Assembly: GCA_030595905.1 (NCBI GenBank)
Contig: JAUVLE010000002.1
Span: 1-49,439 of the forward strand
DNA: 49,439 nt
Reading direction: 5' to 3'
Source of the DNA: Candidatus Cloacimonadota bacterium
Lineage (GTDB): Bacteria; Cloacimonadota; Cloacimonadia; Cloacimonadales; TCS61
Shown here: positions 1 through 49,439 of the stretch, one piece after another
Position numbering within the stretch: the stretch's first letter is position 1
How the letters are laid out: the number at the start of each line of letters is the position of its first letter
Notes under the pieces: model-generated
Databases searched by the model: none
What the model was told of the DNA's origin: nothing
Seen by the model: only the letters and a program-made list of their open reading frames with translations
Position numbers and translations under genes: made by a program

Positions 1-236
1 CCCTGAACGATTCCGTTAATCTTTATTCTCAACATCAGTTTTTTCCTTATTTTTCGAGTTGCATCTTTCCTTTTTTTATGGCTTAAAAGTCAAGTGAAAT
101 TGATAAAAAAAAATTCTTTAATCAAAATTAAATTTTTACAGTAGAAATGAATTTTAATTTTAGTATGATAAACTTTTTTGCTTGACACTATAACATAATA
201 TTTAATGAAAGTTCGGAAACTAAGGAGGAAAATCAT

Positions 237-596
237 ATGGGAAAAGTTGCACTTACATTAAACGGTTCTGAACCAAAAAACATTTATCCAGCTATGACGA
301 TCGCAGTATCTGCATTAGCCTGTGGAGATGAAGTCTTTATATTTGTTCTGCCCAGCGGATTACCGGTTTTTGTAGATGGAAAGATCGCAGAGCTTAACAA
401 AGCTGCACCGGCATTACCTGATCTTGAAGAGTTGTTTGAAGGCTATCAGGCACTTGGCGGACGCATTCTTGTCTGTGAATTGGGATTTGAGGTTCATGGT
501 TTAAAAGAAGAGGATCTGATAGAAGGCTGCGAAATAGTTGGAGCTACCACGTTTGTTGTCGAAGCTCAAGGTGCTCAATTAACATTATCATTTTAA
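237..596 (+). CDS. DsrE/DsrF-like (DsrE2-type) sulfur-relay family protein
   Basis: 119-aa ORF with AGGAGG upstream. Small Cys-containing alpha/beta protein (LACGDEV, VCELGFEV) resembling DsrE-family proteins. Directly followed by a tusA-like gene. Confidence 0.6.
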   Translation: MGKVALTLNGSEPKNIYPAMTIAVSALACGDEVFIFVLPSGLPVFVDGKIAELNKAAPALPDLEELFEGYQALGGRILVCELGFEVHGLKEEDLIEGCEIVGATTFVVEAQGAQLTLSF

Positions 597-617
597 AAAT
601 AAAAATAGGAGGAAATT

Positions 618-842
618 ATGGCTGTAAAAGAATTAGATTGCTTGGGAATGAAATGCCCGCAACCCATTCTTAAAGTTGTGGCATTAGTACCTACAATGGA
701 AGCTGGCGATATCCTGGAAGTAAAAGCAGATTGTCCGTCATTCCCTGTAGATATTAAAGCCTGGTGCGATAGAACAGGTAAAACATTGCTTTTTTGTATG
801 GATGACGGTTCGGGATCTCATTCCGCGCAAATCCAGTTTTAA
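618..842 (+). CDS. tusA: TusA-family sulfurtransferase
   Basis: 74 aa. LDCLGMKCPQPILK is the canonical TusA/SirA Cys-Pro-x-Pro active-site motif. AGGAGG RBS. Confidence 0.85.
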   Translation: MAVKELDCLGMKCPQPILKVVALVPTMEAGDILEVKADCPSFPVDIKAWCDRTGKTLLFCMDDGSGSHSAQIQF

Positions 843-850
843 TGATATAA

Positions 851-883
851 GGAGTGTTCTCTAAATTTGAACACTCCTTTTTT
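851..883 (+). terminator. Rho-independent terminator after tusA
   Basis: Perfect 9-bp stem GGAGTGTTC/GAACACTCC with a 9-nt loop, followed by TTTTTT. Confidence 0.75.
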
Positions 884-890
884 AGTTCTT

Positions 891-1022
891 AACTTCCGAA
901 TGTTTCAGCTTGCTGAATCTTCGGAATGTTGGCTCTAACTCAACAATCGGAAGAACTGAATCTTCGAAATGTTGGAGGTATTAAAACAATCGGAAGATCA
1001 GCAAGCTGAACATTCCGATGTT
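891..1022. repeat. Approx. 130-nt imperfect palindrome built from TTCGGAATGTT-like units
   Basis: Left arm CTTCCGAATGTTTCAGCTTGCTGAATCTTCGGAATGTT (893-931) pairs with right arm CAATCGGAAGATCAGCAAGCTGAACATTCCGATG (986-1020). An inner hairpin lies at about 940-975. Confidence 0.6.
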
Positions 1023-1042
1023 TAAATAACTAATGAGGATAG

Positions 1043-1471
1043 ATGGAAAAAGAAAATTTTAAACCTCAAATAGTTGGTTTCTTATGTAATTGGTGCACTT
1101 ATGCAGCAGCAGATCAGGCAGGAGCTTCCCGCAAGGAAATTGATTCTTCTCTGAATGTTGTACGCGTTATGTGTTCCAGCAGAATTGACCACAATTTATT
1201 ATTAAATACATATTTCAGCGGAGCAGACGGAATTCTGGTTGCTGGCTGACATCCAGGAGATTGTCATTACCAGGTTGGTAATTATTACGCAAGACGAAGA
1301 TTCGCCTTATTAAAAAAAGTATTTGAAACTCTGAATATCGATCCGGAAAGGATTCAGCTTTCCTGGATCTCTGCTTCAGAAGGAAAAAGATATATAGAAG
1401 TCGTGAACGAGTTTTCCGAAAAGATCAGGAAGCTCGGTCCGAATCCAATAAAATCGGATACTCATCTTTAA
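1043..1471 (+). CDS. mvhD: MvhD/FlxD-like [2Fe-2S] protein, selenocysteine-containing (TGA 1247-1249 read as Sec)
   Basis: The frame continues past the TGA as HPGDCHYQVGNYYARRRF...WISASEGKRY...KLGPNP to TAA 1469-1471. The full 142 codons are colinear with MvhD (FLCNWC...GADG.LV.G-C-HPGDCHY). The TGA replaces the conserved Cys. Confidence 0.8.
1266..1282 (+). promoter_or_regulatory. Candidate SECIS-like hairpin
   Basis: ATTACC-AGGTT-GGTAAT starts 16 nt after the UGA. The same stem is conserved downstream of the other two mvhD UGA codons. Confidence 0.35.
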
Positions 1472-1548
1472 TTCAATATATGAAAATAAAATCCATTAAT
1501 CGAAATAGATATTTTTTTGAAAAAAACAAAATCATTTAAGGAAATCAG

Positions 1549-2841
1549 ATGGATAATCCAGAAAATGTTTTAATTATCGGTTCCGGTGTGGCTGGAATGG
1601 AAGCAAGTTTGATGCTTTCTAAAGCTGGGAAGAAAGTATATCTCGTTGAAAATCTTCCCATAATTGGCGGGAAGATAATCAAGAATGAGGAATCATTTCC
1701 CAATATGGATTGCTCTACCTGCCTTGTTGCACCGATCCAGCAGGAGATACTTCAGGATGCAAATATTGAAGTTCTGACCTTGAGCACAGTGGAAAAAGTA
1801 ACCGGTAAACAGGGAGATTTCAAAGTTACTGTCAGGAAGAAAGCACGATATGTGAATTTGGAAGCCTGTCTTGGTTGTGGAATGTGTTATCCTGTCTGTC
1901 CGGTTGTACTTAAAAATGAATGGGAAGAAAATCTGATGGATAAAAAGGCAGTTTATGTTCCCTGTTCCGGCTCACTTCCCAATGTTCCTGTGGTCGACGC
2001 TTCTGAGTGTCTTTTTCTTAATGGAAAAGATAAAAGCTGTAATAAATGCGTGGAAGCCTGTATGTTCGGTGCAATGGATTTTTCCCAGAAAGATGAGGAA
2101 CTCAAACTCGATGTTACCGGAATAATCGTTGCCACAGGTTTTGAACTGTTCAATGTGCAGGAATTAGAAAATCTTGGTTACGGGAAATATCCCGGTGTTT
2201 ATACTGCATTTGAATTTGAACGGTTATTTGCTTCAAACGGTCCTACAGAAGGAAAGCTTTTTCTTCGTGATTCCGAAAAGACTCCGGACTCTGTTGCTAT
2301 CGTTCATTGCGTTGGCAGAGATGAAGTAGGATATTGCTCTAATATCTGCTGTATGTCTTCTTCAAAACACGCCCGTTTTATTAAACATAATCTGCACGAT
2401 GCAAAAATCTATAATATTTATTCTGATATTTGCCTGACGGATAAATCATATCAAAAATTCTATGATGAAACTAAATCACACGATTCGGAATTTATTTTCC
2501 AATCTGACAGAAAGAAGATGAACATTTCCAAAAAGGATGGGAAATTAGAAGTTTCCTATTTTAATGGAAAAGAAACGAAAGAATCGATCCTGGTTGAAAT
2601 GGTGATCCTGGCAAATGCTCTGCGACCTTCCGATACGATCGAAGAATTATCAAAAACATTAGAAATAAAACGTGACTCTTTTGGATTTATAGAAATCGAA
2701 CCTTCAAAGATCGGATCTGTGGAAACTTCCAGACCCGGAATTTTTGTAGCAGGATGCGCCGAAGGTCCAAAAGATATTCAGGGTTCAGTAATACAATCGG
2801 AAGCTGCAGTAGCAGAAATATTATCGATGCTTGATCGGTAA
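1549..2841 (+). CDS. hdrA: HdrA-like FAD/Fe-S oxidoreductase, first-module half
   Basis: GSGVAGMEASL dinucleotide motif, FPNMDCSTCLVAP, CLGCGMCYPVCP 4Fe-4S motif, C-terminal GIFVAGCAEGPKDIQ. Colinear with residues 1-430 of the long HdrA at 8231. Confidence 0.8.
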   Translation: MDNPENVLIIGSGVAGMEASLMLSKAGKKVYLVENLPIIGGKIIKNEESFPNMDCSTCLVAPIQQEILQDANIEVLTLSTVEKVTGKQGDFKVTVRKKARYVNLEACLGCGMCYPVCPVVLKNEWEENLMDKKAVYVPCSGSLPNVPVVDASECLFLNGKDKSCNKCVEACMFGAMDFSQKDEELKLDVTGIIVATGFELFNVQELENLGYGKYPGVYTAFEFERLFASNGPTEGKLFLRDSEKTPDSVAIVHCVGRDEVGYCSNICCMSSSKHARFIKHNLHDAKIYNIYSDICLTDKSYQKFYDETKSHDSEFIFQSDRKKMNISKKDGKLEVSYFNGKETKESILVEMVILANALRPSDTIEELSKTLEIKRDSFGFIEIEPSKIGSVETSRPGIFVAGCAEGPKDIQGSVIQSEAAVAEILSMLDR

Positions 2842-2931
2842 GCTGAGGGAAAAAAGATGAGTGAAATTGAATATCCCCGGAACAGTCGCAAGCTCCCTAC
2901 GGGGCAGGCAATATCGAACAAGGAATAATGA

Positions 2932-3312
2932 ATGTCGAAGGAAAGAAAATTTGATTTGCAGGATAGATTAATAGATTATGCAGTAAGGATTATTAAACTA
3001 TCTGAAGCTCTGCCGAATACAAAAACAGGTAATCACATACGATCTCAAATTTTAAAAAGCGAAACTTCTCCTGCTCCAAATTATGGAGAAGCCCAAAGTG
3101 CAGAATCAAAAGCAGATTTTATTCATAAGATGAAAATTGCGTTGAAAGAACTTCGGGAAACTGATGTTTGGTTAAAGATAATTATGCGAGCAAAGTTGAT
3201 TACTCCAAAAGAGAAACTTTCTCCATTAATCATTGAAACAGATGAATTAATTTCTATATTTGTAAAAAGTATTGAAACTGCTCGGAAAAATGATGAAAAT
3301 AATAAGAAATAG
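2932..3312 (+). CDS. Four-helix-bundle protein (23S rRNA intervening-sequence protein / Avd family)
   Basis: 126 aa. Family signature FDLQDRLIDYAVRII...SQILKSETSPAPNYGEAQSAESKADFIHKMKIALKELRETDVWL. Confidence 0.8.
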   Translation: MSKERKFDLQDRLIDYAVRIIKLSEALPNTKTGNHIRSQILKSETSPAPNYGEAQSAESKADFIHKMKIALKELRETDVWLKIIMRAKLITPKEKLSPLIIETDELISIFVKSIETARKNDENNKK

Positions 3313-3320
3313 ATACTTCG

Positions 3321-3570
3321 ATTCAGAAAAGAAGATGAATATCGAATATCCAACCCCAGTGTAATAAAAGAAAAAGAAGATTTCACGGGGCAGGCAAGGA
3401 ATAATGAATGATGAATGAAGGGAAGAATAACTTCGGACTTCGAGATTCCTTTTTCATCATTGGAAATTCAGAAAAGAAGATGAATATCGAACACGGAATG
3501 ATGAATGATGAAGAAAGGAAGAATAACTTCCGACTTGGAGATTCCTTGTTCATCATTGGAGATTCAGATA
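3321..3570. repeat. Two tandem ORF-less hairpin units of the cassette
   Basis: Perfect 26-nt direct repeat ATTCAGAAAAGAAGATGAATATCGAA at 3321-3346 and 3466-3491. Each unit folds via AATGATGAA/TTCATCATT arms. Confidence 0.75.
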
Positions 3571-3630
3571 GACTTGTGTATACATTGAATTTAGCCGATT
3601 AAGGAAATGTATAGAAACTAAGGAAATGAT

Positions 3631-5280
3631 ATGAGTGAAAAAATAGGAATTTATGTTTGTGAATGTGGTCCGAACATTGCTTCAAAAGTTGATATTGAAA
3701 AGATAATGGATGAAATTTCTAAACTTGAGGATTTCAAAGATAAAGAACTTGTAATAAAAAACCACAAACTTCTTTGTTCAAACGAAGGAAAAGAATTTTT
3801 GGAAAAAGAGATCAATGAGAACAAATTAACTCATCTTGTTTGTGCTGCCTGCTCACCGCGGGATCACGACACAACTTTCATAAATGTCTGCAAGAAAACG
3901 CAGTTAAATCCGTATTTATATAGGATTGTGAATATTCGTGAACATTGTGCCTGGATAATTCCCGATAAAGAGGAAGCGACCAGGAAAGCAATTCAATATA
4001 TTCACGCAGGAATGAACCGCGTTTTATACCAGGATTCGCTTTTTGAAAAGGAATTGGACAGCAATCCGGATGTCCTGGTTATCGGTGGTGGAATTGCCGG
4101 AATGGAAGCAGCACTGAATCTTGCAGGTGAAAAGAGAAAAGTTTTCCTGATAGAAAAAGAAGAAAACCTTAGTGGGAAAGCTGTATTTCTGCCGGAACAA
4201 AAGATCTCTGATGTTCAAAAAAATAAGAATATAAAAGTTTTCACAAAAACGGTTCTGGATAAACTTATCGGTTTTATGGGGAATTTTGAGGTTGTGTTGA
4301 AGAGCACCGAAAACCCGGATGAAACAACGGAATTGTTAGCCGGAGCGGTTGTAGTTGCAACCGGATACGAATTTTTCGATTCAAAGAAACTTCCTGAATT
4401 TGAATTTGAAGATAAAGATGATGTTATTAATTCTCTGGAAGCTGAAAGAATGTTTTCGGAAAATAAAAAGATAACTCTCAAAAATGGAAAAGAACCGAAA
4501 ACTGTTACTCTGGTTCATTGTGTTGGCAGGAAAGAAGTTGGATTTTGCAGTAAGATATGCTGTGATTATATGCTCAAAATTTCAAATTATCTTAAAGAGC
4601 AATCATCGAGTATCAAAATAACTCATCTCATCAAATATTTGAATCTTCCCTATAAGAACAGTCAGAATTTTTATAATAAGATAAAGGAAAAAGGTGTTGA
4701 ATTCATTCGTTATTCCGATCTTTCTGTGAATGGCACGAAGGTGGAATACACCGATATAAATGATAAAAAAGGTAAGCTTGAAAGCGATCTTGTGATTTTG
4801 GCTCCTGCAATGATAGCTTCAAAAGGTTCCCAAGAACTTGCGGAATTGCTGAATATCGATCTTCACGAAACAGGTTATTTCCAGGAGGTTCATCAGAAGA
4901 TAAACCCGGTTTCATCCACAACTGACGGGATTTTCATAATCGGTTCTGCACGCGGACCGGCAAACATTATCGATGCAATGCAGCAGGCAAAAGCAGCTAC
5001 AGGTAAGATCTTCACGCAATTGATTCCCGGGGAAAAGATCATTCCCGAAGTTATGGTCTCTGAGATCCTGGAGGCATATTGCACAGGTTGTCAGACCTGT
5101 TTGCAGGTTTGTGGATACGATGCGATTTATTTTGATGACGAACGAGGAATATCCGTTGTGAATGAAGCGGTTTGCAGAGGTTGTGGAAATTGCGTGGGAA
5201 GTTGTCCTTCCGGTTCCATCCGAACGAAACATTTTACAAATCCGCAACTTTACCAGGAAGTGAAGGAAGCGATTAGATGA
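3631..5280 (+). CDS. hdrA: HdrA-like protein, second-module half with C-terminal 2x[4Fe-4S] ferredoxin domain
   Basis: IGIYVCECGPNI...ACSPRDHD...NIREHCAW, GGGIAGMEAAL, C-terminal CTGCQTCLQVC/CRGCGNCVGSCP. Colinear with the second half of the long HdrA. Confidence 0.8.
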   Translation: MSEKIGIYVCECGPNIASKVDIEKIMDEISKLEDFKDKELVIKNHKLLCSNEGKEFLEKEINENKLTHLVCAACSPRDHDTTFINVCKKTQLNPYLYRIVNIREHCAWIIPDKEEATRKAIQYIHAGMNRVLYQDSLFEKELDSNPDVLVIGGGIAGMEAALNLAGEKRKVFLIEKEENLSGKAVFLPEQKISDVQKNKNIKVFTKTVLDKLIGFMGNFEVVLKSTENPDETTELLAGAVVVATGYEFFDSKKLPEFEFEDKDDVINSLEAERMFSENKKITLKNGKEPKTVTLVHCVGRKEVGFCSKICCDYMLKISNYLKEQSSSIKITHLIKYLNLPYKNSQNFYNKIKEKGVEFIRYSDLSVNGTKVEYTDINDKKGKLESDLVILAPAMIASKGSQELAELLNIDLHETGYFQEVHQKINPVSSTTDGIFIIGSARGPANIIDAMQQAKAATGKIFTQLIPGEKIIPEVMVSEILEAYCTGCQTCLQVCGYDAIYFDDERGISVVNEAVCRGCGNCVGSCPSGSIRTKHFTNPQLYQEVKEAIR

Positions 5281-5306
5281 AATTCCAAATTACAAAGTTT
5301 TTATTT

Positions 5307-5375
5307 CACCACCGAGAACACCGAGTAACACCGAATAATTTAGTCTTTTTTCGGTGAATTTCAGTGTTTTCGGTG
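5307..5375. repeat. Solo palindromic element of the CACCGAGAACACCGA family
   Basis: CACCACCGAGAACACCGAGTAACACCGAA pairs with TTCGGTGAATTTCAGTGTTTTCGGTG. Related arms at 16431-16457 and 16596-16616. Confidence 0.7.
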
Positions 5376-5432
5376 TTTAATTAATTTACGAAGTTATGTT
5401 CTTATTTGTGATTTTAAATAAGGGGAGAATTA

Positions 5433-6584
5433 ATGACGAAAGTTTCTAATAAAGGAACAAAACTGACATCAGAGAAAGTTCGCAAAGAAATACAGCAGTT
5501 TTTCAAGGATGCGATGGAATCGAAACTTATCGATGCTGTGATGATGCCGATGCAGGTTCCTTCCAAAGATTCTTATGCCTGGATTTTGATAAAAGATATA
5601 GCTCTTTTGGAAGATATGAATCCGATAGCTCCGATTATGCCAATCAATGCTGCCAATGCTCTGAAAAGATACACCCGAAAAGGTAAAGGAAAATTTAAGA
5701 TCGCAGTCCTGATGAGACCTTGTGAAATTCGAGCAACTATCGAACTTACAAAATTGAAACAGGTAGAACCGGAAGATGTGATTTTATTCAGTTATGATTG
5801 TATCGGTGCGCTTCCGATGCAGGATTATATTGCAGATCCGGAAAATAATGAAAAGAAATTCGATAAGATTTTTGCAGAAAATAATTGGAATTCCGAAGAT
5901 TTGAAACCTGTCTGCAATATCTGTGATAAATTTTCTTTATCTGCCGGCGATGTGCATTTTGGTTTGAAAGATGATGAAATAATAATTTTTTCCAATAGCG
6001 AAAAAGGTGAAAAACTGCTTTCTGAAAATAAAATCGAAGATAAAAAAGATGATAAAATCTGGGCAGAAAAAATCGATATTATAAAAAAAGAGAAAACAAA
6101 AAACAGGCAAAACTCATTCAAAGAAATAAAAAAAATGACGGATGGTTTCACGAATCTGCAGGATACTTTTGCACACTGCATCGGATGTCATAATTGCGGA
6201 ACTGTTTGTCCGATCTGTTACTGCCGCCAATGCTATTTTGATTCGTCCGTTTCAAAACCGAATTCCGATATTAAGTTGATCCGTGCAGAAAATAAAGGAG
6301 CGCTGGCATTTCCGCTCGATCGTTTGATGTTCCATATCGGCAGAATGTCTCATATGAGTCTTTCCTGCGTTTCCTGTGGATTATGTTCGGATGCCTGTCC
6401 TGTGGATATTCCCGTAGCGAATATTTTCAGTTATATGGCAAGTGAAACTCAAAAAACTTTTGAATATTCTGCAGGAGAAAGTGTTGGTGATGCACTTCCA
6501 ATGCGAGATTACAAACTTGATGAACTGGGAGAGCTTGGAAAATTAGTGAAAAGTGCTGAAGCCGGGGAGAGCAAAAATGAGTAA
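5433..6584 (+). CDS. FlxC/HydB(AsrA)-like iron-sulfur protein
   Basis: CIGCHNCGTVCPICYC and CVSCGLCSDACPVDIP cluster motifs. N-terminal RPCEIRA segment as in sulfhydrogenase-beta/FlxBC-type proteins. Confidence 0.6.
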   Translation: MTKVSNKGTKLTSEKVRKEIQQFFKDAMESKLIDAVMMPMQVPSKDSYAWILIKDIALLEDMNPIAPIMPINAANALKRYTRKGKGKFKIAVLMRPCEIRATIELTKLKQVEPEDVILFSYDCIGALPMQDYIADPENNEKKFDKIFAENNWNSEDLKPVCNICDKFSLSAGDVHFGLKDDEIIIFSNSEKGEKLLSENKIEDKKDDKIWAEKIDIIKKEKTKNRQNSFKEIKKMTDGFTNLQDTFAHCIGCHNCGTVCPICYCRQCYFDSSVSKPNSDIKLIRAENKGALAFPLDRLMFHIGRMSHMSLSCVSCGLCSDACPVDIPVANIFSYMASETQKTFEYSAGESVGDALPMRDYKLDELGELGKLVKSAEAGESKNE

Positions 6585-7671
6585 ACTTCTTACAATTAAT
6601 AAAAATCCCGAAATTGCAATAAAAGAATTTTTAACATTTCTCCTGGAAAATGAAAAGGTCAGCGGAGTTTTCTCATTAAGAAAAGTGAATGAAAACGGTG
6701 CTGTTGATTATGGTTTGATAACCGATAAATCCCATCTCGATGAAATTGTTCCGCTTCATCCATTAATGCCGATTAATGCCGGACAAGTGCTTTCCCGTTT
6801 CACTCCAATCGAGAAACCAATTGCAGCAGTGATCAAACCTTGTGAATTTCGTGCTTTTATCGAACTTGTAAAAAGAGAACAGGGAACTCTGGATAATTTC
6901 TTGCTGATAACTTTTAGCTGCAGCGGTGTGTTTCCGTTAAAAGAAAACGTTAATGGTTCTATTAATGACCAGCTTACCGGATATTGGAAAGCAACTGAAA
7001 AAGCGGAAATTCCGTCAGGAATCCGTCCAACCTGCCGCATTTGTGAACATTTTGCTCCGACTAATTCAGATATTCTTATCTCTCTTATCGGGGAAGAAAC
7101 AGGTAAATGCAAAATGTATCTGAATACAGAAAAAGCAGAGAAATTCGCAGATGGTTTTGAAGGGAAAATTTCATCCGGAGAATTTAAAACTTCCAAACTC
7201 GATTCGTTGAAGGAAAAGCGTATCAAAGAAAAGGAAGAAGTATTTTCCAAAATAAATACCGAAGAAAGCGGACTCGATGGTCTGATCGATGTTTTCGGAC
7301 GATGCGTCGGCTGTCACGGATGCAATACTGTTTGCCCGATCTGCTATTGCACACTTTGCGATTTTGAATCTGCAAATTTTGATTATAATGTTCCGATTTT
7401 AGAACGGGAATTAATAGAGAAAGGTGCTCTGAGATTACCTCCTGATACAATTTTCTTTCATATCGGCAGACTTTCTCATATGAGTTTTTCCTGCGTTGGA
7501 TGTGGTCAGTGTTCCGATGTTTGTCCGGCAAATATTCCGGTTGCATCGGTATTTAAAAAATCAGGTGAAAGAGTTGCCGGGATTTTCGATTACATTCCCG
7601 GAAGAAATGTTGAAGAAGAGATTCCTGTGATGATCTATAAAGAAGAAGAATTTCAGGAACTGGGAGAATGA
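6577..7671 (+). CDS. FlxC/HydB(AsrA)-like iron-sulfur protein, tandem paralog
   Basis: Same architecture (KPCEFRA, CVGCHGCNTVCPICYC, CVGCGQCSDVCPANIP). ATG 6577 overlaps the upstream stop (ATGAGTAA) and is preferred over the GTG at 6553. Confidence 0.6.
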   Translation: MSKLLTINKNPEIAIKEFLTFLLENEKVSGVFSLRKVNENGAVDYGLITDKSHLDEIVPLHPLMPINAGQVLSRFTPIEKPIAAVIKPCEFRAFIELVKREQGTLDNFLLITFSCSGVFPLKENVNGSINDQLTGYWKATEKAEIPSGIRPTCRICEHFAPTNSDILISLIGEETGKCKMYLNTEKAEKFADGFEGKISSGEFKTSKLDSLKEKRIKEKEEVFSKINTEESGLDGLIDVFGRCVGCHGCNTVCPICYCTLCDFESANFDYNVPILERELIEKGALRLPPDTIFFHIGRLSHMSFSCVGCGQCSDVCPANIPVASVFKKSGERVAGIFDYIPGRNVEEEIPVMIYKEEEFQELGE

Positions 7672-7770
7672 GATGATGAAAATTGAATATTTAATATTGA
7701 ATATTGAAAATTTAGCTCCGTGTTCTCTTTGGTAATATTTTTCGTGTAAATTCGTGTAAATTCGTGGTTT
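7672..7770. repeat. Intergenic repeat: AATTGAATAT-type left end plus tandem TTCGTGTAAA units
   Basis: AAATTGAATATTTAATATTGAATATTGAAAAT, then TTCGTGTAAA TTCGTGTAAA TTCGTGGTTT at 7741-7770. Confidence 0.6.
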
Positions 7771-7786
7771 CAGAAAAAGGATAATT

Positions 7787-8212
7787 ATGAAAAAAGAATT
7801 CTCACCTAAGATTATAAGTTTCTTATGTAAATGGTGTTCCTATACAGGCGCAGACCTGGCAGGAATAAACAGGTTACAGTATCCGATTGCTATCCTGCCG
7901 ATAAAAGTTATGTGTTCCAGCAGGATCGATCCTGTTTTCCTGATAAAATCATATTTGCGAGGAGCAGACGGCGTTCTGGTGGGTGGCTGACATCCCGGAG
8001 ATTGTCATTACCAGGTTGGTAATTATCACACCAGAAGAAGAATTGCAATAGTGAAAGAAGTTTTCAAATCATTGGGTTTGGAAGATGAAAGAATTCGACT
8101 TACCTGGATCTCTGCATCGGAAGGACAGAAATTCGCTCGAGTCGGAAAAGAATATACAGAACAGATTAGTAAAATGGGTGAGAATCCAACAAAGAAGAGA
8201 ATTTTTTTATAG
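7787..8212 (+). CDS. mvhD: MvhD/FlxD-like protein, selenocysteine-containing (TGA 7988-7990)
   Basis: The frame continues HPGDCHYQVGNYHTRRR...WISASEGQKF to TAG 8210-8212. The UGA is at the same alignment column as in paralog 1. Confidence 0.8.
8007..8023 (+). promoter_or_regulatory. Candidate SECIS-like hairpin
   Basis: ATTACC-AGGTT-GGTAAT, 16 nt after the UGA. Confidence 0.35.
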
Positions 8213-8230
8213 TATAATTAAGGAAAATAT

Positions 8231-10879
8231 ATGAGTTCGAAAAGTAAATCTGTAATGATCATCGGGGCAGGAATTGCCGGAATTCAGGCATCTCTCGATC
8301 TTGCTGAAATGGGAATTAAAGTTCATTTGATTGAAGGAACTTCATCGATCGGCGGAAGAATGCCGCAATTGGATAAAACTTTTCCCACGAACGACTGCTC
8401 GATGTGTATTCTTGCACCAAAAATGAGCGAATGTGCCAGACATCCGAATATTCAAATTCACATTAAAACAAAAGTGGAATCAGTAAATGGAACCCCCGGG
8501 AATTTTATAGCAGAAATAATTGAAGAAGCAAAATACGTTGATCCTGTGAAATGCGTTGCCTGCGGACTTTGCGAAGAAAAATGTCCGGTGAAAGTAGAAG
8601 ATGAATTTGATATGCAGCTTCGTAAAAGAGGTGCAATTTCCAGGTATTTCCTGCAAAGCATTCCTTCCGAATATACGATAGATAAAGAAAAATGCCTCTG
8701 TCTTACAAAAGGTGTTTGCCGGCTTTGCGAAAAAGTGTGTCCTGCAGAAGCAATCAATTTTGATGATAAAGATAAAAAAATGAAATTGAAAGTCGGAGCA
8801 GTGATCGTGGCAACAGGAATCGATGCATTCGATCCGATCGGATTCGGACATTTCGGTTACAAACGTTATAAGAATGTTGTTACGTCTCTGGAATTTGAAA
8901 GAATGCTTTCTGCTTCCGGACCTTTTGGCGGTCACGTTGTTCGGGCTTCCGATAATGTCGAGCCGAAAAGTATTGCCTTCATTCAATGCGTTGGTTCGCG
9001 GGATGAAAGTATCGATCGCAATTACTGTTCATCTGCCTGCTGTATGTTCGCCATCAAACAAGCGATCATTGCCAAAGAGCATATGAAAAGTTTGAAACCG
9101 GCACTGTTCTATATGGATATCAGGGCGTTCGGAAAAGACTTCGATAAATATTATGAGCAGGCTAAAGGTAAATATAGCGTTGATTTCATCAAATCCAAAG
9201 TTTCGGATATTTCCGAAACAGACAAAGGAAATTTGAAGTTACGATATGTTCTGGAAAACGGAGATATTCAATTTAAAGAATTTGATATGGTCATTCTTTC
9301 CATTGGATTGGAGCCGAGAAAAAATATCCGGGAATTAGCTGGAAAACTGGATATTAAACTCAATGAATACGGATTCTGTCGCTCAGATGCTTTTACTCCG
9401 CTCAAAACAAATCGTGAAGGAATCTTTGTCTGCGGCGCATCGAATGGTCCCAAGGATATTCCCGAATCTGTAGTATCGGCTTCCGGTGCAGTTGCGGAAG
9501 CTGCTAAATACCTCAAATTGGAAAGACAGGAACTGCAGGAAAAGAAAGTAGTAGAAAAAGAAGTTTTTGGAGAGCGTCCTCGAGTGGGAGTTTTTGTGTG
9601 TCATTGCGGTATTAATATTGCCGGGGTTGTGGATGTGAAAGATGTAGCTGAAAATGCTAAAAATATCGCAAATGTAGAGCACTCGGAAGACCTGATGTAT
9701 GCCTGTTCGCAGGATTGTATGAACACGATCAAAGAACGGATCGAAGAACATAATCTCAATCGAATTGTAGTTGCAGCCTGCACTCCCCGAACTCACGAAC
9801 CGCTTTTCAGGGAAACCATCAGCGAAGCAGGTTTGAATCCATATCTTTTTGAGATGGCAAATATTCGTGATCAATGTTCCTGGGCACATATGAACGAACC
9901 TGAACTCGCTACGGAAAAATCTAAAGACCTGGTAAGTATGGGAGTTGCAAAAGCACGCGATCTAATGCCGTTGAAAAGACTTCCCATCGATATAAATCCT
10001 AAATCACTGGTCATTGGCGGCGGACTGGCAGGAATGACAGCAGCACAATCTCTGGCGGTTGCGGGCTACGAAGTGTTCCTGATAGAAAGAGAAAAAGAAC
10101 TTGGTGGTAATTTGCAGAATATCTATTTCAATTTTGGAAAAGACCCGCAGAAATTACTCCGGGATACGATCGAAGAAATTTCCAAAAATAAACTTATTCA
10201 TATTTATAAGAATTCAGAGATTCAAAAAATAGACGGTTATGTTGGCAATTTCACAACAACTTTTGTAAATAAAAGTACAGGAAAGGAAAAGCAATTCGAG
10301 CACGGTGTTGTTATCATTGCCACAGGTGCGGAAGAACATAAAACCGAAGAGTATCTTTATGGAAAATCACATCGCATCGTTACGTTGGTTGAATTCGAGG
10401 AAATGCTTTATGAAAAGAAATTCCCCGGCAGAAAACCGAAAAATGTGGTTATGATCCAATGCGTCGGTTCTCGTGAAGAAGGTAAAATGTATTGCAGTAG
10501 GGTTTGCTGTACAAAAGCTGTTAAAAATGCTCTGGAACTGAAAAAAATAGTTCCCAAAGCGAATATTTACATTGTGAATCGTGACGTTAGAACTTACGGC
10601 TTCCGGGAAAAATATTATTCGGAACTGCGAGACAAAGGAACAATGTTCGTTAATTACGAACCTGAAAATAAACCCAAGGTTAATTTTGTGGATAAATCTG
10701 ATCTGGACAGCAAGATCAACGTTACTGTTTTTGATCCGATTATGGATAAAGAAGTAGTTGTAACTGCAGATCTTTTGGTACTTTCCGTGGCAATCGATGC
10801 GCGCAAAGAGAACATCGATCTGGCCAGGATGCTCAAAGTTCCGTTGAACGAAGATGAATGTTTATGGAAGCTCACGTGA
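8231..10879 (+). CDS. hdrA: Long two-module HdrA-like flavoprotein, main part (frame breaks near 10856)
   Basis: Two GxGxxG modules ([20 protein letters not shown]), FPTNDCSMCILAPK, VGVFVCHCGINIAG, several CxxCxxCxxxCP motifs. Confidence 0.85.
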   Translation: MSSKSKSVMIIGAGIAGIQASLDLAEMGIKVHLIEGTSSIGGRMPQLDKTFPTNDCSMCILAPKMSECARHPNIQIHIKTKVESVNGTPGNFIAEIIEEAKYVDPVKCVACGLCEEKCPVKVEDEFDMQLRKRGAISRYFLQSIPSEYTIDKEKCLCLTKGVCRLCEKVCPAEAINFDDKDKKMKLKVGAVIVATGIDAFDPIGFGHFGYKRYKNVVTSLEFERMLSASGPFGGHVVRASDNVEPKSIAFIQCVGSRDESIDRNYCSSACCMFAIKQAIIAKEHMKSLKPALFYMDIRAFGKDFDKYYEQAKGKYSVDFIKSKVSDISETDKGNLKLRYVLENGDIQFKEFDMVILSIGLEPRKNIRELAGKLDIKLNEYGFCRSDAFTPLKTNREGIFVCGASNGPKDIPESVVSASGAVAEAAKYLKLERQELQEKKVVEKEVFGERPRVGVFVCHCGINIAGVVDVKDVAENAKNIANVEHSEDLMYACSQDCMNTIKERIEEHNLNRIVVAACTPRTHEPLFRETISEAGLNPYLFEMANIRDQCSWAHMNEPELATEKSKDLVSMGVAKARDLMPLKRLPIDINPKSLVIGGGLAGMTAAQSLAVAGYEVFLIEREKELGGNLQNIYFNFGKDPQKLLRDTIEEISKNKLIHIYKNSEIQKIDGYVGNFTTTFVNKSTGKEKQFEHGVVIIATGAEEHKTEEYLYGKSHRIVTLVEFEEMLYEKKFPGRKPKNVVMIQCVGSREEGKMYCSRVCCTKAVKNALELKKIVPKANIYIVNRDVRTYGFREKYYSELRDKGTMFVNYEPENKPKVNFVDKSDLDSKINVTVFDPIMDKEVVVTADLLVLSVAIDARKENIDLARMLKVPLNEDECLWKLT

Positions 10880-11277
10880 AATTGCGTCCTGTAGATTTTG
10901 CCACCGATGGTATTTTTGTTGCCGGACTCGCACATAATCCGAAAGATATGGATGAAAGCATAATGCAGGCAAAAGCAGCAGCAAGCAGAGCTCTTACATT
11001 TATTACCAAAAAAGCGATCCTGGTAGAAGGAACAATTACAGAAGTGAACGAAGACAGATGTTCCGGCTGCGGTTATTGTGAAATAATTTGTGCTTATAAA
11101 GCTATCGAAGTAGATAAAGAAAAAGAAATTGCAGTTGTGAATGAAGCACTTTGCAAAGGTTGCGGAGCCTGCGTTGCTTCCTGTCGTTGCGGAGCGCTCG
11201 ATCTTCGCGGGTTCAGTAATGAACAGCTTTTTGATTCATTTGAAGCTTTGGATCTGGTAGATGTTTTGGGAGAATGA
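10858..11277 (+). CDS. hdrA: HdrA C-terminal segment with 2x[4Fe-4S] ferredoxin domain, in the -1 frame relative to 8231..10879
   Basis: MFMEAHVKLRPVDFATDGIFVAGLAH... aligns residue for residue with FFMEAHVKLRPVDFSAEGLFLAGLAH of the 27720 paralog. Confidence 0.8.
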   Translation: MFMEAHVKLRPVDFATDGIFVAGLAHNPKDMDESIMQAKAAASRALTFITKKAILVEGTITEVNEDRCSGCGYCEIICAYKAIEVDKEKEIAVVNEALCKGCGACVASCRCGALDLRGFSNEQLFDSFEALDLVDVLGE

Positions 11278-11280
11278 TTT

Positions 11281-11335
11281 GCAACGAGCAAAACGAACCC
11301 CAATTATACAACGGGGCAGGCAAAGATGAATAGAA
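11281..11335. repeat. Left-end block of the IVS-like element family
   Basis: GCAACGAGCAAAACGAACCCC...ACGGGGCAGGCAAAGATGAATAG. Shares the ACGGGGCAGGCAA core with four other copies. Confidence 0.6.
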
Positions 11336-11383
11336 GGAAATTATAATTAATGATCAATTTTGAAAAGCTGGAGAAAAGTTATT

Positions 11384-12067
11384 ATGAATAATTATGAAAG
11401 CACAATAGAATTTTGGGATGAAAAATTTGGTGAGAGGCTTTCGACTGATAAAAGATATGATCCAAGTAAACCAATACCACTTATTGAAATAGAAGAAGGA
11501 ACAAAATGGTTAATAAAAGAATCTGACTCAATAATCGATTGTGGTTGTGGAAGTGGAAACCTACTTTTTAAAAGTTTGTTTTTAGGAGCAAAAAAAGCGG
11601 TTGGAATCGATATTTCTCCTAAAGCTATTGAACTTGCAAATCATACTTCAAAAGTGAATAAAATGGACGATAAAACTGATTTCAAAGCAGGTGGTATCGA
11701 GCTTTTAAAAAATATAAAAGGAAATTCCTTCGATGGAGCAGCTTCATTTAATACAATAGATAATATTTTACCGGATGATGCAATCTCGGTAATAAAAGAA
11801 ATGAATAGAATTCTGAAGAAAAACGGTAAATTTCTTGTAAAATTAAATGATGTTATGCCAAAAAATATACTTGAAGAAGATGATTATTATCAACTAATTT
11901 CAGAAGATTTTTATAAAGAGAAATCAGGTCTTTATTTTTGGAATTTAAGCGATTCTAAATTTAGAGAAATTACTTCTCCATATTTTAAAATAGTGAAATA
12001 TGTAGATGTTCCTTTTCCAAAAACAGATTATAAAAATCGACTATATTACCTTGTTAATAAAATATGA
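11384..12067 (+). CDS. Class I SAM-dependent methyltransferase
   Basis: Motif I IIDCGCGSGNLL and post-I VGIDIS. GGAG RBS upstream of ATG 11384; the TTG at 11360 is less likely. Confidence 0.75.
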   Translation: MNNYESTIEFWDEKFGERLSTDKRYDPSKPIPLIEIEEGTKWLIKESDSIIDCGCGSGNLLFKSLFLGAKKAVGIDISPKAIELANHTSKVNKMDDKTDFKAGGIELLKNIKGNSFDGAASFNTIDNILPDDAISVIKEMNRILKKNGKFLVKLNDVMPKNILEEDDYYQLISEDFYKEKSGLYFWNLSDSKFREITSPYFKIVKYVDVPFPKTDYKNRLYYLVNKI

Positions 12068-12117
12068 TTTTATTTAATAATACAGTGAACATAACTAACA
12101 AGGAATATTGTTTTTTT

Positions 12118-12165
12118 GTTAGTTTTGCCTTCCACGACGAAGCAGAGCGAAGGCGGGTTCGTTGC
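12118..12165. repeat. 48-nt GC-hairpin repeat ending in GTTCGTTGC
   Basis: Identical at 47 of 48 positions to 16637-16684. Hairpin GCCTTC...GAAGGC. Confidence 0.85.
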
Positions 12166-12183
12166 TAAAAAAGGAATGTAAAT

Positions 12184-12609
12184 ATGAAAGATTGGCAGCC
12201 AAAAATTCTGGCAATATTGTGTAACTGGTGTTCTTATGCCGGAGCAGACCTGGCAGGAGTTTCCAGGATGCAATATCCGCCAAATGTGCGTGTGATAAGG
12301 ATTCCCTGTTCCGGAAGAGTCGATCCGTTATTTATAATGAAAACGCTGCAAAGCGGGTTCGACGGTCTTCTAGTTTCCGGCTGACATCCAGGCGATTGCC
12401 ATTACCTGTCAGGTAATTTTATCGCCCGTAGACGGTATTCTACGATTAAACCGCTTCTTGAAATGATCGGGATCGAACCGGAAAGAGTCCAGTTTTCCTG
12501 GATCTCTGCCGGAGAAGGTGAACGCTTTGCCAATATCATCGAAAAGATAACAAACGATGTTAAGAAGATCGGTCCTGCAAAAAGGTTGGTAAAGGGAGCA
12601 AAGCAATGA
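12184..12609 (+). CDS. mvhD: MvhD/FlxD-like protein, selenocysteine-containing (TGA 12382-12384)
   Basis: The frame continues [17 protein letters not shown]...[10 protein letters not shown] to TGA 12607-12609, which overlaps ATG 12606 of the next gene. Confidence 0.8.
12401..12417 (+). promoter_or_regulatory. Candidate SECIS-like hairpin
   Basis: ATTACC-TGTCA-GGTAAT. The stem is conserved while the loop differs from the other two copies. Confidence 0.35.
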
Positions 12610-13571
12610 TCCAGAACCTGAGAACAGAAGTAAAGAAACTCCTGAAAGATAAAAAAGTGGATATTGTTATCGGTTGGGAAAAAGGTTCTCTTCCGCTTTC
12701 CTCCACACCGCTTTTTATTCATAAAGAAGAAGATGTTGATAGACTTATTTTCGATGAAACCTGCAGAAATAATCTTACAACTTATCTCACAAAAGATAAA
12801 AGAAAACTTGGAAAAACTTATGATAAGGTCGGAATCATTGTAAAAGGCTGCGATGCTCGTTCAATCGTTCTTTACTCGATTGAGCAGCAAATCAAAAGAG
12901 AGAATATCGTTATTATCGGAGTTCCCTGTAACGGTGTTCTGGAAAAGAAGAAAATTCTTCAGAAAACAGAAAATGAAGAAATTCTGGAATTAAAGATAGA
13001 TGGAAAAAATGTGCATTTAAAAGGTCGTGATTTCGATCTGTCAATTCCTTTGAATGAAGTTCTTTGTGATTCCTGTTTAACCTGTCGCTATCCTGATGCT
13101 CCGGTTCACGATATTTTTATTGGAAAACCTCGCAAAGAAATTGATATAAAAGACGAATATAAAAAAGTAACAGATTTTGAAAAAAAATCTTCCGAAGAAC
13201 GTTGGGAATATATCAAAGAAGAATATTCAAAGTGCATTCGCTGTTATGCCTGCAGAAATGTGTGTCCTGCCTGTTATTGCAACGAGTGTTTTGTAGACCA
13301 GAACGATCCTCAATGGATCGGCAAAACTCCTGAAGTCACCGACTCCATCATTTTCCATCTCATCAGGAATCTTCACGTTGCCGGAAGATGCGTGGATTGT
13401 GGAGCTTGTGTTTCCGCTTGTCCGGTCGACCTCGATCTGCGTATTATGAATAAAAAAGTGGAAAAAGAGATCAAAGAACGATTTGATTATACTGCAGGAT
13501 TGGATATCAATGAAAAACCGGCGATGGCAAGCTATTGTGAAAATGAAAAACAAGATTTTATAATGGGTTAG
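12606..13571 (+). CDS. FlxC-like iron-sulfur protein
   Basis: KGCDARSIV, CIRCYACRNVCPACYC, CVDCGACVSACPVDLD. Positioned between an mvhD/flxD-like gene and a FlxB-like gene. Confidence 0.6.
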   Translation: MIQNLRTEVKKLLKDKKVDIVIGWEKGSLPLSSTPLFIHKEEDVDRLIFDETCRNNLTTYLTKDKRKLGKTYDKVGIIVKGCDARSIVLYSIEQQIKRENIVIIGVPCNGVLEKKKILQKTENEEILELKIDGKNVHLKGRDFDLSIPLNEVLCDSCLTCRYPDAPVHDIFIGKPRKEIDIKDEYKKVTDFEKKSSEERWEYIKEEYSKCIRCYACRNVCPACYCNECFVDQNDPQWIGKTPEVTDSIIFHLIRNLHVAGRCVDCGACVSACPVDLDLRIMNKKVEKEIKERFDYTAGLDINEKPAMASYCENEKQDFIMG

Positions 13572-13574
13572 AAT

Positions 13575-13714
13575 ATGATCAAAATAACAAAAACCGAACC
13601 TCTACTCGTTACTAAGCCCCAGCTTAGTAACGCTCGTTTTTGCATTCCCAAGCAGGGGCTTGGGAACGAGAAATTGTCGGGCTTTGGGAACGAGAGTAAT
13701 TTGTGGGATTTATT
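13575..13714. repeat. Hairpin-pair element inserted at the start of the downstream gene
   Basis: Perfect 11-bp stem CGTTACTAAGC/GCTTAGTAACG (13607-13632). A 9-bp stem TTCCCAAGC/GCTTGGGAA (13645-13666). Direct repeat of TTGGGAACGAG. Confidence 0.75.
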
Positions 13715-14746
13715 ATGATTAAAATAAAGAAAAGCGAATTTAGTGAATTTATAAAAAATCTTCAAAAGAATTATAGTGTTTTTGCTCCTGTTACTGACGG
13801 GAAAGCAACAGCTTTCAAAAAGATCAAATCTGCCGATGATATCAATAATAAAATATTGAACACAAAGAGATCACCCAAAGAAATATTCTTCCCGCAATCG
13901 GAAGTTCTTTTCCAATATACGGAAAGAGGAATGGAAGTTCCAAAAAGAGAGGAAAAACCTTTTGCCATCTGGGGAATGAGGAACTGCGATACAAAAAGTC
14001 TTCTGATGTTGGATAATGTTTTTGGTGAAGCACATCAAATGCCGAAAAAAGATATGTATAAAGACCCATATTGGAAGGAAAAATATGATAACTGTCTTGT
14101 TTTCAATCTTGCCTGCAATGAGCCGCTTTCCACCTGTTTCTGCAACTGGTTCGGTGGCGGTCCTTTCGATAAAACAGGTTCCGATATCTTTGTAGTGGAA
14201 ACTGATGATAGTTACATCTTTGAAGCTGTGAGCGATAAAGGAAAGAAATTCCTGAAAGAGTTTAAAACAGCTGAGGAAATATCAGATAAAGAAATCAAAA
14301 AAATTGAAAAATTAAAAGAAACAGCCGAATCTTATCTCGCAGAAAAACAAGATGTCTCATCACTTTTTTCTAAAACAAAAGAAATCTGGGATGAACCGAT
14401 CTGGGATGAGATCGCAGCAAAATGCGTTAATTGCGGAGCTTGTGCTTTTGTATGTCCCACCTGCCACTGCTTCGATGTTTCTGACGAAGGAAAGGGAAAT
14501 AAAGGAAAACGCATTCGCCTCTGGGATTCCTGTATGTTCGCTATCTTCACAAAAGAAGCATCAGGGCACAATCCGCGCAGCCAATCCACTCAACGCGTAC
14601 GGCAAAGAGTAATGCATAAATACAATTATTTTATGGATAATTATGATGAACATCTCTGCACAGGCTGTGGAAGGTGCGTGGTTGTTTGTCCGGTAAATCT
14701 GGATATTCGAGAAGTCATTAAGAAAATATTGGATTATAAAAAATGA
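13715..14746 (+). CDS. FlxB / sulfhydrogenase-beta (HydB) / AsrA-like 4Fe-4S protein
   Basis: CVNCGACAFVCPTCHCFD and CTGCGRCVVVCPVNLD. ATG 13715 (MIKIKKSEF) is preferred over the GTG at 13703. Confidence 0.7.
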   Translation: MIKIKKSEFSEFIKNLQKNYSVFAPVTDGKATAFKKIKSADDINNKILNTKRSPKEIFFPQSEVLFQYTERGMEVPKREEKPFAIWGMRNCDTKSLLMLDNVFGEAHQMPKKDMYKDPYWKEKYDNCLVFNLACNEPLSTCFCNWFGGGPFDKTGSDIFVVETDDSYIFEAVSDKGKKFLKEFKTAEEISDKEIKKIEKLKETAESYLAEKQDVSSLFSKTKEIWDEPIWDEIAAKCVNCGACAFVCPTCHCFDVSDEGKGNKGKRIRLWDSCMFAIFTKEASGHNPRSQSTQRVRQRVMHKYNYFMDNYDEHLCTGCGRCVVVCPVNLDIREVIKKILDYKK

Positions 14747-14753
14747 GGAATAA

Positions 14754-15578
14754 ATGAAAAATACATATATTCCATTTCAGATGAAGGTGAAAAAGATCTA
14801 TACAGAGAGTCCTGATAGAACATTAAAGACCTTTGATCTGTCATATATTAATGAAGAAGATAAATTTGATTTTTTACCGGGTCAATTCTGTGAATTTTCC
14901 ATTTTAGGAAAAGGTGAATCACCTTTCGGGATCGCTTCTTCTCCCACAGAAGAAGATATTCTCAAGTTCACGGTAAACCGCACCGGTTCTGTTACGAACG
15001 AAATTCATTATCTTCAGGAAGGGGATATTGTAGGAATTCGAGGACCTCTCGGAAACTGGTATCCGGTTGAGAAGTTCAAAGGACAGGATGTAGTGATAAT
15101 CGGTGGTGGATTTGCCTTCACAACATTACGTTCGCTTCTTGTTTATATGCTGGAAAATCGTAAAGATTACGGCAAGATAACTGTGATTTACGGTGCCCGG
15201 AATCCCGATCTTTTCATTTATAAAGATGAAATAAAAGAGTGGGAAAAACGCGATGATCTCACATTGCATCTTACAATTGATAATCCGGTTAAAGGTTGGA
15301 ATAAACTTACGGGATTTGTGCCAACAGTAACCAAAGAGGTTTCTTTCGATCCAACTTCCTGGTGTGTTGTGTGCGGACCTCCGATAATGATAAAATACAC
15401 CCTTCCTGTTCTTACCGAAATTGGTTTTCCCGATGAGAAGATTTATACTTCCCTTGAAAGGCGAATGAAATGTGGAATCGGGAAATGCGGCAGATGTAAT
15501 ATTGGCTCAAAATATATTTGTATCGATGGACCGGTGTTTTCTTATGAAGAGATAAAAAAAATTCCGGAAGCATTGTAA
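14754..15578 (+). CDS. FlxA / sulfhydrogenase-gamma (HydG) / AsrB-like FAD-NAD(P)-binding protein with a [2Fe-2S] tail
   Basis: PGQFCEF..SPFGIAS, IIGGGFAFTTL, VCGPPIMIK, C-terminal CGIGKCGRCNIG..C. Confidence 0.75.
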   Translation: MKNTYIPFQMKVKKIYTESPDRTLKTFDLSYINEEDKFDFLPGQFCEFSILGKGESPFGIASSPTEEDILKFTVNRTGSVTNEIHYLQEGDIVGIRGPLGNWYPVEKFKGQDVVIIGGGFAFTTLRSLLVYMLENRKDYGKITVIYGARNPDLFIYKDEIKEWEKRDDLTLHLTIDNPVKGWNKLTGFVPTVTKEVSFDPTSWCVVCGPPIMIKYTLPVLTEIGFPDEKIYTSLERRMKCGIGKCGRCNIGSKYICIDGPVFSYEEIKKIPEAL

Positions 15579-15900
15579 AATTGAATATTGAAAAATGAAT
15601 ATGGAAAATGGAAAATGAATATTCGGGACACGGATAATGTGGATTTTCACGGATTGGACTCGACTTCAAAGCGACCTGTCTTGGCGAAACGAAGTGAAGA
15701 CAAAAGCGCGGAGTTAAGAACAATACATGAGTTCTCTCAAGAGGAGATTACACACCTCCCGACTAAAGTCGGACTCCTCTCAAGAGGAGATTTTCTCAGT
15801 GCTCTCCGCCTATCCGGCGTATCCGGCAGTTGCCGGAGAAGACTGGTGAACTTGGTGGTTAAGAAGTTAGTTTTGTTCGTTTTTGTTCGTTGCTAATATA
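15579..15900. repeat. Composite intergenic repeat region
   Basis: AATTGAATATTG left end. 47-nt double hairpin at 15751-15797. GC hairpin CCGGCAGTTGCCGG. Terminal GTTCGTTGC at 15885-15893. Confidence 0.75.
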
Positions 15901-15916
15901 AGATAAGGAGAAATAA

Positions 15917-16393
15917 ATGGCTAAAGATAAAATTATATTAAGTGAAATGGATGCCAATTTTAAGAATGAGATCGCATCTATGCCTGGAGCAGAACATTTT
16001 CAAAGATGTTTCACTTGCGGCACCTGCACTGCCGCTTGTCCTGTTGCAGAAGTTCACGAAGATTATGATCCGCGAAAAATAATTAGAATGTGCATTCTGG
16101 GGATGAAAAAGGAGGTATTATCGTCTGACCTTCTATGGATGTGTTCAAGATGTTATACCTGCTATGCACTTTGTCCGCAGGGAGTTAAGTTTTCTGATGT
16201 TATCGATGTTCTGCGTGATATGGCTATCAAAGAAGGTTATGTTCCCAAAGAGCGTTATCAAGAAGCAAGAGAACTGGATAAATTTGTTCAGGAATTACGC
16301 TGCGAATTGATCAATCAGAAATTGCATCCGGATAATAAATTAGATGATAAAATTAAAACTAAGCTGGATAAAGAGATAAAAGTAAAATGGTAG
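15917..16393 (+). CDS. hdrC: HdrC-like 2x[4Fe-4S] protein
   Basis: CFTCGTCTAACP ... WMCSRCYTCYALCP spacing typical of heterodisulfide reductase subunit C. Confidence 0.7.
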   Translation: MAKDKIILSEMDANFKNEIASMPGAEHFQRCFTCGTCTAACPVAEVHEDYDPRKIIRMCILGMKKEVLSSDLLWMCSRCYTCYALCPQGVKFSDVIDVLRDMAIKEGYVPKERYQEARELDKFVQELRCELINQKLHPDNKLDDKIKTKLDKEIKVKW

Positions 16394-16430
16394 AAGATAG
16401 AACATGGATAATGCGGATAAAAAAAATAAA

Positions 16431-16684
16431 CACCGAAAACACCGAGAAACACCGAAAAATGAATATCGAATTTCGAACCCCAGTGAAATAAAAGAAAAAG
16501 AAGATTTCACGGGGCAGGCAAGGAATGATGAATGATGAAGGGAAACACACACCTCCCGGCTAAAGCCGGACTCCTCTCAAGAGGAGATTTTCTCTGTATT
16601 CTTAGTGTTTTCGGTGGTTATTATTTTGTTTGTATTGTTAGTTTTGCCTGCCACGACGAAGCAGAGCGAAGGCGGGTTCGTTGC
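16431..16684. repeat. Nested composite of four repeat families
   Basis: Outer CACCGAAAACACCGAG/CTTAGTGTTTTCGGTG arms enclose the ATGAATATCGAA...ACGGGGCAGGCAAGGAATGATGAATG block (16459-16541) and the 47-nt double hairpin (16548-16594). The 48-nt GC-hairpin repeat follows (16637-16684). Confidence 0.8.
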
Positions 16685-16718
16685 AAAAAAATAAAACCAA
16701 ATAAAAAAGGAGGTTAAA

Positions 16719-16946
16719 ATGCAAGTAGATCAAACTTTAGATTGCAAAGGGCTTTCCTGCCCGATGCCGATCATTAAGTTAGCCAAAACGGTCAAGAAAA
16801 TGAACAGTGGTGAAGTTTTGGAACTTATGGGAACCGATCCCGGTTCTAAAACCGATGTTCCTGCGTGGTGCGAAAAAACAGGCAACATTTTTCTTGATCA
16901 GAAAGAAGAAGGTGGCGCATTCATTTTTTACATCAAAAAGAAGTAA
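16719..16946 (+). CDS. tusA: TusA-family sulfurtransferase
   Basis: LDCKGLSCPMPIIK CPxP motif. Immediately upstream of a YeeE/YedE-type permease. Confidence 0.85.
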   Translation: MQVDQTLDCKGLSCPMPIIKLAKTVKKMNSGEVLELMGTDPGSKTDVPAWCEKTGNIFLDQKEEGGAFIFYIKKK

Positions 16947-16959
16947 AAAGGAGTGAACA

Positions 16960-18177
16960 GTGTTTAAAAAAGGAGTTTTAAAAGAATTATTCGATGGTTT
17001 GTTCGGTAAAACCTGGCCTATGTGGGTTGGTGGGATTTTGCTGGCAGTATTGAATATTCTTCTTTTCGTAATTAAATACCCCTGGGGTGGTAGCGGAGGC
17101 TATATTAATATTGGTCAGAACCTTTTCCAGACTCTCGGAGCAAAAAGTCTCGGAACAGGCACACCGATTAGTCTGCACACAGTTGCATTACTGAATATCT
17201 TCATCGTCCTTGGAGCGTTTATTTCATCTTTGTTTTCCAAAGAATTCAGTATTAAAGTAGCTCCAATTGGGGAACTCGTTAAAGGTCTTATTGGTGGTGC
17301 ATTGATGGGAATTGGTGCAACTGTAGGGATTGGTTGTACTATAGGAGGTTTCTTTTCTGGAGTTCCCGCACTTTCCGGAGGAGCTTTGTTCCTTTCTCTT
17401 GGATTTATGCTGGGAACTTTTGTAGCTCTCAGATATCTTCTTTGGGAGATGGAAGCACTTCCCAAAATCAGTATGGGAAAATCTTGCACATTAATTCCGG
17501 GAACCGGTAAAAAAACAGGTTGGCAAAGATGGCTCGGCTGGATCCTTATTGCTGTTGTGTTGTATATCTTTAGTAATTATACAGCCAAGGGAACAGCTCT
17601 TTCAAAAATTCTCGGCTGGCACATATTTATTGCACTTATTCTTGGAATAATCCTGCAAAGATCACGTTATTGTATTACTCGTGCTTTTAGAGAACCGTTT
17701 ATGACAGGTGAAGCAACGGCTCCGGTGGCAATAATTATCAGCGTTCTGGTTGTTCTTATCGGTTTTACTGTTCTTAAGTTTTTTGGTGTAGGAAATGCCG
17801 GAGAAACTGCAGTTCGAGCCATTGAAATGAAATCTGTTTATGCTAACTTCTGGTTAAGAGCTTTAATTGGCGGATTCATATTTGGCTTGGGAATGACCGT
17901 TGCAGGTGGCTGTGCAGTTGGAACACTCTGGCGTGCAGGAGAAGGTCATGTAAAACTATGGATGTCCGCACTTGGATTCACGATTATGGCACCTATTTCC
18001 AAGACATTCATTGTTCCATGGATTACAAAAATCATTCCAGAATCTCTGCGCAGTAAATTGTTTCTACCCGATGTTTTAGGTTATACCGGTGCAGTGGTTC
18101 TCATCCTGGTAATACTTCTGCTGTGGTATATGTTCGTGAAATGGAATGAAAAAACCGGAAAATTTTCCGCATTATAA
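16960..18177 (+). CDS. yeeE: YeeE/YedE-family sulfur-compound (thiosulfate-type) transporter
   Basis: Polytopic membrane protein with two repeated halves, each carrying GxGCxxG-type motifs (GIGCTIGG, AGGCAVGT). GTG start 6 nt after AAAGGAG. Confidence 0.7.
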   Translation: MFKKGVLKELFDGLFGKTWPMWVGGILLAVLNILLFVIKYPWGGSGGYINIGQNLFQTLGAKSLGTGTPISLHTVALLNIFIVLGAFISSLFSKEFSIKVAPIGELVKGLIGGALMGIGATVGIGCTIGGFFSGVPALSGGALFLSLGFMLGTFVALRYLLWEMEALPKISMGKSCTLIPGTGKKTGWQRWLGWILIAVVLYIFSNYTAKGTALSKILGWHIFIALILGIILQRSRYCITRAFREPFMTGEATAPVAIIISVLVVLIGFTVLKFFGVGNAGETAVRAIEMKSVYANFWLRALIGGFIFGLGMTVAGGCAVGTLWRAGEGHVKLWMSALGFTIMAPISKTFIVPWITKIIPESLRSKLFLPDVLGYTGAVVLILVILLLWYMFVKWNEKTGKFSAL

Positions 18178-18190
18178 AAAAGGAGGAGAA

Positions 18191-18730
18191 ATGAAAAAAA
18201 TAAATTATCTGATTATTCTTTCTGCGATCCTTCTTCTTGTCTCAAGTTGCGGAAAAGGATTTTCTGAAGGCGGATATTTTGCCAATGCAAAAGCAATGGT
18301 GAATGAAGCCAGAAAAGGCATCGAAGAAATTTCTTATGATGAATTGATCCGGAAAATGAAAAGTGGTGAATCAAAGTTCATAATAGATGTTCGAGAACCG
18401 GGTGAATTTGCAGAAGGATACATAAATCAGCCGGATGAAAACGACAAAAAAGAATATCCCGATGTAGTGACGAAAAACATTCCAAGGGGTTTATTGGAAT
18501 TTAAAATAGCCGATATAACTTTTTGGAAAAATCGCAAAAATATGCCGTCTAAAGATGATGAAATAATTATCTATTGTAAAAAAGGCGGAAGAGGAGCTTT
18601 AGCCACGGAAACCTTGATGAAACTTGGCTATAAAAATGTTCAAAACCTGAAAGGCGGTTATAAAAAATGGCTTAATCCAAATGCTTCAGAGGAAGATGAT
18701 ACTCCTGCAGAATCAGGCGGATGCGGCTAA
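18191..18730 (+). CDS. Rhodanese-domain lipoprotein
   Basis: Lipobox LLVSSC. Rhodanese active-site loop CKKGGRG. AGGAGG RBS before ATG 18191; a start at 18146 would overlap yeeE. Confidence 0.75.
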   Translation: MKKINYLIILSAILLLVSSCGKGFSEGGYFANAKAMVNEARKGIEEISYDELIRKMKSGESKFIIDVREPGEFAEGYINQPDENDKKEYPDVVTKNIPRGLLEFKIADITFWKNRKNMPSKDDEIIIYCKKGGRGALATETLMKLGYKNVQNLKGGYKKWLNPNASEEDDTPAESGGCG

Positions 18731-18749
18731 AAAAAAGGAGAAAAACATA

Positions 18750-18912
18750 GCAACTAACCCGAAACATATTTAAAAGAAGTTTCAATTAAGAAATTAAATA
18801 TGATGGGCAGGCAAGAACTAACATAACGAACTAAGAAAAATAAATTGTTTATCTTGTTCGTATTGCTTGTCGTGGCGTATCCGGCAACTGCCGGAGGAGA
18901 CTGGTTCGTTGC
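18750..18912. repeat. Degenerate IVS-like element copy
   Basis: GCAACTAACCC...GATGGGCAGGCAAG...CCGGCAACTGCCGG hairpin...GTTCGTTGC (18904-18912). Confidence 0.55.
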
Positions 18913-18929
18913 ATAAAAGGAGAAAATAG

Positions 18930-19865
18930 ATGAAAAAAAAATGGATGAAAAACTTAATAGTACTATCTATTATAGTTTTAGTCTTTGCAGGTTGTGCAAA
19001 AAAGAATGATCTTGATACATTATTAACTTACATGGATAGCAATGGAATGACAGTAAAAGAACTGTTCGATGGATGGATCATAAAAGCAGAAGATGTTCAC
19101 GATAACATGGCAAATTATTACTTAATGGATCTTCGTGGAAAAGATAAGAACAAAAACGAAATTATCGATTATGATGACGGTCATATTGCCGGAGCTGTTT
19201 TAACTTCTTTCTCTACAATTCTTAACGATGCTGAGAAAGCGGGAGAAAAAACGATCGTGGTTATATGCTACACAGGACAAACAGCCGGCCATGCTGTAAT
19301 GGCACTCAGACTTTCCGGATATGACGATGCTAAAGTACTTAAATGGGGTATGAGCGGATGGAACGGCGATTTTGATATATGGACAAAAAATTGCGGTCAA
19401 ATTGAAAGTGAAAACTGGGTTGCTGAACCTGTGGCAGAAAATATTGCATTTAAGTATATTCAACTGGAATGTGATGCAACGGAAGGTAAGGAAATGCTTA
19501 CCGAACGCGTTGGCGTTATGCTGAATGGCGGGTTTAAAGGAATAGGTGCGGACAAAGTTCTTAATAATCCTGCAAATTATTTTGTTAATAATTATTGGGG
19601 TGAAGAAGATGTTGATAAATATGGACACATCGACACTGCTTACAGGATAAAACCATTAGATGTACAAAATATAGGTTCTGATAAAACCATTGTAACTTAT
19701 TGCTGGACAGGACAGACTTCTTCTATGGTTACAGCTTATCTAACTGTTCTTGGTTATGATGCAGCAAGTCTTAAATATGGCGTGAACAGCATCATTTATG
19801 ATATGCTTGAATCTCATAAATGGGCTGCTTCAAAAGATTATGATTACGAAGTAACAGAAAAGTAA
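18930..19865 (+). CDS. Tandem-rhodanese-domain lipoprotein
   Basis: Lipobox VFAGC. Two rhodanese loops: CYTGQTAG and CWTGQTSS. Confidence 0.7.
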   Translation: MKKKWMKNLIVLSIIVLVFAGCAKKNDLDTLLTYMDSNGMTVKELFDGWIIKAEDVHDNMANYYLMDLRGKDKNKNEIIDYDDGHIAGAVLTSFSTILNDAEKAGEKTIVVICYTGQTAGHAVMALRLSGYDDAKVLKWGMSGWNGDFDIWTKNCGQIESENWVAEPVAENIAFKYIQLECDATEGKEMLTERVGVMLNGGFKGIGADKVLNNPANYFVNNYWGEEDVDKYGHIDTAYRIKPLDVQNIGSDKTIVTYCWTGQTSSMVTAYLTVLGYDAASLKYGVNSIIYDMLESHKWAASKDYDYEVTEK

Positions 19866-19883
19866 ATAAGATTAAATAATTAT

Positions 19884-19915
19884 CAGGGAGCTAAACCTGG
19901 CTCCCTGGTATTTTA
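19884..19915 (+). terminator. Putative Rho-independent terminator
   Basis: CAGGGAGC-8 nt-GCTCCCTG followed by GTATTTT. Confidence 0.55.
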
Positions 19916-19935
19916 TCAGATTTTCAGGAGGATAG

Positions 19936-21060
19936 ATGAAATCAAAAAAAGAATTAAGTTTTGAAAATCTACTCGATGAAGTTATTCATAAAGATCTATG
20001 TAACAAGTGTGGTGGCTGTGTTTCATTCTGCAGCGCAAATGGAATTAGCGCGCTGGAAATGGGAGAGGATGGTTTTCCCAGGTATGCCGATAAAGACAAA
20101 TGCCTGGAAGGTGGAATTTGTTACCTTATCTGCCCTCAAACTGTAAGCTTGGAAGAAGAATTAAAAAATAAATTTAATTGGAAATATCCAATTGGAAACT
20201 GGATAGATGTTTTTTCTGCTCGCTCTACTGATAATGAGGTCTTGAATGTTGCCACTGATGGAGGTGTGGTTACTTCGCTGTTAACATATCTTCTGGAAAG
20301 CAAAATAATAGATGGAGCGATAGTTTCTAAGAGAGTAGGAGTTTGTGGCAGGGAACCAATAATTGCGAAATCTCGGGCAGATTTGATCCAGGCTGCAGGT
20401 TCCAGTTTTGCAGAAACTGAACATCTGGATGAGCTGGGAAACATCTATTCTTCATGTTTTCCTGTAATTAAAATAATAAAAGAAGCTACCTCAAAAGTTA
20501 CTAAAAAATTGGCTCTTGTCGGCACGCCCTGTCAGATAAGAGCAATTCGCAAAATGCAAGTTCTGAATATTATTCCTGCTGATATGGTCATCTTTACAAT
20601 TGGGCTTTTCTGTTTGCAGTGTTTTACACTCAACGATCTGGAAAAAAAAGATTTCATAAAAAAGCTTAATATTAATATAGATGATATTCGAAAGGTAAAT
20701 ATAAAAGATAAACTGATACTGAATATGAAATCGGGTATCAATATACATATACCATTGGAAGAAATTGAGAAAATTGCACGACCTGCTTGTATTGCCTGTA
20801 CGGATTTTGCTAATGATTTTGCAGATATCTCTGTAGGTGGTATCGGTTCTGATGAAGGCTTCACAACAGTTTTGATCAGAAATTCTTTGGGCAGGCAGAT
20901 ATATTCCGAAGCTATGTACCAGGGCTATATTGAAAATAAATATTATCCATGTCCTAATGGTAGAAAAACAAGAGAAGAAGAATTGGCATATATTATTAAA
21001 GATTATGCAATAAGGAAAAAAATAAGAGCAGAGAAGAAATTGGATTCTCTTAAAAAATAA
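19936..21060 (+). CDS. FrhB/FdhB-family (F420 hydrogenase/dehydrogenase beta-like) flavo-Fe-S protein
   Basis: N-terminal CNKCGGCVSFC...CLEGGICYLICP and LALVGTPCQIRAIRK motif. Confidence 0.65.
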   Translation: MKSKKELSFENLLDEVIHKDLCNKCGGCVSFCSANGISALEMGEDGFPRYADKDKCLEGGICYLICPQTVSLEEELKNKFNWKYPIGNWIDVFSARSTDNEVLNVATDGGVVTSLLTYLLESKIIDGAIVSKRVGVCGREPIIAKSRADLIQAAGSSFAETEHLDELGNIYSSCFPVIKIIKEATSKVTKKLALVGTPCQIRAIRKMQVLNIIPADMVIFTIGLFCLQCFTLNDLEKKDFIKKLNINIDDIRKVNIKDKLILNMKSGINIHIPLEEIEKIARPACIACTDFANDFADISVGGIGSDEGFTTVLIRNSLGRQIYSEAMYQGYIENKYYPCPNGRKTREEELAYIIKDYAIRKKIRAEKKLDSLKK

Positions 21061-21095
21061 ATAAATGGAATCATAATATCAAGGAGCTTTAATAA

Positions 21096-21983
21096 ATGGG
21101 AAATAAAAAAGTTGGTTCTGTACTGGTCGTAGGTGCAGGAATTGCAGGAATTCAATCTTCACTCGATCTGGCGAATTCCGGGTTTAAAGTTTATCTTCTC
21201 GAACAAACGCCGGCTATCGGCGGTGTTATGGCTCAATTAGATAAAACATTTCCCACAAATGATTGTGCGATGTGTATTGTATCGCCAAAATTAGTGGATT
21301 GCGGGAGACATCCGAATATTGAGATCATCACAAATGCCGAACTGGGAAAAGTGGTTGGTGAGGCTGGAAATTTCAAGGTTGTAGTAAAGAAAAAACCCAG
21401 ATATGTGGATGAAGATAAATGTACCGGTTGTGCAGCTTGTACTCAAAATTGTCCTGTATCAATTGCGCTTTATCCTGTTGAAAAAATATATATAAAATTA
21501 AAGGATGAAGACCTCAGAAGAGTTAAACCCATTTTGGAGAAGTATCGTGATCAGAAAGGTAATTTGTTGCCGATTCTTCAGCAGATAAACAAAGAATTCC
21601 GTTACCTTCCCGAAGATATTTTGAGATATGTATCTGATGAACTAAATGTACATCTTGCAGATATTTATAATATTGTTACTTTTTATAATGCTTTCAATCT
21701 TGAACCACGAGGAAAACATATCGTAACCGTTTGCATTGGAACTGCTTGCCATGTTCAAGGAGCTCCGGGACTTATAGAAGCTCTCGAAGATGAACTGGGT
21801 ATAAAGGTGGGAGAAACTTCAAAAGATATGAGTTTCACTCTGGAAACTGCCCGTTGTTTCGGTTGCTGCGGATTGGCTCCCGTGATCACGGTTAATGAAG
21901 ATGTACACGGAAAATTGAAACGAGCAGATATTCCCAGAATTGTTAAACATTATAAATCTATGGAGGAAAAACAGGATGCCTAA
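21096..21983 (+). CDS. Fusion: HdrA N-terminal FAD-binding segment (about 120 aa) + NuoE/HndA-type [2Fe-2S] domain
   Basis: Residues 1-121 parallel the first 121 residues of HdrA 8231 ([37 protein letters not shown]). The remainder is NuoE-like ([18 protein letters not shown]...[10 protein letters not shown]). Confidence 0.75.
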
Positions 21984-22359
21984 ATTAAATATTAAAGACC
22001 TCGAAGAAATAAGAAAAAAGGTTAGAAAAGCAGCGCTTCTGCGCGAGGGAATTTCTAATGCAAAGATAACCGTTCATATGGGAACCTGCGGTATAGCTGC
22101 CGGAGCAAGACCAATTATGAATGCTCTTATCAAAATAGTCGAAGAATCCGGGCGGGACGATGTGATCGTAACAACTTCCGGATGTGCCGGACTTTGCAGC
22201 CGAGAACCAATGGCTACAGTAGAACTAAAAGGGGAAACCCCTGTGAAATATGGTGATCTGACCGAAGATAAAATAAAAAAAATATTTTCAGAGCATGTAC
22301 TTAAAGGAAAGATCGTAGAAGAATATGCCCTTGTAATAGGAAGTGAGAGGGAACCCTAA
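21976..22359 (+). CDS. HndB-like thioredoxin-fold [2Fe-2S] ferredoxin
   Basis: [12 protein letters not shown]...[19 protein letters not shown] before ATG 21976; overlaps the upstream stop. Confidence 0.65.
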
Positions 22360-22397
22360 AAATGGATATCTTTTTAAGAATTGAGATTAGTTAAAAT

Positions 22398-22698
22398 AAT
22401 ATCCCCCGAACAGTCGCAAGCTCTCTACGGGGCAGGCAATATCGAACCCAGTGTAATAAAAAAAAGAAGATTACACGGGACAGGCACAGAATATCCAATG
22501 ATGAAGGAAAAAAATGAAAGAGAAGAATACGGAAACTAATCAGAAGAAGTTTGATTTGCAGGAACGATTTATTGATTGGTTTCTACTCATTCCTAAATCA
22601 CATTTGGGAATGCAATAATGGGAAAAAAGTATAAGGAAAATGGAGCGATAGCGACAAAAAAACTTGGATATTCCCTGTTGAGTATTGGATATTCAGAT
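22398..22698. repeat. Decayed copy of the four-helix-bundle cassette
   Basis: The 22398-22447 block matches 2870-2919. Perfect 11-bp inverted termini GAATATCCAAT (22489-22499) and ATTGGATATTC (22684-22694) bracket a truncated ORF. Confidence 0.7.
22514..22618 (+). pseudogene. Truncated four-helix-bundle protein gene
   Basis: MKEKNTETNQKKFDLQERFIDW matches the N-terminus MSKERKFDLQDRLIDY of 2932..3312, then diverges and stops after 34 codons. Confidence 0.65.
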
Positions 22699-22748
22699 TT
22701 TTTTATGTTTTTTATGTTGATCCAGTTAAAATATAAAAAGGAATCAAT

Positions 22749-24539
22749 ATGGCTTATAGAACTCATTTAATGGTATGTACCGGCACGGCTTGTGTTTCGT
22801 GTGGTGCTTTTAATATCAAGAAACTGTTAGAAGAAGAAATAAAAAAGCAGAAATTAGATAAAGAAATTCTGGTCGTTGGTACAGGTTGTCAGGGATTCTG
22901 TGCTCAGGGTCCTATTGTTGTAGTTCAACCGGATGATATTTTTTATCAATTGCTTTCTCCGGAAGATATTCCTTTCCTGGTAGAAGAACACTTTCTGAAA
23001 GGAAGACCTGTTAAAAAAATGATGTACACTCCACCCGGTGAAAAGATTCAAATTCCTACTGTTAGTGAAATTGGATTTTTCAGTAAACAGCGGTTGATCG
23101 CTCTCAGGAATAAGGGATTGATAGATGCCGAAAAGATCGATGATTATATTGGCAGGGACGGATATAATGCACTGATAAAAGTTTTAACATCGATGAGTTC
23201 CGAAGATATAATAAAAGAGATAAAGAATTCCGGGTTAAGAGGTCGAGGCGGCGGAGGTTTCCCAACAGGTTTGAAGTGGGATATCTGTAAAAATTCAAAA
23301 GGCGAACCCAAGTATATAATATGCAATGCCGACGAAGGTGATCCCGGTGCATACATGGATAGAAGTATCGTCGAATCCGATCCGCATGCAGTTATCGAAG
23401 GAATGCTGATAGGAGCAAAAGCAATAGGTGCACAGCAGGGATTTGTCTATATCAGAACGGAATATCCGCTTGCTATTCATAGATTGGAAGTTGCGATCGA
23501 GCAGGCACAAGAATATGGATTATTGGGAAAAGACATCCTTGGCAAGGGTTTTGATTTTGATCTTGAGATCAAACAAGGTGCAGGTGCTTTTGTCTGCGGA
23601 GAAGAAACATCCCTGATCCATTCGATTGAAGGAATATCACCCGAACCAAGTCAGAGACCTCCATTTCCAGCAGAATCCGGATTATGGGGAAAGCCGACTA
23701 ATATCAATAATGTGGAAACCTGGGCTAATGTTCCCAGAATAATTCTGCGTGGTGCAGATTGGTTTGCAGGTATTGGTACGGAGAAAAGCAAAGGAACAAA
23801 AGTTTTTTCTCTTGTGGGAAAAATAAATAATACAGGTTTGGTGGAAGTACCTATGGGAATCACTCTCAAAGAGATCATTTATGATATTGGCGGCGGAGTT
23901 CCCGGCGGGAAAAAATTTAAAGGTGTTCAAATCGGTGGTCCATCCGGAGGAGTTGTTCCTGCTTCTTTAATCGATCTGCCTGTCGATTATGAAAAATTAA
24001 CCGAAGTTGGTTCTATGATGGGCTCCGGGGGAATGGTGGTAGTTGATGAAGATACCTGCATGGTAGATCTTGCCAGATATTTCCTGGAATTTACCAGTGA
24101 TGAAAGTTGTGGAAAATGTGCAAGCTGTCGGGAAGGCAGTTCTGCAATGCTTGAAATTCTTACAAGAATAACAGAAGGAAAGGGGAAAGAAGGTGACATT
24201 GAATTCCTGGAAGAACTGGGATACGCAATAAAAGATGCTTCTCAATGTGGTCTGGGGCAAACACTTCCCAATCCGGTTCTTTCAACGATCGATAATTTCA
24301 GAGATGAATACGAAGCTCATATAAAAAATAAAAAATGTCCGGCTCATGTTTGCAAAGCATTAATTAGTTTTCATATCGACCCTGATAAATGTACCGGTTG
24401 TACAGTTTGTGCAATAAAATGTCCGGCTGATGCTATCTCCGGTAATCGCAAGGAACCTCATATTATCGATCAGGATAAATGTATTAAATGTGGTATTTGT
24501 TACACTGTTTGTAAATTTGATTCAGTGAAAGTGGAGTGA
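22749..24539 (+). CDS. NuoF/HndC/HydB-type NAD(P)H-binding FMN Fe-S subunit
   Basis: GLRGRGGGGFPTGLKW, ESCGKCASCREG, N-terminal thioredoxin-like 2Fe-2S domain, C-terminal CTGCTVCAIKCP/CIKCGICYTVC. Confidence 0.85.
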   Translation: MAYRTHLMVCTGTACVSCGAFNIKKLLEEEIKKQKLDKEILVVGTGCQGFCAQGPIVVVQPDDIFYQLLSPEDIPFLVEEHFLKGRPVKKMMYTPPGEKIQIPTVSEIGFFSKQRLIALRNKGLIDAEKIDDYIGRDGYNALIKVLTSMSSEDIIKEIKNSGLRGRGGGGFPTGLKWDICKNSKGEPKYIICNADEGDPGAYMDRSIVESDPHAVIEGMLIGAKAIGAQQGFVYIRTEYPLAIHRLEVAIEQAQEYGLLGKDILGKGFDFDLEIKQGAGAFVCGEETSLIHSIEGISPEPSQRPPFPAESGLWGKPTNINNVETWANVPRIILRGADWFAGIGTEKSKGTKVFSLVGKINNTGLVEVPMGITLKEIIYDIGGGVPGGKKFKGVQIGGPSGGVVPASLIDLPVDYEKLTEVGSMMGSGGMVVVDEDTCMVDLARYFLEFTSDESCGKCASCREGSSAMLEILTRITEGKGKEGDIEFLEELGYAIKDASQCGLGQTLPNPVLSTIDNFRDEYEAHIKNKKCPAHVCKALISFHIDPDKCTGCTVCAIKCPADAISGNRKEPHIIDQDKCIKCGICYTVCKFDSVKVE

Positions 24540-24543
24540 TCTT

Positions 24544-24906
24544 ATGAAGCTTATGGAAATAGAAGAAATACTTGAAGCAGAAGTTCTTACAGGAGAATAC
24601 GATCCTGAAATAGAAATAGAAATAGGTTGTTCATCAGATTTAATGAGTGAAGTTTTGGCTTATGGTGAACCATGTTCTATTCTCTTAACAGGCTTAACAA
24701 ATATCCAGGTTATCAATACTGCTAATGTAGCTGATATAAAACTAGTATGTTTTGTTATGGGAAAAATACCTGATGAAAAGATCATAAACTTAGCGAAAAA
24801 GAATGATATAACTGTATTTATAACAAAACTTACAACGTTTGAGAGTTGTGGGCGGTTGTATAAAAATGGGCTTAAGAGCTGTAGTTATTTTGATCTCGAT
24901 AAATAA
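24544..24906 (+). CDS. DRTGG-domain protein
   Basis: 120 aa. SDLMSEVL...LLTGLTN...VFITKLTTFESCGRLY pattern typical of the small DRTGG proteins found in HydABC/Hnd-type operons. Confidence 0.6.
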   Translation: MKLMEIEEILEAEVLTGEYDPEIEIEIGCSSDLMSEVLAYGEPCSILLTGLTNIQVINTANVADIKLVCFVMGKIPDEKIINLAKKNDITVFITKLTTFESCGRLYKNGLKSCSYFDLDK

Positions 24907-24908
24907 AA

Positions 24909-25841
24909 ATGGATAATAATAAAACAACCACCAAGATTCAAGAGCTGACTTATGAGCTGAAAATTGATGATGTAATGTGTAAGAATATTGAAACAGTCAG
25001 TTCAAAAATGCCTATTTCTCAATTAAGAGATGTTTTGTACAAAAAGCGAATTTCAGGAGTTCCAGTTGTAAATGATGATAAACTTGTTGGTATTGTAAGT
25101 ATTGAAGATTTTATTAAATGTATGGAACAGGAAGAAATGGATGCCTTAGTAGAAGATAAAATGACCAAAAATATAAAGACTCTTTATGCTGACGAACCAC
25201 TTGTTCATGCTGTTAAGAAATTTGAAAAATATGGATTTGGTCGTTTTCCTGTGCTTTCAAGGAAAGATAAAAAATTAGTGGGTATTATTACTAAAAGTGA
25301 TATTATTAAAGGAATACTAAAGAAATTAGAATCTGTTTATCATGATGAAGAGGAACGAAGATATCGAGCAAGTCATATCTTTAATGATATTGTTGCGGAT
25401 GAGGTGTTTCTAAAATTTCAATATTTTGTAGAAGGCAAGAACTTTGATAAAGCAGGAGAAGCTTCCACCGGACTAAAAAAAACGCTTTATAGGCTTGGTC
25501 TCTCACCGGATATTATTCGCAGAGCAGCAATTTCCACTTATGAAGCAGAAATTAATATTGTTGCATATACTGATGGAGGAGAAATAATAGCTTATATAGA
25601 TCCTCATCAAATTAAAATCATTATAATAGATAAAGGACCTGGTATTCCTGATGTTGAGAAAGCCTTGCAACCCGGCTTTTCCACTGCTCCCGGATGGGTT
25701 AGAGAATTAGGATTCGGAGCCGGCATGGGACTTCCGAATATCAAGAAATTCACCGATAAGATGACTCTAAGATCGACAGTTGAAAAAGGAACGCATTTGG
25801 AAATCATAATAAAGCTCAGTGATTATCGTAATGAAGATTAA
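24909..25841 (+). CDS. CBS-pair + HATPase-like (anti-sigma-factor-type Ser kinase-like) protein
   Basis: Two CBS repeats (ISGVPVVNDDKLVGIVS; FGRFPVLSRKDKKLVGIIT). C-terminal DKGPGIPD...GFGAGMGLPNIKK ATPase motifs. Confidence 0.65.
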   Translation: MDNNKTTTKIQELTYELKIDDVMCKNIETVSSKMPISQLRDVLYKKRISGVPVVNDDKLVGIVSIEDFIKCMEQEEMDALVEDKMTKNIKTLYADEPLVHAVKKFEKYGFGRFPVLSRKDKKLVGIITKSDIIKGILKKLESVYHDEEERRYRASHIFNDIVADEVFLKFQYFVEGKNFDKAGEASTGLKKTLYRLGLSPDIIRRAAISTYEAEINIVAYTDGGEIIAYIDPHQIKIIIIDKGPGIPDVEKALQPGFSTAPGWVRELGFGAGMGLPNIKKFTDKMTLRSTVEKGTHLEIIIKLSDYRNED

Positions 25842-25865
25842 TATTTATTTTCGATCTCACCTCAA

Positions 25866-25920
25866 TCCTCTCCTAAGAGGAGAGGAAGTTTTATTTTCCC
25901 TTCTCCTTGCAGGAGAAGGG
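25866..25920. repeat. Two perfect GA/CT-rich hairpins
   Basis: TCCTCTCCT-AAG-AGGAGAGGA (25866-25886) and CCCTTCTCCT-TGC-AGGAGAAGGG (25898-25920). Confidence 0.8.
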
Positions 25921-25953
25921 GTTAGGGGCTGAGGTTCTGAAAAAAGAGGGAAA

Positions 25954-26301
25954 ATGATGAATTTGAAAGATATTGTGAAAATGCTCGATCTGAAAGTGGT
26001 TTCCGGGGATATTGATAGAGAAGTGAGTGCAGGTTATTCAAGTGATCTGCTTAGTGATGTTATTGCAAATGCTCAAAAAGATAACATCTGGATCACTTTG
26101 CAAATTCATGTAAATATTGTGGCTGTGGCAAATTTACAGGAACTTGCAGGCATCATTCTTGTAAATGGACGACAACCTGAACAAATAACTTTGAAGAAAG
26201 CAGAACAGGAAAATATTCCTATTCTATTAACAGAATTACCCACTTTTGAAATTGTGGGGAAACTCTATGAAATGGGAATTCACGGGAACTCAATAAATTG
26301 A
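25954..26301 (+). CDS. DRTGG-domain protein, second copy
   Basis: Paralog of 24544..24906 (SSDLLSDVI, ILLTELPTFEIVGKLYEMG). Confidence 0.6.
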   Translation: MMNLKDIVKMLDLKVVSGDIDREVSAGYSSDLLSDVIANAQKDNIWITLQIHVNIVAVANLQELAGIILVNGRQPEQITLKKAEQENIPILLTELPTFEIVGKLYEMGIHGNSIN

Positions 26302-26390
26302 ATATTTAATATTGAAGATTGAATATTTACCCTTGTGCTTTCCGGGAATTCATTGTTACAAAAGTTAGTATTGTTAGTATTGTTCGTTGC
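26297..26390. repeat. AATTGAATAT-type intergenic repeat ending in GTTCGTTGC
   Basis: AAATTGAATATTTAATATTGAAGATTGAATATTT ... GTTAGTATTGTTAGTATTGTTCGTTGC. Its first bases supply the TGA stop of the DRTGG gene. Confidence 0.65.
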
Positions 26391-26431
26391 TAAAAGAAAG
26401 AAGGAATAAGAGATAATGAGGACTCAGCCGA

Positions 26432-27175
26432 ATGCTCAAAAAAATCAAAGCGGATTTGCATATTCATACCTGTCTCTCCCCGTGCGGTGATATGAATATG
26501 ACGCCTGCAGCGATCGTAGAAAAAGCAAGATCAAAAGGATTGGATGTGATCGGTATTTGTGACCATAATTCATCTGAAAATGTAGCTGCTGTAAAGAAAG
26601 CCGGAGAAAAAAATAATTTGAAAGTTCTTGGCGGAATGGAAGTTACGTCTAAAGAAGAGGTGCATATTCTTGCTCTTTTTGATGAAGAAAAAAAATTATC
26701 TGAACTCCAGGAAATCGTTTATGAAAATATGGAAGGTGTAAATGATGAGGAATTTTTTGGATACCAACTAATAGTAGATGAGCAAGGTGAGATCATCGAT
26801 CTTAATAAGAAATTATTGATTGGAGCAACCGACCTGACAGTCGAGAGAATAGTTGAGCTTATACATTCTTTAAATGGACTTGCTATTGCATCGCACGTTG
26901 ATCGTGAAAGATTCAGCCTGATCGGTCAACTGGGTTTTGTTCCGGAAGGATTGGATTTGGATGGTCTGGAATTATCACCGAGATATATGTCAGAAAAGAA
27001 AAAATTTGATTTTCCAATGTCATCGGGCTTACCTCTCGTCACTTTTTCCGATGCTCATTTTCCAGATGATATTGGTAAAACTTCAACCACTTTCCTGCTT
27101 GATGACATAACAGTGAAAGAGTTGAAAAAGGCATTAAAGAATAAAGATGGAAGATCTATCCTTGCATATTCTTGA
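26432..27175 (+). CDS. PHP-domain metal-dependent phosphoesterase
   Basis: ADLHIHTCLSPCG ... GICDHNS ... ASHVDR ... FSDAH His/Asp motifs. Confidence 0.75.
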   Translation: MLKKIKADLHIHTCLSPCGDMNMTPAAIVEKARSKGLDVIGICDHNSSENVAAVKKAGEKNNLKVLGGMEVTSKEEVHILALFDEEKKLSELQEIVYENMEGVNDEEFFGYQLIVDEQGEIIDLNKKLLIGATDLTVERIVELIHSLNGLAIASHVDRERFSLIGQLGFVPEGLDLDGLELSPRYMSEKKKFDFPMSSGLPLVTFSDAHFPDDIGKTSTTFLLDDITVKELKKALKNKDGRSILAYS

Positions 27176-27596
27176 TGTGGTCGAGAATTCGATCGAAGCA
27201 AATGCTTCGAAAATTGAGATAAAGATTATAGAGGAAAAAAACAAAGATTTACTCGCAGTCGAGATAAAGGATAATGGAAGAGGAATGAACAGGGAAACTA
27301 TTAACAAAGTGCTGGACCCGTTCTATACAACAAGAACGACACGAAGAGTAGGTATGGGACTTTCTCTCTTGGCTCAAGCTGCAAGAGAGAGTAATGGAAA
27401 TTTTGAGATAAATTCAAAGGTTGGTGTTGGCACAGAGGTTAAAGCTGTTTTTCAATATAGTCATATCGATCGTAAACCTATCGGAGATATGAAAAATACA
27501 CTTATAACCTTAATGGTCTCTCATCCTGAAATAAATTTTGTTTATGAACATCAAGATGAAGATGGTAATTATGTTCTGGATTCAAATGAAATATAA
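27147..27596 (+). CDS. HATPase_c-domain ATP-binding protein
   Basis: LDVVENSIEA (N box), IKDNGRGM (G1), GMGLSL (G2). Confidence 0.7.
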   Translation: MEDLSLHILDVVENSIEANASKIEIKIIEEKNKDLLAVEIKDNGRGMNRETINKVLDPFYTTRTTRRVGMGLSLLAQAARESNGNFEINSKVGVGTEVKAVFQYSHIDRKPIGDMKNTLITLMVSHPEINFVYEHQDEDGNYVLDSNEI

Positions 27597-27719
27597 GGTG
27601 AAATATCAAATGACAAAAAACAAAATTCAAATAAATCTCAATAACCGAAATTTCAAATTCAAAACAAATAAAAGTATTTGTTCGTTTGTTATTTGTAATT
27701 TTTAAAAAAGGGTATAAAT

Positions 27720-30700
27720 ATGATTAATCTAATTATTAATGGAACAAAGGTTGAAGTAGAAGAAGGTTCCACAATTCTTCAAGCAGCAGATAAACTTGGT
27801 ATAAAGATTCCGACTCTATGTTATCATAAAGCATTGCCGGCTTATGGAGCTTGCCGGTTATGTGTCGTCGAGGTGATTCAGGGAAACGGGAAGACTTCTA
27901 TTCAGGCTTCCTGCACTTATCCTGCTCAAGAAGGTCTTATTATCAAAACCGATACGGAGCGAGTGATAAAAACCCGTAAAATTATGCTTGAATTGCTGCT
28001 GGCAAAATGCCCGGATTCTGAAGTTCTGAAGGATCTTGCTGAAGAAATGGGAGTTGGGAAACCAAGGATCGAACTGAAGAATGAAGATTGTATTCTCTGC
28101 GGATTATGTGTGCGAATGTGTAAAGACAGGATGGGAAAAGGAGCGATCGGTTTTGCAAATAGAGGGTTTAAACGTGTAGTTGTGCCTGCTTTTGATTCTC
28201 TGTCTGATGTATGCCAGACCTGTGGAGCCTGCGTTAGTGTTTGTCCAACCAAAACCGGAGTAAAATTAGAAAAGATCACGGAAAATGAACCTGTTCCGAT
28301 CCTATCTGAATTTGATGAAGGATTATTAACAAGATCAGCTATTTACATTCCGTATGCTCAGGCTGTTCCAAATTATGCCAATATCGATCCGGATCATTGT
28401 GTGCAGCTAACTACCGGAGAGTGCAAGATATGTACGGAATTCTGTGAAGCGGAAGCGATCGATTTTGACCAAAAAGAAAAATTTCTAAACCTGAATATCG
28501 GCTCGGTGATCATTGCAAACGGATCTGAAAAATTTGATCCAACTGCATTGCATGAATATGGTTACGGCAGGTTTAAAAATGTTCTTACAAGTATCCAGTT
28601 TGAAAGAGTATTGGCAGCTTCTGGCCCTTTTGAAGGTCATCTGCAAAGACCTGCTGACGGAAAAGTTCCCACCAAAATTGCATGGATACAATGTGTGGGT
28701 TCAAGAAACGAGAATTCTCATATGCCGTATTGTTCTTCTGTATGTTGTATGTACGCTCTCAAAGAAGCGATAATTGCCAAGGAGCATGTAAAAACCGTTG
28801 AACCTACAATTTTCTTTATGGATATTCGTGCTTACGGAAAAGACTTTGATAAATTCTATGATCAGGCAAAAGATGTGGGAGTAAGGTTTATTCGCTCACG
28901 AGTTGGAAAGATAAAAGAGATAAAAGAAACAGGAAACCTGGAATTATATTATGTGAAAGAAACCGGTGAACTTGAAATTGAAGAATTTGAAATGGTCGTA
29001 CTTTCTATCGGACTTACACCTACAAGAGATATTGTGGATGTAACCGATAAACTCGATGTTCGCCTTAATGAATTTAATTTTATAGAGAATACAGGAATGT
29101 CATCCATCCAGACGACCAGACCCGGGATTTATGTTTGCGGTCCGGCAGCTTCACCAAAAGATATTCCGGAAACTGTTATGCAGGCATCGGGAGCAGTTGC
29201 AGGTTCTGCGGAAATACTTTCGGAAGTTCGCGGAACCGAAATAACTGAAAAAGTTTATCCTGAAGAGATCGATGTAAGCGGGAAGAAACCCAGGATCGGA
29301 GTTTTCGTGTGCCATTGCGGTATCAATATCGGAAGCGTGGTAAATGTTCCTGAAGTAGTTAAATTTGCAAAAACCCTGCCCAATGTTGTCTATGTCGAGG
29401 AAAATCTTTTCACCTGTTCACAGGATACTCAGGAAAAAATGAAGGAAATAATCCATGAATATAAGCTTAATCGAGTTGTTGTTTCCTCCTGCTCGCCGAG
29501 TACTCACGAACCTTTGTTCCAGGAAACATTGAGAGAAGCCGGATTGAATCCGTATCTTTTCGATATGGCAAATATCAGAAACCAATGCAGCTGGGTTCAT
29601 AAAGATGATAAAGAAGGTGCCACTGAAAAGGCAAAGATCCTTACAAAAATAGCGATTGGAAAAGTAAGACTTTTAGAATCACTTCATTCGATTTCTCTTG
29701 ATGTTAGACAAACAGCTCTCGTTATAGGTGGAGGACTTTCCGGTATGACAGCAGCTCTTTCTGTTGCAGAACAGGGTTTTGAAGTAGCACTCATCGAAAG
29801 AAAAGATAAATTGGGTGGAAATCTTCACCGGCTTGCCGAATCTGTTGATGGAAAGAAAATCTCGGATTATCTCGCTGAACTCAATGATGAAATTAACAAG
29901 CATCCGCTCGTAAAAGTTTTCACGAATTCGGAAGCTAAGGAAATCGACGGATATATCGGAAACTATCAAACGAAGATATTTAATAAAAAGGATAATAAAG
30001 AAGCTGTCTTTGAACACGGAGTGATTATTATTACTACCGGTGCGAATGAATCTAAACCCGAAGAATATTTCTATGGGAAAAATAAGAATGTTATAACTCA
30101 TCTCGATTTTGAAATAGACTTTGAAGAAAATAAAAAGGTTTATCAAAAACTAAAAAATATTGTAATGATCCAATGTGTCGGTTCTCGTGATGAAAAGCGT
30201 CCTTACTGCTCGAGAGTTTGCTGCACTCAGTCTATAAAAAATGCTATTCGCTTGAAAGAATTAAATCCGAAAATGAACGTTTATGTTCTTTACAGGGATA
30301 TCAGAACTTATGGTTTTTATGAGAAATTCTATCAGAAAGCAAGAGAACTCGGTGTTATTTTCATCAGGTATGAAGAGGATGCAAAACCGGTCGTAGAAAT
30401 AGACGAAGAGCGTACGGTTCTGAATGAAAAAGGATTAACTTGTACGATTAAGGATCATGTTTTAAATCAGGAAGTTGTAATTTCTCCTGATAAATTGATC
30501 CTGGCTTCTGCAATGGTTCCGCAGGAAGATGCCGGAGAACTATCTCAGATGCTGAAACTTCCGCTTAATGAAGACAATTTCTTTATGGAAGCTCACGTTA
30601 AACTTCGCCCTGTAGATTTCTCTGCCGAAGGATTATTCTTAGCCGGTCTTGCTCATTCTCCAAAAGGAATCGAAGAGACAATTTCACAGGCAAAAGCAGC

Positions 30701-30992
30701 AGCAGAAAGAGCATGTTCCATTATCTGCTCAGATGAATATATGTCGGAAGCATATATTGCCGAGGTTGATCTGGATATGTGTGCGGGCTGCGGAATGTGT
30801 GTTGCCGTTTGTCCGTATGGAGCACCGGAGTTATTCTGGCAAAATGGGAAAGAATATGCTCATATAAATTCCGGACTTTGTAAAGGTTGCGGAAGTTGTG
30901 CGGCTGTTTGCCCTTCCGGTGCCATGCAGCAGCTCGGATATAAAGAAGAACAAACCCTGGCAATGCTTAATGAAGCATTGGAAGGTTGGTAA
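27720..30992 (+). CDS. hdrA: Fusion: HoxU/NuoG-N-terminal-like [2Fe-2S]+[4Fe-4S] domain + two-module HdrA lacking its first GxGxxG segment
   Basis: N-terminus INGTKVEV...LCYH...GACRLC, CILCGLCVRMC, CQTCGACVSVCPT. From about aa 197 it is colinear with HdrA 8231 residue 122 onward. The only GxGxxG is the second-module VIGGGLSGMT. Confidence 0.8.
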   Translation: MINLIINGTKVEVEEGSTILQAADKLGIKIPTLCYHKALPAYGACRLCVVEVIQGNGKTSIQASCTYPAQEGLIIKTDTERVIKTRKIMLELLLAKCPDSEVLKDLAEEMGVGKPRIELKNEDCILCGLCVRMCKDRMGKGAIGFANRGFKRVVVPAFDSLSDVCQTCGACVSVCPTKTGVKLEKITENEPVPILSEFDEGLLTRSAIYIPYAQAVPNYANIDPDHCVQLTTGECKICTEFCEAEAIDFDQKEKFLNLNIGSVIIANGSEKFDPTALHEYGYGRFKNVLTSIQFERVLAASGPFEGHLQRPADGKVPTKIAWIQCVGSRNENSHMPYCSSVCCMYALKEAIIAKEHVKTVEPTIFFMDIRAYGKDFDKFYDQAKDVGVRFIRSRVGKIKEIKETGNLELYYVKETGELEIEEFEMVVLSIGLTPTRDIVDVTDKLDVRLNEFNFIENTGMSSIQTTRPGIYVCGPAASPKDIPETVMQASGAVAGSAEILSEVRGTEITEKVYPEEIDVSGKKPRIGVFVCHCGINIGSVVNVPEVVKFAKTLPNVVYVEENLFTCSQDTQEKMKEIIHEYKLNRVVVSSCSPSTHEPLFQETLREAGLNPYLFDMANIRNQCSWVHKDDKEGATEKAKILTKIAIGKVRLLESLHSISLDVRQTALVIGGGLSGMTAALSVAEQGFEVALIERKDKLGGNLHRLAESVDGKKISDYLAELNDEINKHPLVKVFTNSEAKEIDGYIGNYQTKIFNKKDNKEAVFEHGVIIITTGANESKPEEYFYGKNKNVITHLDFEIDFEENKKVYQKLKNIVMIQCVGSRDEKRPYCSRVCCTQSIKNAIRLKELNPKMNVYVLYRDIRTYGFYEKFYQKARELGVIFIRYEEDAKPVVEIDEERTVLNEKGLTCTIKDHVLNQEVVISPDKLILASAMVPQEDAGELSQMLKLPLNEDNFFMEAHVKLRPVDFSAEGLFLAGLAHSPKGIEETISQAKAAAERACSIICSDEYMSEAYIAEVDLDMCAGCGMCVAVCPYGAPELFWQNGKEYAHINSGLCKGCGSCAAVCPSGAMQQLGYKEEQTLAMLNEALEGW

Positions 30993-31014
30993 TAAAAAAT
31001 AAATTTTTTAAAAC

Positions 31015-31048
31015 AAACAAATTCATGCTGAATTTGTTTATCCATTTT
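31015..31048 (+). terminator. Putative terminator after the hdrA fusion gene
   Basis: Perfect 11-bp stem AAACAAATTCA-TGC-TGAATTTGTTT followed by a T-rich tail. Confidence 0.55.
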
Positions 31049-31230
31049 GAGGATTTTCCGGCAAAAAGTTCTACCTTTAAAAGAGGATATTTTTTTATTA
31101 AATCATTATATTTTACATAGTTAATTATTTAGCTAATAACTAATTTATCAATTTTAAAAATAAAATCTTGACAATTGAATTTAACTGAAAGATTTCAACT
31201 CAGTTTTAAAAAAAATAAAACGGGAAAATT

Positions 31231-32223
31231 ATGAAATTTTACTCAGTTTCAATGAAACAGTGGGTAGAAAACCTCAGCAATGTGGCTTCAGAATTTCAGA
31301 TTTTTGCACCCATCCTCCAAAACGATTTTTTAGATTATGAATTGATCACCCCCGATAATATCGAGCAAATTATTTATAATACAGCCAAACCTACCACACC
31401 ACTCAAGGCTTTCTTTTTCCCCGTAAAGGAAAACGTGGTTATAGATAAAAAAGCAGATAAACAGCGGGTGATAATCGGCGTTCCTTCCTGCGATCTGCAT
31501 GCGGTAAATCTGCTTGATAAGATATTTCTCGATAAAGATTTCCTGGATATATATTACAAAAAGAACAGGGAAAATACTATTCTCATCGGCACGGATTGTT
31601 ATAAGATCACCGATAGCTGCCACTGCACAAGTTACGGACTGAATCCCTATCCTGAGAAAAACAGCGACATCACCTTATCCATTGTAGAGGATATCGTCAT
31701 CCTGAATGTGCAAACCGAAAAAGGTGAGAAATTCCTGGAGAAAATTAAAGATGCGGAATTCAAAGAAGGAATAGCAGCAGAGGACAAGTTAAAGGAAAAA
31801 AGAGACGCCGTTATACAAGAACTCGATTCCAAAAATAAAGAACTACCCGATGCGGAAAGAACCAGGAAAGGGATCGAAAGTTCTGTCGATGAAGTCTGGA
31901 AAGAGTATGCAGAGAAATGCGTTTCCTGCGGAGCCTGCGCTGCTATCTGCCCGACCTGTCATTGCTTTCTTTTGATAGATAAAGAGAATTTTGAAAAGGT
32001 AAAAAACTGGGATAGCTGCCAGTATCCGGCTTTCGAGCGTGTTGCTGCCGGCGAAGACCCGCTGGGAAAAATTTATGAGCGGCTGAAGAACCGTTATCTT
32101 TGTAAATTTGTGCATAAACCCGATATGTTCGGTGAAATTGCCTGTACAGGCTGTGGAAGATGTATCGATGCCTGCATCGGCAAGATAGATAAGAACGAAA
32201 TTATTTTAAAGATATGTAAGTAA
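31231..32223 (+). CDS. FlxB / sulfhydrogenase-beta (HydB) / AsrA-like 4Fe-4S protein
   Basis: Paralog of 13715..14746. CVSCGACAAICPTCHCF and CTGCGRCIDAC. Confidence 0.7.
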   Translation: MKFYSVSMKQWVENLSNVASEFQIFAPILQNDFLDYELITPDNIEQIIYNTAKPTTPLKAFFFPVKENVVIDKKADKQRVIIGVPSCDLHAVNLLDKIFLDKDFLDIYYKKNRENTILIGTDCYKITDSCHCTSYGLNPYPEKNSDITLSIVEDIVILNVQTEKGEKFLEKIKDAEFKEGIAAEDKLKEKRDAVIQELDSKNKELPDAERTRKGIESSVDEVWKEYAEKCVSCGACAAICPTCHCFLLIDKENFEKVKNWDSCQYPAFERVAAGEDPLGKIYERLKNRYLCKFVHKPDMFGEIACTGCGRCIDACIGKIDKNEIILKICK

Positions 32224-32237
32224 CAAAAGGACAATTC

Positions 32238-33059
32238 ATGTCAGAAAAAAATATCTATAAACCCATAAAGTATAAACTGGATAAAGTAGTAGAAGAAACT
32301 TCTCTTATTAAAACATTTTTCATATCCGCTAAAGAAGAATTTGAATTCAAGACCGGACAGTTCGTGGAAGTTACCATCGATGGAATCGGCGAAGCGCCCT
32401 ACACACCTTCTTCTTCACCGTATGTGAAAGATAAAATGGAAATAACCATTATGAAAGCCGGTTACGTTACGGATAAAATGCACCAACTCAAAGGCGGGGA
32501 AACACTCGGGATTCGAGGTCCATTCGGAAAGGGATACCCGATAGAAGATTTCTACGGAAAAGAAGTTCTTATCCTCGGCGGCGGTGTGGGACTTGCTCCG
32601 CTGCGCTGCCTGATCCTTACCTTGCTGGGGGAAGAAGATAAATTCAAAAAGATCAATATCTGTTTCGGCGCAAAAACACCGGCAGATTTCATCTATAAAG
32701 ACTGGTATGATGAATTGAGGAAACACAAGAATGTGGAACTTCTGCGAAGTGTGGATAAAGCCGACGGTAGTTGGCAGGAAACGGAAGGACTGGTAACGGT
32801 TCTATTAGAAAAAGTAGATATAAATTATAAAGAAGCAGTTGCAGTGGTTTGCGGTCCTCCCATTATGATGAAATTCGGAACGTTCCGCCTGCTGGAAATG
32901 GGTGTAAAAGAAGAAAATATCTATCTTTCAATGGAAAAAAATATGTCGTGTGGTTTGGGAAAATGCGGGCACTGTGCGATGGGAGATTATTTTGTTTGCA
33001 AAGACGGTCCTGTTTTCACTTATAATGAAATCAAAGATTATCCGGATATCTGGATATAG
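32238..33059 (+). CDS. FlxA / sulfhydrogenase-gamma (HydG) / AsrB-like FAD-NAD(P)-binding [2Fe-2S] protein
   Basis: Paralog of 14754..15578. GQFVEV..APYTPSS, ILGGGVGLAPL, VCGPPIMMK, CGLGKCGHCAMG..C. Confidence 0.75.
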   Translation: MSEKNIYKPIKYKLDKVVEETSLIKTFFISAKEEFEFKTGQFVEVTIDGIGEAPYTPSSSPYVKDKMEITIMKAGYVTDKMHQLKGGETLGIRGPFGKGYPIEDFYGKEVLILGGGVGLAPLRCLILTLLGEEDKFKKINICFGAKTPADFIYKDWYDELRKHKNVELLRSVDKADGSWQETEGLVTVLLEKVDINYKEAVAVVCGPPIMMKFGTFRLLEMGVKEENIYLSMEKNMSCGLGKCGHCAMGDYFVCKDGPVFTYNEIKDYPDIWI

Positions 33060-33070
33060 AAGAGAAAATT

Positions 33071-33568
33071 ATGAGCAAAAAAATATTAATCGATCTGGAA
33101 AAGTTCAGGAATACCGAAGACGGTAAATATAATTACGGTGAATGCATCTATGATTTTCACCCCGAAAATATCGGCATGAAAGACCTGGTGGAAAAGGCAA
33201 TGATGATGTTCGCCTGCCGCAAATGTGAGGATGCTCCCTGCATTGCCGTTTGCCCGGCAGATGCTCTGGAACGTAATGAAGATGGATTTACGGAAAGAGC
33301 AACCAACCTGTGTATCGGTTGTCAGTCCTGCGTTGCAGTATGTCCTTTCGGTACAATTATGAACGATATATTCACAGCCAAAAAATCCATCTGTGATCTT
33401 TGCGAATTTACTGATGATACACAATCCCTGAAATGCATGGAAACAGCTCCCGTGGGCGCTATCACATTCACGGATATGGATGAGAACGAAGACGAAAATA
33501 TTTTTAAATTGAATGATAAAGTCCTGGTGAAGGAAGTTGCATGGGAAAAACTAATGAATAACGAGTGA
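33071..33568 (+). CDS. HycB/HybA-like poly-ferredoxin electron-transfer subunit
   Basis: CRKCEDAPCIAVCP, CIGCQSCVAVCPFG, CDLC. Confidence 0.65.
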   Translation: MSKKILIDLEKFRNTEDGKYNYGECIYDFHPENIGMKDLVEKAMMMFACRKCEDAPCIAVCPADALERNEDGFTERATNLCIGCQSCVAVCPFGTIMNDIFTAKKSICDLCEFTDDTQSLKCMETAPVGAITFTDMDENEDENIFKLNDKVLVKEVAWEKLMNNE

Positions 33569-33653
33569 CGTAAGCTATGCTTTGCAGGATAGAATATGAA
33601 AGATCACTTAGTGTTACTTCGTGTTCTTAGCGGCTAATTAAGGAAAAGAAAAT

Positions 33654-34583
33654 ATGGGTAAAGAAATTTTTTATTTTTTAATATTTCCGGGATTGTTATT
33701 TTCCGGAGTGATAGGCGGTTTTTTATCTTGGTTCGATAGAAAAATAACAGCACGTGTGCAGTTCAGACAGGGACCTCCGATCCTGCAGCCATTTTATGAT
33801 TTCGTAAAACTGCTGGCAAAGGAAACCATCGTTCCCTTGAAGGGTTCGAGGTTAACGTTTCTTTTTGCTCCTGTGTTTGCATTATTCGGCGCAACCATGT
33901 CTTCCGTGTTCATTCTGCTGCCTGCTCTTGGAATTGAAACAGGTTTTTCCGGCGATATTATTGTATTAATATATCTATTAAATATTCCTTCCGTATGCTA
34001 TATTATTGGTGCACTCGCTTCCGCAAATCCGATGGCATCTGTGGGTGCTTCGCGGGAGATGAAACTGATCTTGAGCTATGAAGTTCCATTCCTGCTGGTT
34101 CTGCTTTCCATAGTTATAAAAGCTGATATGAGTATTAAATTATCTGAAATTATTGCTGTTCAATCTGCAAATGGTGCTTTTATCGGAAGTATATCGGGGA
34201 TCATCGGCTTTATCACAATATTGATGTGTATCCAGGCAAAACTTGGTCTGGTTCCATTCGATATTGCAGAAGCGGAAGGTGAGATCTGCGACGGAGTGGC
34301 AATAGAGTATTCTGGGTCTGCTCTGGCTCTCATCAAATTAACCAAATATATCATGCTTTTTGCCATTCCCGCTCTGGTAGTATTGTTGTTTATGGGTGGG
34401 ATGAATTTTGTGGGAATAAATATTTTGTGGTCTATCCTGAAAGTACTGCTCGTGGTTTTATTGATAACTCTTATCAGGAATACGAATCCGCGGGTAAAGA
34501 TCAAACAGGCGATGAAGTTCTTCTGGGTGTGGATGAATCTTTTTGCAATCGTTGCTGTAATTCTGGCAATTTTTGGCTTATAA
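33654..34583 (+). CDS. mbhM: Membrane subunit, NuoH/HycD/MbhM family
   Basis: DRKITARVQFRQGPP and PFDIAEAEGE motifs. Polytopic. Confidence 0.8.
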   Translation: MGKEIFYFLIFPGLLFSGVIGGFLSWFDRKITARVQFRQGPPILQPFYDFVKLLAKETIVPLKGSRLTFLFAPVFALFGATMSSVFILLPALGIETGFSGDIIVLIYLLNIPSVCYIIGALASANPMASVGASREMKLILSYEVPFLLVLLSIVIKADMSIKLSEIIAVQSANGAFIGSISGIIGFITILMCIQAKLGLVPFDIAEAEGEICDGVAIEYSGSALALIKLTKYIMLFAIPALVVLLFMGGMNFVGINILWSILKVLLVVLLITLIRNTNPRVKIKQAMKFFWVWMNLFAIVAVILAIFGL

Positions 34584-34593
34584 GGAGATAGAG

Positions 34594-35007
34594 TTGGGTT
34601 TAAAAGAAAAATGCTTTAAAAAATCATTATGGCTGTTTCACTTCAGTGCTGGTTCTTGTAATAATTGCGATATCGAAATACTGGATTGTCTTACTCCAAA
34701 ATTCGATGTGGAAAGATTCGGTATGAAACTGGTGGGCAGTGTTCGTCATGCCGATGTGATATTGGTAACGGGTATTGTAACCAGAAAAACGAGGGAAAGG
34801 CTGAAGGAAATCTACAAGCAGGCTCCCAAACCGGTCGTGATCGTTGCTATTGGCGCTTGTGCCTGTACCGGCGGGATATTCGCATCAGGTTATAATTTTG
34901 ATGGTCCGGTAGATAAAGTAGTTCCCGTCAATGCCTACATCCCCGGCTGTCCGCCAAAACCGGAAGCAATGCTGGCAGGCATCATGAAACTGTTAAATAA
35001 AATATAA
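34594..35007 (+). CDS. mbhJ: Group-4 [NiFe]-hydrogenase small subunit (NuoB/MbhJ family)
   Basis: CNNCDIE, GACACTGG, IPGCPPKPE cluster ligands. TTG 34594, 6 nt after AGGAG, is preferred; the ORF track offers TTG 34573. Confidence 0.8.
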   Translation: MGLKEKCFKKSLWLFHFSAGSCNNCDIEILDCLTPKFDVERFGMKLVGSVRHADVILVTGIVTRKTRERLKEIYKQAPKPVVIVAIGACACTGGIFASGYNFDGPVDKVVPVNAYIPGCPPKPEAMLAGIMKLLNKI

Positions 35008-35020
35008 GGAACCGAATTCT

Positions 35021-35464
35021 ATGGATATTGATAAATTTATTGATGAGATCAAAAAGAAATTCCCGAACGAAATAAAACAAACTGAAGTTGTTCATACAAA
35101 ACGGCTAATGATCTATATTTCCAAAGAAGCTCTGCTTAAAGTTACGGAATATATTTTTAAAGACCTGGGACTGCGGTATATCATTGTAACTGCAATGGAT
35201 TCCAAAAAAGGGTATGAGATCATTTATCATTTTTCCGATGATAGCACAGGCTGGATAATAAATCTGAACGTTGTTCTGCCCAGAGAGAAACCGGAGATAG
35301 AATCGTTAACGCCGGTCGTGTATGGCACCGAGTGGATAGAAAGAGAGATATTCGATCTTCTGGGTATTACATTTTTGAATCATCCGAATCCAAAAAGATT
35401 CTTATTTGCAGAAGACTGGCCGGAAGGAAAATATCCGTTCCGAAGAGAACAGGAGAAAAAATAA
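35021..35464 (+). CDS. mbhK: NuoC/MbhK-family subunit
   Basis: WIEREIFDLLGITFLNHPNPKR signature. Confidence 0.75.
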   Translation: MDIDKFIDEIKKKFPNEIKQTEVVHTKRLMIYISKEALLKVTEYIFKDLGLRYIIVTAMDSKKGYEIIYHFSDDSTGWIINLNVVLPREKPEIESLTPVVYGTEWIEREIFDLLGITFLNHPNPKRFLFAEDWPEGKYPFRREQEKK

Positions 35465-36667
35465 ATGGGTAAAAGAACTTTAGTTCCAATCGGACCATAC
35501 CATCCTTTGCTGGAAGAACCCGAATTCTTCAAGCTTTATTGTGATGGAGAGATAGTTAAGGAAGTGGTGTGGGAAACCGGTTATAATCATCGAAGTATAG
35601 AAAAGATATGTGAATCAAAAACATTCGAGCAGGTTTTCTACGTGGTGGAAAGAATTTGCGGAATATGCTCTACATCTCATCCGTTCGCTTATGCAAATGC
35701 AGTGGAGAGCATTCCCGGCGTGGATGTTCCTATCCGTGCAAAATATATCAGAACGATCATCGGAGAATTGGAGAGGATACACAGTCATCTTCTTTGGGTT
35801 GGTCTTGCCGGTCATTTCCTGGGATATAACACTGTTTTCATGTGGGCGTGGAAATACCGCGAACCGGTTCTGGATATGTTCGAGATAATCACAGGAAATA
35901 GAAACAGTTATGCAATGTTCACTATCGGCGGTGTGCGAAGAGACATCAAGGAAGAACAGTATCCGCAATTAGAGAAACTGCTGGATGAGTTCAAACCAAA
36001 ACTTGATCTTATTACCGGTGCCGTGATGGATGATCCTGTTCTGCATGCACGCTTGAAAGGTGTGGGAGTTCTTACTGCAGAAGATATCCACGATTTCGGG
36101 GCAGTTGGTCCCGTTGCCAGAGCTTCGGGAGTTGATATCGATGTGCGTCGGGATGATCCTTATGCAGCTTATGATATGGTAGATTGGAAAGTGATAACTG
36201 CCCAGGCTGGAGATGTTTTTGCCAAAGCAGAAGTTCGCCTTCTGGAATTGTATGAGTCGATCTCAATAATCCGGCAGTGTATAGAAGGATTGAAAAAAGA
36301 AAAAGGCGGCGAGATAAAAGCAAAAGTAAAAGAAATTCCTCCGGGGATCGGTATTGGACGTGCCGAAGCTCCGCGTGGTGAAGTTTTCCATTTCGTTAAA
36401 TCGGATGGCTCGAACAGTCCGGTACGTCATAAAGTACGCGCTCCCAGCTTTACCTGTATTCCCACCTTCAGAAGATCGTGTGTGGGTGGGACAATTGCCG
36501 ATGCAGCCATTTCGCTTGCTGCCGTCGATCCCTGCTATTGCTGTACGGAAAGAATGGCTCAAGTATATAATTATAGCACAGGCAAACGTATTATGAACGC
36601 TGCTGAATTAATAAAACTATCTCAGAAAAGAACTGAGGAATTTAAAACCAAATTTTTAAAAGGTTAG
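35465..36667 (+). CDS. mbhL: Group-4 [NiFe]-hydrogenase large subunit (NuoD/MbhL family)
   Basis: Both Ni-Fe ligand pairs are present: ERICGICSTSH near the N-terminus and DPCYCCTER near the C-terminus, followed by a cleavable-looking extension. Confidence 0.85.
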   Translation: MGKRTLVPIGPYHPLLEEPEFFKLYCDGEIVKEVVWETGYNHRSIEKICESKTFEQVFYVVERICGICSTSHPFAYANAVESIPGVDVPIRAKYIRTIIGELERIHSHLLWVGLAGHFLGYNTVFMWAWKYREPVLDMFEIITGNRNSYAMFTIGGVRRDIKEEQYPQLEKLLDEFKPKLDLITGAVMDDPVLHARLKGVGVLTAEDIHDFGAVGPVARASGVDIDVRRDDPYAAYDMVDWKVITAQAGDVFAKAEVRLLELYESISIIRQCIEGLKKEKGGEIKAKVKEIPPGIGIGRAEAPRGEVFHFVKSDGSNSPVRHKVRAPSFTCIPTFRRSCVGGTIADAAISLAAVDPCYCCTERMAQVYNYSTGKRIMNAAELIKLSQKRTEEFKTKFLKG

Positions 36668-36670
36668 ATT

Positions 36671-38497
36671 ATGATTGATTTACGATTTCTGATATTTTTA
36701 CCAATAGCTGTTGGTATTTTCCTTTATGTACTTCCGGAAAGTATTAAAATTGTAAAAGGAATTATTGCTCTGCTCGTTTCAGCAATCTCTTTTTTCTTTG
36801 CCTATAAAGTGTTCCTATTAGAACCACAGATCATTAACATCCACTGTTTTCTTTTTGAAAAAATAGACAAATTTTTTGTATTTAATGTGGATAATTTGAG
36901 TAAAGTAGTCACTCTGTTCATCGGTTTCTTCGGATTTATGTTTGTGCTTTATTCACTTTCTTATATCACAAAAAAGAAAAAAATAATTAGTTATTATTCT
37001 TATTACCTGATGACTATCGGATCTTCATTTGGTGCCGTACTAACAGATAACTTCATCACGTTCATCTTTTTCTGGGGACTGCTTGGACTTACATTATACA
37101 AGCTTATTAAAGGCTATGATGATGAGAGTTCATCTGCTGCCAAGAAAAGCCTGATACTTATCGGAGCTTCGGACTCGATAATTATTCTGGGCATTGCCTT
37201 ACTCTGGAAGATCGGCGGAACATACAGGATGTCCGGGATCAACACTGCAACGACTGGAGCACTGGCAATTGTAGCTTTTATATCTCTTGTTATTGGGAGT
37301 CTTACAAAAGCCGGTGCTTTCCCTGTTCATAGCTGGATCCCGGATTATGTAAAAAAAGCACCGGCATCTTCTTCTGCATTCTTGCCGGCTTCTCTCGATA
37401 AATTATTGGGAATATACTTTTTAGCCCGAATATGTATGAACTTATTCGAACTGACCCAGTGGGCAACAATGCTCCTTCTTATCATTGGCAGCATAACTAT
37501 TATCGCTGCTGTGATGATGGCTCTGGTCCAGCATAATTATAAAAAACTTCTCGGTTACCACGCAGTATCTCAAGTGGGATACATGGTTATAGGTGTAGGA
37601 TTAGGAACACCGCTTGGTATTGCCGGTGGTCTTTTTCATATGATAAACCATGCTTTATATAAGAGTGGACTTTTTTTAACTGCCGGAAGTGTGGAAAAAC
37701 GAACCGGCGAAGAAGATATCGAGAACCTGGGTGGTCTGTCAAAATATATGCCGCTGACTTTTATTACTGCTCTTATTTGTGCTTTATCGATTTCGGGAAT
37801 TCCGCCATTAAACGGCTTTGCTTCCAAATGGATGATCTACCAGGGAATAATCGATTTCGGAAATGGCAGCGGATTGGCAAGTAGACTCTGGGTCGTCTGG
37901 CTGGTTCTGGCAGTATTCGGTTCTGCATTGACGCTGGCAAGTTTCATAAAATTCATATCGGGGATCTATCTGGGAAGACGAAAAAAAGAATTTGAAAAAG
38001 TAAAAGAAGTCAGCATCCTGATGTGGCTGCCGCAGATAATAATTGCTGCTGTTTGCGTGATCTTCGGCGTCTTTGCTGCAAAACTCATAGTTCCGGCTTT
38101 CATAACTCCTGTTTCCGGTGCGTTCAAAGAAATAGGTATGTGGGATTCTCAGATGGTTTCATTCCTGATACTGGTTTCGATAATAGTTGGATTTATCATT
38201 TATCTTATCGGTAATATCAAGAAATTACGAACAGAAGACAGTTTCATCGGTGGTGAGAAAATACAGGAAGAGACGAATTATTCCCCTCTGGAATTCTATA
38301 AGACCGTCAGCAAATTTCCTCTGCTTGCGTTCTTCTATAAAAAAGCAGAGAAGAAATGGTTTGATCTATATGATATCTTTACAAAGATAATCTTATGGTT
38401 CAATAATTTATTCAGCAAAGCACATTCGGGAATTCTGTCCACCTACCTGATCTGGGTAGTAGCCGGATTGATAATATTACTGATCATTTTAATATAA
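36671..38497 (+). CDS. MrpA/NuoL/MbhH-type antiporter-like subunit
   Basis: 608 aa, polytopic. HAVSQVGYM, FHMINHALYKSGLFL, GIPPLNGFASKW. Confidence 0.8.
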   Translation: MIDLRFLIFLPIAVGIFLYVLPESIKIVKGIIALLVSAISFFFAYKVFLLEPQIINIHCFLFEKIDKFFVFNVDNLSKVVTLFIGFFGFMFVLYSLSYITKKKKIISYYSYYLMTIGSSFGAVLTDNFITFIFFWGLLGLTLYKLIKGYDDESSSAAKKSLILIGASDSIIILGIALLWKIGGTYRMSGINTATTGALAIVAFISLVIGSLTKAGAFPVHSWIPDYVKKAPASSSAFLPASLDKLLGIYFLARICMNLFELTQWATMLLLIIGSITIIAAVMMALVQHNYKKLLGYHAVSQVGYMVIGVGLGTPLGIAGGLFHMINHALYKSGLFLTAGSVEKRTGEEDIENLGGLSKYMPLTFITALICALSISGIPPLNGFASKWMIYQGIIDFGNGSGLASRLWVVWLVLAVFGSALTLASFIKFISGIYLGRRKKEFEKVKEVSILMWLPQIIIAAVCVIFGVFAAKLIVPAFITPVSGAFKEIGMWDSQMVSFLILVSIIVGFIIYLIGNIKKLRTEDSFIGGEKIQEETNYSPLEFYKTVSKFPLLAFFYKKAEKKWFDLYDIFTKIILWFNNLFSKAHSGILSTYLIWVVAGLIILLIILI

Positions 38498-38507
38498 AGG
38501 TAAAATT

Positions 38508-39041
38508 ATGGAAATATATTTAATTCTAATGTTGGTACTGATGATTTTGGGATCGATATATTCACTTCACGCAAAGGATCTTCTTTCGGCGGTCATTTCC
38601 TATGGAATAGTTGGATTCGCTCTGGTTATTGCATTTCTTCTCTTGCAGGCTCCCGACCTTGCGATTGTGCAGGTGGTGGTGGAGATAATAACGCTGATAA
38701 TCATGATAGCTGTGATAAAAGATTCTACAAGTGAAGAATTGAAGTCGAAATTCAATCCGAAATTTTACATCTATTTTGCAGTGGTAGCGATATTTGCCAT
38801 ACTCTTCTTTTACATATTCGACAGAGTAACAGGTACTCTCAGCCAGTTTGGAGAGCATTTCACCAGGATGGCTACAGCTTATATCGAAGGATCGCAGGAA
38901 ACGGGAAGTGCCAACCTGGTTACCGGTGTGATCTTCGATTTCAGAGCCTATGATACACTCGGTGAGGCAACCGTGCTTTTCACTGCTGTTATTGGAGTTC
39001 TAACGATCCTCAGGATAAAAGGTAAGAAAAAGGAAAAATAG
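38508..39041 (+). CDS. MbhD/MbhE-like (DUF4040 + MnhB-domain) membrane subunit
   Basis: N-terminal MbhD-like helices. NLVTGVIFDFRAYDTLGE MnhB motif. Confidence 0.65.
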   Translation: MEIYLILMLVLMILGSIYSLHAKDLLSAVISYGIVGFALVIAFLLLQAPDLAIVQVVVEIITLIIMIAVIKDSTSEELKSKFNPKFYIYFAVVAIFAILFFYIFDRVTGTLSQFGEHFTRMATAYIEGSQETGSANLVTGVIFDFRAYDTLGEATVLFTAVIGVLTILRIKGKKKEK

Positions 39042-39045
39042 TCTT

Positions 39046-39486
39046 ATGAAAGGAATGACGATAATTGTAAAAAAAATAACTCAGATAATGGCTCCCATCA
39101 TTTTCCTGTTCGGGATATATATAATTGTTCACGGGCATCTGACTCCGGGCGGCGGATTTGCCGGCGGTGTAATAATGGCAGGAGCATTTATTCTGTTGAT
39201 ATTATCTGATGGAAGCATTCTTTCCAGTTTAAGGAAAGAAGAAAGCGGATTAGAATTTTTGGAAAGTGCTGCCATTATGGGCTTTCTGATAATTGCAGGA
39301 ATTGGACTGCTTATCTCCGGTACTTCTGTGTTCTTTATTAATTTTTTGGAAAAAGGAACTGTGGGAAAACTGATCAGTGCCGGTGTTATCCCGATCGAAA
39401 ATATCGTCGTTGGTGCGGAAGTCTGTGCTGCTGTTTCTACAATTTTCATTGCTTTAGTTGTTTTCAAAGATGAGGTATCAAAATGA
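39046..39486 (+). CDS. MrpB/MnhB/MbhF-like membrane subunit
   Basis: HGHLTPGGGFAGGV motif. Confidence 0.65.
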   Translation: MKGMTIIVKKITQIMAPIIFLFGIYIIVHGHLTPGGGFAGGVIMAGAFILLILSDGSILSSLRKEESGLEFLESAAIMGFLIIAGIGLLISGTSVFFINFLEKGTVGKLISAGVIPIENIVVGAEVCAAVSTIFIALVVFKDEVSK

Positions 39487-39827
39487 TAGTTTATATTCTG
39501 TGTTTCATTCTTTTTATAGTCGGGCTGTACGGTGTGGTGACCAAACGAAACCTGATAAAGATCATAATCGGACTTGCCATAATGGAGTATAGCGTGAATC
39601 TTTTTCTTATCCTGATCGGTTATGTAAATAACGGAACTGCTCCGATATTGCCGGTTCCGGATGCACTAAAGAATAAACCGTTCGTCGATCCGCTTCCGCA
39701 GGCAATGATCCTGACGGCGATCGTGATCGGCTTGGCTACTACTGCACTACTTCTGTCGATTGCCATCAGATTATATAGAAAATATGGAACTTTTGATATC
39801 AGAAAGATAAATAGTTTAAAAGGATAG
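39483..39827 (+). CDS. MrpC/NuoK/MbhG-like membrane subunit
   Basis: 114 aa, three helices. NLIKIIIGLAIMEYSVNLF, DPLPQAMILTAIVIG. Confidence 0.7.
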   Translation: MIVYILCFILFIVGLYGVVTKRNLIKIIIGLAIMEYSVNLFLILIGYVNNGTAPILPVPDALKNKPFVDPLPQAMILTAIVIGLATTALLLSIAIRLYRKYGTFDIRKINSLKG

Positions 39828-39830
39828 ATA

Positions 39831-41357
39831 ATGAATTCATTAATTCCTTTGTTCGTGATTGTCCCTCTCGGTTCTGCTTTTTTAATGGCGATACTGGGAA
39901 GATTTATTAAAGGATTTGGAAAATTCCTGACTTCATTCGGGTTGTTGTTTTTAACTGGTTTGTCACTGTATTTTATCTTCAATTCCCAAGGAACATTAGT
40001 TTATAAAGTCGGTGGTTTTGAAGCTAGTGCAGGCATACCCGTAGCAATTTATATGGTTATCGACGGACTGAGTAAACTTCTTCTTTTAATCATTGCTCTT
40101 ATCGGATTTCTCTCCGCTTTTTACTCGATATCCTATACAAAACAATATACTGCCGAAAGGAAATTTTATATCCTGTTCTGCCTGATGATTGCCGGAATGA
40201 ATGGTATCGTGATCAGTGGTGATATTTTCAATATGTATGTTTTTCTCGAAATTGCTGCGATCGCATCTTATGCATTAGTTGCCTTCGGAGTGGAAAAAGA
40301 GCAATTGGAAGCTTCCTTCAAATACCAGGTTCTCGGCGGAGTGGCTTCTCTTTTGATCTTGATGAGTATCGGCTTTATTTATTGGCAGACTGGCACACTA
40401 AATATTGCGGATATATCTACACAACTTCCTACCTCAGGAGCGTTTATAAAGTTCGTTTCAATTCTGTTTATTGTGGGATTTGGTCTAAAGGCTGCGATCT
40501 TCCCGTTCCATTCCTGGCTCCCGGATGCACACTCTTCTGCTCCTTCACCAATATCGGCGATGCTTTCCGGTGTGCTTATCAAAGCGATCGGTATCTACGT
40601 GATCTTCAGGCTGTTCTTTAATATGTTTCCGATCTCCTATGAAATTGCGATGACTATTACTATTCTGGGAACTCTCTCGATGCTGATCGGCGTACTTCTC
40701 GCTATCGGTCAATGGGATGTTAAAAGGCTGCTTGCCTACCACAGCATAAGTCAGATGGGTTATGTAATACTTGGGGTAGGAATAGGTATGGTTGTATTAT
40801 CGAAAGGCGGAGATAAGACCATTGCAGCTTTTTCAATACTCGGCGGATTATATCATCTTATAAACCACTCTGCATTTAAAGCCTTGCTTTTCCTTAATGC
40901 CGGGGCTGTTGAATATAGAACCGGAACCAGGAATTTGAAAAGGCTTGGTGGTATCTCACAGAAAATGCCAGTTACATCTGCTACATCTTTCGGAGCAGCT
41001 ATGGCGATTTCCGGCATACCGCCGTTCAATGGTTTCTTTAGTAAACTGATCATTATCATCGCAGCAGTACAAGCCAAGTTCTATTTACTTGCTTTCTTTG
41101 CTGTATTTGTCAGTATAGTCACTTTGGCATCATTTTTAAAAGTGCAGAAATACACTTTCTCCGGCAAACTGAAACCCGCCTGGGAGAAGATAAAAGAAGT
41201 TCCTTTTTCGATGGCTTTTTCCATGATAATTTTGGCGGGACTCTGTCTCGTATTGAGCCTGCTGGTTATCCCGGGTATCAGGGATATTGTGCTGAAACCG
41301 GCAGTTGATGTGCTGTTGAATACAATTCAATATACAACAACAGTTTTAGGAAAATGA
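39831..41357 (+). CDS. MrpD/NuoN/MbhH-type antiporter-like subunit
   Basis: HSWLPDAHSSAPSPISA, HSISQMGY, YHLINHSAFKALLFL, GIPPFNGFFSK. Confidence 0.8.
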   Translation: MNSLIPLFVIVPLGSAFLMAILGRFIKGFGKFLTSFGLLFLTGLSLYFIFNSQGTLVYKVGGFEASAGIPVAIYMVIDGLSKLLLLIIALIGFLSAFYSISYTKQYTAERKFYILFCLMIAGMNGIVISGDIFNMYVFLEIAAIASYALVAFGVEKEQLEASFKYQVLGGVASLLILMSIGFIYWQTGTLNIADISTQLPTSGAFIKFVSILFIVGFGLKAAIFPFHSWLPDAHSSAPSPISAMLSGVLIKAIGIYVIFRLFFNMFPISYEIAMTITILGTLSMLIGVLLAIGQWDVKRLLAYHSISQMGYVILGVGIGMVVLSKGGDKTIAAFSILGGLYHLINHSAFKALLFLNAGAVEYRTGTRNLKRLGGISQKMPVTSATSFGAAMAISGIPPFNGFFSKLIIIIAAVQAKFYLLAFFAVFVSIVTLASFLKVQKYTFSGKLKPAWEKIKEVPFSMAFSMIILAGLCLVLSLLVIPGIRDIVLKPAVDVLLNTIQYTTTVLGK

Positions 41358-41845
41358 TTATGAAATATCTAACTTTATTTATATGCATGTTTTTGTTATG
41401 GTTATTATTAACTTTCAATCTGGAAACACCCAATATAATCGTTGGCTTGATCGCCTCATTGATAACCACGCTTGTCTTTGGAAAACATTTCCTGAAGGGT
41501 TGGAAAAAATTCTTCCAGCCTCGGCGATATTTCTGGATAATAATATACCTGTTCATCTTTACCTGGGAATGCATCAAAGCGAACTTTGATGTAGCATATC
41601 GTGTTCTCAGTCCCAGGATGCCTATCAAACCGGGGATAGTAAAAGTGAAGTCATCCCTGAAAACCGAAATCGGTAAAACTTTTCTGGCGAACTCGATAAC
41701 GATGACACCCGGAACAATAACTGTCGATGTGATCGAAGATGATTTCTATATTCACTGGATATATGTAAGCAGCAAAAACCCGCAAGTGTATACGAAAAAA
41801 ATTTTGGGAAGATTTGAAAAACATATAAAGAGGATCTTTGAATGA
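41354..41845 (+). CDS. MrpE/MnhE/MbhA-like subunit
   Basis: ANFDVAYRVLSPRMPIKPG...NSITMTPGT motif. Confidence 0.65.
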   Translation: MIMKYLTLFICMFLLWLLLTFNLETPNIIVGLIASLITTLVFGKHFLKGWKKFFQPRRYFWIIIYLFIFTWECIKANFDVAYRVLSPRMPIKPGIVKVKSSLKTEIGKTFLANSITMTPGTITVDVIEDDFYIHWIYVSSKNPQVYTKKILGRFEKHIKRIFE

Positions 41846-42102
41846 TGATAGACATATTTTTATATTTATTATTAGGAATGAGTTTCCTGTGCTTCATCCG
41901 GGTTGTATTTGGACCCACGATGGCAGACAGGATGGTGGCGATCGATATATTTGGAATTCTGGTAGTCGGGGTATGTGCGATCCTGGCAGTTAAAACAGGC
42001 AGGATGTTCCTGATAGATATCGGCATTGCCTGGATACTTCTCAGTTTTATCGGCACGATAACTCTGGCAAAATATTTAACGGGGAAAAAGTTAGATGAAT
42101 AA
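41842..42102 (+). CDS. MrpF/MnhF/MbhB-like subunit
   Basis: 86 aa. GPTMADRMVAIDIFG motif. Confidence 0.65.
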   Translation: MMIDIFLYLLLGMSFLCFIRVVFGPTMADRMVAIDIFGILVVGVCAILAVKTGRMFLIDIGIAWILLSFIGTITLAKYLTGKKLDE

Positions 42103-42418
42103 TATAAGCTTAATTTTTTTCGGGATCGGAATTTTATTCGATCTGTTCGGATGTATTGGATTGATCAGGCTTCCGGATGTTTATAATAGATTGCAGTCGG
42201 CAACAAAATCCGTTACTCTGGGAACCTGCAGTATAATGTTCGGTGTCTTCCTGAACTATGGTTTCAGCGGAATTGGACTGAAGGCATTGCTCTCTATTCC
42301 ACTTATATTCTTTGCTTCGACGGTTGCAGCTCATGCTCTGATCAGAGGTTCTTATAAATACGGTATAAAATTGTGGGATAAAACAGTTGTCGATGATTAC
42401 AAGGATGTACAAAAATGA
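42095..42418 (+). CDS. MrpG/MnhG/MbhC-like subunit
   Basis: GCIGLIRLPDVYNRLQSATKSVTLG motif. Confidence 0.7.
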   Translation: MNNISLIFFGIGILFDLFGCIGLIRLPDVYNRLQSATKSVTLGTCSIMFGVFLNYGFSGIGLKALLSIPLIFFASTVAAHALIRGSYKYGIKLWDKTVVDDYKDVQK

Positions 42419-43026
42419 GGTATCCGAAACTACGAGAATTGAAAGAAGCTATTATTTCCTTGTTTACAATTCCATATACAACGAAATTCCCAAAAGGTGA
42501 TTTTAAACCTGTTGCAGGATACCGTGGAAAACCGGTGGTGGACGAAGATAATTGTGTGGGCTGCGAAACCTGTGCAAATGTTTGTCCATCCGGTGCGATC
42601 ACCTTTACAGATGATGTGGAAAAGAAGATCAGGATTATAGAAAGAAACTACGGTCAGTGTATTTTCTGTGGCAAATGCGAAGAACACTGCATCACCCAAA
42701 AAGGTGTTAAACTGTCTGATGAATTATACGAGCTTACAGTTTTCGATAGATCACAGTTGATAGAAACCCAGGAAAGGGAACTACTGCTCTGTGCAAATTG
42801 CGGAGCTGTAATTACCACAAAAGACCACATGAAATTTATTCATGCCAAACTGGGACCAAAAGCTTATTCTTCCATTTTGAATCTGAATATCCTTAACGAG
42901 AGACTTCGGCTTGCTTCGAGGGAAGAAACTTCCGTGAAAGTGATCGATGACCTGAAAAGAAAAGATATGTTCAATATTTTGTGTCCGAATTGTAATCGCA
43001 AAATTCAGGTAAAGAACCTGTTATAA
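42415..43026 (+). CDS. mbhN: NuoI/MbhN-like 2x[4Fe-4S] subunit with a C-terminal Cys-pair extension
   Basis: CVGCETCANVCP and CIFCGKCEEHC, plus extra CANCG...CPNCN. Confidence 0.7.
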   Translation: MRYPKLRELKEAIISLFTIPYTTKFPKGDFKPVAGYRGKPVVDEDNCVGCETCANVCPSGAITFTDDVEKKIRIIERNYGQCIFCGKCEEHCITQKGVKLSDELYELTVFDRSQLIETQERELLLCANCGAVITTKDHMKFIHAKLGPKAYSSILNLNILNERLRLASREETSVKVIDDLKRKDMFNILCPNCNRKIQVKNLL

Positions 43027-43039
43027 AAAAAATTTCAAT

Positions 43040-43076
43040 GGTTCATCCGGCAAATGCTCGATGAACCGTTTTTTTA
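43040..43076 (+). terminator. Terminator-like hairpin between mbhN and the protease gene
   Basis: GGTTCATC-12 nt-GATGAACC followed by GTTTTTTT. Confidence 0.45.
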
Positions 43077-43081
43077 ATAAA

Positions 43082-43525
43082 ATGAAATTAAAAAAATTAC
43101 TTTCTAAAACAGATAAAAAAATTCTCTTTGTCGGAATCGGCAATGCCATCAAAAGCGATGACGGTATCGGGATTTATATTTGTAAGAATATCAAAACAAA
43201 AAATAATATCCGGACTCTTATCGTAGAAAGCGGTATTGAAAAATATGTAGGTAAAATAAATTCCATGGATCCGGGTATCCTGATCTTAGTCGATTGCACG
43301 GATTTTAATAAGCAACCCGGTTTTTATGATCTTATTTCCGTTAATGATATCCGGGATCATACTTTCAACACCCACACGATTTCCGTAAAAAGGATTTCCG
43401 AATTCTTTAAAATGGAAAAATATCTCCTGGGAATTCAACCGGAGAATGTTAAGTTCGGAGAGCAAATATCAGAAAAAGTTAAACAGAGCGCAGACCAATT
43501 AATTCAATATATAAATAGAAGTTAG
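43082..43525 (+). CDS. hycI: [NiFe]-hydrogenase maturation endopeptidase (HycI/HyaD family)
   Basis: ILFVGIGNAIKSDDGIG, ILVDC, HT.S motifs. The ATG at 43061 lies inside the upstream hairpin, so ATG 43082 is preferred. Confidence 0.7.
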   Translation: MKLKKLLSKTDKKILFVGIGNAIKSDDGIGIYICKNIKTKNNIRTLIVESGIEKYVGKINSMDPGILILVDCTDFNKQPGFYDLISVNDIRDHTFNTHTISVKRISEFFKMEKYLLGIQPENVKFGEQISEKVKQSADQLIQYINRS

Positions 43526-43743
43526 AAACATATATCCCCGAATTTTCCCGGCAGATCTATTCTCAACAAATCCTGCTATAAATATATCTAAATATAATAT
43601 ATGACTCTCAAAATCAATTAAGTATTCTATAAAATAAAATTTATTTATTGACTGATTTAAATTTGCAAACGTTTTTGTAAAACGAATTTAGTTATTCCGA
43701 GAAGATCAAGATTTACTGAAACTAATATGAAGGAGAACCTTTT

Positions 43744-45117
43744 ATGAGAAGATGTTTAATAATTTTTTTTATTGTTTCAATTTGTATAAATAGCAGTTTC
43801 TTATATTCGATAGAAAAATTTTATACATATTACGACAAAGCTTTGAAGTATATGCAGAAAGGTGAATGGGAGCGAGCATTAGCCGAGTTTAAAAGTGCAG
43901 CCTCACTGGAATTTGAAGATGCCAGGAAAAAGCGCACTTACGGTACCAGGTTCATAAAATATTTTCCTCACAGGGAGATGGGTATCTGCTATTATAACCT
44001 GGAAGAATTTGATACTGCAATGGGCGAATTGCAGCTTTCTTATGCCTACAAGAAATCTAAACGTGCCGAGCAATTTATAAAAAAGCTAAGCTTTGATGGC
44101 AGGGACATCGATCTTGAAAAAAACATGGCTGAAAGAAAAAAGCATAAAAAAGAACAGGAAGAATTAGCTTTCCGCCAAAAAGAGATGGAAGAACAAAAAC
44201 AAAAAGAAGCGGAGTTAGCTCAAAAACAAAAAGAGATCGAGGAAGAGAACAAACGCCTGGAGAAAGAACGGGATAAAAAAGAAAAAGCAGAATTAGCAGC
44301 ACTGGAAAAAGAAATCCAAAAAAAACAAAAAGAACTTGAAAAAGAGAGAAAGAAATTAGCAGAACAAAGAAAAAGAAAATCAGATATCAGCAAATTACCA
44401 CTCGGTGCTTTAACTTATGATCCGAACGCAGTAACCCAGGTCGGCTCTCGTTTATCTGTTGCAGTGCTCACTTTTGCAAGTAACGAAAAAGCTCAGAATC
44501 TTGCAGAATCTGTAACGGAAAAACTGGTAACACAGCTTGTTAACCTTCGCCGTTTCCGGGTGATAGAAAGAAGCGCCCTGGATAAAATTATGGAAGAACA
44601 AAAGCTTGGCATGACAGGATTCGTGGATGATGAAACTGCGGTAAAAGTGGGAAAACTTGCAGGTGCGGATTTAATTATTCTGGGCAGAATAAATATCGAG
44701 ATCGGCTTTGCCAAGGTCAGTGCACGCGGTATAGATACGGAAACCAGTGAACTCATCGTGGCAAAAGAAGCTGATTCAGGAAATACTAATATCGAAACTA
44801 TCGAAAGACTGGTGGAACAGGTCGCAATAGATATTTATAATGATCTGCCGCTGGTCGAAGGCATTATCATGGAAGTTGAAGATACTCAGATTATTCTGAG
44901 CATTGGAAGTGAGGTGGGAGTTCGAAAAGGTACTAAGTGTGTTGCCTATAAAGAAGGAAAGAAATATTACCATCCGCAAACAGGTGAGGTTTCTGGAGTT
45001 AACGTAATTCCACTGGGAGAATTAATTGTTATCCAGGTTCAGGAGAAAATGTCGATTGCAAAAGCAATTGGAAAAATTGGAAATATTCAGGTAGAAGACA
45101 AAGTAGTAGTAAAATAA
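43744..45117 (+). CDS. Secreted protein: TPR-like N-terminus, K/E-rich coiled coil, CsgG/LpoB-fold domain
   Basis: Signal peptide. About 100 aa of EKQK-type heptads. LSVAVLTF...RFRVIERSALDKIMEEQKLGMTG...AGADLIILGRI resembles the CsgG-family core. Confidence 0.5.
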   Translation: MRRCLIIFFIVSICINSSFLYSIEKFYTYYDKALKYMQKGEWERALAEFKSAASLEFEDARKKRTYGTRFIKYFPHREMGICYYNLEEFDTAMGELQLSYAYKKSKRAEQFIKKLSFDGRDIDLEKNMAERKKHKKEQEELAFRQKEMEEQKQKEAELAQKQKEIEEENKRLEKERDKKEKAELAALEKEIQKKQKELEKERKKLAEQRKRKSDISKLPLGALTYDPNAVTQVGSRLSVAVLTFASNEKAQNLAESVTEKLVTQLVNLRRFRVIERSALDKIMEEQKLGMTGFVDDETAVKVGKLAGADLIILGRINIEIGFAKVSARGIDTETSELIVAKEADSGNTNIETIERLVEQVAIDIYNDLPLVEGIIMEVEDTQIILSIGSEVGVRKGTKCVAYKEGKKYYHPQTGEVSGVNVIPLGELIVIQVQEKMSIAKAIGKIGNIQVEDKVVVK

Positions 45118-45122
45118 AAAAA

Positions 45123-45130
45123 GGGGGGGG
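45123..45130 (+). repeat. G8 homopolymer forming the ribosome-binding region of the next gene
   Basis: AAGGGGGGGGAAGATG. The tract ends 3 nt before ATG 45134. Confidence 0.9.
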
Positions 45131-45133
45131 AAG

Positions 45134-46312
45134 ATGAAGAAGGTTATTGTTGTTTTATTTTGCATTTTTATTGGTTTTAACTTGCATGCAGCTGACTGGA
45201 ATATAACCGGTGCAGGTGCCAGAGCTGCAGGTATGGGGGGAGCGTTTATCGGTGTAGCAGATGATGCTACTGCCATTTCTTGGAATCCTGCTGGATTAAC
45301 CCAACTATATCGTCCTGAGGTGTCTCTAGTCGCAAGATATATTACAGAAAACTATAAATACGAATCCACTTTTTTTTCAAACTCAGTTGACAATCAAGGT
45401 CATTTTGTTGTTAATTTCGCCAGTGCTGCTTACCCTTTTATGAATGGGAAATTAGTTGCAGCTATTGCATATCAGAAACAACTTGATTGGTATAGTGGTT
45501 GGAAAGATGAAGATGAAAGTTCAACTGGTGGCGCAAATACTCTGATTCCGGGGATGGCTTATAGACTATTCCCTATTTTATCATTGGGCTTTTCAACTAA
45601 TATCTGGATGGGAAAAAGTGAAGAAGAAGGTGTATATGGTTACCATCCATATGAATATGATTATGATTATATTGATAGAACTGTTGTTTTCTCTGGTTTG
45701 AACTTCGTTTTTGGAATAATGGCAGATTTTAATAATTTACAGAAACCATTTCCTTTAAAACTTGGAGTGACTATGAGAACACCATTTGATTTGGAAGTGG
45801 AAGTGGAAGCTGATTATTACTATTATTATGATCTTGATTACACGAATACTGTAGATATGCCTATGATGTTAGGTTTTGGTACTTCATATAAATTCGGAGA
45901 GAACTTAACTCTATCTGCCGATTATGAAATAAGAGCTTATGGAAAGAGTGAAATTCACTATGAATTAGGCGGAACATCAGATTTAAGTGCTAGTGAGAAA
46001 AATCTTAACCAGATCAGAGTTGGAGCAGAATATCTTGTAGTGACTGATTTCGCTGTAATTCCTCTAAGAGCAGGATTCAAAACCATCCCAACCCTTCTCT
46101 CCAATGGTGAAGGTTATGAATATACAGATCAAACAAAAGGAACTGGATTTTCGCTTGGTACAGGTCTGATATTTGAAAGAGTTGCAATCGATGCAACTTT
46201 TGATCTATCCGGTTATAAGCAGGAATGGGACAATTGGCCTGATTATGGTGAAAATGAAAGTGGAACTTATAAAAAGTATAACACAACAATCTCATGTATA
46301 TTTTATTTTTAA
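45134..46312 (+). CDS. FadL/PorV-like outer-membrane beta-barrel protein
   Basis: Signal peptide. N-terminal hatch motif GARAAGMGGAFIGVADDATAISWNPAGL. Alternating beta pattern. C-terminal ...CIFYF. Confidence 0.6.
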   Translation: MKKVIVVLFCIFIGFNLHAADWNITGAGARAAGMGGAFIGVADDATAISWNPAGLTQLYRPEVSLVARYITENYKYESTFFSNSVDNQGHFVVNFASAAYPFMNGKLVAAIAYQKQLDWYSGWKDEDESSTGGANTLIPGMAYRLFPILSLGFSTNIWMGKSEEEGVYGYHPYEYDYDYIDRTVVFSGLNFVFGIMADFNNLQKPFPLKLGVTMRTPFDLEVEVEADYYYYYDLDYTNTVDMPMMLGFGTSYKFGENLTLSADYEIRAYGKSEIHYELGGTSDLSASEKNLNQIRVGAEYLVVTDFAVIPLRAGFKTIPTLLSNGEGYEYTDQTKGTGFSLGTGLIFERVAIDATFDLSGYKQEWDNWPDYGENESGTYKKYNTTISCIFYF

Positions 46313-46330
46313 AAAAATAAGGAGGATGAA

Positions 46331-47650
46331 ATGAAAACAAAACTATTTGTAGTTTTATTAATTTTAGGGATGTTTATTTTATTTGGTTGTGAAGAAGAGA
46401 CAACAAAACCTGATACAACTCCACCTACAGTTCAGATAACATCACCCGCAAATAATTCAACAATTTCCGGTACAGTTGATATTAATATCAATGCATCTGA
46501 TAATAAAGGTGTAGCAAAAGTTGAGGTCTATATCGATGGAACCTGGGCTGGTGAAACAACCTCCTCTCCATGGGGATTTATCTGGGATACAATCCTTGAA
46601 TATGACGATGATTATACATTACAGGCAAAAGCTTATGATACATCCAATAATATTGGAACATCTAGTCTTGTGAATGTAACTATAGAAAATGAAGCAGCTG
46701 AACTGTATGTAAGTACATCCACTATGAATTTTGGAACAACACAAACTGTAGATTATTTCTATATTTATAACGATGGAAATGGAATATTGAACTGGGAAAT
46801 TACAGATAATCAGAATTGGCTTACAGTTAGTCCAACAAGTGGTTCAGATGATGGAGAGAGGAGTACAATTACGGTAACAGTCGATAGAGGAGGTTTATCT
46901 GTAGGTTCCTATCAGGGTGAGATATCAATAACTTCAAATGGTGGTTCTGCTACAGTATCGGTTCAAATGGAAGTTGAGGAAGGTGAACCATTCGTTCTTA
47001 CCTTTAATAATCCTATTTTTACGGATATTGAGATCACCGTGACAGGGTATGGCACACAAACAGCCGAACCGGGAGGTAGTGCTGTGTTTAATTATTCTTC
47101 AAATCCCGGGTCAATTACTTATCATGCGGAAACAAGCGGTCAAACCACTGGTGGTTCACAAGTAGGTTTATTGTTAGAGTGGGATTATACTCATGATGTT
47201 TCAGGTCTGTCATCATACACTTTAAATCTTAACGTTAATTCCGATTATTTCTTTATTTATGTAGAGAACAACAGCGATCATGATTTTTCTCCGTTCTATG
47301 TAAATTATGGTACGTCATATCAAACTATGGACAATATTATTATTTACAATACCGGACTTACATACCGGATTGGTTATTATAGGGCGTTTACTTATACGGA
47401 AGTGCGCGCATACTGGCAGGATATGCCAACTTGGTATTACTATTGGATTCAGGGAACTCATTTCTATCTTCCCTTTACCGATAATCAATATGTTGTGCTT
47501 ACCGCTTCTTCTTCCAGAAACAATATAGCTGAGGATAACCAGATTCATACGGCATCTGATAAGAAAACAGGTAAAGTAACTCCTGGAGTAATCTCTAAAA
47601 AGAATTTTAGTAGTAATGGGATTTGTGTCTATGGAGAAGTAAAAGAATAA
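46331..47650 (+). CDS. Surface lipoprotein with Ig-like and BACON-like domains
   Basis: Lipobox ILFGC. PPTVQITSP...GTVDININASDN.GVAKVEVYIDG (Ig-like). NWLTVSPTSG...TITVTVD..GLSVGSYQGEISITSNGG (BACON-like). Confidence 0.55.
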   Translation: MKTKLFVVLLILGMFILFGCEEETTKPDTTPPTVQITSPANNSTISGTVDININASDNKGVAKVEVYIDGTWAGETTSSPWGFIWDTILEYDDDYTLQAKAYDTSNNIGTSSLVNVTIENEAAELYVSTSTMNFGTTQTVDYFYIYNDGNGILNWEITDNQNWLTVSPTSGSDDGERSTITVTVDRGGLSVGSYQGEISITSNGGSATVSVQMEVEEGEPFVLTFNNPIFTDIEITVTGYGTQTAEPGGSAVFNYSSNPGSITYHAETSGQTTGGSQVGLLLEWDYTHDVSGLSSYTLNLNVNSDYFFIYVENNSDHDFSPFYVNYGTSYQTMDNIIIYNTGLTYRIGYYRAFTYTEVRAYWQDMPTWYYYWIQGTHFYLPFTDNQYVVLTASSSRNNIAEDNQIHTASDKKTGKVTPGVISKKNFSSNGICVYGEVKE

Positions 47651-47660
47651 TCTGTAAAAG

Positions 47661-47711
47661 AATAAACCCTCATATTCCTTTTTTGAGGAGAACTATATGA
47701 GGGTTTATTTA
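47661..47711 (+). terminator. Putative terminator
   Basis: 15-bp stem AATAAACCCTCATAT/ATATGAGGGTTTATT followed by a T-rich tail. Confidence 0.55.
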
Positions 47712-47725
47712 TTCAAGGAGTCAAT

Positions 47726-49012
47726 ATGAAATTCCTACATATTTTTTTAATACTGTTTATTTTCAGGCTTGCATTTGCCCAAATTGATCTGAACTTGGGA
47801 CCAGACTGGAATTTTACCGGAGTGGGTGCCAGAGCAGCCGGGATGGGTGGAGCGTTCATCGGGGTGGCAGATGATGCAACTGCAATTTCCTGGAATCCTG
47901 CCGGACTTACCCAGTTGGATGAACCCGAAGCATCTGTTGTGGCAAGGGGACTCGTAGAAAAATATGAAATCAATTTTGACTATTGTACCGAAACTTATGA
48001 AGACGAACACGGCATCCTGAACTTCCTTAGCGGAGTATATCCATTCGATTTTTCCGGTAAACAGTTTGTTGCTGCACTTGCTGTGCAAAGACAACTCGAT
48101 CTATACTCCTATTATTATGAAGTATTGCTAATTGAAGAAACGAGTGGATCTGCTGAATATTTACACGAAACTTTTTCCGAAGGTGGTGCCAGCACGATCT
48201 CAATCGGCTTGGCTAATAGAGTTACTTCGATATTTTCATTGGGAGTAGCTGCCAATCTGTGGGTAGGAGAAGCCTACTTTGAATCAAGTGATATGGGTGA
48301 TGAAATAATTCCAAATTATTTTTGCAATTGGGATCTTTATCACAAATCTGATTTGACTTTTTCCGGAGTAAATTTTGTTTGTGGAGCAATGCTTGATTTT
48401 AATTACTCGAGCAATCCCTTTCCACTAAAGCTCGGTTTGGTAGTAAAAACACCTTTTGATTTGAACATTGATGAAGAATTCTTATTAGAAGAATATACAG
48501 ATGATAATGGAATTATATACGAACCCGAACCTGTTGAATCCACCAATTCCTACATTCTGGGAATGCCTTTGATGTATGGGTTTGGTGCTTCATACCGTTT
48601 GGGTGATTTTTTTACTCTGGCTATCGATATGGAATCCAGAAAATTTGGAGAAACCACCCTGAAAGAAGATTATGTGGATTTAACTGGAAATGAAGAAGAA
48701 ATAGAAAACCAGGATCTTAACCAGTTCAGGTTTGGCGGGGAATACCTGTTCACAGAATTATGGGATTTTGCTGTAATACCTCTGCGAATTGGTGCTAAAA
48801 CAGTTCCCACACTGTTTAATGATCTGGATGAAGAACAGGTTGTCGGCAATGCTTTTTCGTTAGGAACCGGTTTAATTACAGATCAATATTCGCTGGATAT
48901 TTCCTTTGAGAATTCTATGTTTGAGATCGATCGTGAAGTTCCTGACGACAATGGTTTTATTTACACAAAAACTATGAATACTCTCACACTTTCCTGTATC
49001 TATTATTTCTAA
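47726..49012 (+). CDS. FadL/PorV-like outer-membrane beta-barrel protein, paralog
   Basis: Same hatch motif GARAAGMGGAFIGVADDATAISWNPAGLTQL. C-terminal ...CIYYF. Confidence 0.6.
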   Translation: MKFLHIFLILFIFRLAFAQIDLNLGPDWNFTGVGARAAGMGGAFIGVADDATAISWNPAGLTQLDEPEASVVARGLVEKYEINFDYCTETYEDEHGILNFLSGVYPFDFSGKQFVAALAVQRQLDLYSYYYEVLLIEETSGSAEYLHETFSEGGASTISIGLANRVTSIFSLGVAANLWVGEAYFESSDMGDEIIPNYFCNWDLYHKSDLTFSGVNFVCGAMLDFNYSSNPFPLKLGLVVKTPFDLNIDEEFLLEEYTDDNGIIYEPEPVESTNSYILGMPLMYGFGASYRLGDFFTLAIDMESRKFGETTLKEDYVDLTGNEEEIENQDLNQFRFGGEYLFTELWDFAVIPLRIGAKTVPTLFNDLDEEQVVGNAFSLGTGLITDQYSLDISFENSMFEIDREVPDDNGFIYTKTMNTLTLSCIYYF

Positions 49013-49027
49013 ATCCGGAGGAATAGA

Positions 49028-49439
49028 ATGAAAAGAAATTTTCAATTTTTACTACTGATATGCCTGTTGTTACAGTTTGATCTGCTTCTTGCCAAAAAAG
49101 CACCGGACTGGGTTACGAACCGACCGATAAACAAAGAATTTTATATTGGAATTGGCTATGCATCCAAAGTGAAGGGCAGCAGTGAACATATCGAAATAGC
49201 TAAAAATGGAGCATTGAAAAACCTGGCTTCCGAAATAACCGTAAATATTTCCGGAGAGGTTATCAGCAGTGTTGTAGAAAAATCCGGTATACTGGAAGAA
49301 GAACTAAAATCGCTCATCCGTTCCACTACAGAAGCAGAACTGGAAGGATACGAACTGGTGGACGAGTGGCAGAATAAAAAAGAGTACTGGGTTTACTATC
49401 GGCTTTCTAAAATTATATACATAAAACTCCGGCAGGAAA
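49028..49439 (+). CDS. LPP20-like secreted protein (5' partial; runs off the window)
   Basis: My own translation: MKRNFQFLLLICLLLQFDLLLAKKAPDWVTNRP...YIGIGYASK...IAKNGALKNLASEITVNISGEV. GGAGG RBS. No stop before the window end. Confidence 0.45.
   Translation, partial: MKRNFQFLLLICLLLQFDLLLAKKAPDWVTNRPINKEFYIGIGYASKVKGSSEHIEIAKNGALKNLASEITVNISGEVISSVVEKSGILEEELKSLIRSTTEAELEGYELVDEWQNKKEYWVYYRLSKIIYIKLRQE

Follow-up and report, generated by a model that had tools for sequence, protein, structure and literature searches.

Which substrate would an HdrA/MvhD complex act on if its genes are interleaved with genes for sulfur import and sulfur carriers and no HdrB is encoded with them? A gene cluster of Candidatus Cloacimonadota (contig JAUVLE010000002.1) raises this question. 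It occupies positions 237-19865 of the window, the whole stretch of 49,439 nucleotides that was analyzed. The original prediction was that sulfur carried by TusA and DsrE is the HdrA substrate and that FlxC-like proteins replace HdrB. Linkage of this kind has already been seen in MAGs of Ca. Stygibacter and Ca. Tenebribacter, where it was taken as sulfur oxidation (Williams et al. 2021; PMC8542988).

A conserved cluster of redox and sulfur-relay genes

We found that the region is a single conserved, operon-like cluster with all genes on the + strand, and Pfam searches confirmed its gene content (Table 1). The cluster encodes a DsrE-like protein, TusA, three MvhD proteins with UGA codons, HdrA both as a split pair and as a fused double protein, three paralogous Fe-S proteins, FlxB- and FlxA-like proteins and a short HdrC-like protein, followed by TusA-YeeE and two rhodanese lipoproteins. 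Gaps between the co-directional genes are short, and a single strong terminator, the strongest site of its type in positions 1-20000, lies 3' of the second rhodanese gene (rhd2). In a relative (L013), the genes upstream of dsrE are divergent.

Three mvhD(Sec)+hdrA-type units had been predicted. There are indeed three Sec mvhD genes, but the layouts differ: mvhD is joined by split hdrA' and hdrA'' in the first unit, by the fused hdrA'A'' in the second, and by flxC/B/A-like genes and the HdrC-like gene in the third. The HdrC-like gene had been left out of the earlier description.

Two genes are insertions. The IVP gene lies outside the system, and its place among the intergenic gaps of the cluster differs in relatives; the methyltransferase gene occurs, among the loci compared, only in L012 and L014. 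ORFs 3408-3602, 15588-15896 and 16532-16717 were rejected as genes because they are translated intergenic repeats.

Table 1. Features of the cluster, with positions in the window and the best supporting matches
Feature	Position	Strand	Evidence
DsrE-like sulfur carrier, 119 aa, first gene	237..596	+	Pfam PF13686 1e-11, PF02635 2e-6
TusA-1, CPxP active-site motif (KCPQP)	618..842	+	Pfam TusA 1.9e-16
MvhD-1 (FlpD family), selenoprotein	1043..1471	+	UGA 1247-1249; Pfam FlpD 1.4e-48
HdrA', flavin (TrxR-like) domain with inserted ferredoxin domain	1549..2841	+	8rvv_A 1.2e-80
23S-rRNA-IVP family four-helix protein, insertion	2932..3312	+	Pfam PF05635 2.3e-15
HdrA'', N-terminal Fe-S, flavin, C-terminal 2x[4Fe-4S] ferredoxin	3631..5280	+	8rvu_a 7e-90
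FdhB-like Fe-S protein 1, 15 invariant Cys	5433..6584	+	family profile vs FdhB
FdhB-like Fe-S protein 2	6577..7671	+	Pfam FrhB_FdhB_C 2.8e-7; same Cys pattern (alignment)
MvhD-2, selenoprotein	7787..8212	+	UGA 7988-7990; Pfam FlpD 1.3e-48
Fused double HdrA (HdrA'-HdrA''), about 1016 aa	8231..11277	+	two ORFs, different frames
SAM-dependent methyltransferase, lineage-specific insertion	11360..12067	+	Pfam Methyltransf_31 1.7e-18
MvhD-3 (FlxD equivalent), selenoprotein	12184..12609	+	UGA 12382-12384; Pfam FlpD 9e-54
FlxC-like, third and shorter FdhB-like paralogue	12606..13571	+	alignment
FlxB-like (HydB/AsrA-type Fe-S protein)	13703..14746	+	Pfam Fer4_22 3.9e-34
FlxA-like (HydG/AsrB/PyrK-type, FAD/NAD(P)H/[2Fe-2S])	14754..15578	+	Pfam NAD_binding_1, FAD_binding_6, DHODB_Fe-S_bind
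HdrC-like di-[4Fe-4S] protein, 158 aa	15917..16393	+	PDB HdrC 8rvv_C 2.8e-22, residues 13-112
TusA-2, SCPMP motif, YeeE partner	16719..16946	+	Pfam TusA 1.3e-26
YeeE/YedE-family inner-membrane sulfur-compound transporter	16960..18177	+	Pfam Sulf_transp 9.5e-50
Exported single-domain rhodanese lipoprotein	18146..18730	+	Pfam Rhodanese 1.7e-17; lipobox LVSSC; loop CKKGGR
Exported two-domain rhodanese lipoprotein	18930..19865	+	Pfam Rhodanese 7.6e-18; lipobox VFAGC; loops CYTGQT, CWTGQT
Terminator-like hairpin, closes cluster	19881..19910	+	13-bp stem, 6 G-C pairs, T tail

The redox modules fit a bifurcating complex

All three FlpD/MvhD genes contain an in-frame TGA, and read-through gives G-U-HPGDCHY. 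A 7-bp hairpin, the same in the three copies and with one compensatory pair, lies 19 nt 3' of each TGA. In related loci the codon is TGA in 31 and TGT or TGC in 47. These features show, at the level of sequence, that the three genes are decoded with selenocysteine.

HdrA' is without either terminal domain of HdrA and aligns in a single stretch to residues 141-556 of the methanogen protein. It scored 5.5e-116 against NCBIfam HdrA2, far under the model's cut-off, and 16 of its cysteines are kept in every locus type. HdrA'' has neither the inserted ferredoxin domain nor the DCSxC motif; it aligns to HdrA 12-243 and 317-653, skipping 244-316. Jointly, the pair amounts to exactly one copy of each methanogen HdrA domain. 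Both proteins matched bifurcating methanogen HdrA at 1e-80 to 7e-90, whereas matches to the sulfur-oxidizing sHdrA (6tjr_A) were far poorer (1e-23 to 9e-26). Compared with every relative, fused hdrA has lost 1 nt near position 10855 and is interrupted there; relatives carry an extra G at this site and have one ORF of 1011-1017 aa. We read the split HdrA'/HdrA'', together with two MvhD and two FdhB-like proteins, as a putative pseudo-dimeric bifurcating core.

In NCBIfam, the FlxB-like protein matched AsrA (2.6e-52) and ShyB (2.4e-48), and the FlxA-like protein matched HydG/AsrB-type models, all under the cut-offs. The FlxA-like protein is likely the NAD(P)H entry point, and its NAD(P)H/FAD domains, with the methanogen-type HdrA'/HdrA'', make the redox modules a plausible fit to a bifurcating complex. 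A ferredoxin-type group-4 [NiFe] hydrogenase (Mbh/Mrp) with HycI is encoded downstream of the cluster. Group-4 hydrogenases of the Mbh/Mrp type usually evolve H2.

FlxC-like proteins are FdhB homologues and do not replace HdrB

As predicted, the window contains no HdrB signature: there was no CCG-domain pattern and no Pfam CCG match in any ORF scanned, and among ORFs of at least 60 aa in six frames, the NuoE-like protein (nt 21864) has the sole CCG tripeptide. No disulfide- or persulfide-reducing site could be named in the window.

The proposal that FlxC-like proteins stand in for HdrB did not hold. The family profile matched FdhB of Fdh-Hdr complexes over 347 of 387 positions (9t1s_M, 3.7e-52; 8rvu_E, 3.2e-46). 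FdhB-like proteins 1 and 2 are paralogues with 34% identity, and the FlxC-like protein has all 15 invariant cysteines in common with the 383-aa family at 24% identity. By these homologies, the three are members of the FdhB/FrhB family and full-length homologues of FdhB, which in solved Fdh-Hdr complexes lies on the MvhD electron-input side. In L017 and L041-type loci, FdhB-like proteins are encoded alongside genuine HdrB, and therefore do not replace it.

HdrB is probably not absent from the genome as a whole. A second, paralogous locus is present in 8 of 9 close-relative MAGs (91-95% identity), with hdrC-hdrB(CCG)-hdrA-mvhD adjoining a paralogous core wherever the 5' side was recovered (called by Pfam in L041, and by tblastn plus the CCG pattern in L047, L050, L053 and L057). 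A canonical hdrBC elsewhere had been named beforehand as counterevidence to the persulfide proposal, and it is there in part, as the hdrCBA genes of these close relatives. Instead of TusA, the second-locus core has hdrCBA, POR and a fumarate-reductase-type (FAD_binding_2) flavoprotein linked to it, indicating that the core itself is not sulfur-specific. The S-S-breaking site in the window is not HdrB; it may be an HdrB from the second locus, or an Fe-S or flavin site of the complex's own.

Sulfur-relay genes accompany the core across phyla

Pfam matches and lipoboxes agree with the predicted co-oriented set of a dsrE-like gene, two tusA genes, yeeE and two exported rhodanese lipoproteins. Cys80 is the sole invariant cysteine of the DsrE-like protein (19 homologues), whose best PDB matches were weak (3mc3_A, DsrE3A, 0.008; 2qs7_A, DsrE2B, 0.03). 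The gap from TusA-2 to yeeE is 13 nt. YeeE scored 117 bits against YedE/FdhT and 105 bits against TsuA in NCBIfam, both far under the cut-offs. The likely start of the single-domain rhodanese is at 18191. With lipoboxes, intact rhodanese loops, the TusA CPxP motif and the invariant DsrE-like cysteine, the relay proteins look functional.

We found that synteny is conserved across phyla. Taking mvhD-hdrA'-hdrA''-2x FdhB-like-mvhD as the conserved core, tusA lies directly upstream in 39 of the 53 related loci whose sequence 5' of the core could be read, and a first count found dsrE as well in 30 of 49. The TusA-linked loci are from Cloacimonadota, Delongbacteria, Marinimicrobia, Latescibacterota, Krumholzibacteriota, Eisenbacteria and the archaeal Thermoplasmatales; the proposed check on neighborhood conservation came out in favor of the linkage. 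Blocks of tusA-yeeE-rhodanese(-porin-rhodanese) lie upstream of dsrE or 3' of the HdrC-like gene, always attached to the cluster. These results support the notion that the sulfur link to the HdrA/MvhD core is not due to chance and that the relay genes are functionally tied to the modules.

A possible route for reduction of sulfane sulfur

Tentatively, we favor a reading in which NAD(P)H would drive the reduction of carrier-bound sulfane sulfur together with that of ferredoxin, a bifurcating or confurcating HdrA/MvhD system being combined with a sulfur import and carrier relay; on sequence grounds, the chance of this reading is somewhat short of even. The two rhodanese lipoproteins would take up sulfane sulfur (polysulfide, thiosulfate or S0) outside the cytoplasm, YeeE would move sulfur through the inner membrane to TusA-2, and TusA and the DsrE-like protein, as cysteine persulfide carriers, would bring it to the cytoplasmic complex. 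There, carrier-bound sulfur would be the high-potential electron acceptor and would leave as H2S. Electrons would pass from NAD(P)H through FlxA, FlxB, FlxC (FdhB-like) and MvhD to the HdrA flavin, exergonic sulfur reduction would drive ferredoxin reduction, and the downstream Mbh/Mrp [NiFe] hydrogenase would re-oxidize the reduced ferredoxin. We infer that sulfane sulfur is the substrate and that the reaction is reductive, and likewise the path of the electrons and the S-S-breaking site. A precedent for such a relay is the sHdr pathway, whose Hdr-type complex receives sulfur from TusA and DsrE3 proteins (PMC11094781).

It is also conceivable, if somewhat unlikely, that the core is a general redox hub (NAD(P)H, ferredoxin, H2) and that separate sulfur-acquisition genes are merely co-regulated with it. 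The high-potential partner would then be unrelated to TusA, for example the heterodisulfide of HdrABC with a thiol:fumarate-reductase-like enzyme elsewhere, and DsrE, TusA, YeeE and the rhodaneses would serve assimilation, Fe-S or thio-cofactor supply, or sensing. Against the favored reading, dsrE-tusA is missing from the position just 5' of the core in eight informative loci, which belong to Fermentibacteria, Aegiribacteria, Sabulitectum and some Neomarinimicrobiota; in most of these, a stretch of about 6-10 kb contains no sulfur-relay gene (L067 has a tusA-yeeE-rhodanese block nearby). Fermentibacteria, Aegiribacteria and Sabulitectum have the whole Hdr/Flx set with no relay gene within reach, and the loci of the first two, where the core has no sulfur gene beside it, speak for a hub. 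The core also adjoins POR-hdrCBA and the FAD_binding_2 flavoprotein in the paralogous loci and a GlcD/GlcF-like unit in L070, and ArsR-type regulators lie beside it with or without tusA. No cysteine in HdrA', HdrA'' or the two FdhB-like proteins co-varies with TusA linkage; of the prediction that TusA/DsrE-carried sulfur is the HdrA substrate, the gene linkage stands, but a matching cysteine was not found. However, dsrE-tusA is the first pair of a co-directional unit (gaps of 21 nt, from dsrE to TusA-1, and 200 nt) in those 39 of 53 loci, in both bacteria and archaea, which makes co-regulation alone hard to accept. Organisms of sulfidic habitats would, moreover, presumably need no outer rhodanese/porin/YeeE route for assimilation alone.

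Reduction at a canonical HdrB supplied in trans appears unlikely. TusA and the DsrE-like protein would form a protein "heterodisulfide," a persulfide or trisulfide couple analogous to DsrC, and HdrB, whose gene some relatives have in cis and this lineage would have at the second locus, would dock via the HdrC-like protein. In L017, dsrE-tusA-core is followed directly by hdrC-hdrB (CCG, 2e-17), so at least one relative has thiol/disulfide-type chemistry attached to a TusA-linked core. The second-locus hdrC-hdrB-hdrA-mvhD is present in the MAGs nearest to the window, and the HdrC-like gene, an orphan with no HdrB partner within the window, is kept at the end of the Flx module. But the second-locus HdrB has a full hdrCBA-mvhD set of its own, including its own HdrC, and 32 of 36 TusA-linked loci have no CCG protein within reach (~10 kb). 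The HdrC-like protein, at 99 bits against TIGR03290 (cut-off 160), aligns solely to HdrC residues 13-112, the N-terminal part that binds the clusters; it is the C-terminal part that contacts HdrB.

We regard sulfur oxidation as improbable. By analogy with sHdr, the Hdr-like system would oxidize thiosulfate or sulfane sulfur and provide reductant for CO2 fixation. The linkage in Ca. Stygibacter and Ca. Tenebribacter was interpreted in this way when it was published (PMC8542988), and sHdr clusters likewise carry TusA, DsrE and rhodanese sets (PMC11094781). However, the parts that define sHdr, both the HdrB1/B2 CCG proteins and lipoate-binding LbpA, are missing from the window; its HdrA is closer by far to the MvhD-coupled bifurcating type than to sHdrA; and the cluster has an NAD(P)H module attached to it, with a group-4 Mbh/Mrp-type hydrogenase encoded downstream. 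It is very improbable that YeeE/YedE, TusA/YedF-like proteins and rhodaneses supply selenium for the three Sec-MvhD encoded in the cluster: YeeE best matches the YedE/FdhT selenium model of NCBIfam and TusA-1 matches YedF, all far under cut-offs, but YeeE blocks accompany Cys-type as often as Sec-type clusters (9 vs 10 loci), and dsrE-tusA also heads Cys-type clusters (Marinimicrobia, Krumholzibacteriota, Thermoplasmatales).

The cluster is conserved among uncultured anaerobes of many phyla and in some archaea. By reducing carrier-bound sulfane sulfur, fermenters would probably gain an electron sink that saves energy.

Organization of the cluster

Every long ORF in 237-19865 is on the + strand, and the intergenic gaps are short. 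We assigned gene identities using Pfam, NCBIfam and PDB sequence searches (see the table). The genes 5' of dsrE are divergent in L013, a locus from a close relative (L numbers denote related loci from other genomes), indicating that the cluster starts with dsrE. The strongest terminator-like hairpin in the first 20 kb is just 3' of the last rhodanese gene. A promoter scan found fewer sites than in shuffled sequences.

Genes of the cluster and pairs of dispersed repeats in the window
Feature	Position	Strand
DsrE-like	237	+
TusA	618	+
MvhD	1043	+
HdrA'	1549	+
IVP-family gene, inserted	2932-3312	+
HdrA''	3631	+
Two paralogous Fe-S (FdhB-like) proteins	5433, 6577	+
MvhD	7787	+
Fused double HdrA	8231-11277	+
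Methyltransferase, inserted	11360	+
MvhD	12184	+
Shorter paralogue of the Fe-S (FdhB-like) proteins	12606	+
FlxB, HydB/AsrA-like	13703	+
FlxA, HydG/AsrB-like	14754	+
HdrC-like, 158 aa	15917	+
TusA	16719	+
YeeE	16960	+
Two rhodaneses with lipoprotein signal peptides	18146, 18930	+
Repeat pair	3332-3415 / 16456-16539	
Repeat pair	12111-12190 / 16630-16709	
Repeat pair	15750-15805 / 16547-16602	
Repeat pair	15816-15847 / 18874-18905	
Repeat pair	3417-3472 / 3513-3568	

The dispersed intergenic repeats are 86-94% identical, and in some of them a T run follows a small hairpin. ORFs 3408-3602, 15588-15896 and 16532-16717 were rejected as genes; they are translated repeats. The inserted gene of the 23S-rRNA-IVP four-helix-bundle family occupies varying intergenic sites of the same cluster in L008, L010, L013, L014, L019-L021 and L027, and in this respect resembles a small mobile insertion.

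Linkage of the sulfur relay to the Hdr-type core

We found that sulfur-carrier genes accompany the Hdr-type core in diverse lineages. We examined homologue neighbourhoods and scanned one genome per species with the alignment of the FdhB-like proteins (225 relatives, 80 loci retained), and compared the loci with the window proteins by tblastn. The closest homologues of the window proteins were from Candidatus Cloacimonadota. The core (mvhD-hdrA'-hdrA'', two genes for FdhB-like proteins, and mvhD) was present in every non-truncated locus.

Linkage was counted in the 53 loci whose upstream sequence extended for at least 900 nt. In 39 of these, tusA was within 1.5 kb upstream of the core, and most of the 39 had dsrE too. 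The other 14 comprised 6 loci of a paralogous type and 8 with neither tusA nor dsrE. Hosts of TusA-linked loci were Cloacimonadota, Delongbacteria, Neomarinimicrobiota, Latescibacterota, Eisenbacteria, Krumholzibacteriota, unclassified bacteria and Thermoplasmatales archaea. Depending on the lineage, the tusA-yeeE-rhodanese block preceded dsrE or came behind the HdrC-like gene, often with genes for a porin and a third rhodanese. The original prediction had proposed neighbourhood conservation as a check, and the tusA linkage is indeed kept in relatives from several phyla and from the Thermoplasmatales. Judged from gene order, this pattern is strong evidence that the sulfur relay is functionally tied to the core.

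The arrangement might also indicate a general redox hub beside a sulfur-acquisition set that acts independently, an explanation that we consider somewhat unlikely. Loci from Fermentibacteria, Aegiribacteria and Sabulitectum contain the core, fused HdrA, Flx and HdrC-like genes, with no sulfur-relay gene within reach. Comparing the 39 TusA-linked loci with the 14 others, we found no TusA-specific cysteine in HdrA', HdrA'' or either FdhB-like protein; every conserved cysteine of these four core proteins is common to all locus groups.

Several loci have additional upstream genes. L006 (158-430), L007 (5225-5515), L070 (5430-5690) and at least nine more loci encode small regulators of the ArsR type (86-96 aa), in which two cysteines, in ECNV and VCYK, are conserved. 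Their genes immediately precede dsrE, tusA-yeeE or, in tusA-less loci, mvhD. The proteins are possible sulfane-sulfur sensors. The window, which begins 236 nt before dsrE, shows no such gene. In L070, the region just upstream of arsR-dsrE-tusA-core (1907-5405) encodes an FAD oxidase resembling GlcD, an Fe-S/CCG protein resembling GlcF/HdrD, a di-ferredoxin and an additional MvhD. This arrangement points to lactate- or glycolate-type input into the same hub in some lineages. CCG patterns are also upstream of dsrE in L039 and L044. The MAGs of L008, L013, L049 and L053 are titled "Armatimonadota bacterium"; their loci are 92-95% identical to the Cloacimonadota cluster of the window, and the labels are probably wrong.

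HdrB and the FdhB-like proteins

We found no HdrB signature in the window, as originally predicted. A six-frame search of ORFs of at least 60 aa detected a sole CCG tripeptide, in the NuoE-like protein at 21864, and no CCG-domain pattern. None of the scanned window ORFs matched the Pfam CCG, DsrC or lipoyl/GcvH-type models.

The genome-wide presence of hdrB and dsrC in the source organism was approximated using relatives. The original prediction had counted a canonical hdrBC locus elsewhere in the genome against itself, and in part this is what we found: a second locus is carried by 8 of the 9 MAGs nearest the window, whose FdhB-like protein is 91-95% identical. In L041 this locus lacks tusA and dsrE and encodes POR-hdrC-hdrB-hdrA-mvhD-mvhD-hdrA'-hdrA'', two FdhB-like proteins, an Fe-S protein and a fumarate-reductase-type flavoprotein. 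Its HdrB matches Pfam CCG at 7e-18 in two stretches, and its HdrA is canonical (650 aa). The hdrC-CCG-hdrA layout was likewise found in L047, L050, L053 and L057 by tblastn and CCG pattern. Because close relatives encode HdrB at the second locus, a canonical HdrB is very probably encoded elsewhere in the genome of the window. A carrier-disulfide model with HdrB supplied in trans is quite unlikely in our estimate.

The paralogous core in L041 (1-15000, MAG CAYWJN01), L047, L050, L053 and L057 is of the Cys type and lies beside genes for 2-oxoacid:ferredoxin oxidoreductase and canonical hdrCBA-mvhD. A fumarate-reductase/succinate-dehydrogenase-type flavoprotein also adjoins it. Loci of the L041 type may provide these genomes with an Hdr system linked to a thiol:fumarate reductase.

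In L017, from another member of the Cloacimonadota, hdrC and hdrB (CCG 2e-17) come immediately after the TusA-linked core. FdhB-like proteins are thus present together with HdrB, both here and at the second loci, and are therefore not substitutes for it. This contradicts the earlier proposal that these proteins, then called FlxC-like, replace HdrB. The three are members of the FdhB/FrhB family without an FdhA partner. They share 15 invariant cysteines, and have the motifs CxxCxxCxxxCPxCxCxxC and SCxxCGxCxxxCP in common with FdhB. A profile of their alignment matched FdhB of the solved Fdh-Hdr complex (9t1s_M) at 3.7e-52 over 347 of 387 positions, with a deletion of ~22 residues in the FdhB-like proteins. 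Pfam searches found no molybdopterin FdhA gene in 237-19865.

HdrA is divided into complementary halves

HdrA' gives one continuous alignment to residues 141-556 of methanogen HdrA, spanning the flavin domain and the inserted ferredoxin domain. HdrA'' aligns to residues 12-243 and 317-653, comprising the N-terminal, flavin and C-terminal ferredoxin domains; the inserted ferredoxin domain is missing. The DCSxC stretch is kept in HdrA' and absent from HdrA''. From these domain complements, the pair holds one copy of each HdrA domain. We did not find a full-length single-chain HdrA with all four domains in the cluster; the domains are split over HdrA' and HdrA''. The HdrA proteins scored 1e-80 to 7e-90 against bifurcating HdrA and 1e-23 to 9e-26 against sHdrA (6tjr_A), and were far below the cut-offs of the NCBIfam HdrA models.

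A 1016-aa protein is the same pair in fused form. In relatives the fused double HdrA is a single ORF (1011-1017 aa). In the window, one G that is present in all relatives is lost at 10850-10860 (~10855; GATGGAATG to GATG-AATG), and this 1-nt deletion splits the gene into ORFs 8231-10879 and 10858-11277. The deletion reflects either an error in sequencing or a genuine frameshift that inactivates the gene.

Comparison with known systems

The methanogen HdrABC-MvhAGD and Fdh-Hdr complexes (5ODC, 7BKB, 8RVU, 9T1S) share with the cluster the HdrA flavin domains with the CxGxR..YCSxxCC cluster motif, MvhD with Sec/Cys variation, an FdhB-type subunit and an HdrC-like di-cluster protein. Unlike these systems, the window has HdrA as two complementary half-proteins, split or fused, no HdrB, FdhB-like proteins without a hydrogenase or FdhA partner, and sulfur-carrier genes at the head of the operon. 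To our knowledge, the host organisms make no CoM or CoB.

FlxABCD-HdrABC of Desulfovibrio, reportedly described by Ramos et al. in 2015, also has an NAD(P)H/FAD/[2Fe-2S] FlxA-type protein, HydB-like Fe-S proteins and an MvhD-type FlxD beside Hdr-type genes. In the window, FlxA, the FlxB/FlxC Fe-S proteins and FlxD (the MvhD homologue), as judged by domain architecture only, are encoded together in 12184-15578. Their order is D-C-B-A, the reverse of that in Desulfovibrio, in agreement with the original prediction. In contrast to Desulfovibrio, HdrB is missing, HdrC is shortened, the partner is the fused double HdrA, and FlxC is FdhB-like (compared with D. vulgaris by domain architecture). No complete hdrABC is beside the Flx genes, only the fused double HdrA and the HdrC-like gene. 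The HdrC-like protein matches residues 13-112 of HdrC (2.8e-22), the cluster-binding N-terminal part; the C-terminal part is unaligned. It scored 99 bits against TIGR03290 (cut-off 160) and 76 bits against NCBIfam qmoC (cut-off 300).

In its overall make-up, QmoABC of sulfate reducers resembles the cluster: it has two different HdrA-derived flavoproteins that function together without HdrB, and an HdrC-like module. The window differs in that it has no AprAB context, and its mvhD is a separate gene, not fused. Membership was rejected as there is no membrane QmoC. HdrA modules without HdrB are a recognized theme, exemplified by the "HdrAC2" complex in PMC13490349, which cites Appel et al. 2021.

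TusA, a DsrE-family carrier and rhodaneses are also genetically tied to an Hdr-type complex in sHdr-LbpA systems (PMC11094781; PMC6067878), and feeding of an Hdr-like complex by TusA/DsrE proteins is established for sHdr (PMC11094781). Williams et al. 2021 (PMC8542988) noted that, in Ca. Stygibacter and Ca. Tenebribacter, Hdr genes cluster with those for TusA, a sulfur transporter and a rhodanese bearing a signal peptide, and proposed sulfur oxidation. By analogy with sHdr, the cluster might oxidize sulfur. However, the shdrC1B1AHC2B2 (or B3) set with its CCG proteins is absent, no LbpA was found in the window ORFs scanned, and we rejected sHdr membership. Unlike sHdr, the window has no HdrB1/B2 and no second HdrC pair, its HdrA is of the MvhD-coupled, ferredoxin-domain type, its DsrE-like protein is distant from DsrE3A and DsrE2B (E 0.008 and 0.03), and the hosts are fermentative anaerobes. 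Sulfur oxidation is very unlikely; gene content does not support the published reading, which we correct here.

The adjacent tusA-yeeE genes resemble two other systems: YeeE/YeeD (TsuA/TsuB) thiosulfate uptake (Tanaka et al. 2020, as cited in PMC8542988) and the YedE-TusA-DsrE ("YTD") clusters of sulfur disproportionators (PMC13490349). In some relatives (L001, L026, L030) dsrE is beside the pair. In contrast to both systems, the window genes are inside an Hdr/Flx cluster, with exported rhodaneses. The window YeeE scored 105 and 78 bits against NCBIfam TsuA models (cut-offs 400 and 645) and 117 against YedE/FdhT (cut-off 350). YTD membership was rejected; the extra conserved YTD proteins are absent.

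We found no biochemical or genetic study and no architecture analysis of the cluster in the literature, the only mention being the MAG-level note in PMC8542988. The cluster is widespread and uncharacterized, the linkage itself was already noted there, and the chemistry proposed here is read from sequence.

Selenocysteine-containing MvhD

Sec-containing MvhD is a known selenoprotein family. Three mvhD(Sec) genes had been predicted, and each has an in-frame TGA that aligns with Cys in homologues and is followed by a stem-loop; read-through gives G-U-HPGDCHY and a full-length FlpD domain. Sec decoding is thereby confirmed and is not new. An identical seven-pair hairpin is 19 bases 3' of each TGA, and the third copy has one pair altered on both strands (compensatory). 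The 60-nt stretches downstream of the UGAs gave no significant folding z-scores. Rfam searches of the window at gathering thresholds yielded neither a curated SECIS nor a riboswitch, and no tRNA was detected by ARAGORN. The shared hairpin and the one compensatory pair are the whole basis of the putative SECIS assignment. At the corresponding position, 31 related loci have TGA and 47 have TGT/TGC. Delivery of selenium to Sec-type MvhD by YeeE/TusA is hardly credible, as YeeE/TusA are beside Cys-type clusters as often as Sec-type ones.

Genes downstream of the cluster

The genes 3' of the cluster encode an FrhB-like protein, NuoE/NuoF-like proteins, a fusion of a NuoG N-terminus to a double HdrA, a second FlxB/FlxA pair and a hydrogenase. 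The NuoE-like protein (21096-21983) has an N-terminal FAD/NAD-binding Rossmann stub that is longer in L017 (14189-15457). It is followed by NuoF and by CBS/HATPase, DRTGG and PHP accessory genes, as around NuoEF modules of the bifurcating hydrogenase type. The 1090-aa fusion (27720-30992) joins a NuoG-like N-terminus ([2Fe-2S] and [4Fe-4S]) to a double HdrA, making it the third HdrA'A''-type unit in the window; the second FlxB/FlxA pair comes next, at 31231-33059. Positions 33654-43525 encode an Mbh/Mrp-type group-4 [NiFe] hydrogenase and include a HycI protease gene. The hydrogenase large subunit (35465-36667) has the intact Ni-Fe motifs RICGICSTSH and DPCYCC. This hydrogenase is likely the ferredoxin sink of the upstream modules.

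Proposed function

The best-supported reading, which we hold tentatively, is that of an HdrA system that takes electrons from NAD(P)H, reduces ferredoxin and uses carrier-bound sulfane sulfur as the high-potential acceptor. The sulfur relay would import sulfane sulfur from outside, up to TusA, by steps that accord with what is established about rhodaneses, YeeE and TusA (PMC11094781; Tanaka et al. 2020 via PMC8542988). TusA-borne sulfur would be delivered to the Hdr-type complex, electrons would flow from NAD(P)H through the HdrA system to carrier-bound sulfur and ferredoxin, and the S-S bond may be cleaved either at a flavin or Fe-S site within the complex or at an HdrB encoded at a second locus. 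The Mbh hydrogenase would dispose of the reduced ferredoxin. We consider it unlikely that the cluster represents an unrecognized class of cytoplasmic energy-conserving sulfur reductase, in which an HdrB-independent complex of HdrA'/HdrA''-MvhD-FdhB-like proteins would reduce persulfide sulfur brought by TusA/DsrE and bifurcate electrons from NAD(P)H to ferredoxin. If it did, Cloacimonadota, Marinimicrobia, Delongbacteria, Latescibacterota and Thermoplasmatales would gain energy from zero-valent sulfur by a hidden route, and these uncultured fermenters would make sulfide in anoxic waters, sediments and digesters.

The hosts, which abound uncultured in sulfidic waters, sediments and anaerobic digesters, have usually been modeled as plain fermenters or syntrophs. 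Sulfur import and carriage tied to a bifurcating HdrA machine would place them in cryptic sulfur cycling. The linkage would extend the short list of high-potential acceptors in flavin-based electron bifurcation, and the cluster would be a concrete, purifiable target for learning how Hdr-type enzymes work without HdrB.

Follow-up and report, generated by a model that had tools for sequence, protein, structure and literature searches.

A probable HdrA in two polypeptides, divided between a NuoE fusion and a HoxU/BfuA-like fusion, in a Cloacimonadota genome

Four ways of electron bifurcation are known, and HdrA-type and HydBC/Bfu-type modules represent two of them. In a locus of a Candidatus Cloacimonadota bacterium, parts of both are joined to one another: one gene product (21096; genes and their products are named by the start position) begins like HdrA and continues as a NuoE-type subunit, and another (27720) begins with a HoxU-like domain and continues as the rest of HdrA. 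This raises the question whether the two polypeptides together make up a single HdrA. Our analysis of the window, that is, the whole stretch of 49,439 nucleotides in which the locus lies, indicates that they probably do, the first TrxR-like FAD domain (TrxR1) and the 2x[4Fe-4S] ferredoxin domain inserted in it being assembled in trans.

Table 1 Features of the split HdrA locus and its surroundings, by position in the window
Feature	Position	Strand	Basis or remark
Paralogous HdrA, unsplit module 1, internal reference	8231..10879	+	
Terminator-like hairpin	19881-19910		precedes 19936
FrhB/FdhB-family flavo-Fe-S protein	19936..21060	+	PF04432/PF04422; directly upstream of the fusion
HdrA(1-121)::NuoE/HydC/BfuC fusion gene	21096..21983	+	ORF, 295 aa; Pfam; PDB sequence search
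HdrA N-fragment, aa 1-121	21096..21458	+	53% identity to 8231 residues 2-122
Dinucleotide-binding motif G13-A-G15-I-A-G18	21132..21149	+	G13, G15, G18 invariant in 25 fusions
Acidic E35 closing beta-2	21198-21200		E or D in 25/25 fusions
C57-A-M-C60 cysteine pair of the FPTNDCxMC motif	21264..21275	+	C57, C60 invariant in 25 fusions
Fe-S motif M0, C109-x2-C112-x2-C115-x3-C119-P120	21420..21455	+	four Cys invariant
NuoE/HydC/BfuC thioredoxin-like [2Fe-2S] domain, aa 144-287	21525..21956	+	PF01257 (2Fe-2S_thioredx), E 4e-49
HndB-like small thioredoxin-like protein	21940..22359	+	weak PF01257 match
NuoF/HydB/BfuB-like subunit	22749..24539	+	Pfam
Five regulator-like genes (DRTGG, CBS+HATPase, DRTGG, PHP, HATPase)	24544..27596	+	Pfam
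Terminator-like hairpin	25866-25886		between 21096 and 27720
BfuA/HoxU-like::HdrA(about 122 to end) gene	27720..30992	+	ORF, 1090 aa; Pfam; PDB sequence search
BfuA/HoxU-like domain, aa 1-178	27720..28253	+	PF13510 (Fer2_4, residues 1-79); 9mqx_A
HdrA TrxR1 remainder, aa 195-520	28302..29279	+	49% identity to 8231; 5odc_A residues 254-505
Fe-S motif M3 (C227, C235, C238, C242)	28398-28445		cysteines invariant
K348	28761-28763		aligns with K409 of the CCMYAMK motif in 5odc_A
C-terminal FAD motif of module 1, G469-E484	29124-29171		
HdrA N-terminal-domain-like segment (aa 523-650), second TrxR module, C-terminal 2x[4Fe-4S]	29286..30992	+	
AsrA/HydB/FlxB-like Fe-S protein	31231-32223	+	Pfam (Fer4_22)
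AsrB/HydG/FlxA-like FAD/NAD(P)/[2Fe-2S] protein	32238-33059	+	Pfam (FAD_binding_6 + NAD_binding_1 + DHODB_Fe-S_bind)

The domain anatomy of 21096 emerges from several comparisons. As the sequence-only reading had noticed for the first 121 residues, the protein parallels the start of the intact HdrA 8231, residues 3–123 aligning without gaps to residues 2–122 (53% identity, E 8e-42), and a NuoE [2Fe-2S] domain then follows. The same N-fragment corresponds to positions 3–123 of an HMM that we built from 45 intact HdrA N-termini, residues 9–127 match solved HdrA chains at positions 143–261 in the PDB sequence search (E 3e-45), and the likeness to methanogen HdrA is about that of intact bacterial HdrAs. 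The fragment accounts for the opening segment of the TrxR-like FAD domain and for the leading half of the inserted ferredoxin domain, whose first motif aligns with M0; the GxGxxG motif and the acidic end of beta-2 are found on this chain, not on 27720. Residues 144–287 match HydC of PDB 8a6t (8a6t_C, E 3.5e-45), and the cysteines C213, C218, C254 and C258 of this part are invariant in the 25 fusions compared. Across these diverse fusions, invariant columns number 52 of 121 in the N-fragment but 27 of 174 in the NuoE domain and its surroundings beyond the fragment. The codon at the C60 position is an in-frame stop in many relatives, which we read as putative selenocysteine. The cysteine pair is probably equivalent, by similar numbering and motif rather than by alignment, to Cys59-Cys62 of BamE, the disulfide of which marks the post-bifurcation state (preprint 10.64898/2026.04.10.717634).

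In 27720, residues 2–178 find their best match in 9mqx_A (E 3e-39) and contain the cysteines of a [2Fe-2S] cluster (C34, C45, C48, C65) followed by a 2x[4Fe-4S] region with two motifs, M1 (C124-C134) and M2 (C165-C175-P176), all invariant in 21 partners, as are the 12 cysteines of M1, M2 and M3 taken together. Against solved HdrA chains the protein gives E values of 1e-171 to 1e-142, and it is 49% identical to residues 108–875 of 8231. The TrxR1 remainder contains the CVGSR...YCSSVCC cluster motif, and K348 and P479-P483 are invariant in a paired alignment of 13 partners. Beyond it, residues 3–237 of 5odc_A align to aa 523–756, and residues 495–642 to aa 932–1079. The sole GxGxxG of the protein (G669-G674) lies in the complete second TrxR module, so that module 1 retains its C-terminal FAD motif without a GxGxxG of its own, as originally observed, and it lacks HdrA residues 1–121, as it does in 20 homologous partners. 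The HdrA hallmark of a whole TrxR-like FAD domain on one polypeptide is accordingly absent from 27720. All the motifs that had been quoted for the two proteins were found, among them GIYVCGPAASPKDIPE.

The fit between the fragments had been described as exact, with HdrA homology in the partner resuming at residue 122. By both BLAST and HMM it begins earlier, at about HMM position 104–109, producing an apparent overlap of 15 columns and one Fe-S motif. The overlap appears because the C165xxCxxCxxxCP motif of the partner aligns to the first Fe-S motif of HdrA. The same motif is present, however, in a stand-alone 204-aa BfuA-like protein of another locus (L072), and the 9mqx_A match spans it. We dropped the view that the overlap refutes exact complementarity after counting motifs and finding the motif in this stand-alone protein. 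On this sequence evidence, M2 would pair with M1 (C124xxCxxCxxxC), which leaves C109-C119 of the fusion to pair with C227, C235, C238 and C242 of the partner and makes the fragments complementary; the complementarity stands as a functional one by cysteine motif count, and the homology does not start where it had been placed. Of the two motifs of the inserted ferredoxin domain, both invariant, 21096 carries the first (C109-C119) and 27720 the second (C227-C242). The pairing of M0 with M3 across the chains is a prediction from motif counting, in a region modelled with pLDDT below 50, and the HMM and BLAST alignments also allow the alternative that the partner's own M2 serves the inserted ferredoxin domain of HdrA.

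Relatives of the two genes come in several architectures. In single-chain relatives (P0241–P0245), the HoxU-like domain is inserted in HdrA at exactly the split site, the order being N-fragment, linker, HoxU domain and HdrA remainder; no nuoEF was seen with the single-chain forms (L133, P0241–P0245). One of these relatives, P0244, adjoins an AOR-family gene. Elsewhere, the N-fragment is a free-standing ORF upstream of nuoE (L096, L108, L123 and others) or the tail of a 283-aa protein with the HdrA N-terminal domain (L107, L110), and L072 is an unfused hdrA-nuoE-nuoF-hoxU locus. Given that the split persists without the NuoE fusion, the fragment appears to be needed in its own right. Because single-chain, free N-fragment and unfused intermediate forms exist, a stepwise history, with domain insertion, gene fission or recruitment of nuoEF, and a secondary fusion of the N-fragment to NuoE, fits better than the single in-frame insertion of a whole diaphorase operon that had been suggested, which these forms make unnecessary. 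The series of variants could equally be read in the reverse direction.

Structure predictions with AF2 bear on whether the fragment could stand by itself. With 21096 modelled alone, pLDDT is 35–80 in the N-fragment and 80–90 in the NuoE domain. In the single-chain relative P0244, the N-fragment reaches about 90, and the model can be overlaid as a single body with HdrA 8rvu_a (TM 0.91 of the target) and with sHdrA 6tjr_A (TM 0.89). The AF2 support thus comes from the single-chain relative, not from the pair in the window, and the pLDDT contrast between 21096 and P0244 is no more than suggestive, the two runs having used different alignments. The Fe-S regions of P0244 are below 50, so that which motifs share clusters is read from motif counts. 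It is unlikely, in our view, that the N-fragment serves NuoE as a self-contained accessory domain (for example a small Fe-S or nucleotide-binding one) and that module 1 of 27720 is a cofactor-less or structurally degenerate scaffold, with no complementation in trans. Such an arrangement would accord with the moderate pLDDT of the beta-alpha-beta core in the isolated fragment (76–80 for residues 11–30), with BamE, whose non-bifurcating TrxR2 is an instance of a TrxR module with a purely structural role, and with the alignability of the partner's M2 to the first Fe-S motif of HdrA. The 121-residue piece, however, misses most of the Rossmann-type FAD fold, and its residues 48–62 and 100–127 are below 50 when modelled alone; single-chain relatives hold fragment and remainder in one protein, free-standing fragments occur without NuoE, and the invariance of K348 and the C-terminal PKDIP in the partner argues against a degenerate module 1.

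The reading as a two-polypeptide HdrA is further favored by co-occurrence. Homologs of the fusion form more than 120 full-length clusters among the matches listed (57–96% identity), and about 90 full-length partner homologs (1075–1135 aa, with about 100% coverage) are present among the best 120 listed; contigs of identical length are common to fusion and partner clusters. In the 100 loci retrieved for the fusion and partner neighbourhoods, all 21 fusion loci with enough downstream sequence carry NuoF and a full-length partner that has the same junction and no module-1 GxGxxG. These 21 loci span about 15 phylum-level or class-level lineages, Archaea included. Starting from the partner, an N-fragment lies upstream in 69 of the 70 assessable loci: about 48 have it joined to NuoE, about 19 have it as a free-standing ORF and 1 has it within a single chain; at the remaining locus, L157, none lies within 7 kb upstream. 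The lineages include Cloacimonadota, Desulfobacterota, Acidobacteriota, Spirochaetota, Latescibacterota, Fibrobacterota, WOR-3, Altiarchaeales and Thermoplasmata. The survey that the sequence-only reading had called for thus bears out the linkage in both directions, and a fusion without a GxGxxG-less HdrA partner was not encountered in the 21 assessable loci.

This linkage, in distant phyla, makes it very improbable that the N-fragment completes some other HdrA-like protein of the genome or that 27720 is completed by another fragment. The locus L157 would suit that explanation, as would the further HdrA-type genes of the window (1549, 3631 and 8231), but each of these paralogs carries its own GxGxxG and N-terminal segment. 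In addition, when the N-fragment and the module-1 remainder were each placed in a neighbour-joining tree with 45 intact HdrAs, the nearest-neighbour groupings of the two fragments matched; the proposed phylogenetic comparison holds to that extent, neither group being a clean clade. The paralog 8231 has a frame disruption near its 3' end. An artefact or decay, such as mis-assembly, a frameshift or a pseudogenised hdrA, might be suspected from that disruption but is effectively refuted for the split genes, given the numbers of fusion and partner clusters from independent assemblies, the 100 loci, the intact reading frames and the strong conservation.

The ORFs and Pfam matches confirm the gene order initially proposed, hdrA(1-121)::nuoE, hndB, nuoF, regulators, hoxU::hdrA(122-end). 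In many loci, the HndB-like gene keeps its place after the fusion gene and before nuoF, and NuoF is found between fusion and partner in all assessable ones. In the window, 22749 consists of PF01257 (residues 4–79, Trx-like 2Fe-2S), PF01512 (FMN/NADH), SLBB, PF10589 (NADH_4Fe-4S) and two Fer4 motifs (residues 542–591). The regulator-like genes stand between nuoF and the partner gene; the same block is present in L001, L005, L008, L014, L020, L021 and others and is missing from many other loci. The FrhB/FdhB-family protein 19936 is a possible additional subunit, and an FrhB-like gene is also located near the partner in L021 and L118. The products of 31231 and 32238 are candidates for further redox partners, the same AsrA/AsrB-like pair being found in L003, L004, L007, L009, L019, L023, L096 and L110. 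A Pfam scan of 40 ORFs of the window gave no match to an AFOR or FlpD/MvhD family, and no HdrB (CCG domain), HdrBC or FlxD/MvhD was found adjacent to the split HdrA. A count of MvhD-like genes by tblastn was uninformative, since what it matched was the partner's own HdrA N-terminal-domain-like segment. In a promoter and terminator scan of the window, promoter-like sites were no commoner than in shuffled sequence, and the two hairpins worth noting are those in Table 1, the second lying between the 21096 and 27720 genes, which are about 6 kb apart and are assumed to be co-expressed.

Among known systems, the HdrA of MvhAGD-HdrABC, Fdh-Hdr and Elp-Hdr (5ODC, 7BKB, 8RVU) has in common with the split HdrA the TrxR-like FAD domain, GxGxxG, the FPTxDCxxC pair beside the flavin, the inserted 2x[4Fe-4S] domain (in the split form predicted from its two motifs), the CVGSR/YCSxxCC cluster, the CCMYAxK lysine, which faces flavin N5, PKDIP, the N-terminal domain and the C-terminal ferredoxin domain. 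Unlike methanogen HdrA, the split form has its fold on two polypeptides, with the break after the first Fe-S motif of the inserted domain and a HoxU/BfuA-like domain at the break, has the tandem two-module form and is not accompanied by adjacent HdrBC/MvhD in the window. The BfuB, BfuC and BfuA-like types are those of the Bfu family HydABC, NfnABC/StnABC and WOR-Bfu (PMC9304861; 8A6T, 9BOV, 9MQX): 22749 is a HydB-type NuoF with an extra N-terminal 2Fe-2S and a C-terminal 2x[4Fe-4S], the BfuA-like [2Fe-2S] + 2x[4Fe-4S] part is joined to the catalytic module as in 'Type 1' Bfu enzymes, and HydABC-style regulator genes (DRTGG, PHP, HATPase) likewise occur at the locus. In contrast to Bfu enzymes, BfuA is joined here to HdrA, itself flavin-based bifurcating, and part of HdrA is located on BfuC instead. 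No 'Hdr-Bfu' type was found in the text or supplement of the Bfu classification searched (Schut et al. 2022, PMC9304861).

Of the solved structures, that of the class II benzoyl-CoA reductase BamBCDEFGHI comes nearest as a precedent, with the HydBC-like module BamGHI and the tandem 'fused HdrA dimer' BamE in one complex; TrxR1 of BamE carries the bifurcating FAD, its Cys-x2-Cys pair cycles as a disulfide, and the HydC-like BamG touches the BfuA-like BamI through its N-terminal helical bundle (10.64898/2026.04.10.717634). The split-HdrA locus likewise encodes an NADH/ferredoxin module and a tandem HdrA. Bam, however, uses separate complete polypeptides, which an MvhD-like adaptor (BamF) connects and which serve a tungsten AOR subunit (BamB/C), whereas the link through the split FAD domain is covalent, and no adaptor or AOR gene is present among the window ORFs scanned. 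FlxABCD-HdrABC (Flox-Hdr) is the NADH dehydrogenase/heterodisulfide reductase of sulfate reducers and syntrophs. As in that system, HdrA lies beside putative NAD(P)H-oxidising flavo-Fe-S proteins, 31231 resembling FlxB/C and 32238 resembling FlxA. The Flx proteins are unrelated to NuoEF, and Flox-Hdr has an intact HdrA with HdrBC and the MvhD-like FlxD, none of which is seen in the split-HdrA operon.

The inserted ferredoxin domain of HdrA is the low-potential branch in published HdrA structures. In the complex that we propose, 21096, 27720 and the HydB-type NuoF 22749 would assemble into one unit. The first piece, residues 1–121 with the beta-alpha-beta GxGxxG, C57xxC60 and M0, would be presented on the N-terminus of BfuC, and the second, the rest of TrxR1 with M3, the CVGSR/YCSxxCC cluster, Lys348 and the C-terminal FAD motif, would be supplied from behind the BfuA/HoxU-like domain of 27720, followed by the N-terminal-domain-like segment, a complete second TrxR module and the C-terminal ferredoxin domain. 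The split domain would then act as a clamp holding the Bfu and HdrA modules together, and the BfuA clusters would connect the Bfu-type NADH/ferredoxin module directly to HdrA. We infer this physical assembly, and likewise FAD binding, Fe-S clusters between the chains, the direction of electron flow and a third substrate, the partners for which might be the adjacent AsrAB/Flx-like and FrhB-like proteins.

More tentatively, the locus may represent a widespread, undescribed class of hard-wired double-bifurcation 'Hdr-Bfu' enzymes in many anaerobic bacterial and archaeal phyla, a generalization that we hold to be somewhat less likely than not. In such enzymes, the bifurcating FAD site of HdrA and both [4Fe-4S] clusters of the inserted domain would lie at the interface of two chains, and a HoxU/BfuA-like module inserted there would wire the Bfu core to the low-potential branch without an MvhD-type adaptor. 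The coexistence of Hdr and HydBC/Bfu in one complex was first reported with class II benzoyl-CoA reductase, according to the preprint (10.64898/2026.04.10.717634). We found no description of the split-HdrA/NuoE arrangement in the literature searched; an earlier one is possible. If the assembly is as we infer, covalently coupled Hdr-Bfu machines would be common in uncultured anaerobes, would be a case from nature in which two chains form a flavin site, and probably Fe-S clusters too, between them, and would provide a compact, genetically defined system for studying the coupling of two bifurcation sites. The fusion is currently labelled 'NADH:ubiquinone oxidoreductase subunit E' and its partner 'FAD-dependent oxidoreductase' or 'HdrA', annotations that hide the relationship between the two from metabolic reconstructions.

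The N-terminal piece of HdrA carried by the fusion (the N-fragment, residues 1-121) aligns without gaps to the paralogous HdrA encoded at 8231, in which the first TrxR FAD domain (module 1) is unsplit (fusion residues 3-123 versus HdrA residues 2-122; 53% identity, E 8e-42). Fusion residues 9-127 further correspond to positions 143-261 of the solved methanogen HdrA (8rvv/8rvu, E 3e-45; 5odc, E 3e-42), so that the parallel with intact HdrA drawn in the sequence-only reading is borne out. The fusion family is large: the best 120 clusters all consist of proteins of about 260-330 aa (coverage 86-100%, identity 57-96%), with source names including Cloacimonetes, Delongbacteria, WOR-3 and Thermoplasmata, and Candidatus Cloacimonetes supplies the nearest database relatives (95% identity). 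When 25 diverse fusions were aligned, 52 of the 121 columns of the N-fragment were invariant versus 27 of 174 in the NuoE part, that is, the HdrA piece is the most constrained part of the fusion.

The partner starts with a [2Fe-2S] Fer2_4 domain followed by a 2x[4Fe-4S] region (Pfam), and the closest solved relative of its residues 2-178 is 9mqx_A (E 3e-39), the BfuA-like subunit of the tungsten aldehyde oxidoreductase complex of the HydABC-type bifurcating (Bfu) family. The HdrA portion is 49% identical to the 8231 protein over 789 residues, and the layout of its matches to 5odc_A indicates that the partner is a tandem, 'fused dimer' type HdrA that lacks the N-terminal segment in the first module only. 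In public annotation, the fusion appears as 'NADH:ubiquinone oxidoreductase subunit E', and the partner as 'FAD-dependent oxidoreductase' or 'HdrA'. The five regulator-like genes between the two are of the same kind as those in HydABC operons. Some 390 nt (22360-22748) separate the hndB-like gene from nuoF and contain no ORF longer than 57 aa, and there is a terminator-like hairpin at 25866-25886 within the regulator block.

Features of the split HdrA-Bfu operon
Feature	Position	Strand	Details
Fusion gene	21096-21983	+	ORF, 295 aa
Dinucleotide-binding motif	G13xG15xxG18 of fusion		HdrA segment
Acidic residue	E35 of fusion		HdrA segment, end of second strand
FPTNDC57AMC60 motif	C57, C60 of fusion		HdrA segment
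M0 motif	C109xxC112xxC115xxxC119P of fusion		HdrA segment
NuoE/HydC thioredoxin-like [2Fe-2S] domain	residues 144-287 of fusion		Pfam PF01257, E 4e-49; 8a6t HydC, E 3.5e-45
HndB-like gene	21940		between fusion and partner genes
HydB-type NuoF gene	22749		between fusion and partner genes; extra N-terminal [2Fe-2S] and C-terminal 2x[4Fe-4S]
Five regulator-like genes	between fusion and partner genes		DRTGG, CBS-HATPase, DRTGG, PHP, HATPase (Pfam)
Partner gene	27720-30992	+	ORF, 1090 aa
Second half of inserted ferredoxin domain and TrxR core	residues 188-442 of partner		match to 5odc_A
N-terminal domain and start of second TrxR module	residues 523-756 of partner		match to 5odc_A; own GxGxxG
End of TrxR domain and C-terminal ferredoxin domain	residues 932-1079 of partner		match to 5odc_A

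The sequence-only reading had the HdrA homology of the partner begin at the equivalent of residue 122, making the two fragments complementary. Against a profile HMM built from 45 intact HdrA N-termini, the fusions span positions 3-123, but the partners begin at about 104-109, in agreement with BLAST. The apparent overlap amounts to a single CxxCxxCxxxCP motif, M2 of the partner (C165-C175), which is also present in a stand-alone 204-aa BfuA-like protein (locus L072), lies in the region covered by the 9mqx_A match, and pairs with M1 (C124-C134) in the BfuA-like part to form an ordinary two-cluster ferredoxin unit. Thus, the starting position is not upheld by the profile, whereas complementarity stands when the motifs are counted. 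Canonical HdrA has two such motifs in the inserted ferredoxin domain, whereas the window system has four, M0 on the fusion and M1, M2 and M3 on the partner, all invariant in the aligned fusions and partners and all kept in natural single-chain relatives. Under the simplest assignment, M1 and M2 would belong to BfuA, and M0 and M3 to the inserted ferredoxin domain of HdrA, such that the M0/M3 clusters would each take ligands from both chains; the AlphaFold model of one such relative (P0244) has pLDDT below 50 in the inserted ferredoxin region and is hence unreliable for motif pairing.

To examine the pairing in the forward direction, one genome per species was scanned for full-length fusions, which were found in bacteria (Cloacimonadota, Desulfobacteraceae, Desulfatiglandales, Desulfobaccia, Eubacteriales, Latescibacterota, Melioribacter, Spirochaetes, Fibrobacterota, Sedimentisphaerales, Acidobacteriaceae, Sulfotelmatobacter and Dehalococcoidia) and archaea (Altiarchaeales and Thermoplasmata). 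Fusions without a truncated partner, which would have spoken against the split, were looked for, and none was seen: a NuoF gene and a partner gene lie downstream in all 21 loci where the contig extends far enough. These partners share a common junction (...CxxCGACxxxCPT, about 20 aa, SEFDxGL...) and a module 1 without GxGxxG. Conversely, a scan of metagenome contigs with the N-terminal 340 residues of the partner yielded 101 partner loci, 70 of which include the upstream region. The N-fragment is fused to NuoE in about 48 of these 70 and is a separate ORF immediately 5' of nuoE in about 19, four of which (L107, L110, L144 and L158) encode it as the tail of a 283-aa protein starting with the HdrA N-terminal domain. 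The remaining arrangements are represented by one locus each: a single chain comprising the N-fragment, HoxU domain and HdrA remainder (L133), a free N-fragment with nuoE absent (L131), and no N-fragment within 7 kb upstream of a divergent short partner with 39% identity (L157). Fusion and partner clusters also share contigs of the same size (for example, 64990, 57970, 374764, 146537 and 23494 nt). The sole partner locus devoid of the N-fragment (L157:1156-9421) encodes a NuoE without an HdrA segment, along with hndB, nuoF followed by a GltD/NfnB-like ORF, a second nuoF, the 592-aa short partner and an MvhD-like gene, and may be a different hybrid of Nfn-Bfu and Hdr types.

With the ORF of L133 as the query, further single-chain relatives were identified, in effect, the natural counterpart of a linker experiment. 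P0241 (870 aa) and P0242 (883 aa) consist of the HdrA N-terminal domain, N-fragment, linker, HoxU-like domain, HdrA remainder and C-terminal ferredoxin domain, and P0243-P0245 (660-666 aa) of the N-fragment, linker, HoxU-like domain and module-1 remainder. When the fusion was modelled alone, the NuoE part was confident (pLDDT 80-90), the 10-residue block means of the N-fragment were 53, 76, 80, 69, 50, 43, 60, 72, 59, 55, 37 and 35, with pLDDT below 50 at residues 48-62 and 100-127, and the corresponding means in P0244 were 91, 89, 97, 77, 39, 53, 84, 94, 94, 94, 80 and 60 (linker, 26-39), a comparison limited by the different underlying alignments (A1, of the 25 fusions, versus A5, 46 curated rows). 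In Foldseek searches, the P0244 model falls on HdrA as a single body (8rvu_a, TM 0.91 normalised to the 427-residue target; 5odh_A, E 4e-45; minimal sHdrA 6tjr_A, TM 0.89), and its inserted part is 42% identical to 9mqx_A. This predicted structure, of a relative rather than of the window pair, shows that a single canonical fold can accommodate both HdrA pieces, with the HoxU-like domain looped out. In the single-chain proteins (L133:3310-5127, P0241-P0245 and L161:4787-7438), the HoxU/BfuA-like [2Fe-2S] and 2x[4Fe-4S] region lies inside the inserted ferredoxin domain of HdrA, at the break point of the window, and no nuoE or nuoF was found near their genes. The P0242 gene adjoins one for an HdrBC-like CCG protein, and that of P0244 adjoins an AOR-family gene, a Fer4_11 gene and a separate HdrA module 2, a neighbourhood resembling a Bam/WOR-type cluster (Bam, class II benzoyl-CoA reductase).

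Four states of the break point are thus on record: unfused hdrA-nuoE-nuoF-hoxU (L072, Dehalococcoidia), single-chain HdrA that contains just the HoxU-like domain as an insert, with nuoEF absent from its neighbourhood, an N-fragment standing alone 5' of nuoE-nuoF and the partner, and the N-fragment fused to NuoE, as in the window. In-frame insertion of a whole diaphorase operon in one event, as originally proposed, would yield the last state but leaves the other three unexplained; a stepwise route, readable in either direction, is more economical, and the trees built give no polarity. In L072 (2809-9723 and 10001-11161), intact hdrA, nuoE, nuoF and a stand-alone 204-aa hoxU-like gene share one contig of a Dehalococcoidia MAG, directly followed by a second N-fragment, then a NuoE HSP and nuoF, ended by the contig edge.

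The C57xxC60 pair is invariant in the 25 aligned fusions. In the HdrA-like BamE, a Cys59-Cys62 disulfide marks the post-bifurcation state, and the first TrxR module carries the bifurcating FAD beside Lys280 (preprint 10.64898/2026.04.10.717634); judging by similar position and motif rather than by alignment, these cysteines would correspond to C57 and C60. In the partner, K348 (the lysine of the CCMYALK motif), which aligns to K409 of 5odc_A, and the C-terminal PKDIP flavin motif are both invariant. Together with the BamE comparison, these invariant residues make the split module look like a working one, and it is probably the bifurcating module. Many relatives, intact HdrA and split N-fragments alike, have an in-frame stop codon in place of the second cysteine of FPTNDCxMC (DCAM*IISPKLVE), which we read as putative selenocysteine; it occurs in split or partner loci L013, L018, L106, L109, L114, L117, L119, L131, L142 and L158 and, among many intact HdrA, in L029, L035, L036, L049, L054, L056, L057, L063, L065, L066 and L074.

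The components of the window belong to known families, HdrA and Bfu. The three components by which the Bfu family is defined (Schut et al. 2022, PMC9304861) are all encoded there, as a BfuA-type Fe-S domain, a NuoE-type subunit and a HydB-type NuoF, and the first FAD domain of HdrA is divided between the BfuC-type and BfuA-type chains. From this arrangement, we infer the assembly and chemistry of the system: the N-fragment and the remainder would come together on FAD and on two [4Fe-4S] clusters that they share, fixing HdrA onto the Bfu core. The geometry of such inter-chain assembly is plausible, given that the HydC-like subunit in the structure of Bam touches the BfuA-like subunit with its N-terminal helical bundle (preprint 10.64898/2026.04.10.717634). 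HdrA would exchange electrons with the Bfu core (NADH, ferredoxin) via the inserted ferredoxin domain and the clusters of BfuA, with no MvhD-type adaptor involved. The inserted ferredoxin domain of canonical HdrA and BamE lies in the low-potential branch. If this reading holds, the wiring differs from that of Bam, where BamI feeds the C-terminal ferredoxin domain (preprint 10.64898/2026.04.10.717634).

Class II benzoyl-CoA reductase is the one structural precedent for HdrA-Bfu coupling, and its authors noted that two bifurcation modules in one complex had no earlier report (preprint 10.64898/2026.04.10.717634). In the literature searched (the Bfu classification, PMC9304861, with its supplement, a survey of protein fusions and fissions in archaea in which HdrA is discussed, and broader searches), we found no description of an HdrA FAD domain divided between two chains, of HdrA fragments fused to BfuC and BfuA, or of a HoxU-like insertion into HdrA, although earlier mention is possible.

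Candidate partners for the third substrate are encoded by an FrhB-like gene upstream (19936) and an AsrA/AsrB-like or FlxBC/FlxA-like pair downstream (31231 and 32238), a type of gene pair that recurs in several loci; short single-module partner variants instead adjoin HdrBC-like CCG proteins. Directly upstream of the operon, 16960-19865 encodes a YeeE/YedE-type sulfur-transport protein and two rhodanese-domain proteins, a hint that the neighbouring Hdr systems may work in the context of sulfur compounds; between these genes and the operon lies a strong terminator-like hairpin (19881-19910). Immediately downstream, 33654-43525 is a group-4 Mbh/Mrp-type membrane-bound [NiFe] hydrogenase cluster (NuoH-, NuoB-, NuoC- and NuoD/NiFe large-subunit-like, MbhD/E, MnhB, NuoK-like, MnhE, two antiporter-like subunits, a 2x[4Fe-4S] protein and a HycI-type maturation protease).

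Other HdrA arrangements were also noted. The otherwise intact paralog at 8231-10879 is interrupted near residue 880, where its frame closes with ...PLNEDECLWKLT*; an ORF that overlaps it in a different frame (10858-11277) goes on with MFMEAHVKLRPVDF... and supplies the last FAD motif and the C-terminal ferredoxin domain. The related P0179 (1018 aa) is continuous over this point, so the interruption reflects a frameshift, an error in sequencing or a second natural split within an HdrA FAD domain. A third HdrA set consists of two genes, 1549-2841 (430 aa, module-1-like, 36% identity to residues 6-428 of the 8231 protein) and 3631-5280 (549 aa; N-terminal stretch, TrxR module and C-terminal ferredoxin domain), with a 23S-rRNA-intervening-sequence-family gene (2932-3312) in between; tandem HdrA, therefore, also exists split between its two modules, and the P0244 contig has a like layout (660 aa, then 562 aa). 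A group of HdrA proteins from Cloacimonadota, Delongbacteria and Marinimicrobia, about 1480 aa long (P0163, P0171, P0172, P0174-P0176 and P0180-P0186), are 70-80% identical to the HdrA part of the partner. Their extra Pfam domains (PF14691) we take to be GltD/NfnB-type NAD(P)H domains in an 'HdrL'-like architecture, which, if true, would be another way to attach a pyridine-nucleotide module to the same HdrA lineage.

Follow-up and report, generated by a model that had tools for sequence, protein, structure and literature searches.

Gene content of the locus

The window, by which we mean the whole 49,439-nt stretch of DNA analyzed, appears to derive from an uncultured Cloacimonadota-like bacterium in which one HdrA flavin domain is divided between two predicted subunits. 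The genes concerned form a plus-strand operon (19936..30992). Upstream, it is bounded by a strong terminator-like hairpin (19881..19910, plus strand) consisting of a 13-bp stem and a T-run, which separates it from rhodanese genes; downstream, the 239 nt that follow position 30992 are an AT-rich spacer in which a weak hairpin and a TTGACA box occur. As originally predicted, an FrhB-like protein is encoded at the head of the operon (19936..21060), directly past the hairpin. This flavo-iron-sulfur protein consists of an N-terminal 2x[4Fe-4S] region, FrhB_FdhB_N, and FrhB_FdhB_C (Pfam matches at E=9e-39 and 1e-18), and its closest solved structures are the F420-reducing subunits 8rja_E and 8riu_B.

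The second gene (21096..21983) encodes a 295-aa NuoE-like protein in which the N-terminal half of an HdrA module (21096..21470, aa 1 to 125) precedes a BfuC/HydC/NuoE-like thioredoxin-like [2Fe-2S] domain (21501..21983) in the same ORF. The latter domain matches PF01257 (E=4e-49) and HydC (8a6t_C, E=3.5e-45 over aa 136 to 291). It is followed by a small thioredoxin-like accessory protein of the HndB/HydD type, assigned by Pfam (21940/21976..22359) and missing from several related loci, and then by a 389-nt spacer (22360..22748) with only short ORFs (at most 57 aa); related loci L001 to L003 have a gap of roughly 260 to 300 nt at the equivalent place. Next comes the NADH/FMN subunit BfuB (22749..24539, 596 aa). 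Between bfuB and the fusion gene that opens with bfuA lie five small putative regulatory genes (24544..27596, plus strand), encoding DRTGG, CBS plus GHKL-ATPase, DRTGG, PHP phosphoesterase, and GHKL-ATPase proteins in that order, and the same set occupies the same position in L001 to L004 and L006. The operon ends with a single 1,090-codon frame (27720..30992, plus strand), whose start is the first ATG past a stop.

BfuB is colinear over its full length with NiFe-HydB (7t2r_B; aa 2 to 593 against aa 3 to 594, E=1e-257), with Cys and Gly-rich motifs visible in the alignment, and nearly as close to HydB 7q4v_B (E=4e-252). Its Pfam domains follow the expected order: an N-terminal Trx-like [2Fe-2S] domain, the FMN/NADH site, a [4Fe-4S] domain, and a C-terminal 2x[4Fe-4S] ferredoxin-binding domain. 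The NuoE-like, HndB-like, and NuoF-like genes named in the original prediction are thus real. Of the scaffold types proposed for them, the HydABC/Hnd type holds, whereas a plain HoxEFU diaphorase does not, BfuB being closest to bifurcating HydB. By its family features the NADH module is of the bifurcating HydBC/Bfu type, and coupled turnover of NAD(H) and ferredoxin is predicted.

The part of the window upstream of the operon contains a gene for an HdrC-like protein (15917..16393), three for Sec-containing FlpD/MvhD-like proteins, and sulfur-related genes that encode two rhodaneses, a YeeE/YedE transporter, and a DsrE-like protein. FlxA/FlxB-like (AsrB/AsrA-like) gene pairs occur twice (13703..15578 and 31231..33059). 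A group-4 [NiFe] hydrogenase cluster with HycI, whose large subunit carries RICGIC and DPCYCC motifs, starts 2.6 kb downstream. We also observed a second double hdrA (8231..10879 plus 10858..11277), which is broken by a one-base frame change.

Division of the double HdrA between two chains

The 1,090-aa protein joins a NuoG/HydA-type N-terminal Fe-S domain, assigned here as a type-2 BfuA domain, to HdrA sequence in one ORF, as originally predicted. Residues 1 to 180 (27720..28259) contain a 2Fe-2S domain (Fer2_4, E=7e-18) and two 4Fe-4S motifs; among solved structures they match WorA/BfuA best (9mqx_A, E=3e-39, aa 2 to 178), followed by the N termini of HydA, FdhA, and NuoG. The ligands of the [2Fe-2S] cluster (C34/45/48/65) and of the two [4Fe-4S] clusters (C124/127/130/134 and C165/168/171/175), predicted to form A1, A2, and A4, are invariant across 20 homologues (4+8 Cys). 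No His-ligated cluster motif was found in this domain, C97-P98 being its sole remnant. According to the Bfu-family survey (PMC9304861), type-2 BfuA lacks A3 and A5 and feeds electrons via the A4 cluster.

The remainder of the protein matches Methanothermobacter wolfeii HdrA (5odc_A; E=4e-171 for the whole fusion). Residues 186 to 515 (28275..29264) are the C-terminal half of a first HdrA module; within them, aa 188 to 442 match HdrA residues 254 to 505. From the inserted ferredoxin domain, this half includes the second Cys motif (C227/235/238/242); it also includes the remainder of a TrxR-like FAD domain and an HA4-type cluster (C325/338/342/343) with Lys348. The second module (29286..30992, aa 523 to 1090) is complete: aa 523 to 756 and 932 to 1079 match HdrA residues 3 to 237 and 495 to 642, and aa 767 to 1002 are homologous to the C-terminal half of module 1. 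It comprises an N-terminal cluster domain (C531/533/566/591), a FAD domain (GGG670-672, C819/830/834/835, Lys840), and a C-terminal 2x[4Fe-4S] domain; the inserted ferredoxin domain and the CxxC pair are both absent from it. Pfam and solved-structure matches revealed no H-cluster, molybdopterin/pterin, or other catalytic domain in the fusion, in agreement with the original prediction, and every stretch is assigned.

In one respect the original prediction of a two-module HdrA fails: the fusion holds one and a half modules, and the missing half resides on the NuoE-like subunit (21096..21470). This N-terminal half aligns to HdrA residues 143 to 261 (E=3e-45) and contains the GxGxxG FAD Rossmann fold, the sequence DKTFPTNDC57AMC60, and C109/C112/C115/C119. 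These last four Cys residues are the first motif of the inserted ferredoxin domain, which needs eight; its second motif is on the fusion. The unsplit double HdrA P0059 matches both pieces, with 60% identity between its aa 1 to 135 and the N-terminal half and 69% identity between its aa 110 to 1018 and fusion aa 165 to 1090; the unsplit copy in the window itself (8231..10879) is 49% identical and colinear. In effect, a BamE-like double HdrA has been split, with a complete bfuC…bfuB…bfuA cassette between the halves; the cut falls in TrxR1, the first flavin domain, within its inserted ferredoxin domain. Because the halves of TrxR1 are on two chains, both polypeptides must come together for one FAD domain and one 2x[4Fe-4S] domain to be complete. 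The ligands known from M. wolfeii HdrA (four Cys, C386/399/403/404, and Lys409 at CC+5) are all found on one chain in module 2; in module 1, the four-Cys cluster and K348 are on the fusion and GxGxxG is on the NuoE-like chain. Across the pseudo-dimer, the HdrA N-domain, inserted ferredoxin domain, and C-terminal ferredoxin domain each occur exactly once, the first and last in module 2 and the inserted domain in module 1, shared by the two chains.

The same arrangement recurs widely. In 25 of 25 fusion loci with enough upstream DNA, drawn independently from different studies and phyla, the HdrA N-terminal half lies directly before NuoE, in a single ORF with it in 19 of them. At least 95 protein clusters, all from metagenome-assembled genomes (MAGs), share the fusion architecture, and they are spread over many phyla of bacteria and archaea. 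Of the best 120 matches, 95 clusters are of the fusion type, and in none of these does the fusion chain itself carry the N-terminal half. Both the motif starting GxGxx and CxGCxxCxxxC are kept in 26 of 26 N-terminal fragments, and four Desulfobacterota loci have Sec (TGA) in place of C60, which corresponds to Cys197 in M. wolfeii HdrA. These patterns indicate that the HdrA N-terminal half is under selection. They also contradict the notion that the split is an artefact (a misassembly, frameshift, or decaying pseudogene) that left an ordinary Hnd-like cluster beside an hdrA fragment. Such events do occur in this window, where the other double hdrA is truly interrupted by a one-base frame change, but here the reading frames are intact, all cofactor ligands are kept, and some lineages place selenocysteine at a ligand position, so that we regard the chance of an artefact as negligible.

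Proposed wiring and alternative roles

We think it probable that the operon encodes one soluble multi-flavin electron-transfer complex, with Bfu wired to the low-potential arm of HdrA and the FrhB-like protein as the likely third port. The sequences show a HydBC-type module (BfuB with FMN, BfuC, and the HndB-like accessory protein) that is covalently joined to a BamE-like pseudo-dimeric HdrA. Because the polypeptides are covalently linked, the FMN site and the HdrA-type FAD sites belong to one complex, as the original prediction had it. Chain connectivity and homologous structures suggest an electron path from FMN through the BfuB [4Fe-4S] cluster, A2/A4, and the inserted-ferredoxin clusters to the FAD of TrxR1, running in either direction. 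In canonical HdrA, low-potential electrons leave through the inserted ferredoxin domain (PMC13518236), and the Bfu A-cluster chain is therefore most likely on the low-potential arm. The N-terminal helix bundle of BfuC contacts BfuA in BamGHI (preprint 10.64898/2026.04.10.717634), which indicates that the two ends of the cassette can sit close together, as insertion into a domain requires. By analogy with class II benzoyl-CoA reductase, where Bfu enters BamE at the C-terminal ferredoxin domain via BamF, a different path could equally be favored here. A Lys lies beside the CC motif at both FAD sites (K348 and K840), and the bifurcating flavin thus cannot be assigned from sequence alone. A crude neighbor-joining tree, in which Bfu-type, GltD-type, and unsplit HdrA forms are interleaved, suggests that function may differ between lineages.

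The complex would operate as a two-stage bifurcation or confurcation cascade in which NAD(H) and ferredoxin are linked to the other two ports of HdrA. In most relatives these ports would be MvhD/FlpD and HdrCB; the operon itself includes neither MvhD nor an HdrB/CCG protein. Here the third port is most likely the FrhB-like flavoprotein co-transcribed with these genes, which may use a two-electron cofactor, such as an F420-like or NAD(P)-like carrier. To our knowledge, F420 is not expected in this lineage, so the substrate of the FrhB-like protein is a guess, and, as the original prediction stated, the physiological acceptor or donor is not evident from the window. That prediction also cast HdrA as the catalytic subunit. 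HdrA does stand in the place of a hydrogenase or formate dehydrogenase domain, but it is better described as an electron-bifurcating hub whose substrate sites would be in its partners (the FrhB-like protein here, HdrBC and MvhD in most relatives).

More tentatively, the inserted-ferredoxin loop of BamE-type double HdrA proteins may be a general “socket” for NAD(P)H modules, GltD-like in HdrL and BfuCBA here. Two bifurcation devices that differ in mechanism would then act in series, in the order opposite to that of benzoyl-CoA reductase, and the low-potential arm of HdrA would be hard-wired to a Bfu port that splits electrons between NAD+ and ferredoxin or gathers them in reverse. If so, these loci represent a class of hierarchical electron-bifurcating enzyme that is widespread among uncultured anaerobes yet undescribed, as well as a protein domain rebuilt from two subunits after insertion of an operon into its gene.

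Gene neighborhoods also raise other roles. A Bfu-driven counterpart of FlxABCD-HdrABC or HdrL-HdrABC could act as an NADH/ferredoxin-linked reductase of (hetero)disulfides, persulfides, or DsrC, with the high-potential electron passing from HdrA to HdrC(B) and nearby sulfur-trafficking genes supplying the substrate. Among the flanking ORFs of the 25 related loci are 14 FlpD/MvhD, 17 HdrC-like, and 9 HdrB/CCG proteins, and the split gene is often immediately preceded by hdrC-hdrB (e.g., in L004, L005, L011 to L013, L021, and L022). In the window, the HdrC-like, YeeE/YedE, rhodanese, and DsrE-like genes would fit, as would the proposal that HdrL/HdrABC complexes serve DsrC in sulfate reducers (PMC5947623). 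However, the strong hairpin separates these genes from the operon, the window encodes neither dsrAB nor dsrC, and no HdrB/CCG protein (HdrB or HdrD) was found across the 49 kb by Pfam scans of nearly all plus-strand ORFs of at least 100 aa or by tblastn with an HdrB query. We therefore consider a disulfide reductase unlikely at this locus.

Quite unlikely, in our assessment, is that the complex is the input or output arm of a [NiFe] hydrogenase, in which Bfu confurcates NADH and reduced ferredoxin and HdrA mainly conducts electrons to an Mvh-type enzyme or to the Mbh-type one downstream, replacing HydABC [FeFe] hydrogenase. In its Bfu part the complex most resembles HydB of the hydrogenase type (7t2r_B and 7q4v_B), and the regulatory cassette between bfuB and bfuA, of a kind that accompanies HydABC operons, is kept across related loci. 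Four [NiFe] small subunits are found among the flanking ORFs of relatives, L004 has FlpD, [NiFe] small and large subunit, and HycI genes a few kb downstream, the group-4 cluster in the window is genuine, and Cloacimonadota clade B has been reported to have Mvh-Hdr in place of Hnd (PMC12590816). Yet no hydrogenase gene lies within 10 kb at most of the related loci, the Mbh-like cluster past the 239-nt spacer has its own AsrA/AsrB-like and ferredoxin genes, and a plain conduit leaves two kept FAD sites and the CxxC/Sec pair unexplained. It is very improbable that the complex is orthologous to class II benzoyl-CoA reductase (BamBCDEFGHI) or is some other tungsten-enzyme-linked dearomatizing system. 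Parts resembling BamGHI and BamE are indeed present, and the seven [4Fe-4S] clusters equal E1 to E7, but no AOR-family (BamB) domain or BamC was found in the scanned ORFs of the window, and the operon lacks genes for BamD and BamF. In addition, the way the subunits are fused and the attachment point differ, and Cloacimonadota and the other FCB and PVC phyla that host these loci are not known as aromatic degraders.

Comparison with known bifurcating complexes

Several characterized systems share parts of this architecture. The cofactor motifs of BfuB, BfuC, and the BfuA domain are those of the Bfu family (HydABC, NiFe-HydABCSL, NfnABC/Stn, and WorABCSL; Schut et al. 2022, PMC9304861), but the partner module of BfuA is HdrA here, and BfuC bears a foreign N-terminal half-domain. 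A term search of that survey's text found no HdrA-fused BfuA class; the survey itself left out metagenomic data, and 18 of its 57 clades are uncharacterized. Methanogen complexes (MvhAGD-HdrABC, Fdh/Vhu-Hdr-Fwd, and F420-dependent HdrA2B2C2) have HdrA domains and ligands that are all present here, and the association of FrhB-like protein with HdrA recalls F420H2-dependent Hdr. In contrast to these, HdrA here is a fused pseudo-dimer with each accessory domain kept once, the operon has no hydrogenase, Fdh, or HdrB, and the low-potential exit is predicted to be taken by Bfu rather than by ferredoxin or polyferredoxin. FlxABCD-HdrABC, the NADH-dependent Hdr of Desulfovibrio, shares the concept of an NADH-oxidizing module coupled to HdrA; its module is a PyrK/AsrB-type FAD protein acting via MvhD, whereas the one here is an FMN enzyme of the HydBC type and has a ferredoxin site of its own.

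HdrL is a double HdrA with an NAD(P)H module between the two Cys motifs of the inserted-ferredoxin domain, usually followed by mvhD. Its insert is a single GltD-like domain within one chain, as in the HdrL-type relative P0056 (aa 158 to 547; Fer4_20 at 158 to 236 and Pyr_redox_2 at 254 to 547), whereas the window has a three-subunit Bfu cassette, which physically separates the host HdrA domain into two parts. Relative to the HdrL insertion point, the break is about 35 residues earlier, and Pfam detects no Fer4_20 or GltD segment in the window protein. The closest Delongbacteria relatives of the HdrA part, L009 and L010, are of the HdrL type, and an FrhB-like gene directly precedes the double HdrA in both, as it does in L008 and L017.

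Class II benzoyl-CoA reductase of Geobacter metallireducens (BCRII, BamBCDEFGHI) is the only characterized complex with both HydBC-type and HdrA-type bifurcation modules, held in BamGHI and BamE (PMC9304861; preprint 10.64898/2026.04.10.717634). The original prediction stated that it would be refuted by a well-characterized orthologous complex of this composition; given BCRII, the combination of modules as such is not unprecedented, although composition and wiring differ in the window. Both systems pair a HydBC-type module with a fused-dimer HdrA, and the BfuA homologue BamI is likewise of the short type 2. BamE has seven [4Fe-4S] clusters, two FADs, a Cys59-Cys62 pair, and its bifurcating FAD in the first TrxR domain (preprint 10.64898/2026.04.10.717634). 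Its clusters E1 to E7 equal in number the seven [4Fe-4S] of the double HdrA here, an equivalence drawn from architecture, cluster count, and the preprint's numbering; by residue numbering rather than alignment, Cys59-Cys62 and the bifurcating FAD would correspond to C57/C60 in the window and K275 of P0059. A Lys is found at both flavin sites here, in contrast to Gln768 at the second site of BamE. The window system is without the tungsten BamB/BamC subunits and, in the operon, without BamD/BamF; its BfuA is covalently fused to HdrA, and its TrxR1 is split over two chains. Its Bfu module joins HdrA at the inserted-ferredoxin (low-potential) domain, whereas that of BCRII enters by way of the C-terminal ferredoxin domain and the MvhD-like BamF. 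What appears new relative to BCRII is thus the lack of a tungsten subunit and a Bfu module spliced into the low-potential exit domain of HdrA, not its input. A pairing of Bfu-type and HdrA-type modules previously found only in one aromatic-ring reductase is widespread in uncultured microbes.

Composition of the BfuA::HdrA operon

The open reading frame (ORF) at 27720..30992 (+) is a single unbroken frame of 1090 codons. Residues 1-180 of its product, BfuA::HdrA, form a NuoG/HydA-type N-terminal Fe-S domain (Pfam Fer2_4, E=7e-18, plus 4Fe-4S motifs). The top solved match to residues 2-178 is WorA (9mqx_A, E=3e-39), a short "type 2" BfuA from the Bfu complex of the tungsten aldehyde oxidoreductase, followed by the N-termini of HydA, FdhA, and complex I NuoG. 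Aligned as a whole, the fusion matches HdrA of M. wolfeii (5odc_A) at E=4e-171: residues 188-442, 523-756, and 932-1079 correspond to HdrA residues 254-505, 3-237, and 495-642, respectively, and residues 767-1002 share homology with the C-half of module 1. We rejected the possibility of a cryptic catalytic domain, as Pfam, NCBIfam, and PDB sequence searches account for every stretch of the protein; the predicted NuoG/HoxU-like domain does run into HdrA without an H-cluster or molybdopterin domain. The original prediction of two HdrA modules holds for module 2, which is complete, but module 1 starts only at HdrA residue ~254 and lacks the N-half of its FAD Rossmann fold. No NCBIfam model scored above threshold for the fusion, and its relatives are named "FAD-dependent oxidoreductase" or "heterodisulfide reductase subunit A" in public records.

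Upstream, a terminator-like hairpin with a 13-bp stem (19881-19910) lies 5' of the operon genes. The first of these encodes an FrhB-like protein (19936..21060), followed by a 295-aa protein that joins an HdrA N-half to a HydC/NuoE-like domain (21096..21983), an HndB-like gene ending at 22359, and the 596-aa HydB/NuoF-like BfuB (22749..24539); the neighbouring subunits named in the original prediction are all present. BfuB carries an N-terminal Trx-like [2Fe-2S] domain and a C-terminal 2x[4Fe-4S] domain and aligns from end to end with two solved homologues, the Acetomicrobium mobile NiFe-HydB (7t2r_B, E=1e-257) and the A. woodii HydB (7q4v_B, E=4e-252). The operon does contain an NADH/FMN subunit, as a HoxEFU-type diaphorase would, but judged by this full-length alignment the subunit belongs to the bifurcating BfuB/HydB type rather than to plain NuoF. 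Domain searches detected no HdrB/CCG, AOR/BamB, or hydrogenase domain inside the operon.

The HndB-like gene and bfuB are separated by a 389-nt spacer (22360..22748) that holds only short ORFs (<=57 aa). No Rfam family matched at gathering thresholds anywhere in the window, this spacer included; the same position is a gap of 260-300 nt in the related loci L001-L003, and the spacer is absent from more distant loci. Between bfuB and bfuA lie five small putative regulatory genes (24544..27596, +) in the order DRTGG, CBS+GHKL ATPase, DRTGG, PHP phosphoesterase, and GHKL ATPase. They occupy the same place in L001-L004 and L006, and gaps of 3-4 kb are found where the set would sit in L012, L013, L017, L021, L025, and L027. 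The set is probably a regulatory cassette inherited from HydABC-type operons.

An HdrA flavin domain divided between two genes

The portion missing from module 1 was found in the 295-aa protein, of which residues 9-127 match HdrA residues 143-261 (E=3e-45) and residues 136-291 match HydC/NuoE. This N-half (21096..21470) contains GxGxxG, DKTFPTNDC57AMC60, and the first CxxCxxCxxxC motif of the inserted ferredoxin domain; C60 corresponds to Cys197 of M. wolfeii HdrA, counted in the HdrA alignment. In the fusion, the cysteines invariant across 20 diverse homologues comprise C34/45/48/65, assigned to a [2Fe-2S] cluster, and C124/127/130/134 plus C165/168/171/175, assigned to the two BfuA [4Fe-4S] clusters; past these, a single additional motif, C227/235/238/242, is invariant. 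Because the ferredoxin domain needs two such motifs and the fusion has one, with the other on the N-fragment, the break lies after the first Cys motif of the inserted domain and before the second. It is therefore hard to avoid the conclusion that this domain and TrxR1, the FAD domain of module 1, would be rebuilt from two polypeptides. Unsplit paralogues prove, at the level of sequence, that the two pieces are colinear: in P0059, a 1018-aa protein from a related contig, residues 1-135 match the N-fragment (60% identity) and residues 110-1018 match fusion residues 165-1090 (69% identity), and an unsplit copy in the window at 8231..10879 has the same colinearity at 49% identity. For work on protein evolution, the split domain offers a clean example of an inserted module.

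Module 2 (residues 523-1090) comprises an N-terminal cluster domain (C531/533/566/591), a complete FAD domain (GGG670-672, C819/830/834/835, K840), and a C-terminal 2x[4Fe-4S] domain. It has no CxxC pair, since "LAESVDGKK" stands at the position of that motif, and the inserted ferredoxin domain is absent. Each accessory HdrA domain thus occurs once per pair of modules, giving seven [4Fe-4S] clusters and two FAD.

This arrangement is widely conserved. Among the best 120 protein clusters at the 90% identity level, 95 contained BfuA plus the HdrA C-half (plus module 2), and not one of these 95 carried the N-half; 22 were ~1480-aa proteins with an intact N-half and one was unsplit. The N-half lies directly 5' of the NuoE-like gene in all 25 fusion loci with enough upstream sequence, in 19 of them within the same ORF. 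In four Desulfobacterota loci it is a separate ORF of ~130 aa that stops right past the first Cys motif and has a TGA at the C60 position ("NDCAM[U]"), and the fusion of L020 has a TGA within its CHCG motif. We considered whether the N-fragment could be a decaying remnant or an assembly artefact, and rejected both because selenocysteine occurs at ligand positions and the motifs are invariant in 26/26 N-fragments.

In our scan of species-representative genomes, the full fusion came from MAGs only, belonging to Cloacimonadota (L007, 92% identical and probably the source lineage), Planctomycetota, Spirochaetes, Acidobacteriota, Thermoanaerobaculia, Bacteroidota, Stahlbacteria, and Desulfobacterota, as well as one Altiarchaeales archaeon and another uncultured archaeon. 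Named protein matches added KSB1, Krumholzibacteriota, Fermentibacteria, Zixibacteria, WOR-3, and one Thermoplasmata MAG. Variants also occur. The genome of L006 has a second version (13523..18452) consisting of a 427-aa HdrA-N::NuoE-like protein, BfuB, and a 591-aa BfuA::HdrA-C-half; the last has no second HdrA module, so a single HdrA, and not only a double one, has received the Bfu cassette. In L004 (3975..7166), BfuB is joined to a GltD-like NADPH domain in a 1063-aa protein.

In the ~1480-aa relatives, the two Cys motifs of the same inserted ferredoxin domain flank a GltD-like NAD(P)H module, which in the Delongbacteria protein P0056 consists of Fer4_20 (aa 158-236) and Pyr_redox_2 (aa 254-547). 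Its insertion point is ~35 residues downstream of the Bfu break. Proteins of this kind are HdrL, a heterodisulfide-reductase/glutamate-synthase fusion that was named in Desulfobacterium autotrophicum and has been detected in the proteome of S. fumaroxidans (PMC2702500, PMC5947623). In a crude neighbor-joining tree of the HdrA part, calculated without support values, Bfu-type, HdrL-type, and unsplit forms are interleaved and the window protein is closest to the Delongbacteria HdrL proteins. A tree of this kind suggests either that modules have been swapped at a single site or that paralogues have been homogenised; given the interleaving, we do not claim monophyly, and hence a single origin, for the Bfu insertion.

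Gene neighborhood and candidate partners

We counted 100 ORFs flanking the core in 25 loci and found HdrC-like (Fer4_8) proteins (17), FlpD/MvhD (14), response regulator domains (12), HdrB/CCG (9), FrhB-like proteins (5), and [NiFe] small subunits (4). From these counts, the family overall looks like a Bfu-linked HdrABC-MvhD system. The only partner inside the window operon is the FrhB-like protein, which among solved structures best matches F420-reducing subunits (8rja_E, 8riu_B) from enzymes of Ca. Ethanoperedens; an FrhB-like gene is also directly 5' of the double HdrA in L008, L009, L010, and L017. A Pfam scan covering almost every + strand ORF of at least 100 aa, and tblastn with an HdrB query, found no CCG protein in the 49-kb window. 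Upstream of the hairpin are a YeeE/YedE transporter, two rhodaneses, a DsrE-like gene, an HdrC-like gene, an AsrA/AsrB-like pair, three more HdrA-like genes, and three selenocysteine-containing FlpD genes. Candidate roles are sulfur-linked, hydrogenase-linked, or the reduction of a two-electron cofactor at FrhB, the last of which we rank, with low confidence, as likeliest for the window operon.

The sulfur-trafficking genes (DsrE-like, YeeE/YedE-type transporter, and the two rhodaneses) lie within the Hdr gene island at 237..596 and 16960..19865 (+). In L008 the FrhB-like gene is directly 3' of an HdrC-like gene, which identifies the sulfur block as an insertion specific to the window lineage. 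Elsewhere, an upstream HdrC-like protein of L004 (1..1254) has response-regulator and GcvH (lipoyl-carrier) domains, and a lipoate-protein ligase gene adjoins hdrCB in L005; by analogy with sulfur-oxidising sHdr systems, these hint at a lipoyl-protein substrate.

Four HdrA-type genes are present in the window in total. Those of 430 aa and 549 aa lie in the regions 1549..7671 and 12606..16393 (+), together with a second AsrA/AsrB-like pair, an HdrC-like gene, and two proteins of ~380 aa with Fer4_8 motifs, one with a weak FrhB_C match. The unsplit double HdrA (8231..10879 and 10858..11277, +) contains a one-base frame change at ~10860 ('LNED|E..' vs 'MFMEAHVKLRPVDF') that places its C-terminal ferredoxin domain in a 139-aa ORF of its own; a sequencing error, a naturally split gene, or a pseudogene could each account for it. 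Three FlpD/MvhD-like genes (~1040-1570, ~7784-8215, and ~12184-12600, +), which the ORF finder overlooked, each carry an in-frame TGA in 'G*HPGDCHY'. They probably encode selenoproteins, and each is directly 5' of an HdrA-like or FrhB-C/Fer4 gene. Within the Hdr cluster is also a gene for a '23S rRNA intervening sequence protein' (bAvd-like four-helix bundle; 2932..3312, +), as is likewise the case in the distant relative L004 (18453..18857).

On the 3' side of 30992, an AT-rich spacer of 239 nt contains a weak hairpin and a TTGACA box, so the next genes (AsrA/AsrB-like, ferredoxin, and group-4 [NiFe] hydrogenase) are probably transcribed separately from the operon. This cluster (31231..43525, +) encodes AsrA/AsrB-like proteins (sulfhydrogenase beta/gamma-like; 9nez_B, E=3e-32), a 165-aa polyferredoxin, and a membrane-bound hydrogenase with Mrp-type antiporter subunits and HycI. 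The enzyme is a true group-4 [NiFe] hydrogenase, and its large subunit has RICGIC and DPCYCC. An NAD(P)H-type module ahead of an Mbh-like enzyme is unusual in itself. Farther downstream, the CsgG-like, FadL/TodX-like, and Big_7/BACON-domain genes (43744..49012, +) point to a diderm FCB-group organism, which fits the Cloacimonadota assignment.

Proposed electron-transfer model and relation to known enzymes

The gene fusion physically couples the HydBC-type and HdrA-type modules, and biochemistry is not needed to prove their association; an FMN site and HdrA-type FAD in a single complex, as predicted, follow from it. Such a complex would have to hold the BfuB FMN with NADH and ferredoxin sites, the BfuC/BfuA cluster chain, and two HdrA-type FAD domains with their clusters. 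This make-up is near certain and the wiring only plausible. Low-potential electrons leave the bifurcating FAD of canonical HdrA through the inserted ferredoxin domain (PMC13518236), and in type-2 Bfu enzymes, according to a 2022 Bfu survey, cluster A4 relays electrons between the third module and the BfuBC core (PMC9304861). Electrons could accordingly move along a chain of FMN, BfuB [4Fe-4S], A2/A4, the inserted ferredoxin clusters, and the FAD of the split TrxR1, which would be the bifurcating flavin by analogy with BamE, the fused double HdrA of class II benzoyl-CoA reductase (BCRII). HdrA would take electrons from a mid-potential donor and divide them, one share going to a high-potential acceptor and the other to the Bfu port; Bfu would in turn partition its share to NAD+ and ferredoxin, and the whole cascade could operate in reverse. 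A Lys at CC+5 is kept in both flavin sites (K348, K840), so that, by sequence, either FAD could be the bifurcating one.

The idea that a single complex can combine a HydB-type FMN site with an HdrA FAD site is not a new one. This pairing was predicted for years in BCRII (BamBCDEFGHI) and shown structurally in a 2026 preprint (PMC9304861; 10.64898/2026.04.10.717634). Flavin-based bifurcation modules were previously thought to act singly, and the preprint calls two in one complex unprecedented and unreported until then (10.64898/2026.04.10.717634). BamBCDEFGHI thus already holds both module types, but we found no description of a BfuA::HdrA fusion or an HdrA split in the full-text literature searched, only Bam-Bfu, HdrL, and generic 'hdrABC/mvhADG', and an earlier mention is possible. 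The Bfu survey includes Bam-Bfu, F420-Bfu, Nfn-Bfu, and others and excludes metagenomic sequences; a term search of its text did not find an HdrA-fused BfuA class (PMC9304861). Cloacimonadota surveys contain only "MvhADG-HdrABC" or "Hnd" calls (PMC12590816). The observation behind the original prediction is therefore confirmed and its interpretation partly supported. What is new is the covalent coupling, the splitting of a flavin domain by a three-gene cassette, the attachment at the low-potential arm, and the lack of a tungsten enzyme. The coupled family comprises at least 95 protein clusters from Cloacimonadota, Planctomycetota, Spirochaetota, Acidobacteriota, Bacteroidota, Desulfobacterota, and Altiarchaeales and Thermoplasmata MAGs; metagenome surveys now record its genes merely as "hdrA" or "FAD-dependent oxidoreductase". 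The operon of about six genes is a clonable target for learning which flavin bifurcates, in what way two bifurcation sites are linked in a chain, and by what means uncultured fermenters and syntrophs balance NADH, ferredoxin, and a third carrier.

BCRII provides the closest points of comparison. BamE is reported to contain clusters E1-E7 and two FAD, a count equal to that of the split double HdrA (10.64898/2026.04.10.717634). Mapped by the residue numbers quoted in the preprint, Cys59-Cys62 and Lys280 of its first TrxR domain would correspond to C57/C60 of the N-half and K275 of P0059, a match that supports TrxR1 as the bifurcating flavin; BamE Gln768 was placed by the same numbers. In BamGHI, the Bfu-type part of BCRII, the N-terminal helix bundle of the NuoE-like subunit touches the BfuA homologue (10.64898/2026.04.10.717634), which indicates that the ends of an inserted cassette can be near each other, as domain insertion needs. 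In BCRII, however, Bfu feeds the input side of HdrA via BamI, the C-terminal ferredoxin domain, and BamF (10.64898/2026.04.10.717634), an order opposite to the one proposed here. The family described here differs from BCRII in having no tungsten enzyme and, apparently, in its wiring.

Follow-up and report, generated by a model that had tools for sequence, protein, structure and literature searches.

The window analysed here (a stretch of 49,439 nucleotides from a Candidatus Cloacimonadota bacterium) carries genes for a membrane-bound [NiFe]-hydrogenase, preceded by genes for a flavoprotein pair and a ferredoxin. The question that this locus raises is whether all these genes encode one enzyme, and with which redox partner that enzyme would exchange electrons. 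Seventeen co-oriented genes on the + strand fill positions 31231-43525; the ORF coordinates were checked and the families assigned with Pfam and NCBIfam, in agreement with the 17 ORFs and assignments of an earlier note on this DNA. They comprise a SHI-beta/AsrA-like protein, a SHI-gamma/AsrB-like protein, a HycB-like ferredoxin, 13 Mbh/Mrp subunits and a HycI-type protease. The letters hunA-P, taken from the literature discussed below, were mapped by gene order, i.e., they are inferred.

31231..32223, + strand: hunA, SHI-beta/AsrA-like Fe-S protein (Fer4_22/AsrA/ShyB-like), 330 aa
32238..33059, + strand: hunB, SHI-gamma/AsrB/HydG-like flavoprotein (FAD_binding_6 + NAD_binding_1 + DHODB_Fe-S_bind), 273 aa
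33071..33568, + strand: hunC, HycB/HydN-like ferredoxin (Fer4_11), 165 aa
33654..34583, + strand: hunD, membrane anchor, MbhM/NuoH-like
34573..35007, + strand: hunE, small subunit, MbhJ/NuoB-like, proximal-cluster cysteines present
35021..35464, + strand: hunF, MbhK/NuoC-like subunit
35465..36667, + strand: hunG, [NiFe] large subunit, NuoD-type, 400 aa
36671..38497, + strand: hunH, MrpA/NuoL-type antiporter-like subunit (Proton_antipo_M), 608 aa
38508..39041, + strand: hunI, MbhD+MbhE fusion
39046..39486, + strand: hunJ, MnhB-like subunit
39483..39827, + strand: hunK, MnhC/NuoK-like subunit (Oxidored_q2)
39831..41357, + strand: hunL, second antiporter-like subunit, MrpD type (Proton_antipo_M), 508 aa
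41354..41845, + strand: hunM, MrpE-like subunit (MNHE)
41842..42102, + strand: hunN, MrpF-like subunit
42095..42418, + strand: hunO, MrpG-like subunit (MnhG)
42415..43026, + strand: hunP, HycF/MbhN-like 2x[4Fe-4S] subunit
43061..43525, + strand: hycI-type maturation endopeptidase gene, the 17th gene, found 3' of hunP in 57 loci

The three co-oriented head genes are tightly spaced, as the earlier note had it, with gaps of 14, 11 and 85 nt. Scanning of the 85-nt hunC-hunD gap (33568-33654), whose fold is ordinary (z -0.41), gave no match to a terminator or a promoter, so that the claimed unity of the operon, which a promoter/terminator pair at this place would have broken, was upheld; across related loci the median of this gap is 11 bp. 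Synteny was then counted among 80 related loci, using only those that extend far enough. The head genes hunABC were syntenic with the mbh part in every sufficiently long locus (58-63 loci, two phyla), the same gene order was found without exception in about 60 loci from Cloacimonadota and Bacteroidales, and the synteny also held in a Cloacimonadota clade at 56-61% identity. In addition, the hunA-hycI block is exchanged whole, as one cassette, in congeners. The 17 genes are co-inherited as a single block. Judged from the sequence, they probably form one transcription unit for a complex of the Hun type.

Hun was named by Glass et al. 2021 (bioRxiv 10.1101/536078; Environ Microbiol) as a 16-subunit supercomplex, hunA-P; the available text of that source gives the hunA-P order and a HunG with CGIC...CYCC as diagnostics, and Atribacteria, Firmicutes, Omnitrophica, Elusimicrobia, Bacteroidetes and Kosmotoga as hosts. 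The order in the window is that of the published operon, namely AsrA-like, AsrB-like, Fe-S, NuoH-like, small, NuoC-like, large, seven Mrp-type membrane subunits plus the antiporter-like ones, and NuoI-like, and HunG carries CGIC (RICGICSTSH) and CYCC (DPCYCCTER). The operon is an intact copy of the described, never purified Hun operon; its predicted place in the Hun family is almost certain, because the 16-gene order and the CGIC/CYCC motifs match Glass et al. 2021, and the novelty implied by the earlier note falls away. As far as the available text of that work goes, the two agree in their 16 genes and in the order of these, in an AsrAB-like HunAB and an Fe-S HunC, in the Mrp module embedded among them and in the CGIC/CYCC motifs, whereas the window copy comes from a phylum not among the hosts given there, adds HycI as a 17th gene, has a third Cys4 set in HunC and lacks both the molybdopterin-like insert and rex. 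Hun-type operons occur in about one fifth of Cloacimonadota species genomes and in many Bacteroidales. Genes for asrAB or SHI-beta/gamma beside group 4 hydrogenases were also seen in papers of 2019 and 2026 (PMC6349859, PMC13582414). The clusters of Saganbacteria RX5A (PMC6349859) and the group 4b [NiFeSe] clusters (PMC13582414) resemble Hun in placing AsrAB/SHI-beta-gamma and a CooF/HycB-like ferredoxin by a Mrp-type group 4 hydrogenase, but their molybdopterin/Fdh-like branch is absent from the window and its 80 relatives.

The claim that this is a true hydrogenase was borne out. HunG keeps all four Ni-Fe cysteines in the two motifs above and has a C-terminal extension of 37 residues after DPCYCCTER, a motif present in 80/80 related loci; the HycI-type protease is present, as stated earlier, and retains GxGNxxxxDDGxG, and HypD is encoded elsewhere in the genome, on contig C228. 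With the Ni-Fe and proximal-cluster cysteines, the C-terminal extension, HycI and HypD, the operon is predicted to encode a competent group 4 [NiFe]-hydrogenase. The closest solved relatives of HunG are Pyrococcus furiosus MbhL (6cfw_L, E 4.4e-85), the best match, and HycE. Like P. furiosus Mbh (6CFW, HydDB group 4d), Hun has a NuoH/B/C/D/I-type core and Mrp-derived membrane subunits. It is not a Mbh of that type, since the gene order differs from mbhA-N (as noted before), there are two antiporter-like (Proton_antipo_M) subunits instead of one, and HunABC is present, whereas Mbh lacks such a module and uses ferredoxin; in addition, HunP is nearer to HycF of formate hydrogenlyase (7z0s_F, E 3.9e-19) than to MbhN, and it bears an additional conserved CxxC...CxxC. 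The likeness to Escherichia coli FHL-1 (7Z0S, group 4a) extends to HunC, HunP and HunG, which resemble HycB, HycF and HycE, and to the HycB-type ferredoxin that wires in a soluble donor enzyme; in Hun, however, a flavoprotein pair of SHI-beta/gamma type takes the place of FdhF as donor module, and a full Mrp module is present.

HunA has 16 invariant cysteines across 56 orthologues, two CxxCxxCxxxC motifs among them, and its best solved relative is SHI-beta (9nez_B, E 2.9e-32). HunB, whose best solved relative is SHI-gamma (9nez_C, E 1.5e-53), has an FAD domain, a NAD(P) domain (GGGVGLAP, CGPP) and a [2Fe-2S] site at C238, C243, C246 and C254; in 62 orthologues GGGVGLAP keeps its three glycines and its Ala-Pro without exception, the four cysteines of the [2Fe-2S] site are likewise invariant, and CGPP is kept in at least 97%. 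A conserved Lys-Thr pair follows strand 2 of the NAD domain and may give a weak hint to the preference between NADH and NADPH. HunC, with HycB-type proteins as its closest relatives, has 12 cysteines, of which eight are invariant and form two [4Fe-4S] motifs; it therefore holds two clusters, and the earlier name 'poly-ferredoxin' was right about a ferredoxin (Fer4_11, HydN/HycB-like) and overstated its clusters. The other four cysteines are Cloacimonadota-specific, and a third cluster is possible in that phylum only.

The top-scoring models for HunA and HunB were AsrA/AsrB and sulfhydrogenase beta/gamma, all under their curated cut-offs (HunA, 139 bits against 323 for TIGR02910; HunB, 226 bits against 289 for TIGR02911). 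Analogy with AsrAB and with the in vitro sulfur reductase activity of sulfhydrogenase could suggest that HunAB is a sulfur/polysulfide or sulfite-related reductase module, which would make Hun an H2:sulfur oxidoreductase. Those best models, even though under cut-off, and the plentiful sulfur-relay and Hdr genes upstream speak for this, but no AsrC/sirohaem subunit was found with Pfam and NCBIfam among the genes of the unit, in other loci no synteny links the sulfur-relay cluster to hun, and sulfur reduction by SHI is not regarded as physiological, so that we hold it for extremely improbable. Anaerobic sulfite reductase AsrABC itself was rejected on the missing AsrC and the scores under the TIGR02910/TIGR02911 cut-offs. 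A group 3b sulfhydrogenase was rejected as well, since the partners of HunAB here are membrane-type group 4 subunits; a canonical group 3b beta-gamma-delta-alpha operon lies apart in the same genome, on contig C205. HunA and HunB are homologues of the beta/gamma pair, the NADPH-oxidising half, of P. furiosus SHI (group 3b; 9NEZ; Xiao et al. 2025, as cited in PMC13582414), but identity is only about 30-40% and no alpha/delta is attached.

We propose, with moderate confidence in the reading as a whole, that a membrane-bound group 4 [NiFe]-hydrogenase (HunD-G and HunP) would be built around a full Mrp module (HunH-O) and matured by its own HycI protease, with HunABC as a cytoplasmic three-protein input/output module. 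Electrons would pass from NAD(P)H to the FAD and [2Fe-2S] of HunB, to the clusters of HunA, through HycB-like HunC as a wire to HycF-like HunP, and then via the proximal cluster of HunE to the Ni-Fe site of HunG, in a reversible reaction coupled to H+/Na+ movement via the Mrp module. The architecture would be that of a formate hydrogenlyase, with a NAD(P)H dehydrogenase pair at the docking place of FdhF. This reading is plausible because the flavin, nucleotide and cluster motifs of HunB and the 16 cysteines of HunA are invariant or nearly so, and on such motifs we give NAD(P)H slightly better than even odds of being the physiological partner. Against it, H2 evolution from NAD(P)H is endergonic at standard conditions. 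At low H2, as in syntrophic habitats, it might be neutral or slightly energy-yielding, and at high H2 the complex could work in the other direction, as an ion-pumping H2:NAD(P)+ oxidoreductase. An independent reading of SHI-beta/gamma homologues, those of related group 4b clusters, links them to NADPH (PMC13582414).

Glass et al. 2021, in the available text, proposed ferredoxin as the donor via HunABC, where we read NAD(P)H, and in Williams et al. 2021 the enzyme of Cloacimonadota is assigned to group 4g and taken to depend on ferredoxin. On their side are the ferredoxin dependence of the nearest solved enzyme, P. furiosus Mbh, and the favourable thermodynamics of H2 evolution from ferredoxin with ion pumping; by analogy with MbhN, HunP could accept ferredoxin directly. 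Hun would then be a ferredoxin-dependent, H2-evolving, ion-translocating enzyme, HunABC merely a relay and the nucleotide domain of HunB without catalytic role. However, an FNR-type FAD/NAD(P) domain with motifs conserved in 62 orthologues is hard to square with a passive relay, the closest solved homologue of HunB is the NADPH site of SHI, and a ferredoxin site needs no flavoprotein. Furthermore, 49 Bacteroidales hun copies have a divergent Rex-like gene, nearly all with a Rex box (TTGTGAnnnnnTTCACA) that lies about 204 nt before hunA, and this predicted control points to NADH-linked physiology; we consider the ferredoxin-only enzyme unlikely. Such Rex control does not apply to the window copy, which has no divergent rex and no Rex box upstream of hunA (best candidate, 5 mismatches); no box with up to 2 mismatches was found on contig C85, and the rex-like gene of this genome lies on contig C70, beside another complex.

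Both partners might also be used simultaneously: ferredoxin, docking on HunP or HunC, and NAD(P)H, docking on HunB, would be confurcated to H2, or H2 would be bifurcated to the two. Hun does contain both a HycF/MbhN-type subunit and a flavoprotein, and bifurcation/confurcation was proposed in PMC13582414 for clusters with SHI-beta/gamma and a degenerate Fdh-like subunit, but that third branch is the one missing from the window and from each of its 80 relatives. The unit encodes no second flavin, which also counts against the idea. The SHI-gamma/NfnA-type FAD is not known to act as a bifurcating flavin, and we regard two simultaneous partners as quite improbable.

The left edge of the unit is marked by two features:

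31015..31048, + strand: hairpin, perfect 11-bp stem AAACAAATTCA-N3-TGAATTTGTTT, then ATCCATTTT
31104..31230, + strand: putative hun promoter/leader region, from alignment with congeners G153 and G156

The hairpin starts 23 nt past the stop of the upstream HdrA-fusion gene, and 8/200 shuffles fold equally well (z -2.0); it is likely the terminator of the HdrA operon and the left edge of the hun unit. In the alignment with G153 and G156, TTGACA at 31168-31173 is shared, and 31104..31230 presumably acts as the hun promoter; a sigma-70 scan called no promoter in this region. Sulfur-relay and Hdr genes are abundant upstream of hun in the window. In congeners, the flanks, the hun promoter and a hunA stub of 12-15 codons are the same, hun itself is absent, and its slot is filled by a group 3c hycI-hdrA-mvhDGA cassette. 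What is new here is that sister species hold a different hydrogenase cassette at exactly the same spot.

Since the co-oriented HdrA-fusion gene stops 239 bp short of hunA, and since the congener slot with Mvh and HdrA makes a hydrogenase beside this Hdr operon a conserved theme of the genus, Hun might belong to a larger Flx-Hdr-like assembly with the HdrA/NuoEF-type operon directly upstream. This is very improbable: no HdrA or NuoF homologue adjoins hun in 80 other loci, the hairpin and T-run follow the HdrA stop while hun has its own conserved promoter region, and Pfam and NCBIfam show neither MvhD/FlxD nor HdrBC in the unit. The label 'FlxB/FlxA' given earlier was dropped, the neighbouring HdrA being a separate, non-syntenic operon, and membership of Flx-Hdr (FlxABCD-HdrABC) was rejected on the absent MvhD/HdrBC and on the hairpin-separated, non-syntenic HdrA.

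Returning to NAD(P)H as partner, we tentatively suggest, as a possibility short of even odds, that Hun is a reversible ion-translocating NAD(P)H:H+ oxidoreductase that in this genus can be exchanged, with the one conserved promoter kept, for a bifurcating Mvh-HdrA hydrogenase. Hun would then be a 'hydrogenase-type complex I' with a SHI-beta/gamma-like NAD(P)H module rather than NuoEFG. If true, Hun and Mvh-HdrA would have one redox node in common, namely the exchange of H2 for the Hdr/sulfur-relay system next door. The swap provides a natural near-isogenic genome set, one with hun and others with mvh-hdrA behind the same promoter; a comparison of these genomes could reveal the role of Hun in the cell. 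Among uncultured anaerobes Hun-type operons are widespread, the range given in the literature including Atribacteria, Omnitrophota, Elusimicrobia and Kosmotoga, and published metabolic models handle the enzyme as an Mbh that depends on ferredoxin. If the flavoprotein pair does couple to NAD(P)H, the way in which fermenters and syntrophs get rid of reducing power, or acquire it, is wrongly assigned in these models, and Hun would represent a second, independent way to attach a NAD(P)H dehydrogenase to a pump resembling complex I.

ORF calling detected 17 ORFs, all in the same orientation, in the window at 31231-43525, and their identities were assigned with Pfam and NCBIfam.

Genes of the hun operon (window 31231-43525, plus strand), in order; every identity is based on Pfam and NCBIfam
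hunA, +, AsrA/sulfhydrogenase-beta-like Fe-S protein
hunB, +, AsrB/sulfhydrogenase-gamma-like protein with FAD, NAD(P) and [2Fe-2S] domains
hunC, 33071-33568, +, HydN/HycB-like ferredoxin
hunD to hunG, +, hydrogenase subunits of the NuoH, NuoB, NuoC and NuoD type
hunH to hunO, +, two antiporter-like subunits (608 and 508 aa), an MbhD+E fusion, MnhB, MnhC/NuoK, MrpE, MrpF and MrpG
hunP, 42415-43026, +, HycF-like subunit with two [4Fe-4S] motifs
17th gene, +, HycI-type protease

These assignments bore out the anatomy given in the earlier note, which had read the region as an Mbh/Mrp-type hydrogenase operon headed by an NAD(P)H module. Its view that the predicted enzyme is a true hydrogenase was also upheld, i.e., the large subunit HunG carries RICGICSTSH and DPCYCCTER, with 37 residues beyond the latter motif, the small subunit, HunP and HycI retain the expected motifs, and HypD is encoded elsewhere in the source genome, on contig C228. 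In addition to its two [4Fe-4S] motifs, HunP has four cysteines (C126, C129, C190 and C193) that are kept in both phyla compared and may form an additional metal site. The first of these CxxC pairs aligns with E. coli HycF and was discarded as a novelty of Hun; the alignment stops short of the second pair.

The head genes hunA-hunC had been taken to form one operon with the hydrogenase genes. The fold of the 85-nt gap between hunC and hunD (33568 to 33654) is no more stable than that of shuffled versions (z -0.41), and promoter and terminator scans gave no hit in it; the sigma-70 scan matched less often than in shuffled sequence and so says little about promoters. In species genomes, 80 related loci were compared, of which 12 are from Cloacimonadota (HunG identity 81-85%) and 68 from Bacteroidales (72-77%). 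The order hunA-hunB-hunC-hunD...hunP-hycI was kept in every locus with a long enough contig, so that the synteny between head genes and mbh-type genes is conserved in relatives. Neither of the two checks named in the earlier note as able to refute its reading did so. The hunC-hunD gap has a median of 11 bp (63 loci) and the hunA-hunB gap one of 6 bp. On a 5.87-Mb contig hunA is the operon's first gene, directly after a divergent arginase gene, and the full order is identical in a remoter Cloacimonadota clade (HunG identity 56-61%).

This system is already known from genomes, and the window appears to carry a well-preserved member of a known family. Glass et al. 2021 (bioRxiv 10.1101/536078) describe "Hun" as a 16-subunit Ni-Fe hydrogenase-Na+/H+ antiporter supercomplex with AsrAB-like HunAB, an Fe-S protein HunC, a hydrogenase module HunEFGP and proton-/sodium-translocating modules HunH-O, and give CGIC...CYCC as the diagnostic HunG motifs; the window agrees with that description in gene content, gene order and both motifs. 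DPCYCCTER was present in 80/80 related loci. Williams et al. 2021 placed the enzyme of Cloacimonadota in HydDB group 4g and took it to depend on ferredoxin, and the accessible part of that paper makes no mention of the flavoprotein pair. The group 4g label used for Hun is taken from such published classifications, and a 2026 paper (PMC13582414) finds group 4g polyphyletic. The same paper reports homologues of the beta and gamma subunits of P. furiosus sulfhydrogenase (SHI) in group 4b clusters and proposes involvement of NADPH, and Matheus Carnevali et al. 2019 (PMC6349859) described from Saganbacteria a group 4 hydrogenase of Mrp type, termed "enigmatic", with asrA, asrB and cooF adjoining it. 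The NAD(P)H idea is partly in print already, for related clusters. A literature search for Hun biochemistry, or for expression data from Kosmotoga, of which Glass et al. name the cultured K. olearia as a carrier, found none.

Among proteins of solved structure, HunG comes nearest to MbhL of P. furiosus and HycE of E. coli, HunA and HunB to the respective beta and gamma subunits of P. furiosus hydrogenase I, which oxidises NADPH, HunC to HycB-type connector ferredoxins, and HunP to HycF. From these relationships, the predicted peripheral arm of Hun has the layout of formate hydrogenlyase, in which HycB connects FdhF with HycF, but with the flavoprotein pair in the place of FdhF. Among 56-62 orthologues, the GGGxGxAP glycines and Ala-Pro of HunB and its four [2Fe-2S] cysteines are invariant, CGPP is kept in at least 97%, and HunA has 16 invariant cysteines, which argues for a working flavin/nucleotide site in HunB and against a relic. 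In Cloacimonadota HunC, C25, C108 and C122 are found in 11/11 sequences and C111 in 10/11, and hardly any of 52 Bacteroidales HunC sequences has them, which suggests a third, lineage-specific Fe-S cluster in this connector ferredoxin.

In 49 Bacteroidales loci a divergent Rex-like gene lies upstream of hun, and nearly all of them carry a canonical Rex box ~204 nt before hunA, an arrangement that would tie these copies to the NADH/NAD+ state. Rex control of the window's hun was rejected, since no Rex box was found near its hunA or elsewhere on its contig and the sole rex-like gene of the source genome lies beside another complex. This gene (C70 12249-12899, minus strand) is directly upstream of a second Mrp/complex-I-like cluster (C70 ~3066-12899) with a NuoD-like subunit that lacks the Ni-Fe cysteines (Mbx/Mbs/Ehr-like). 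Divergent hypF and hypD lie just upstream of hunA in L007 (2092-5580), L012 (1043-4538) and L013 (1336-5149); the arrangement is shared by Cloacimonadota of other genera and by Bacteroidales, and in the latter rex sits between the hyp genes and hunA. The hyp genes of the source genome are away from hun.

Taken with the nearest relatives and the conserved HunA and HunB motifs, the Bacteroidales Rex boxes make NAD(P)H coupling a reasonable reading, in which electrons would pass from NAD(P)H through HunB, HunA, HunC, HunP and HunE to the Ni-Fe site, reversibly and coupled to ion movement. H2 formation from NAD(P)H is endergonic at standard conditions, and is feasible only if H2 is low or the ion gradient is spent. 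The alternative donor is ferredoxin, as Glass et al. 2021 proposed.

The HunAB pair linked to the Mbh-type genes is predicted to be a dedicated paralogue, because the source genome has a separate, canonical operon for a group 3b hydrogenase of sulfhydrogenase type, in the order beta-gamma-delta-alpha and complete with a protease gene (C205 1156-5983; large-subunit motifs RICAICTVSH and DPCISCATH), and a third AsrA/AsrB-like pair, 29% (HunA) and 40% (HunB) identical, at window 13703-15578. This third pair sits within an upstream Hdr/MvhD/sulfur-relay cluster.

Directly upstream of hun the window carries an HdrA/NuoEF-type operon, which adjoins hun in none of the 80 other loci scanned. At 31015-31048, 23 nt past the stop of the HdrA-fusion gene, lies a perfect inverted repeat of 11 bp, AAACAAATTCA-N3-TGAATTTGTTT, with a short T-run behind it; it is likely a terminator, although it could be an operator instead. 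A functional HdrA-Hun unit was rejected as the main reading, given this hairpin after HdrA and the lack of synteny elsewhere.

In a survey of 232 Cloacimonadota species genomes, a close HunG (identity at least 78%) was present in about 27 and one at 56-61% in about 20 more; HunG was found in 0/8 other species of the source genome's genus. The CsgG-like gene downstream of hun is present in all eight congeners; the region upstream of it was fetched from four, and in two (G153 and G156) the contig covers the whole slot. There, collinearity with the window extends through the HdrA operon to ~31103 (89-91% nucleotide identity) and returns from ~43555. The slot between is taken by hycI, hdrA (649 aa), mvhD, mvhG and mvhA; this group 3c Mvh-HdrA cassette (~5.7 kb) stands where the window has the hun unit (12.3 kb). 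An Mvh-type large subunit (MvhA) was found in 8/8 congeners and none in the source genome. When window 31104-31276 was compared with L093 (12398-12707) and L092, the loci of G153 and G156, both congeners were seen to keep the inferred hun promoter region, in which TTGACA is conserved, followed by a 31-codon ORF that opens with the 12-15 N-terminal residues of HunA and then by the group 3c cassette. These remnants indicate that hun is the ancestral occupant of the site and was replaced in the congeners by mvh-hdrA, which probably captured the hun promoter. The exchange of the whole block speaks independently for hunA to hycI acting as a single evolutionary unit, and this exchange, at the level of the locus, is the new element here. 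A swap at one site hints that the Hun and Mvh-HdrA hydrogenases may fill related roles.
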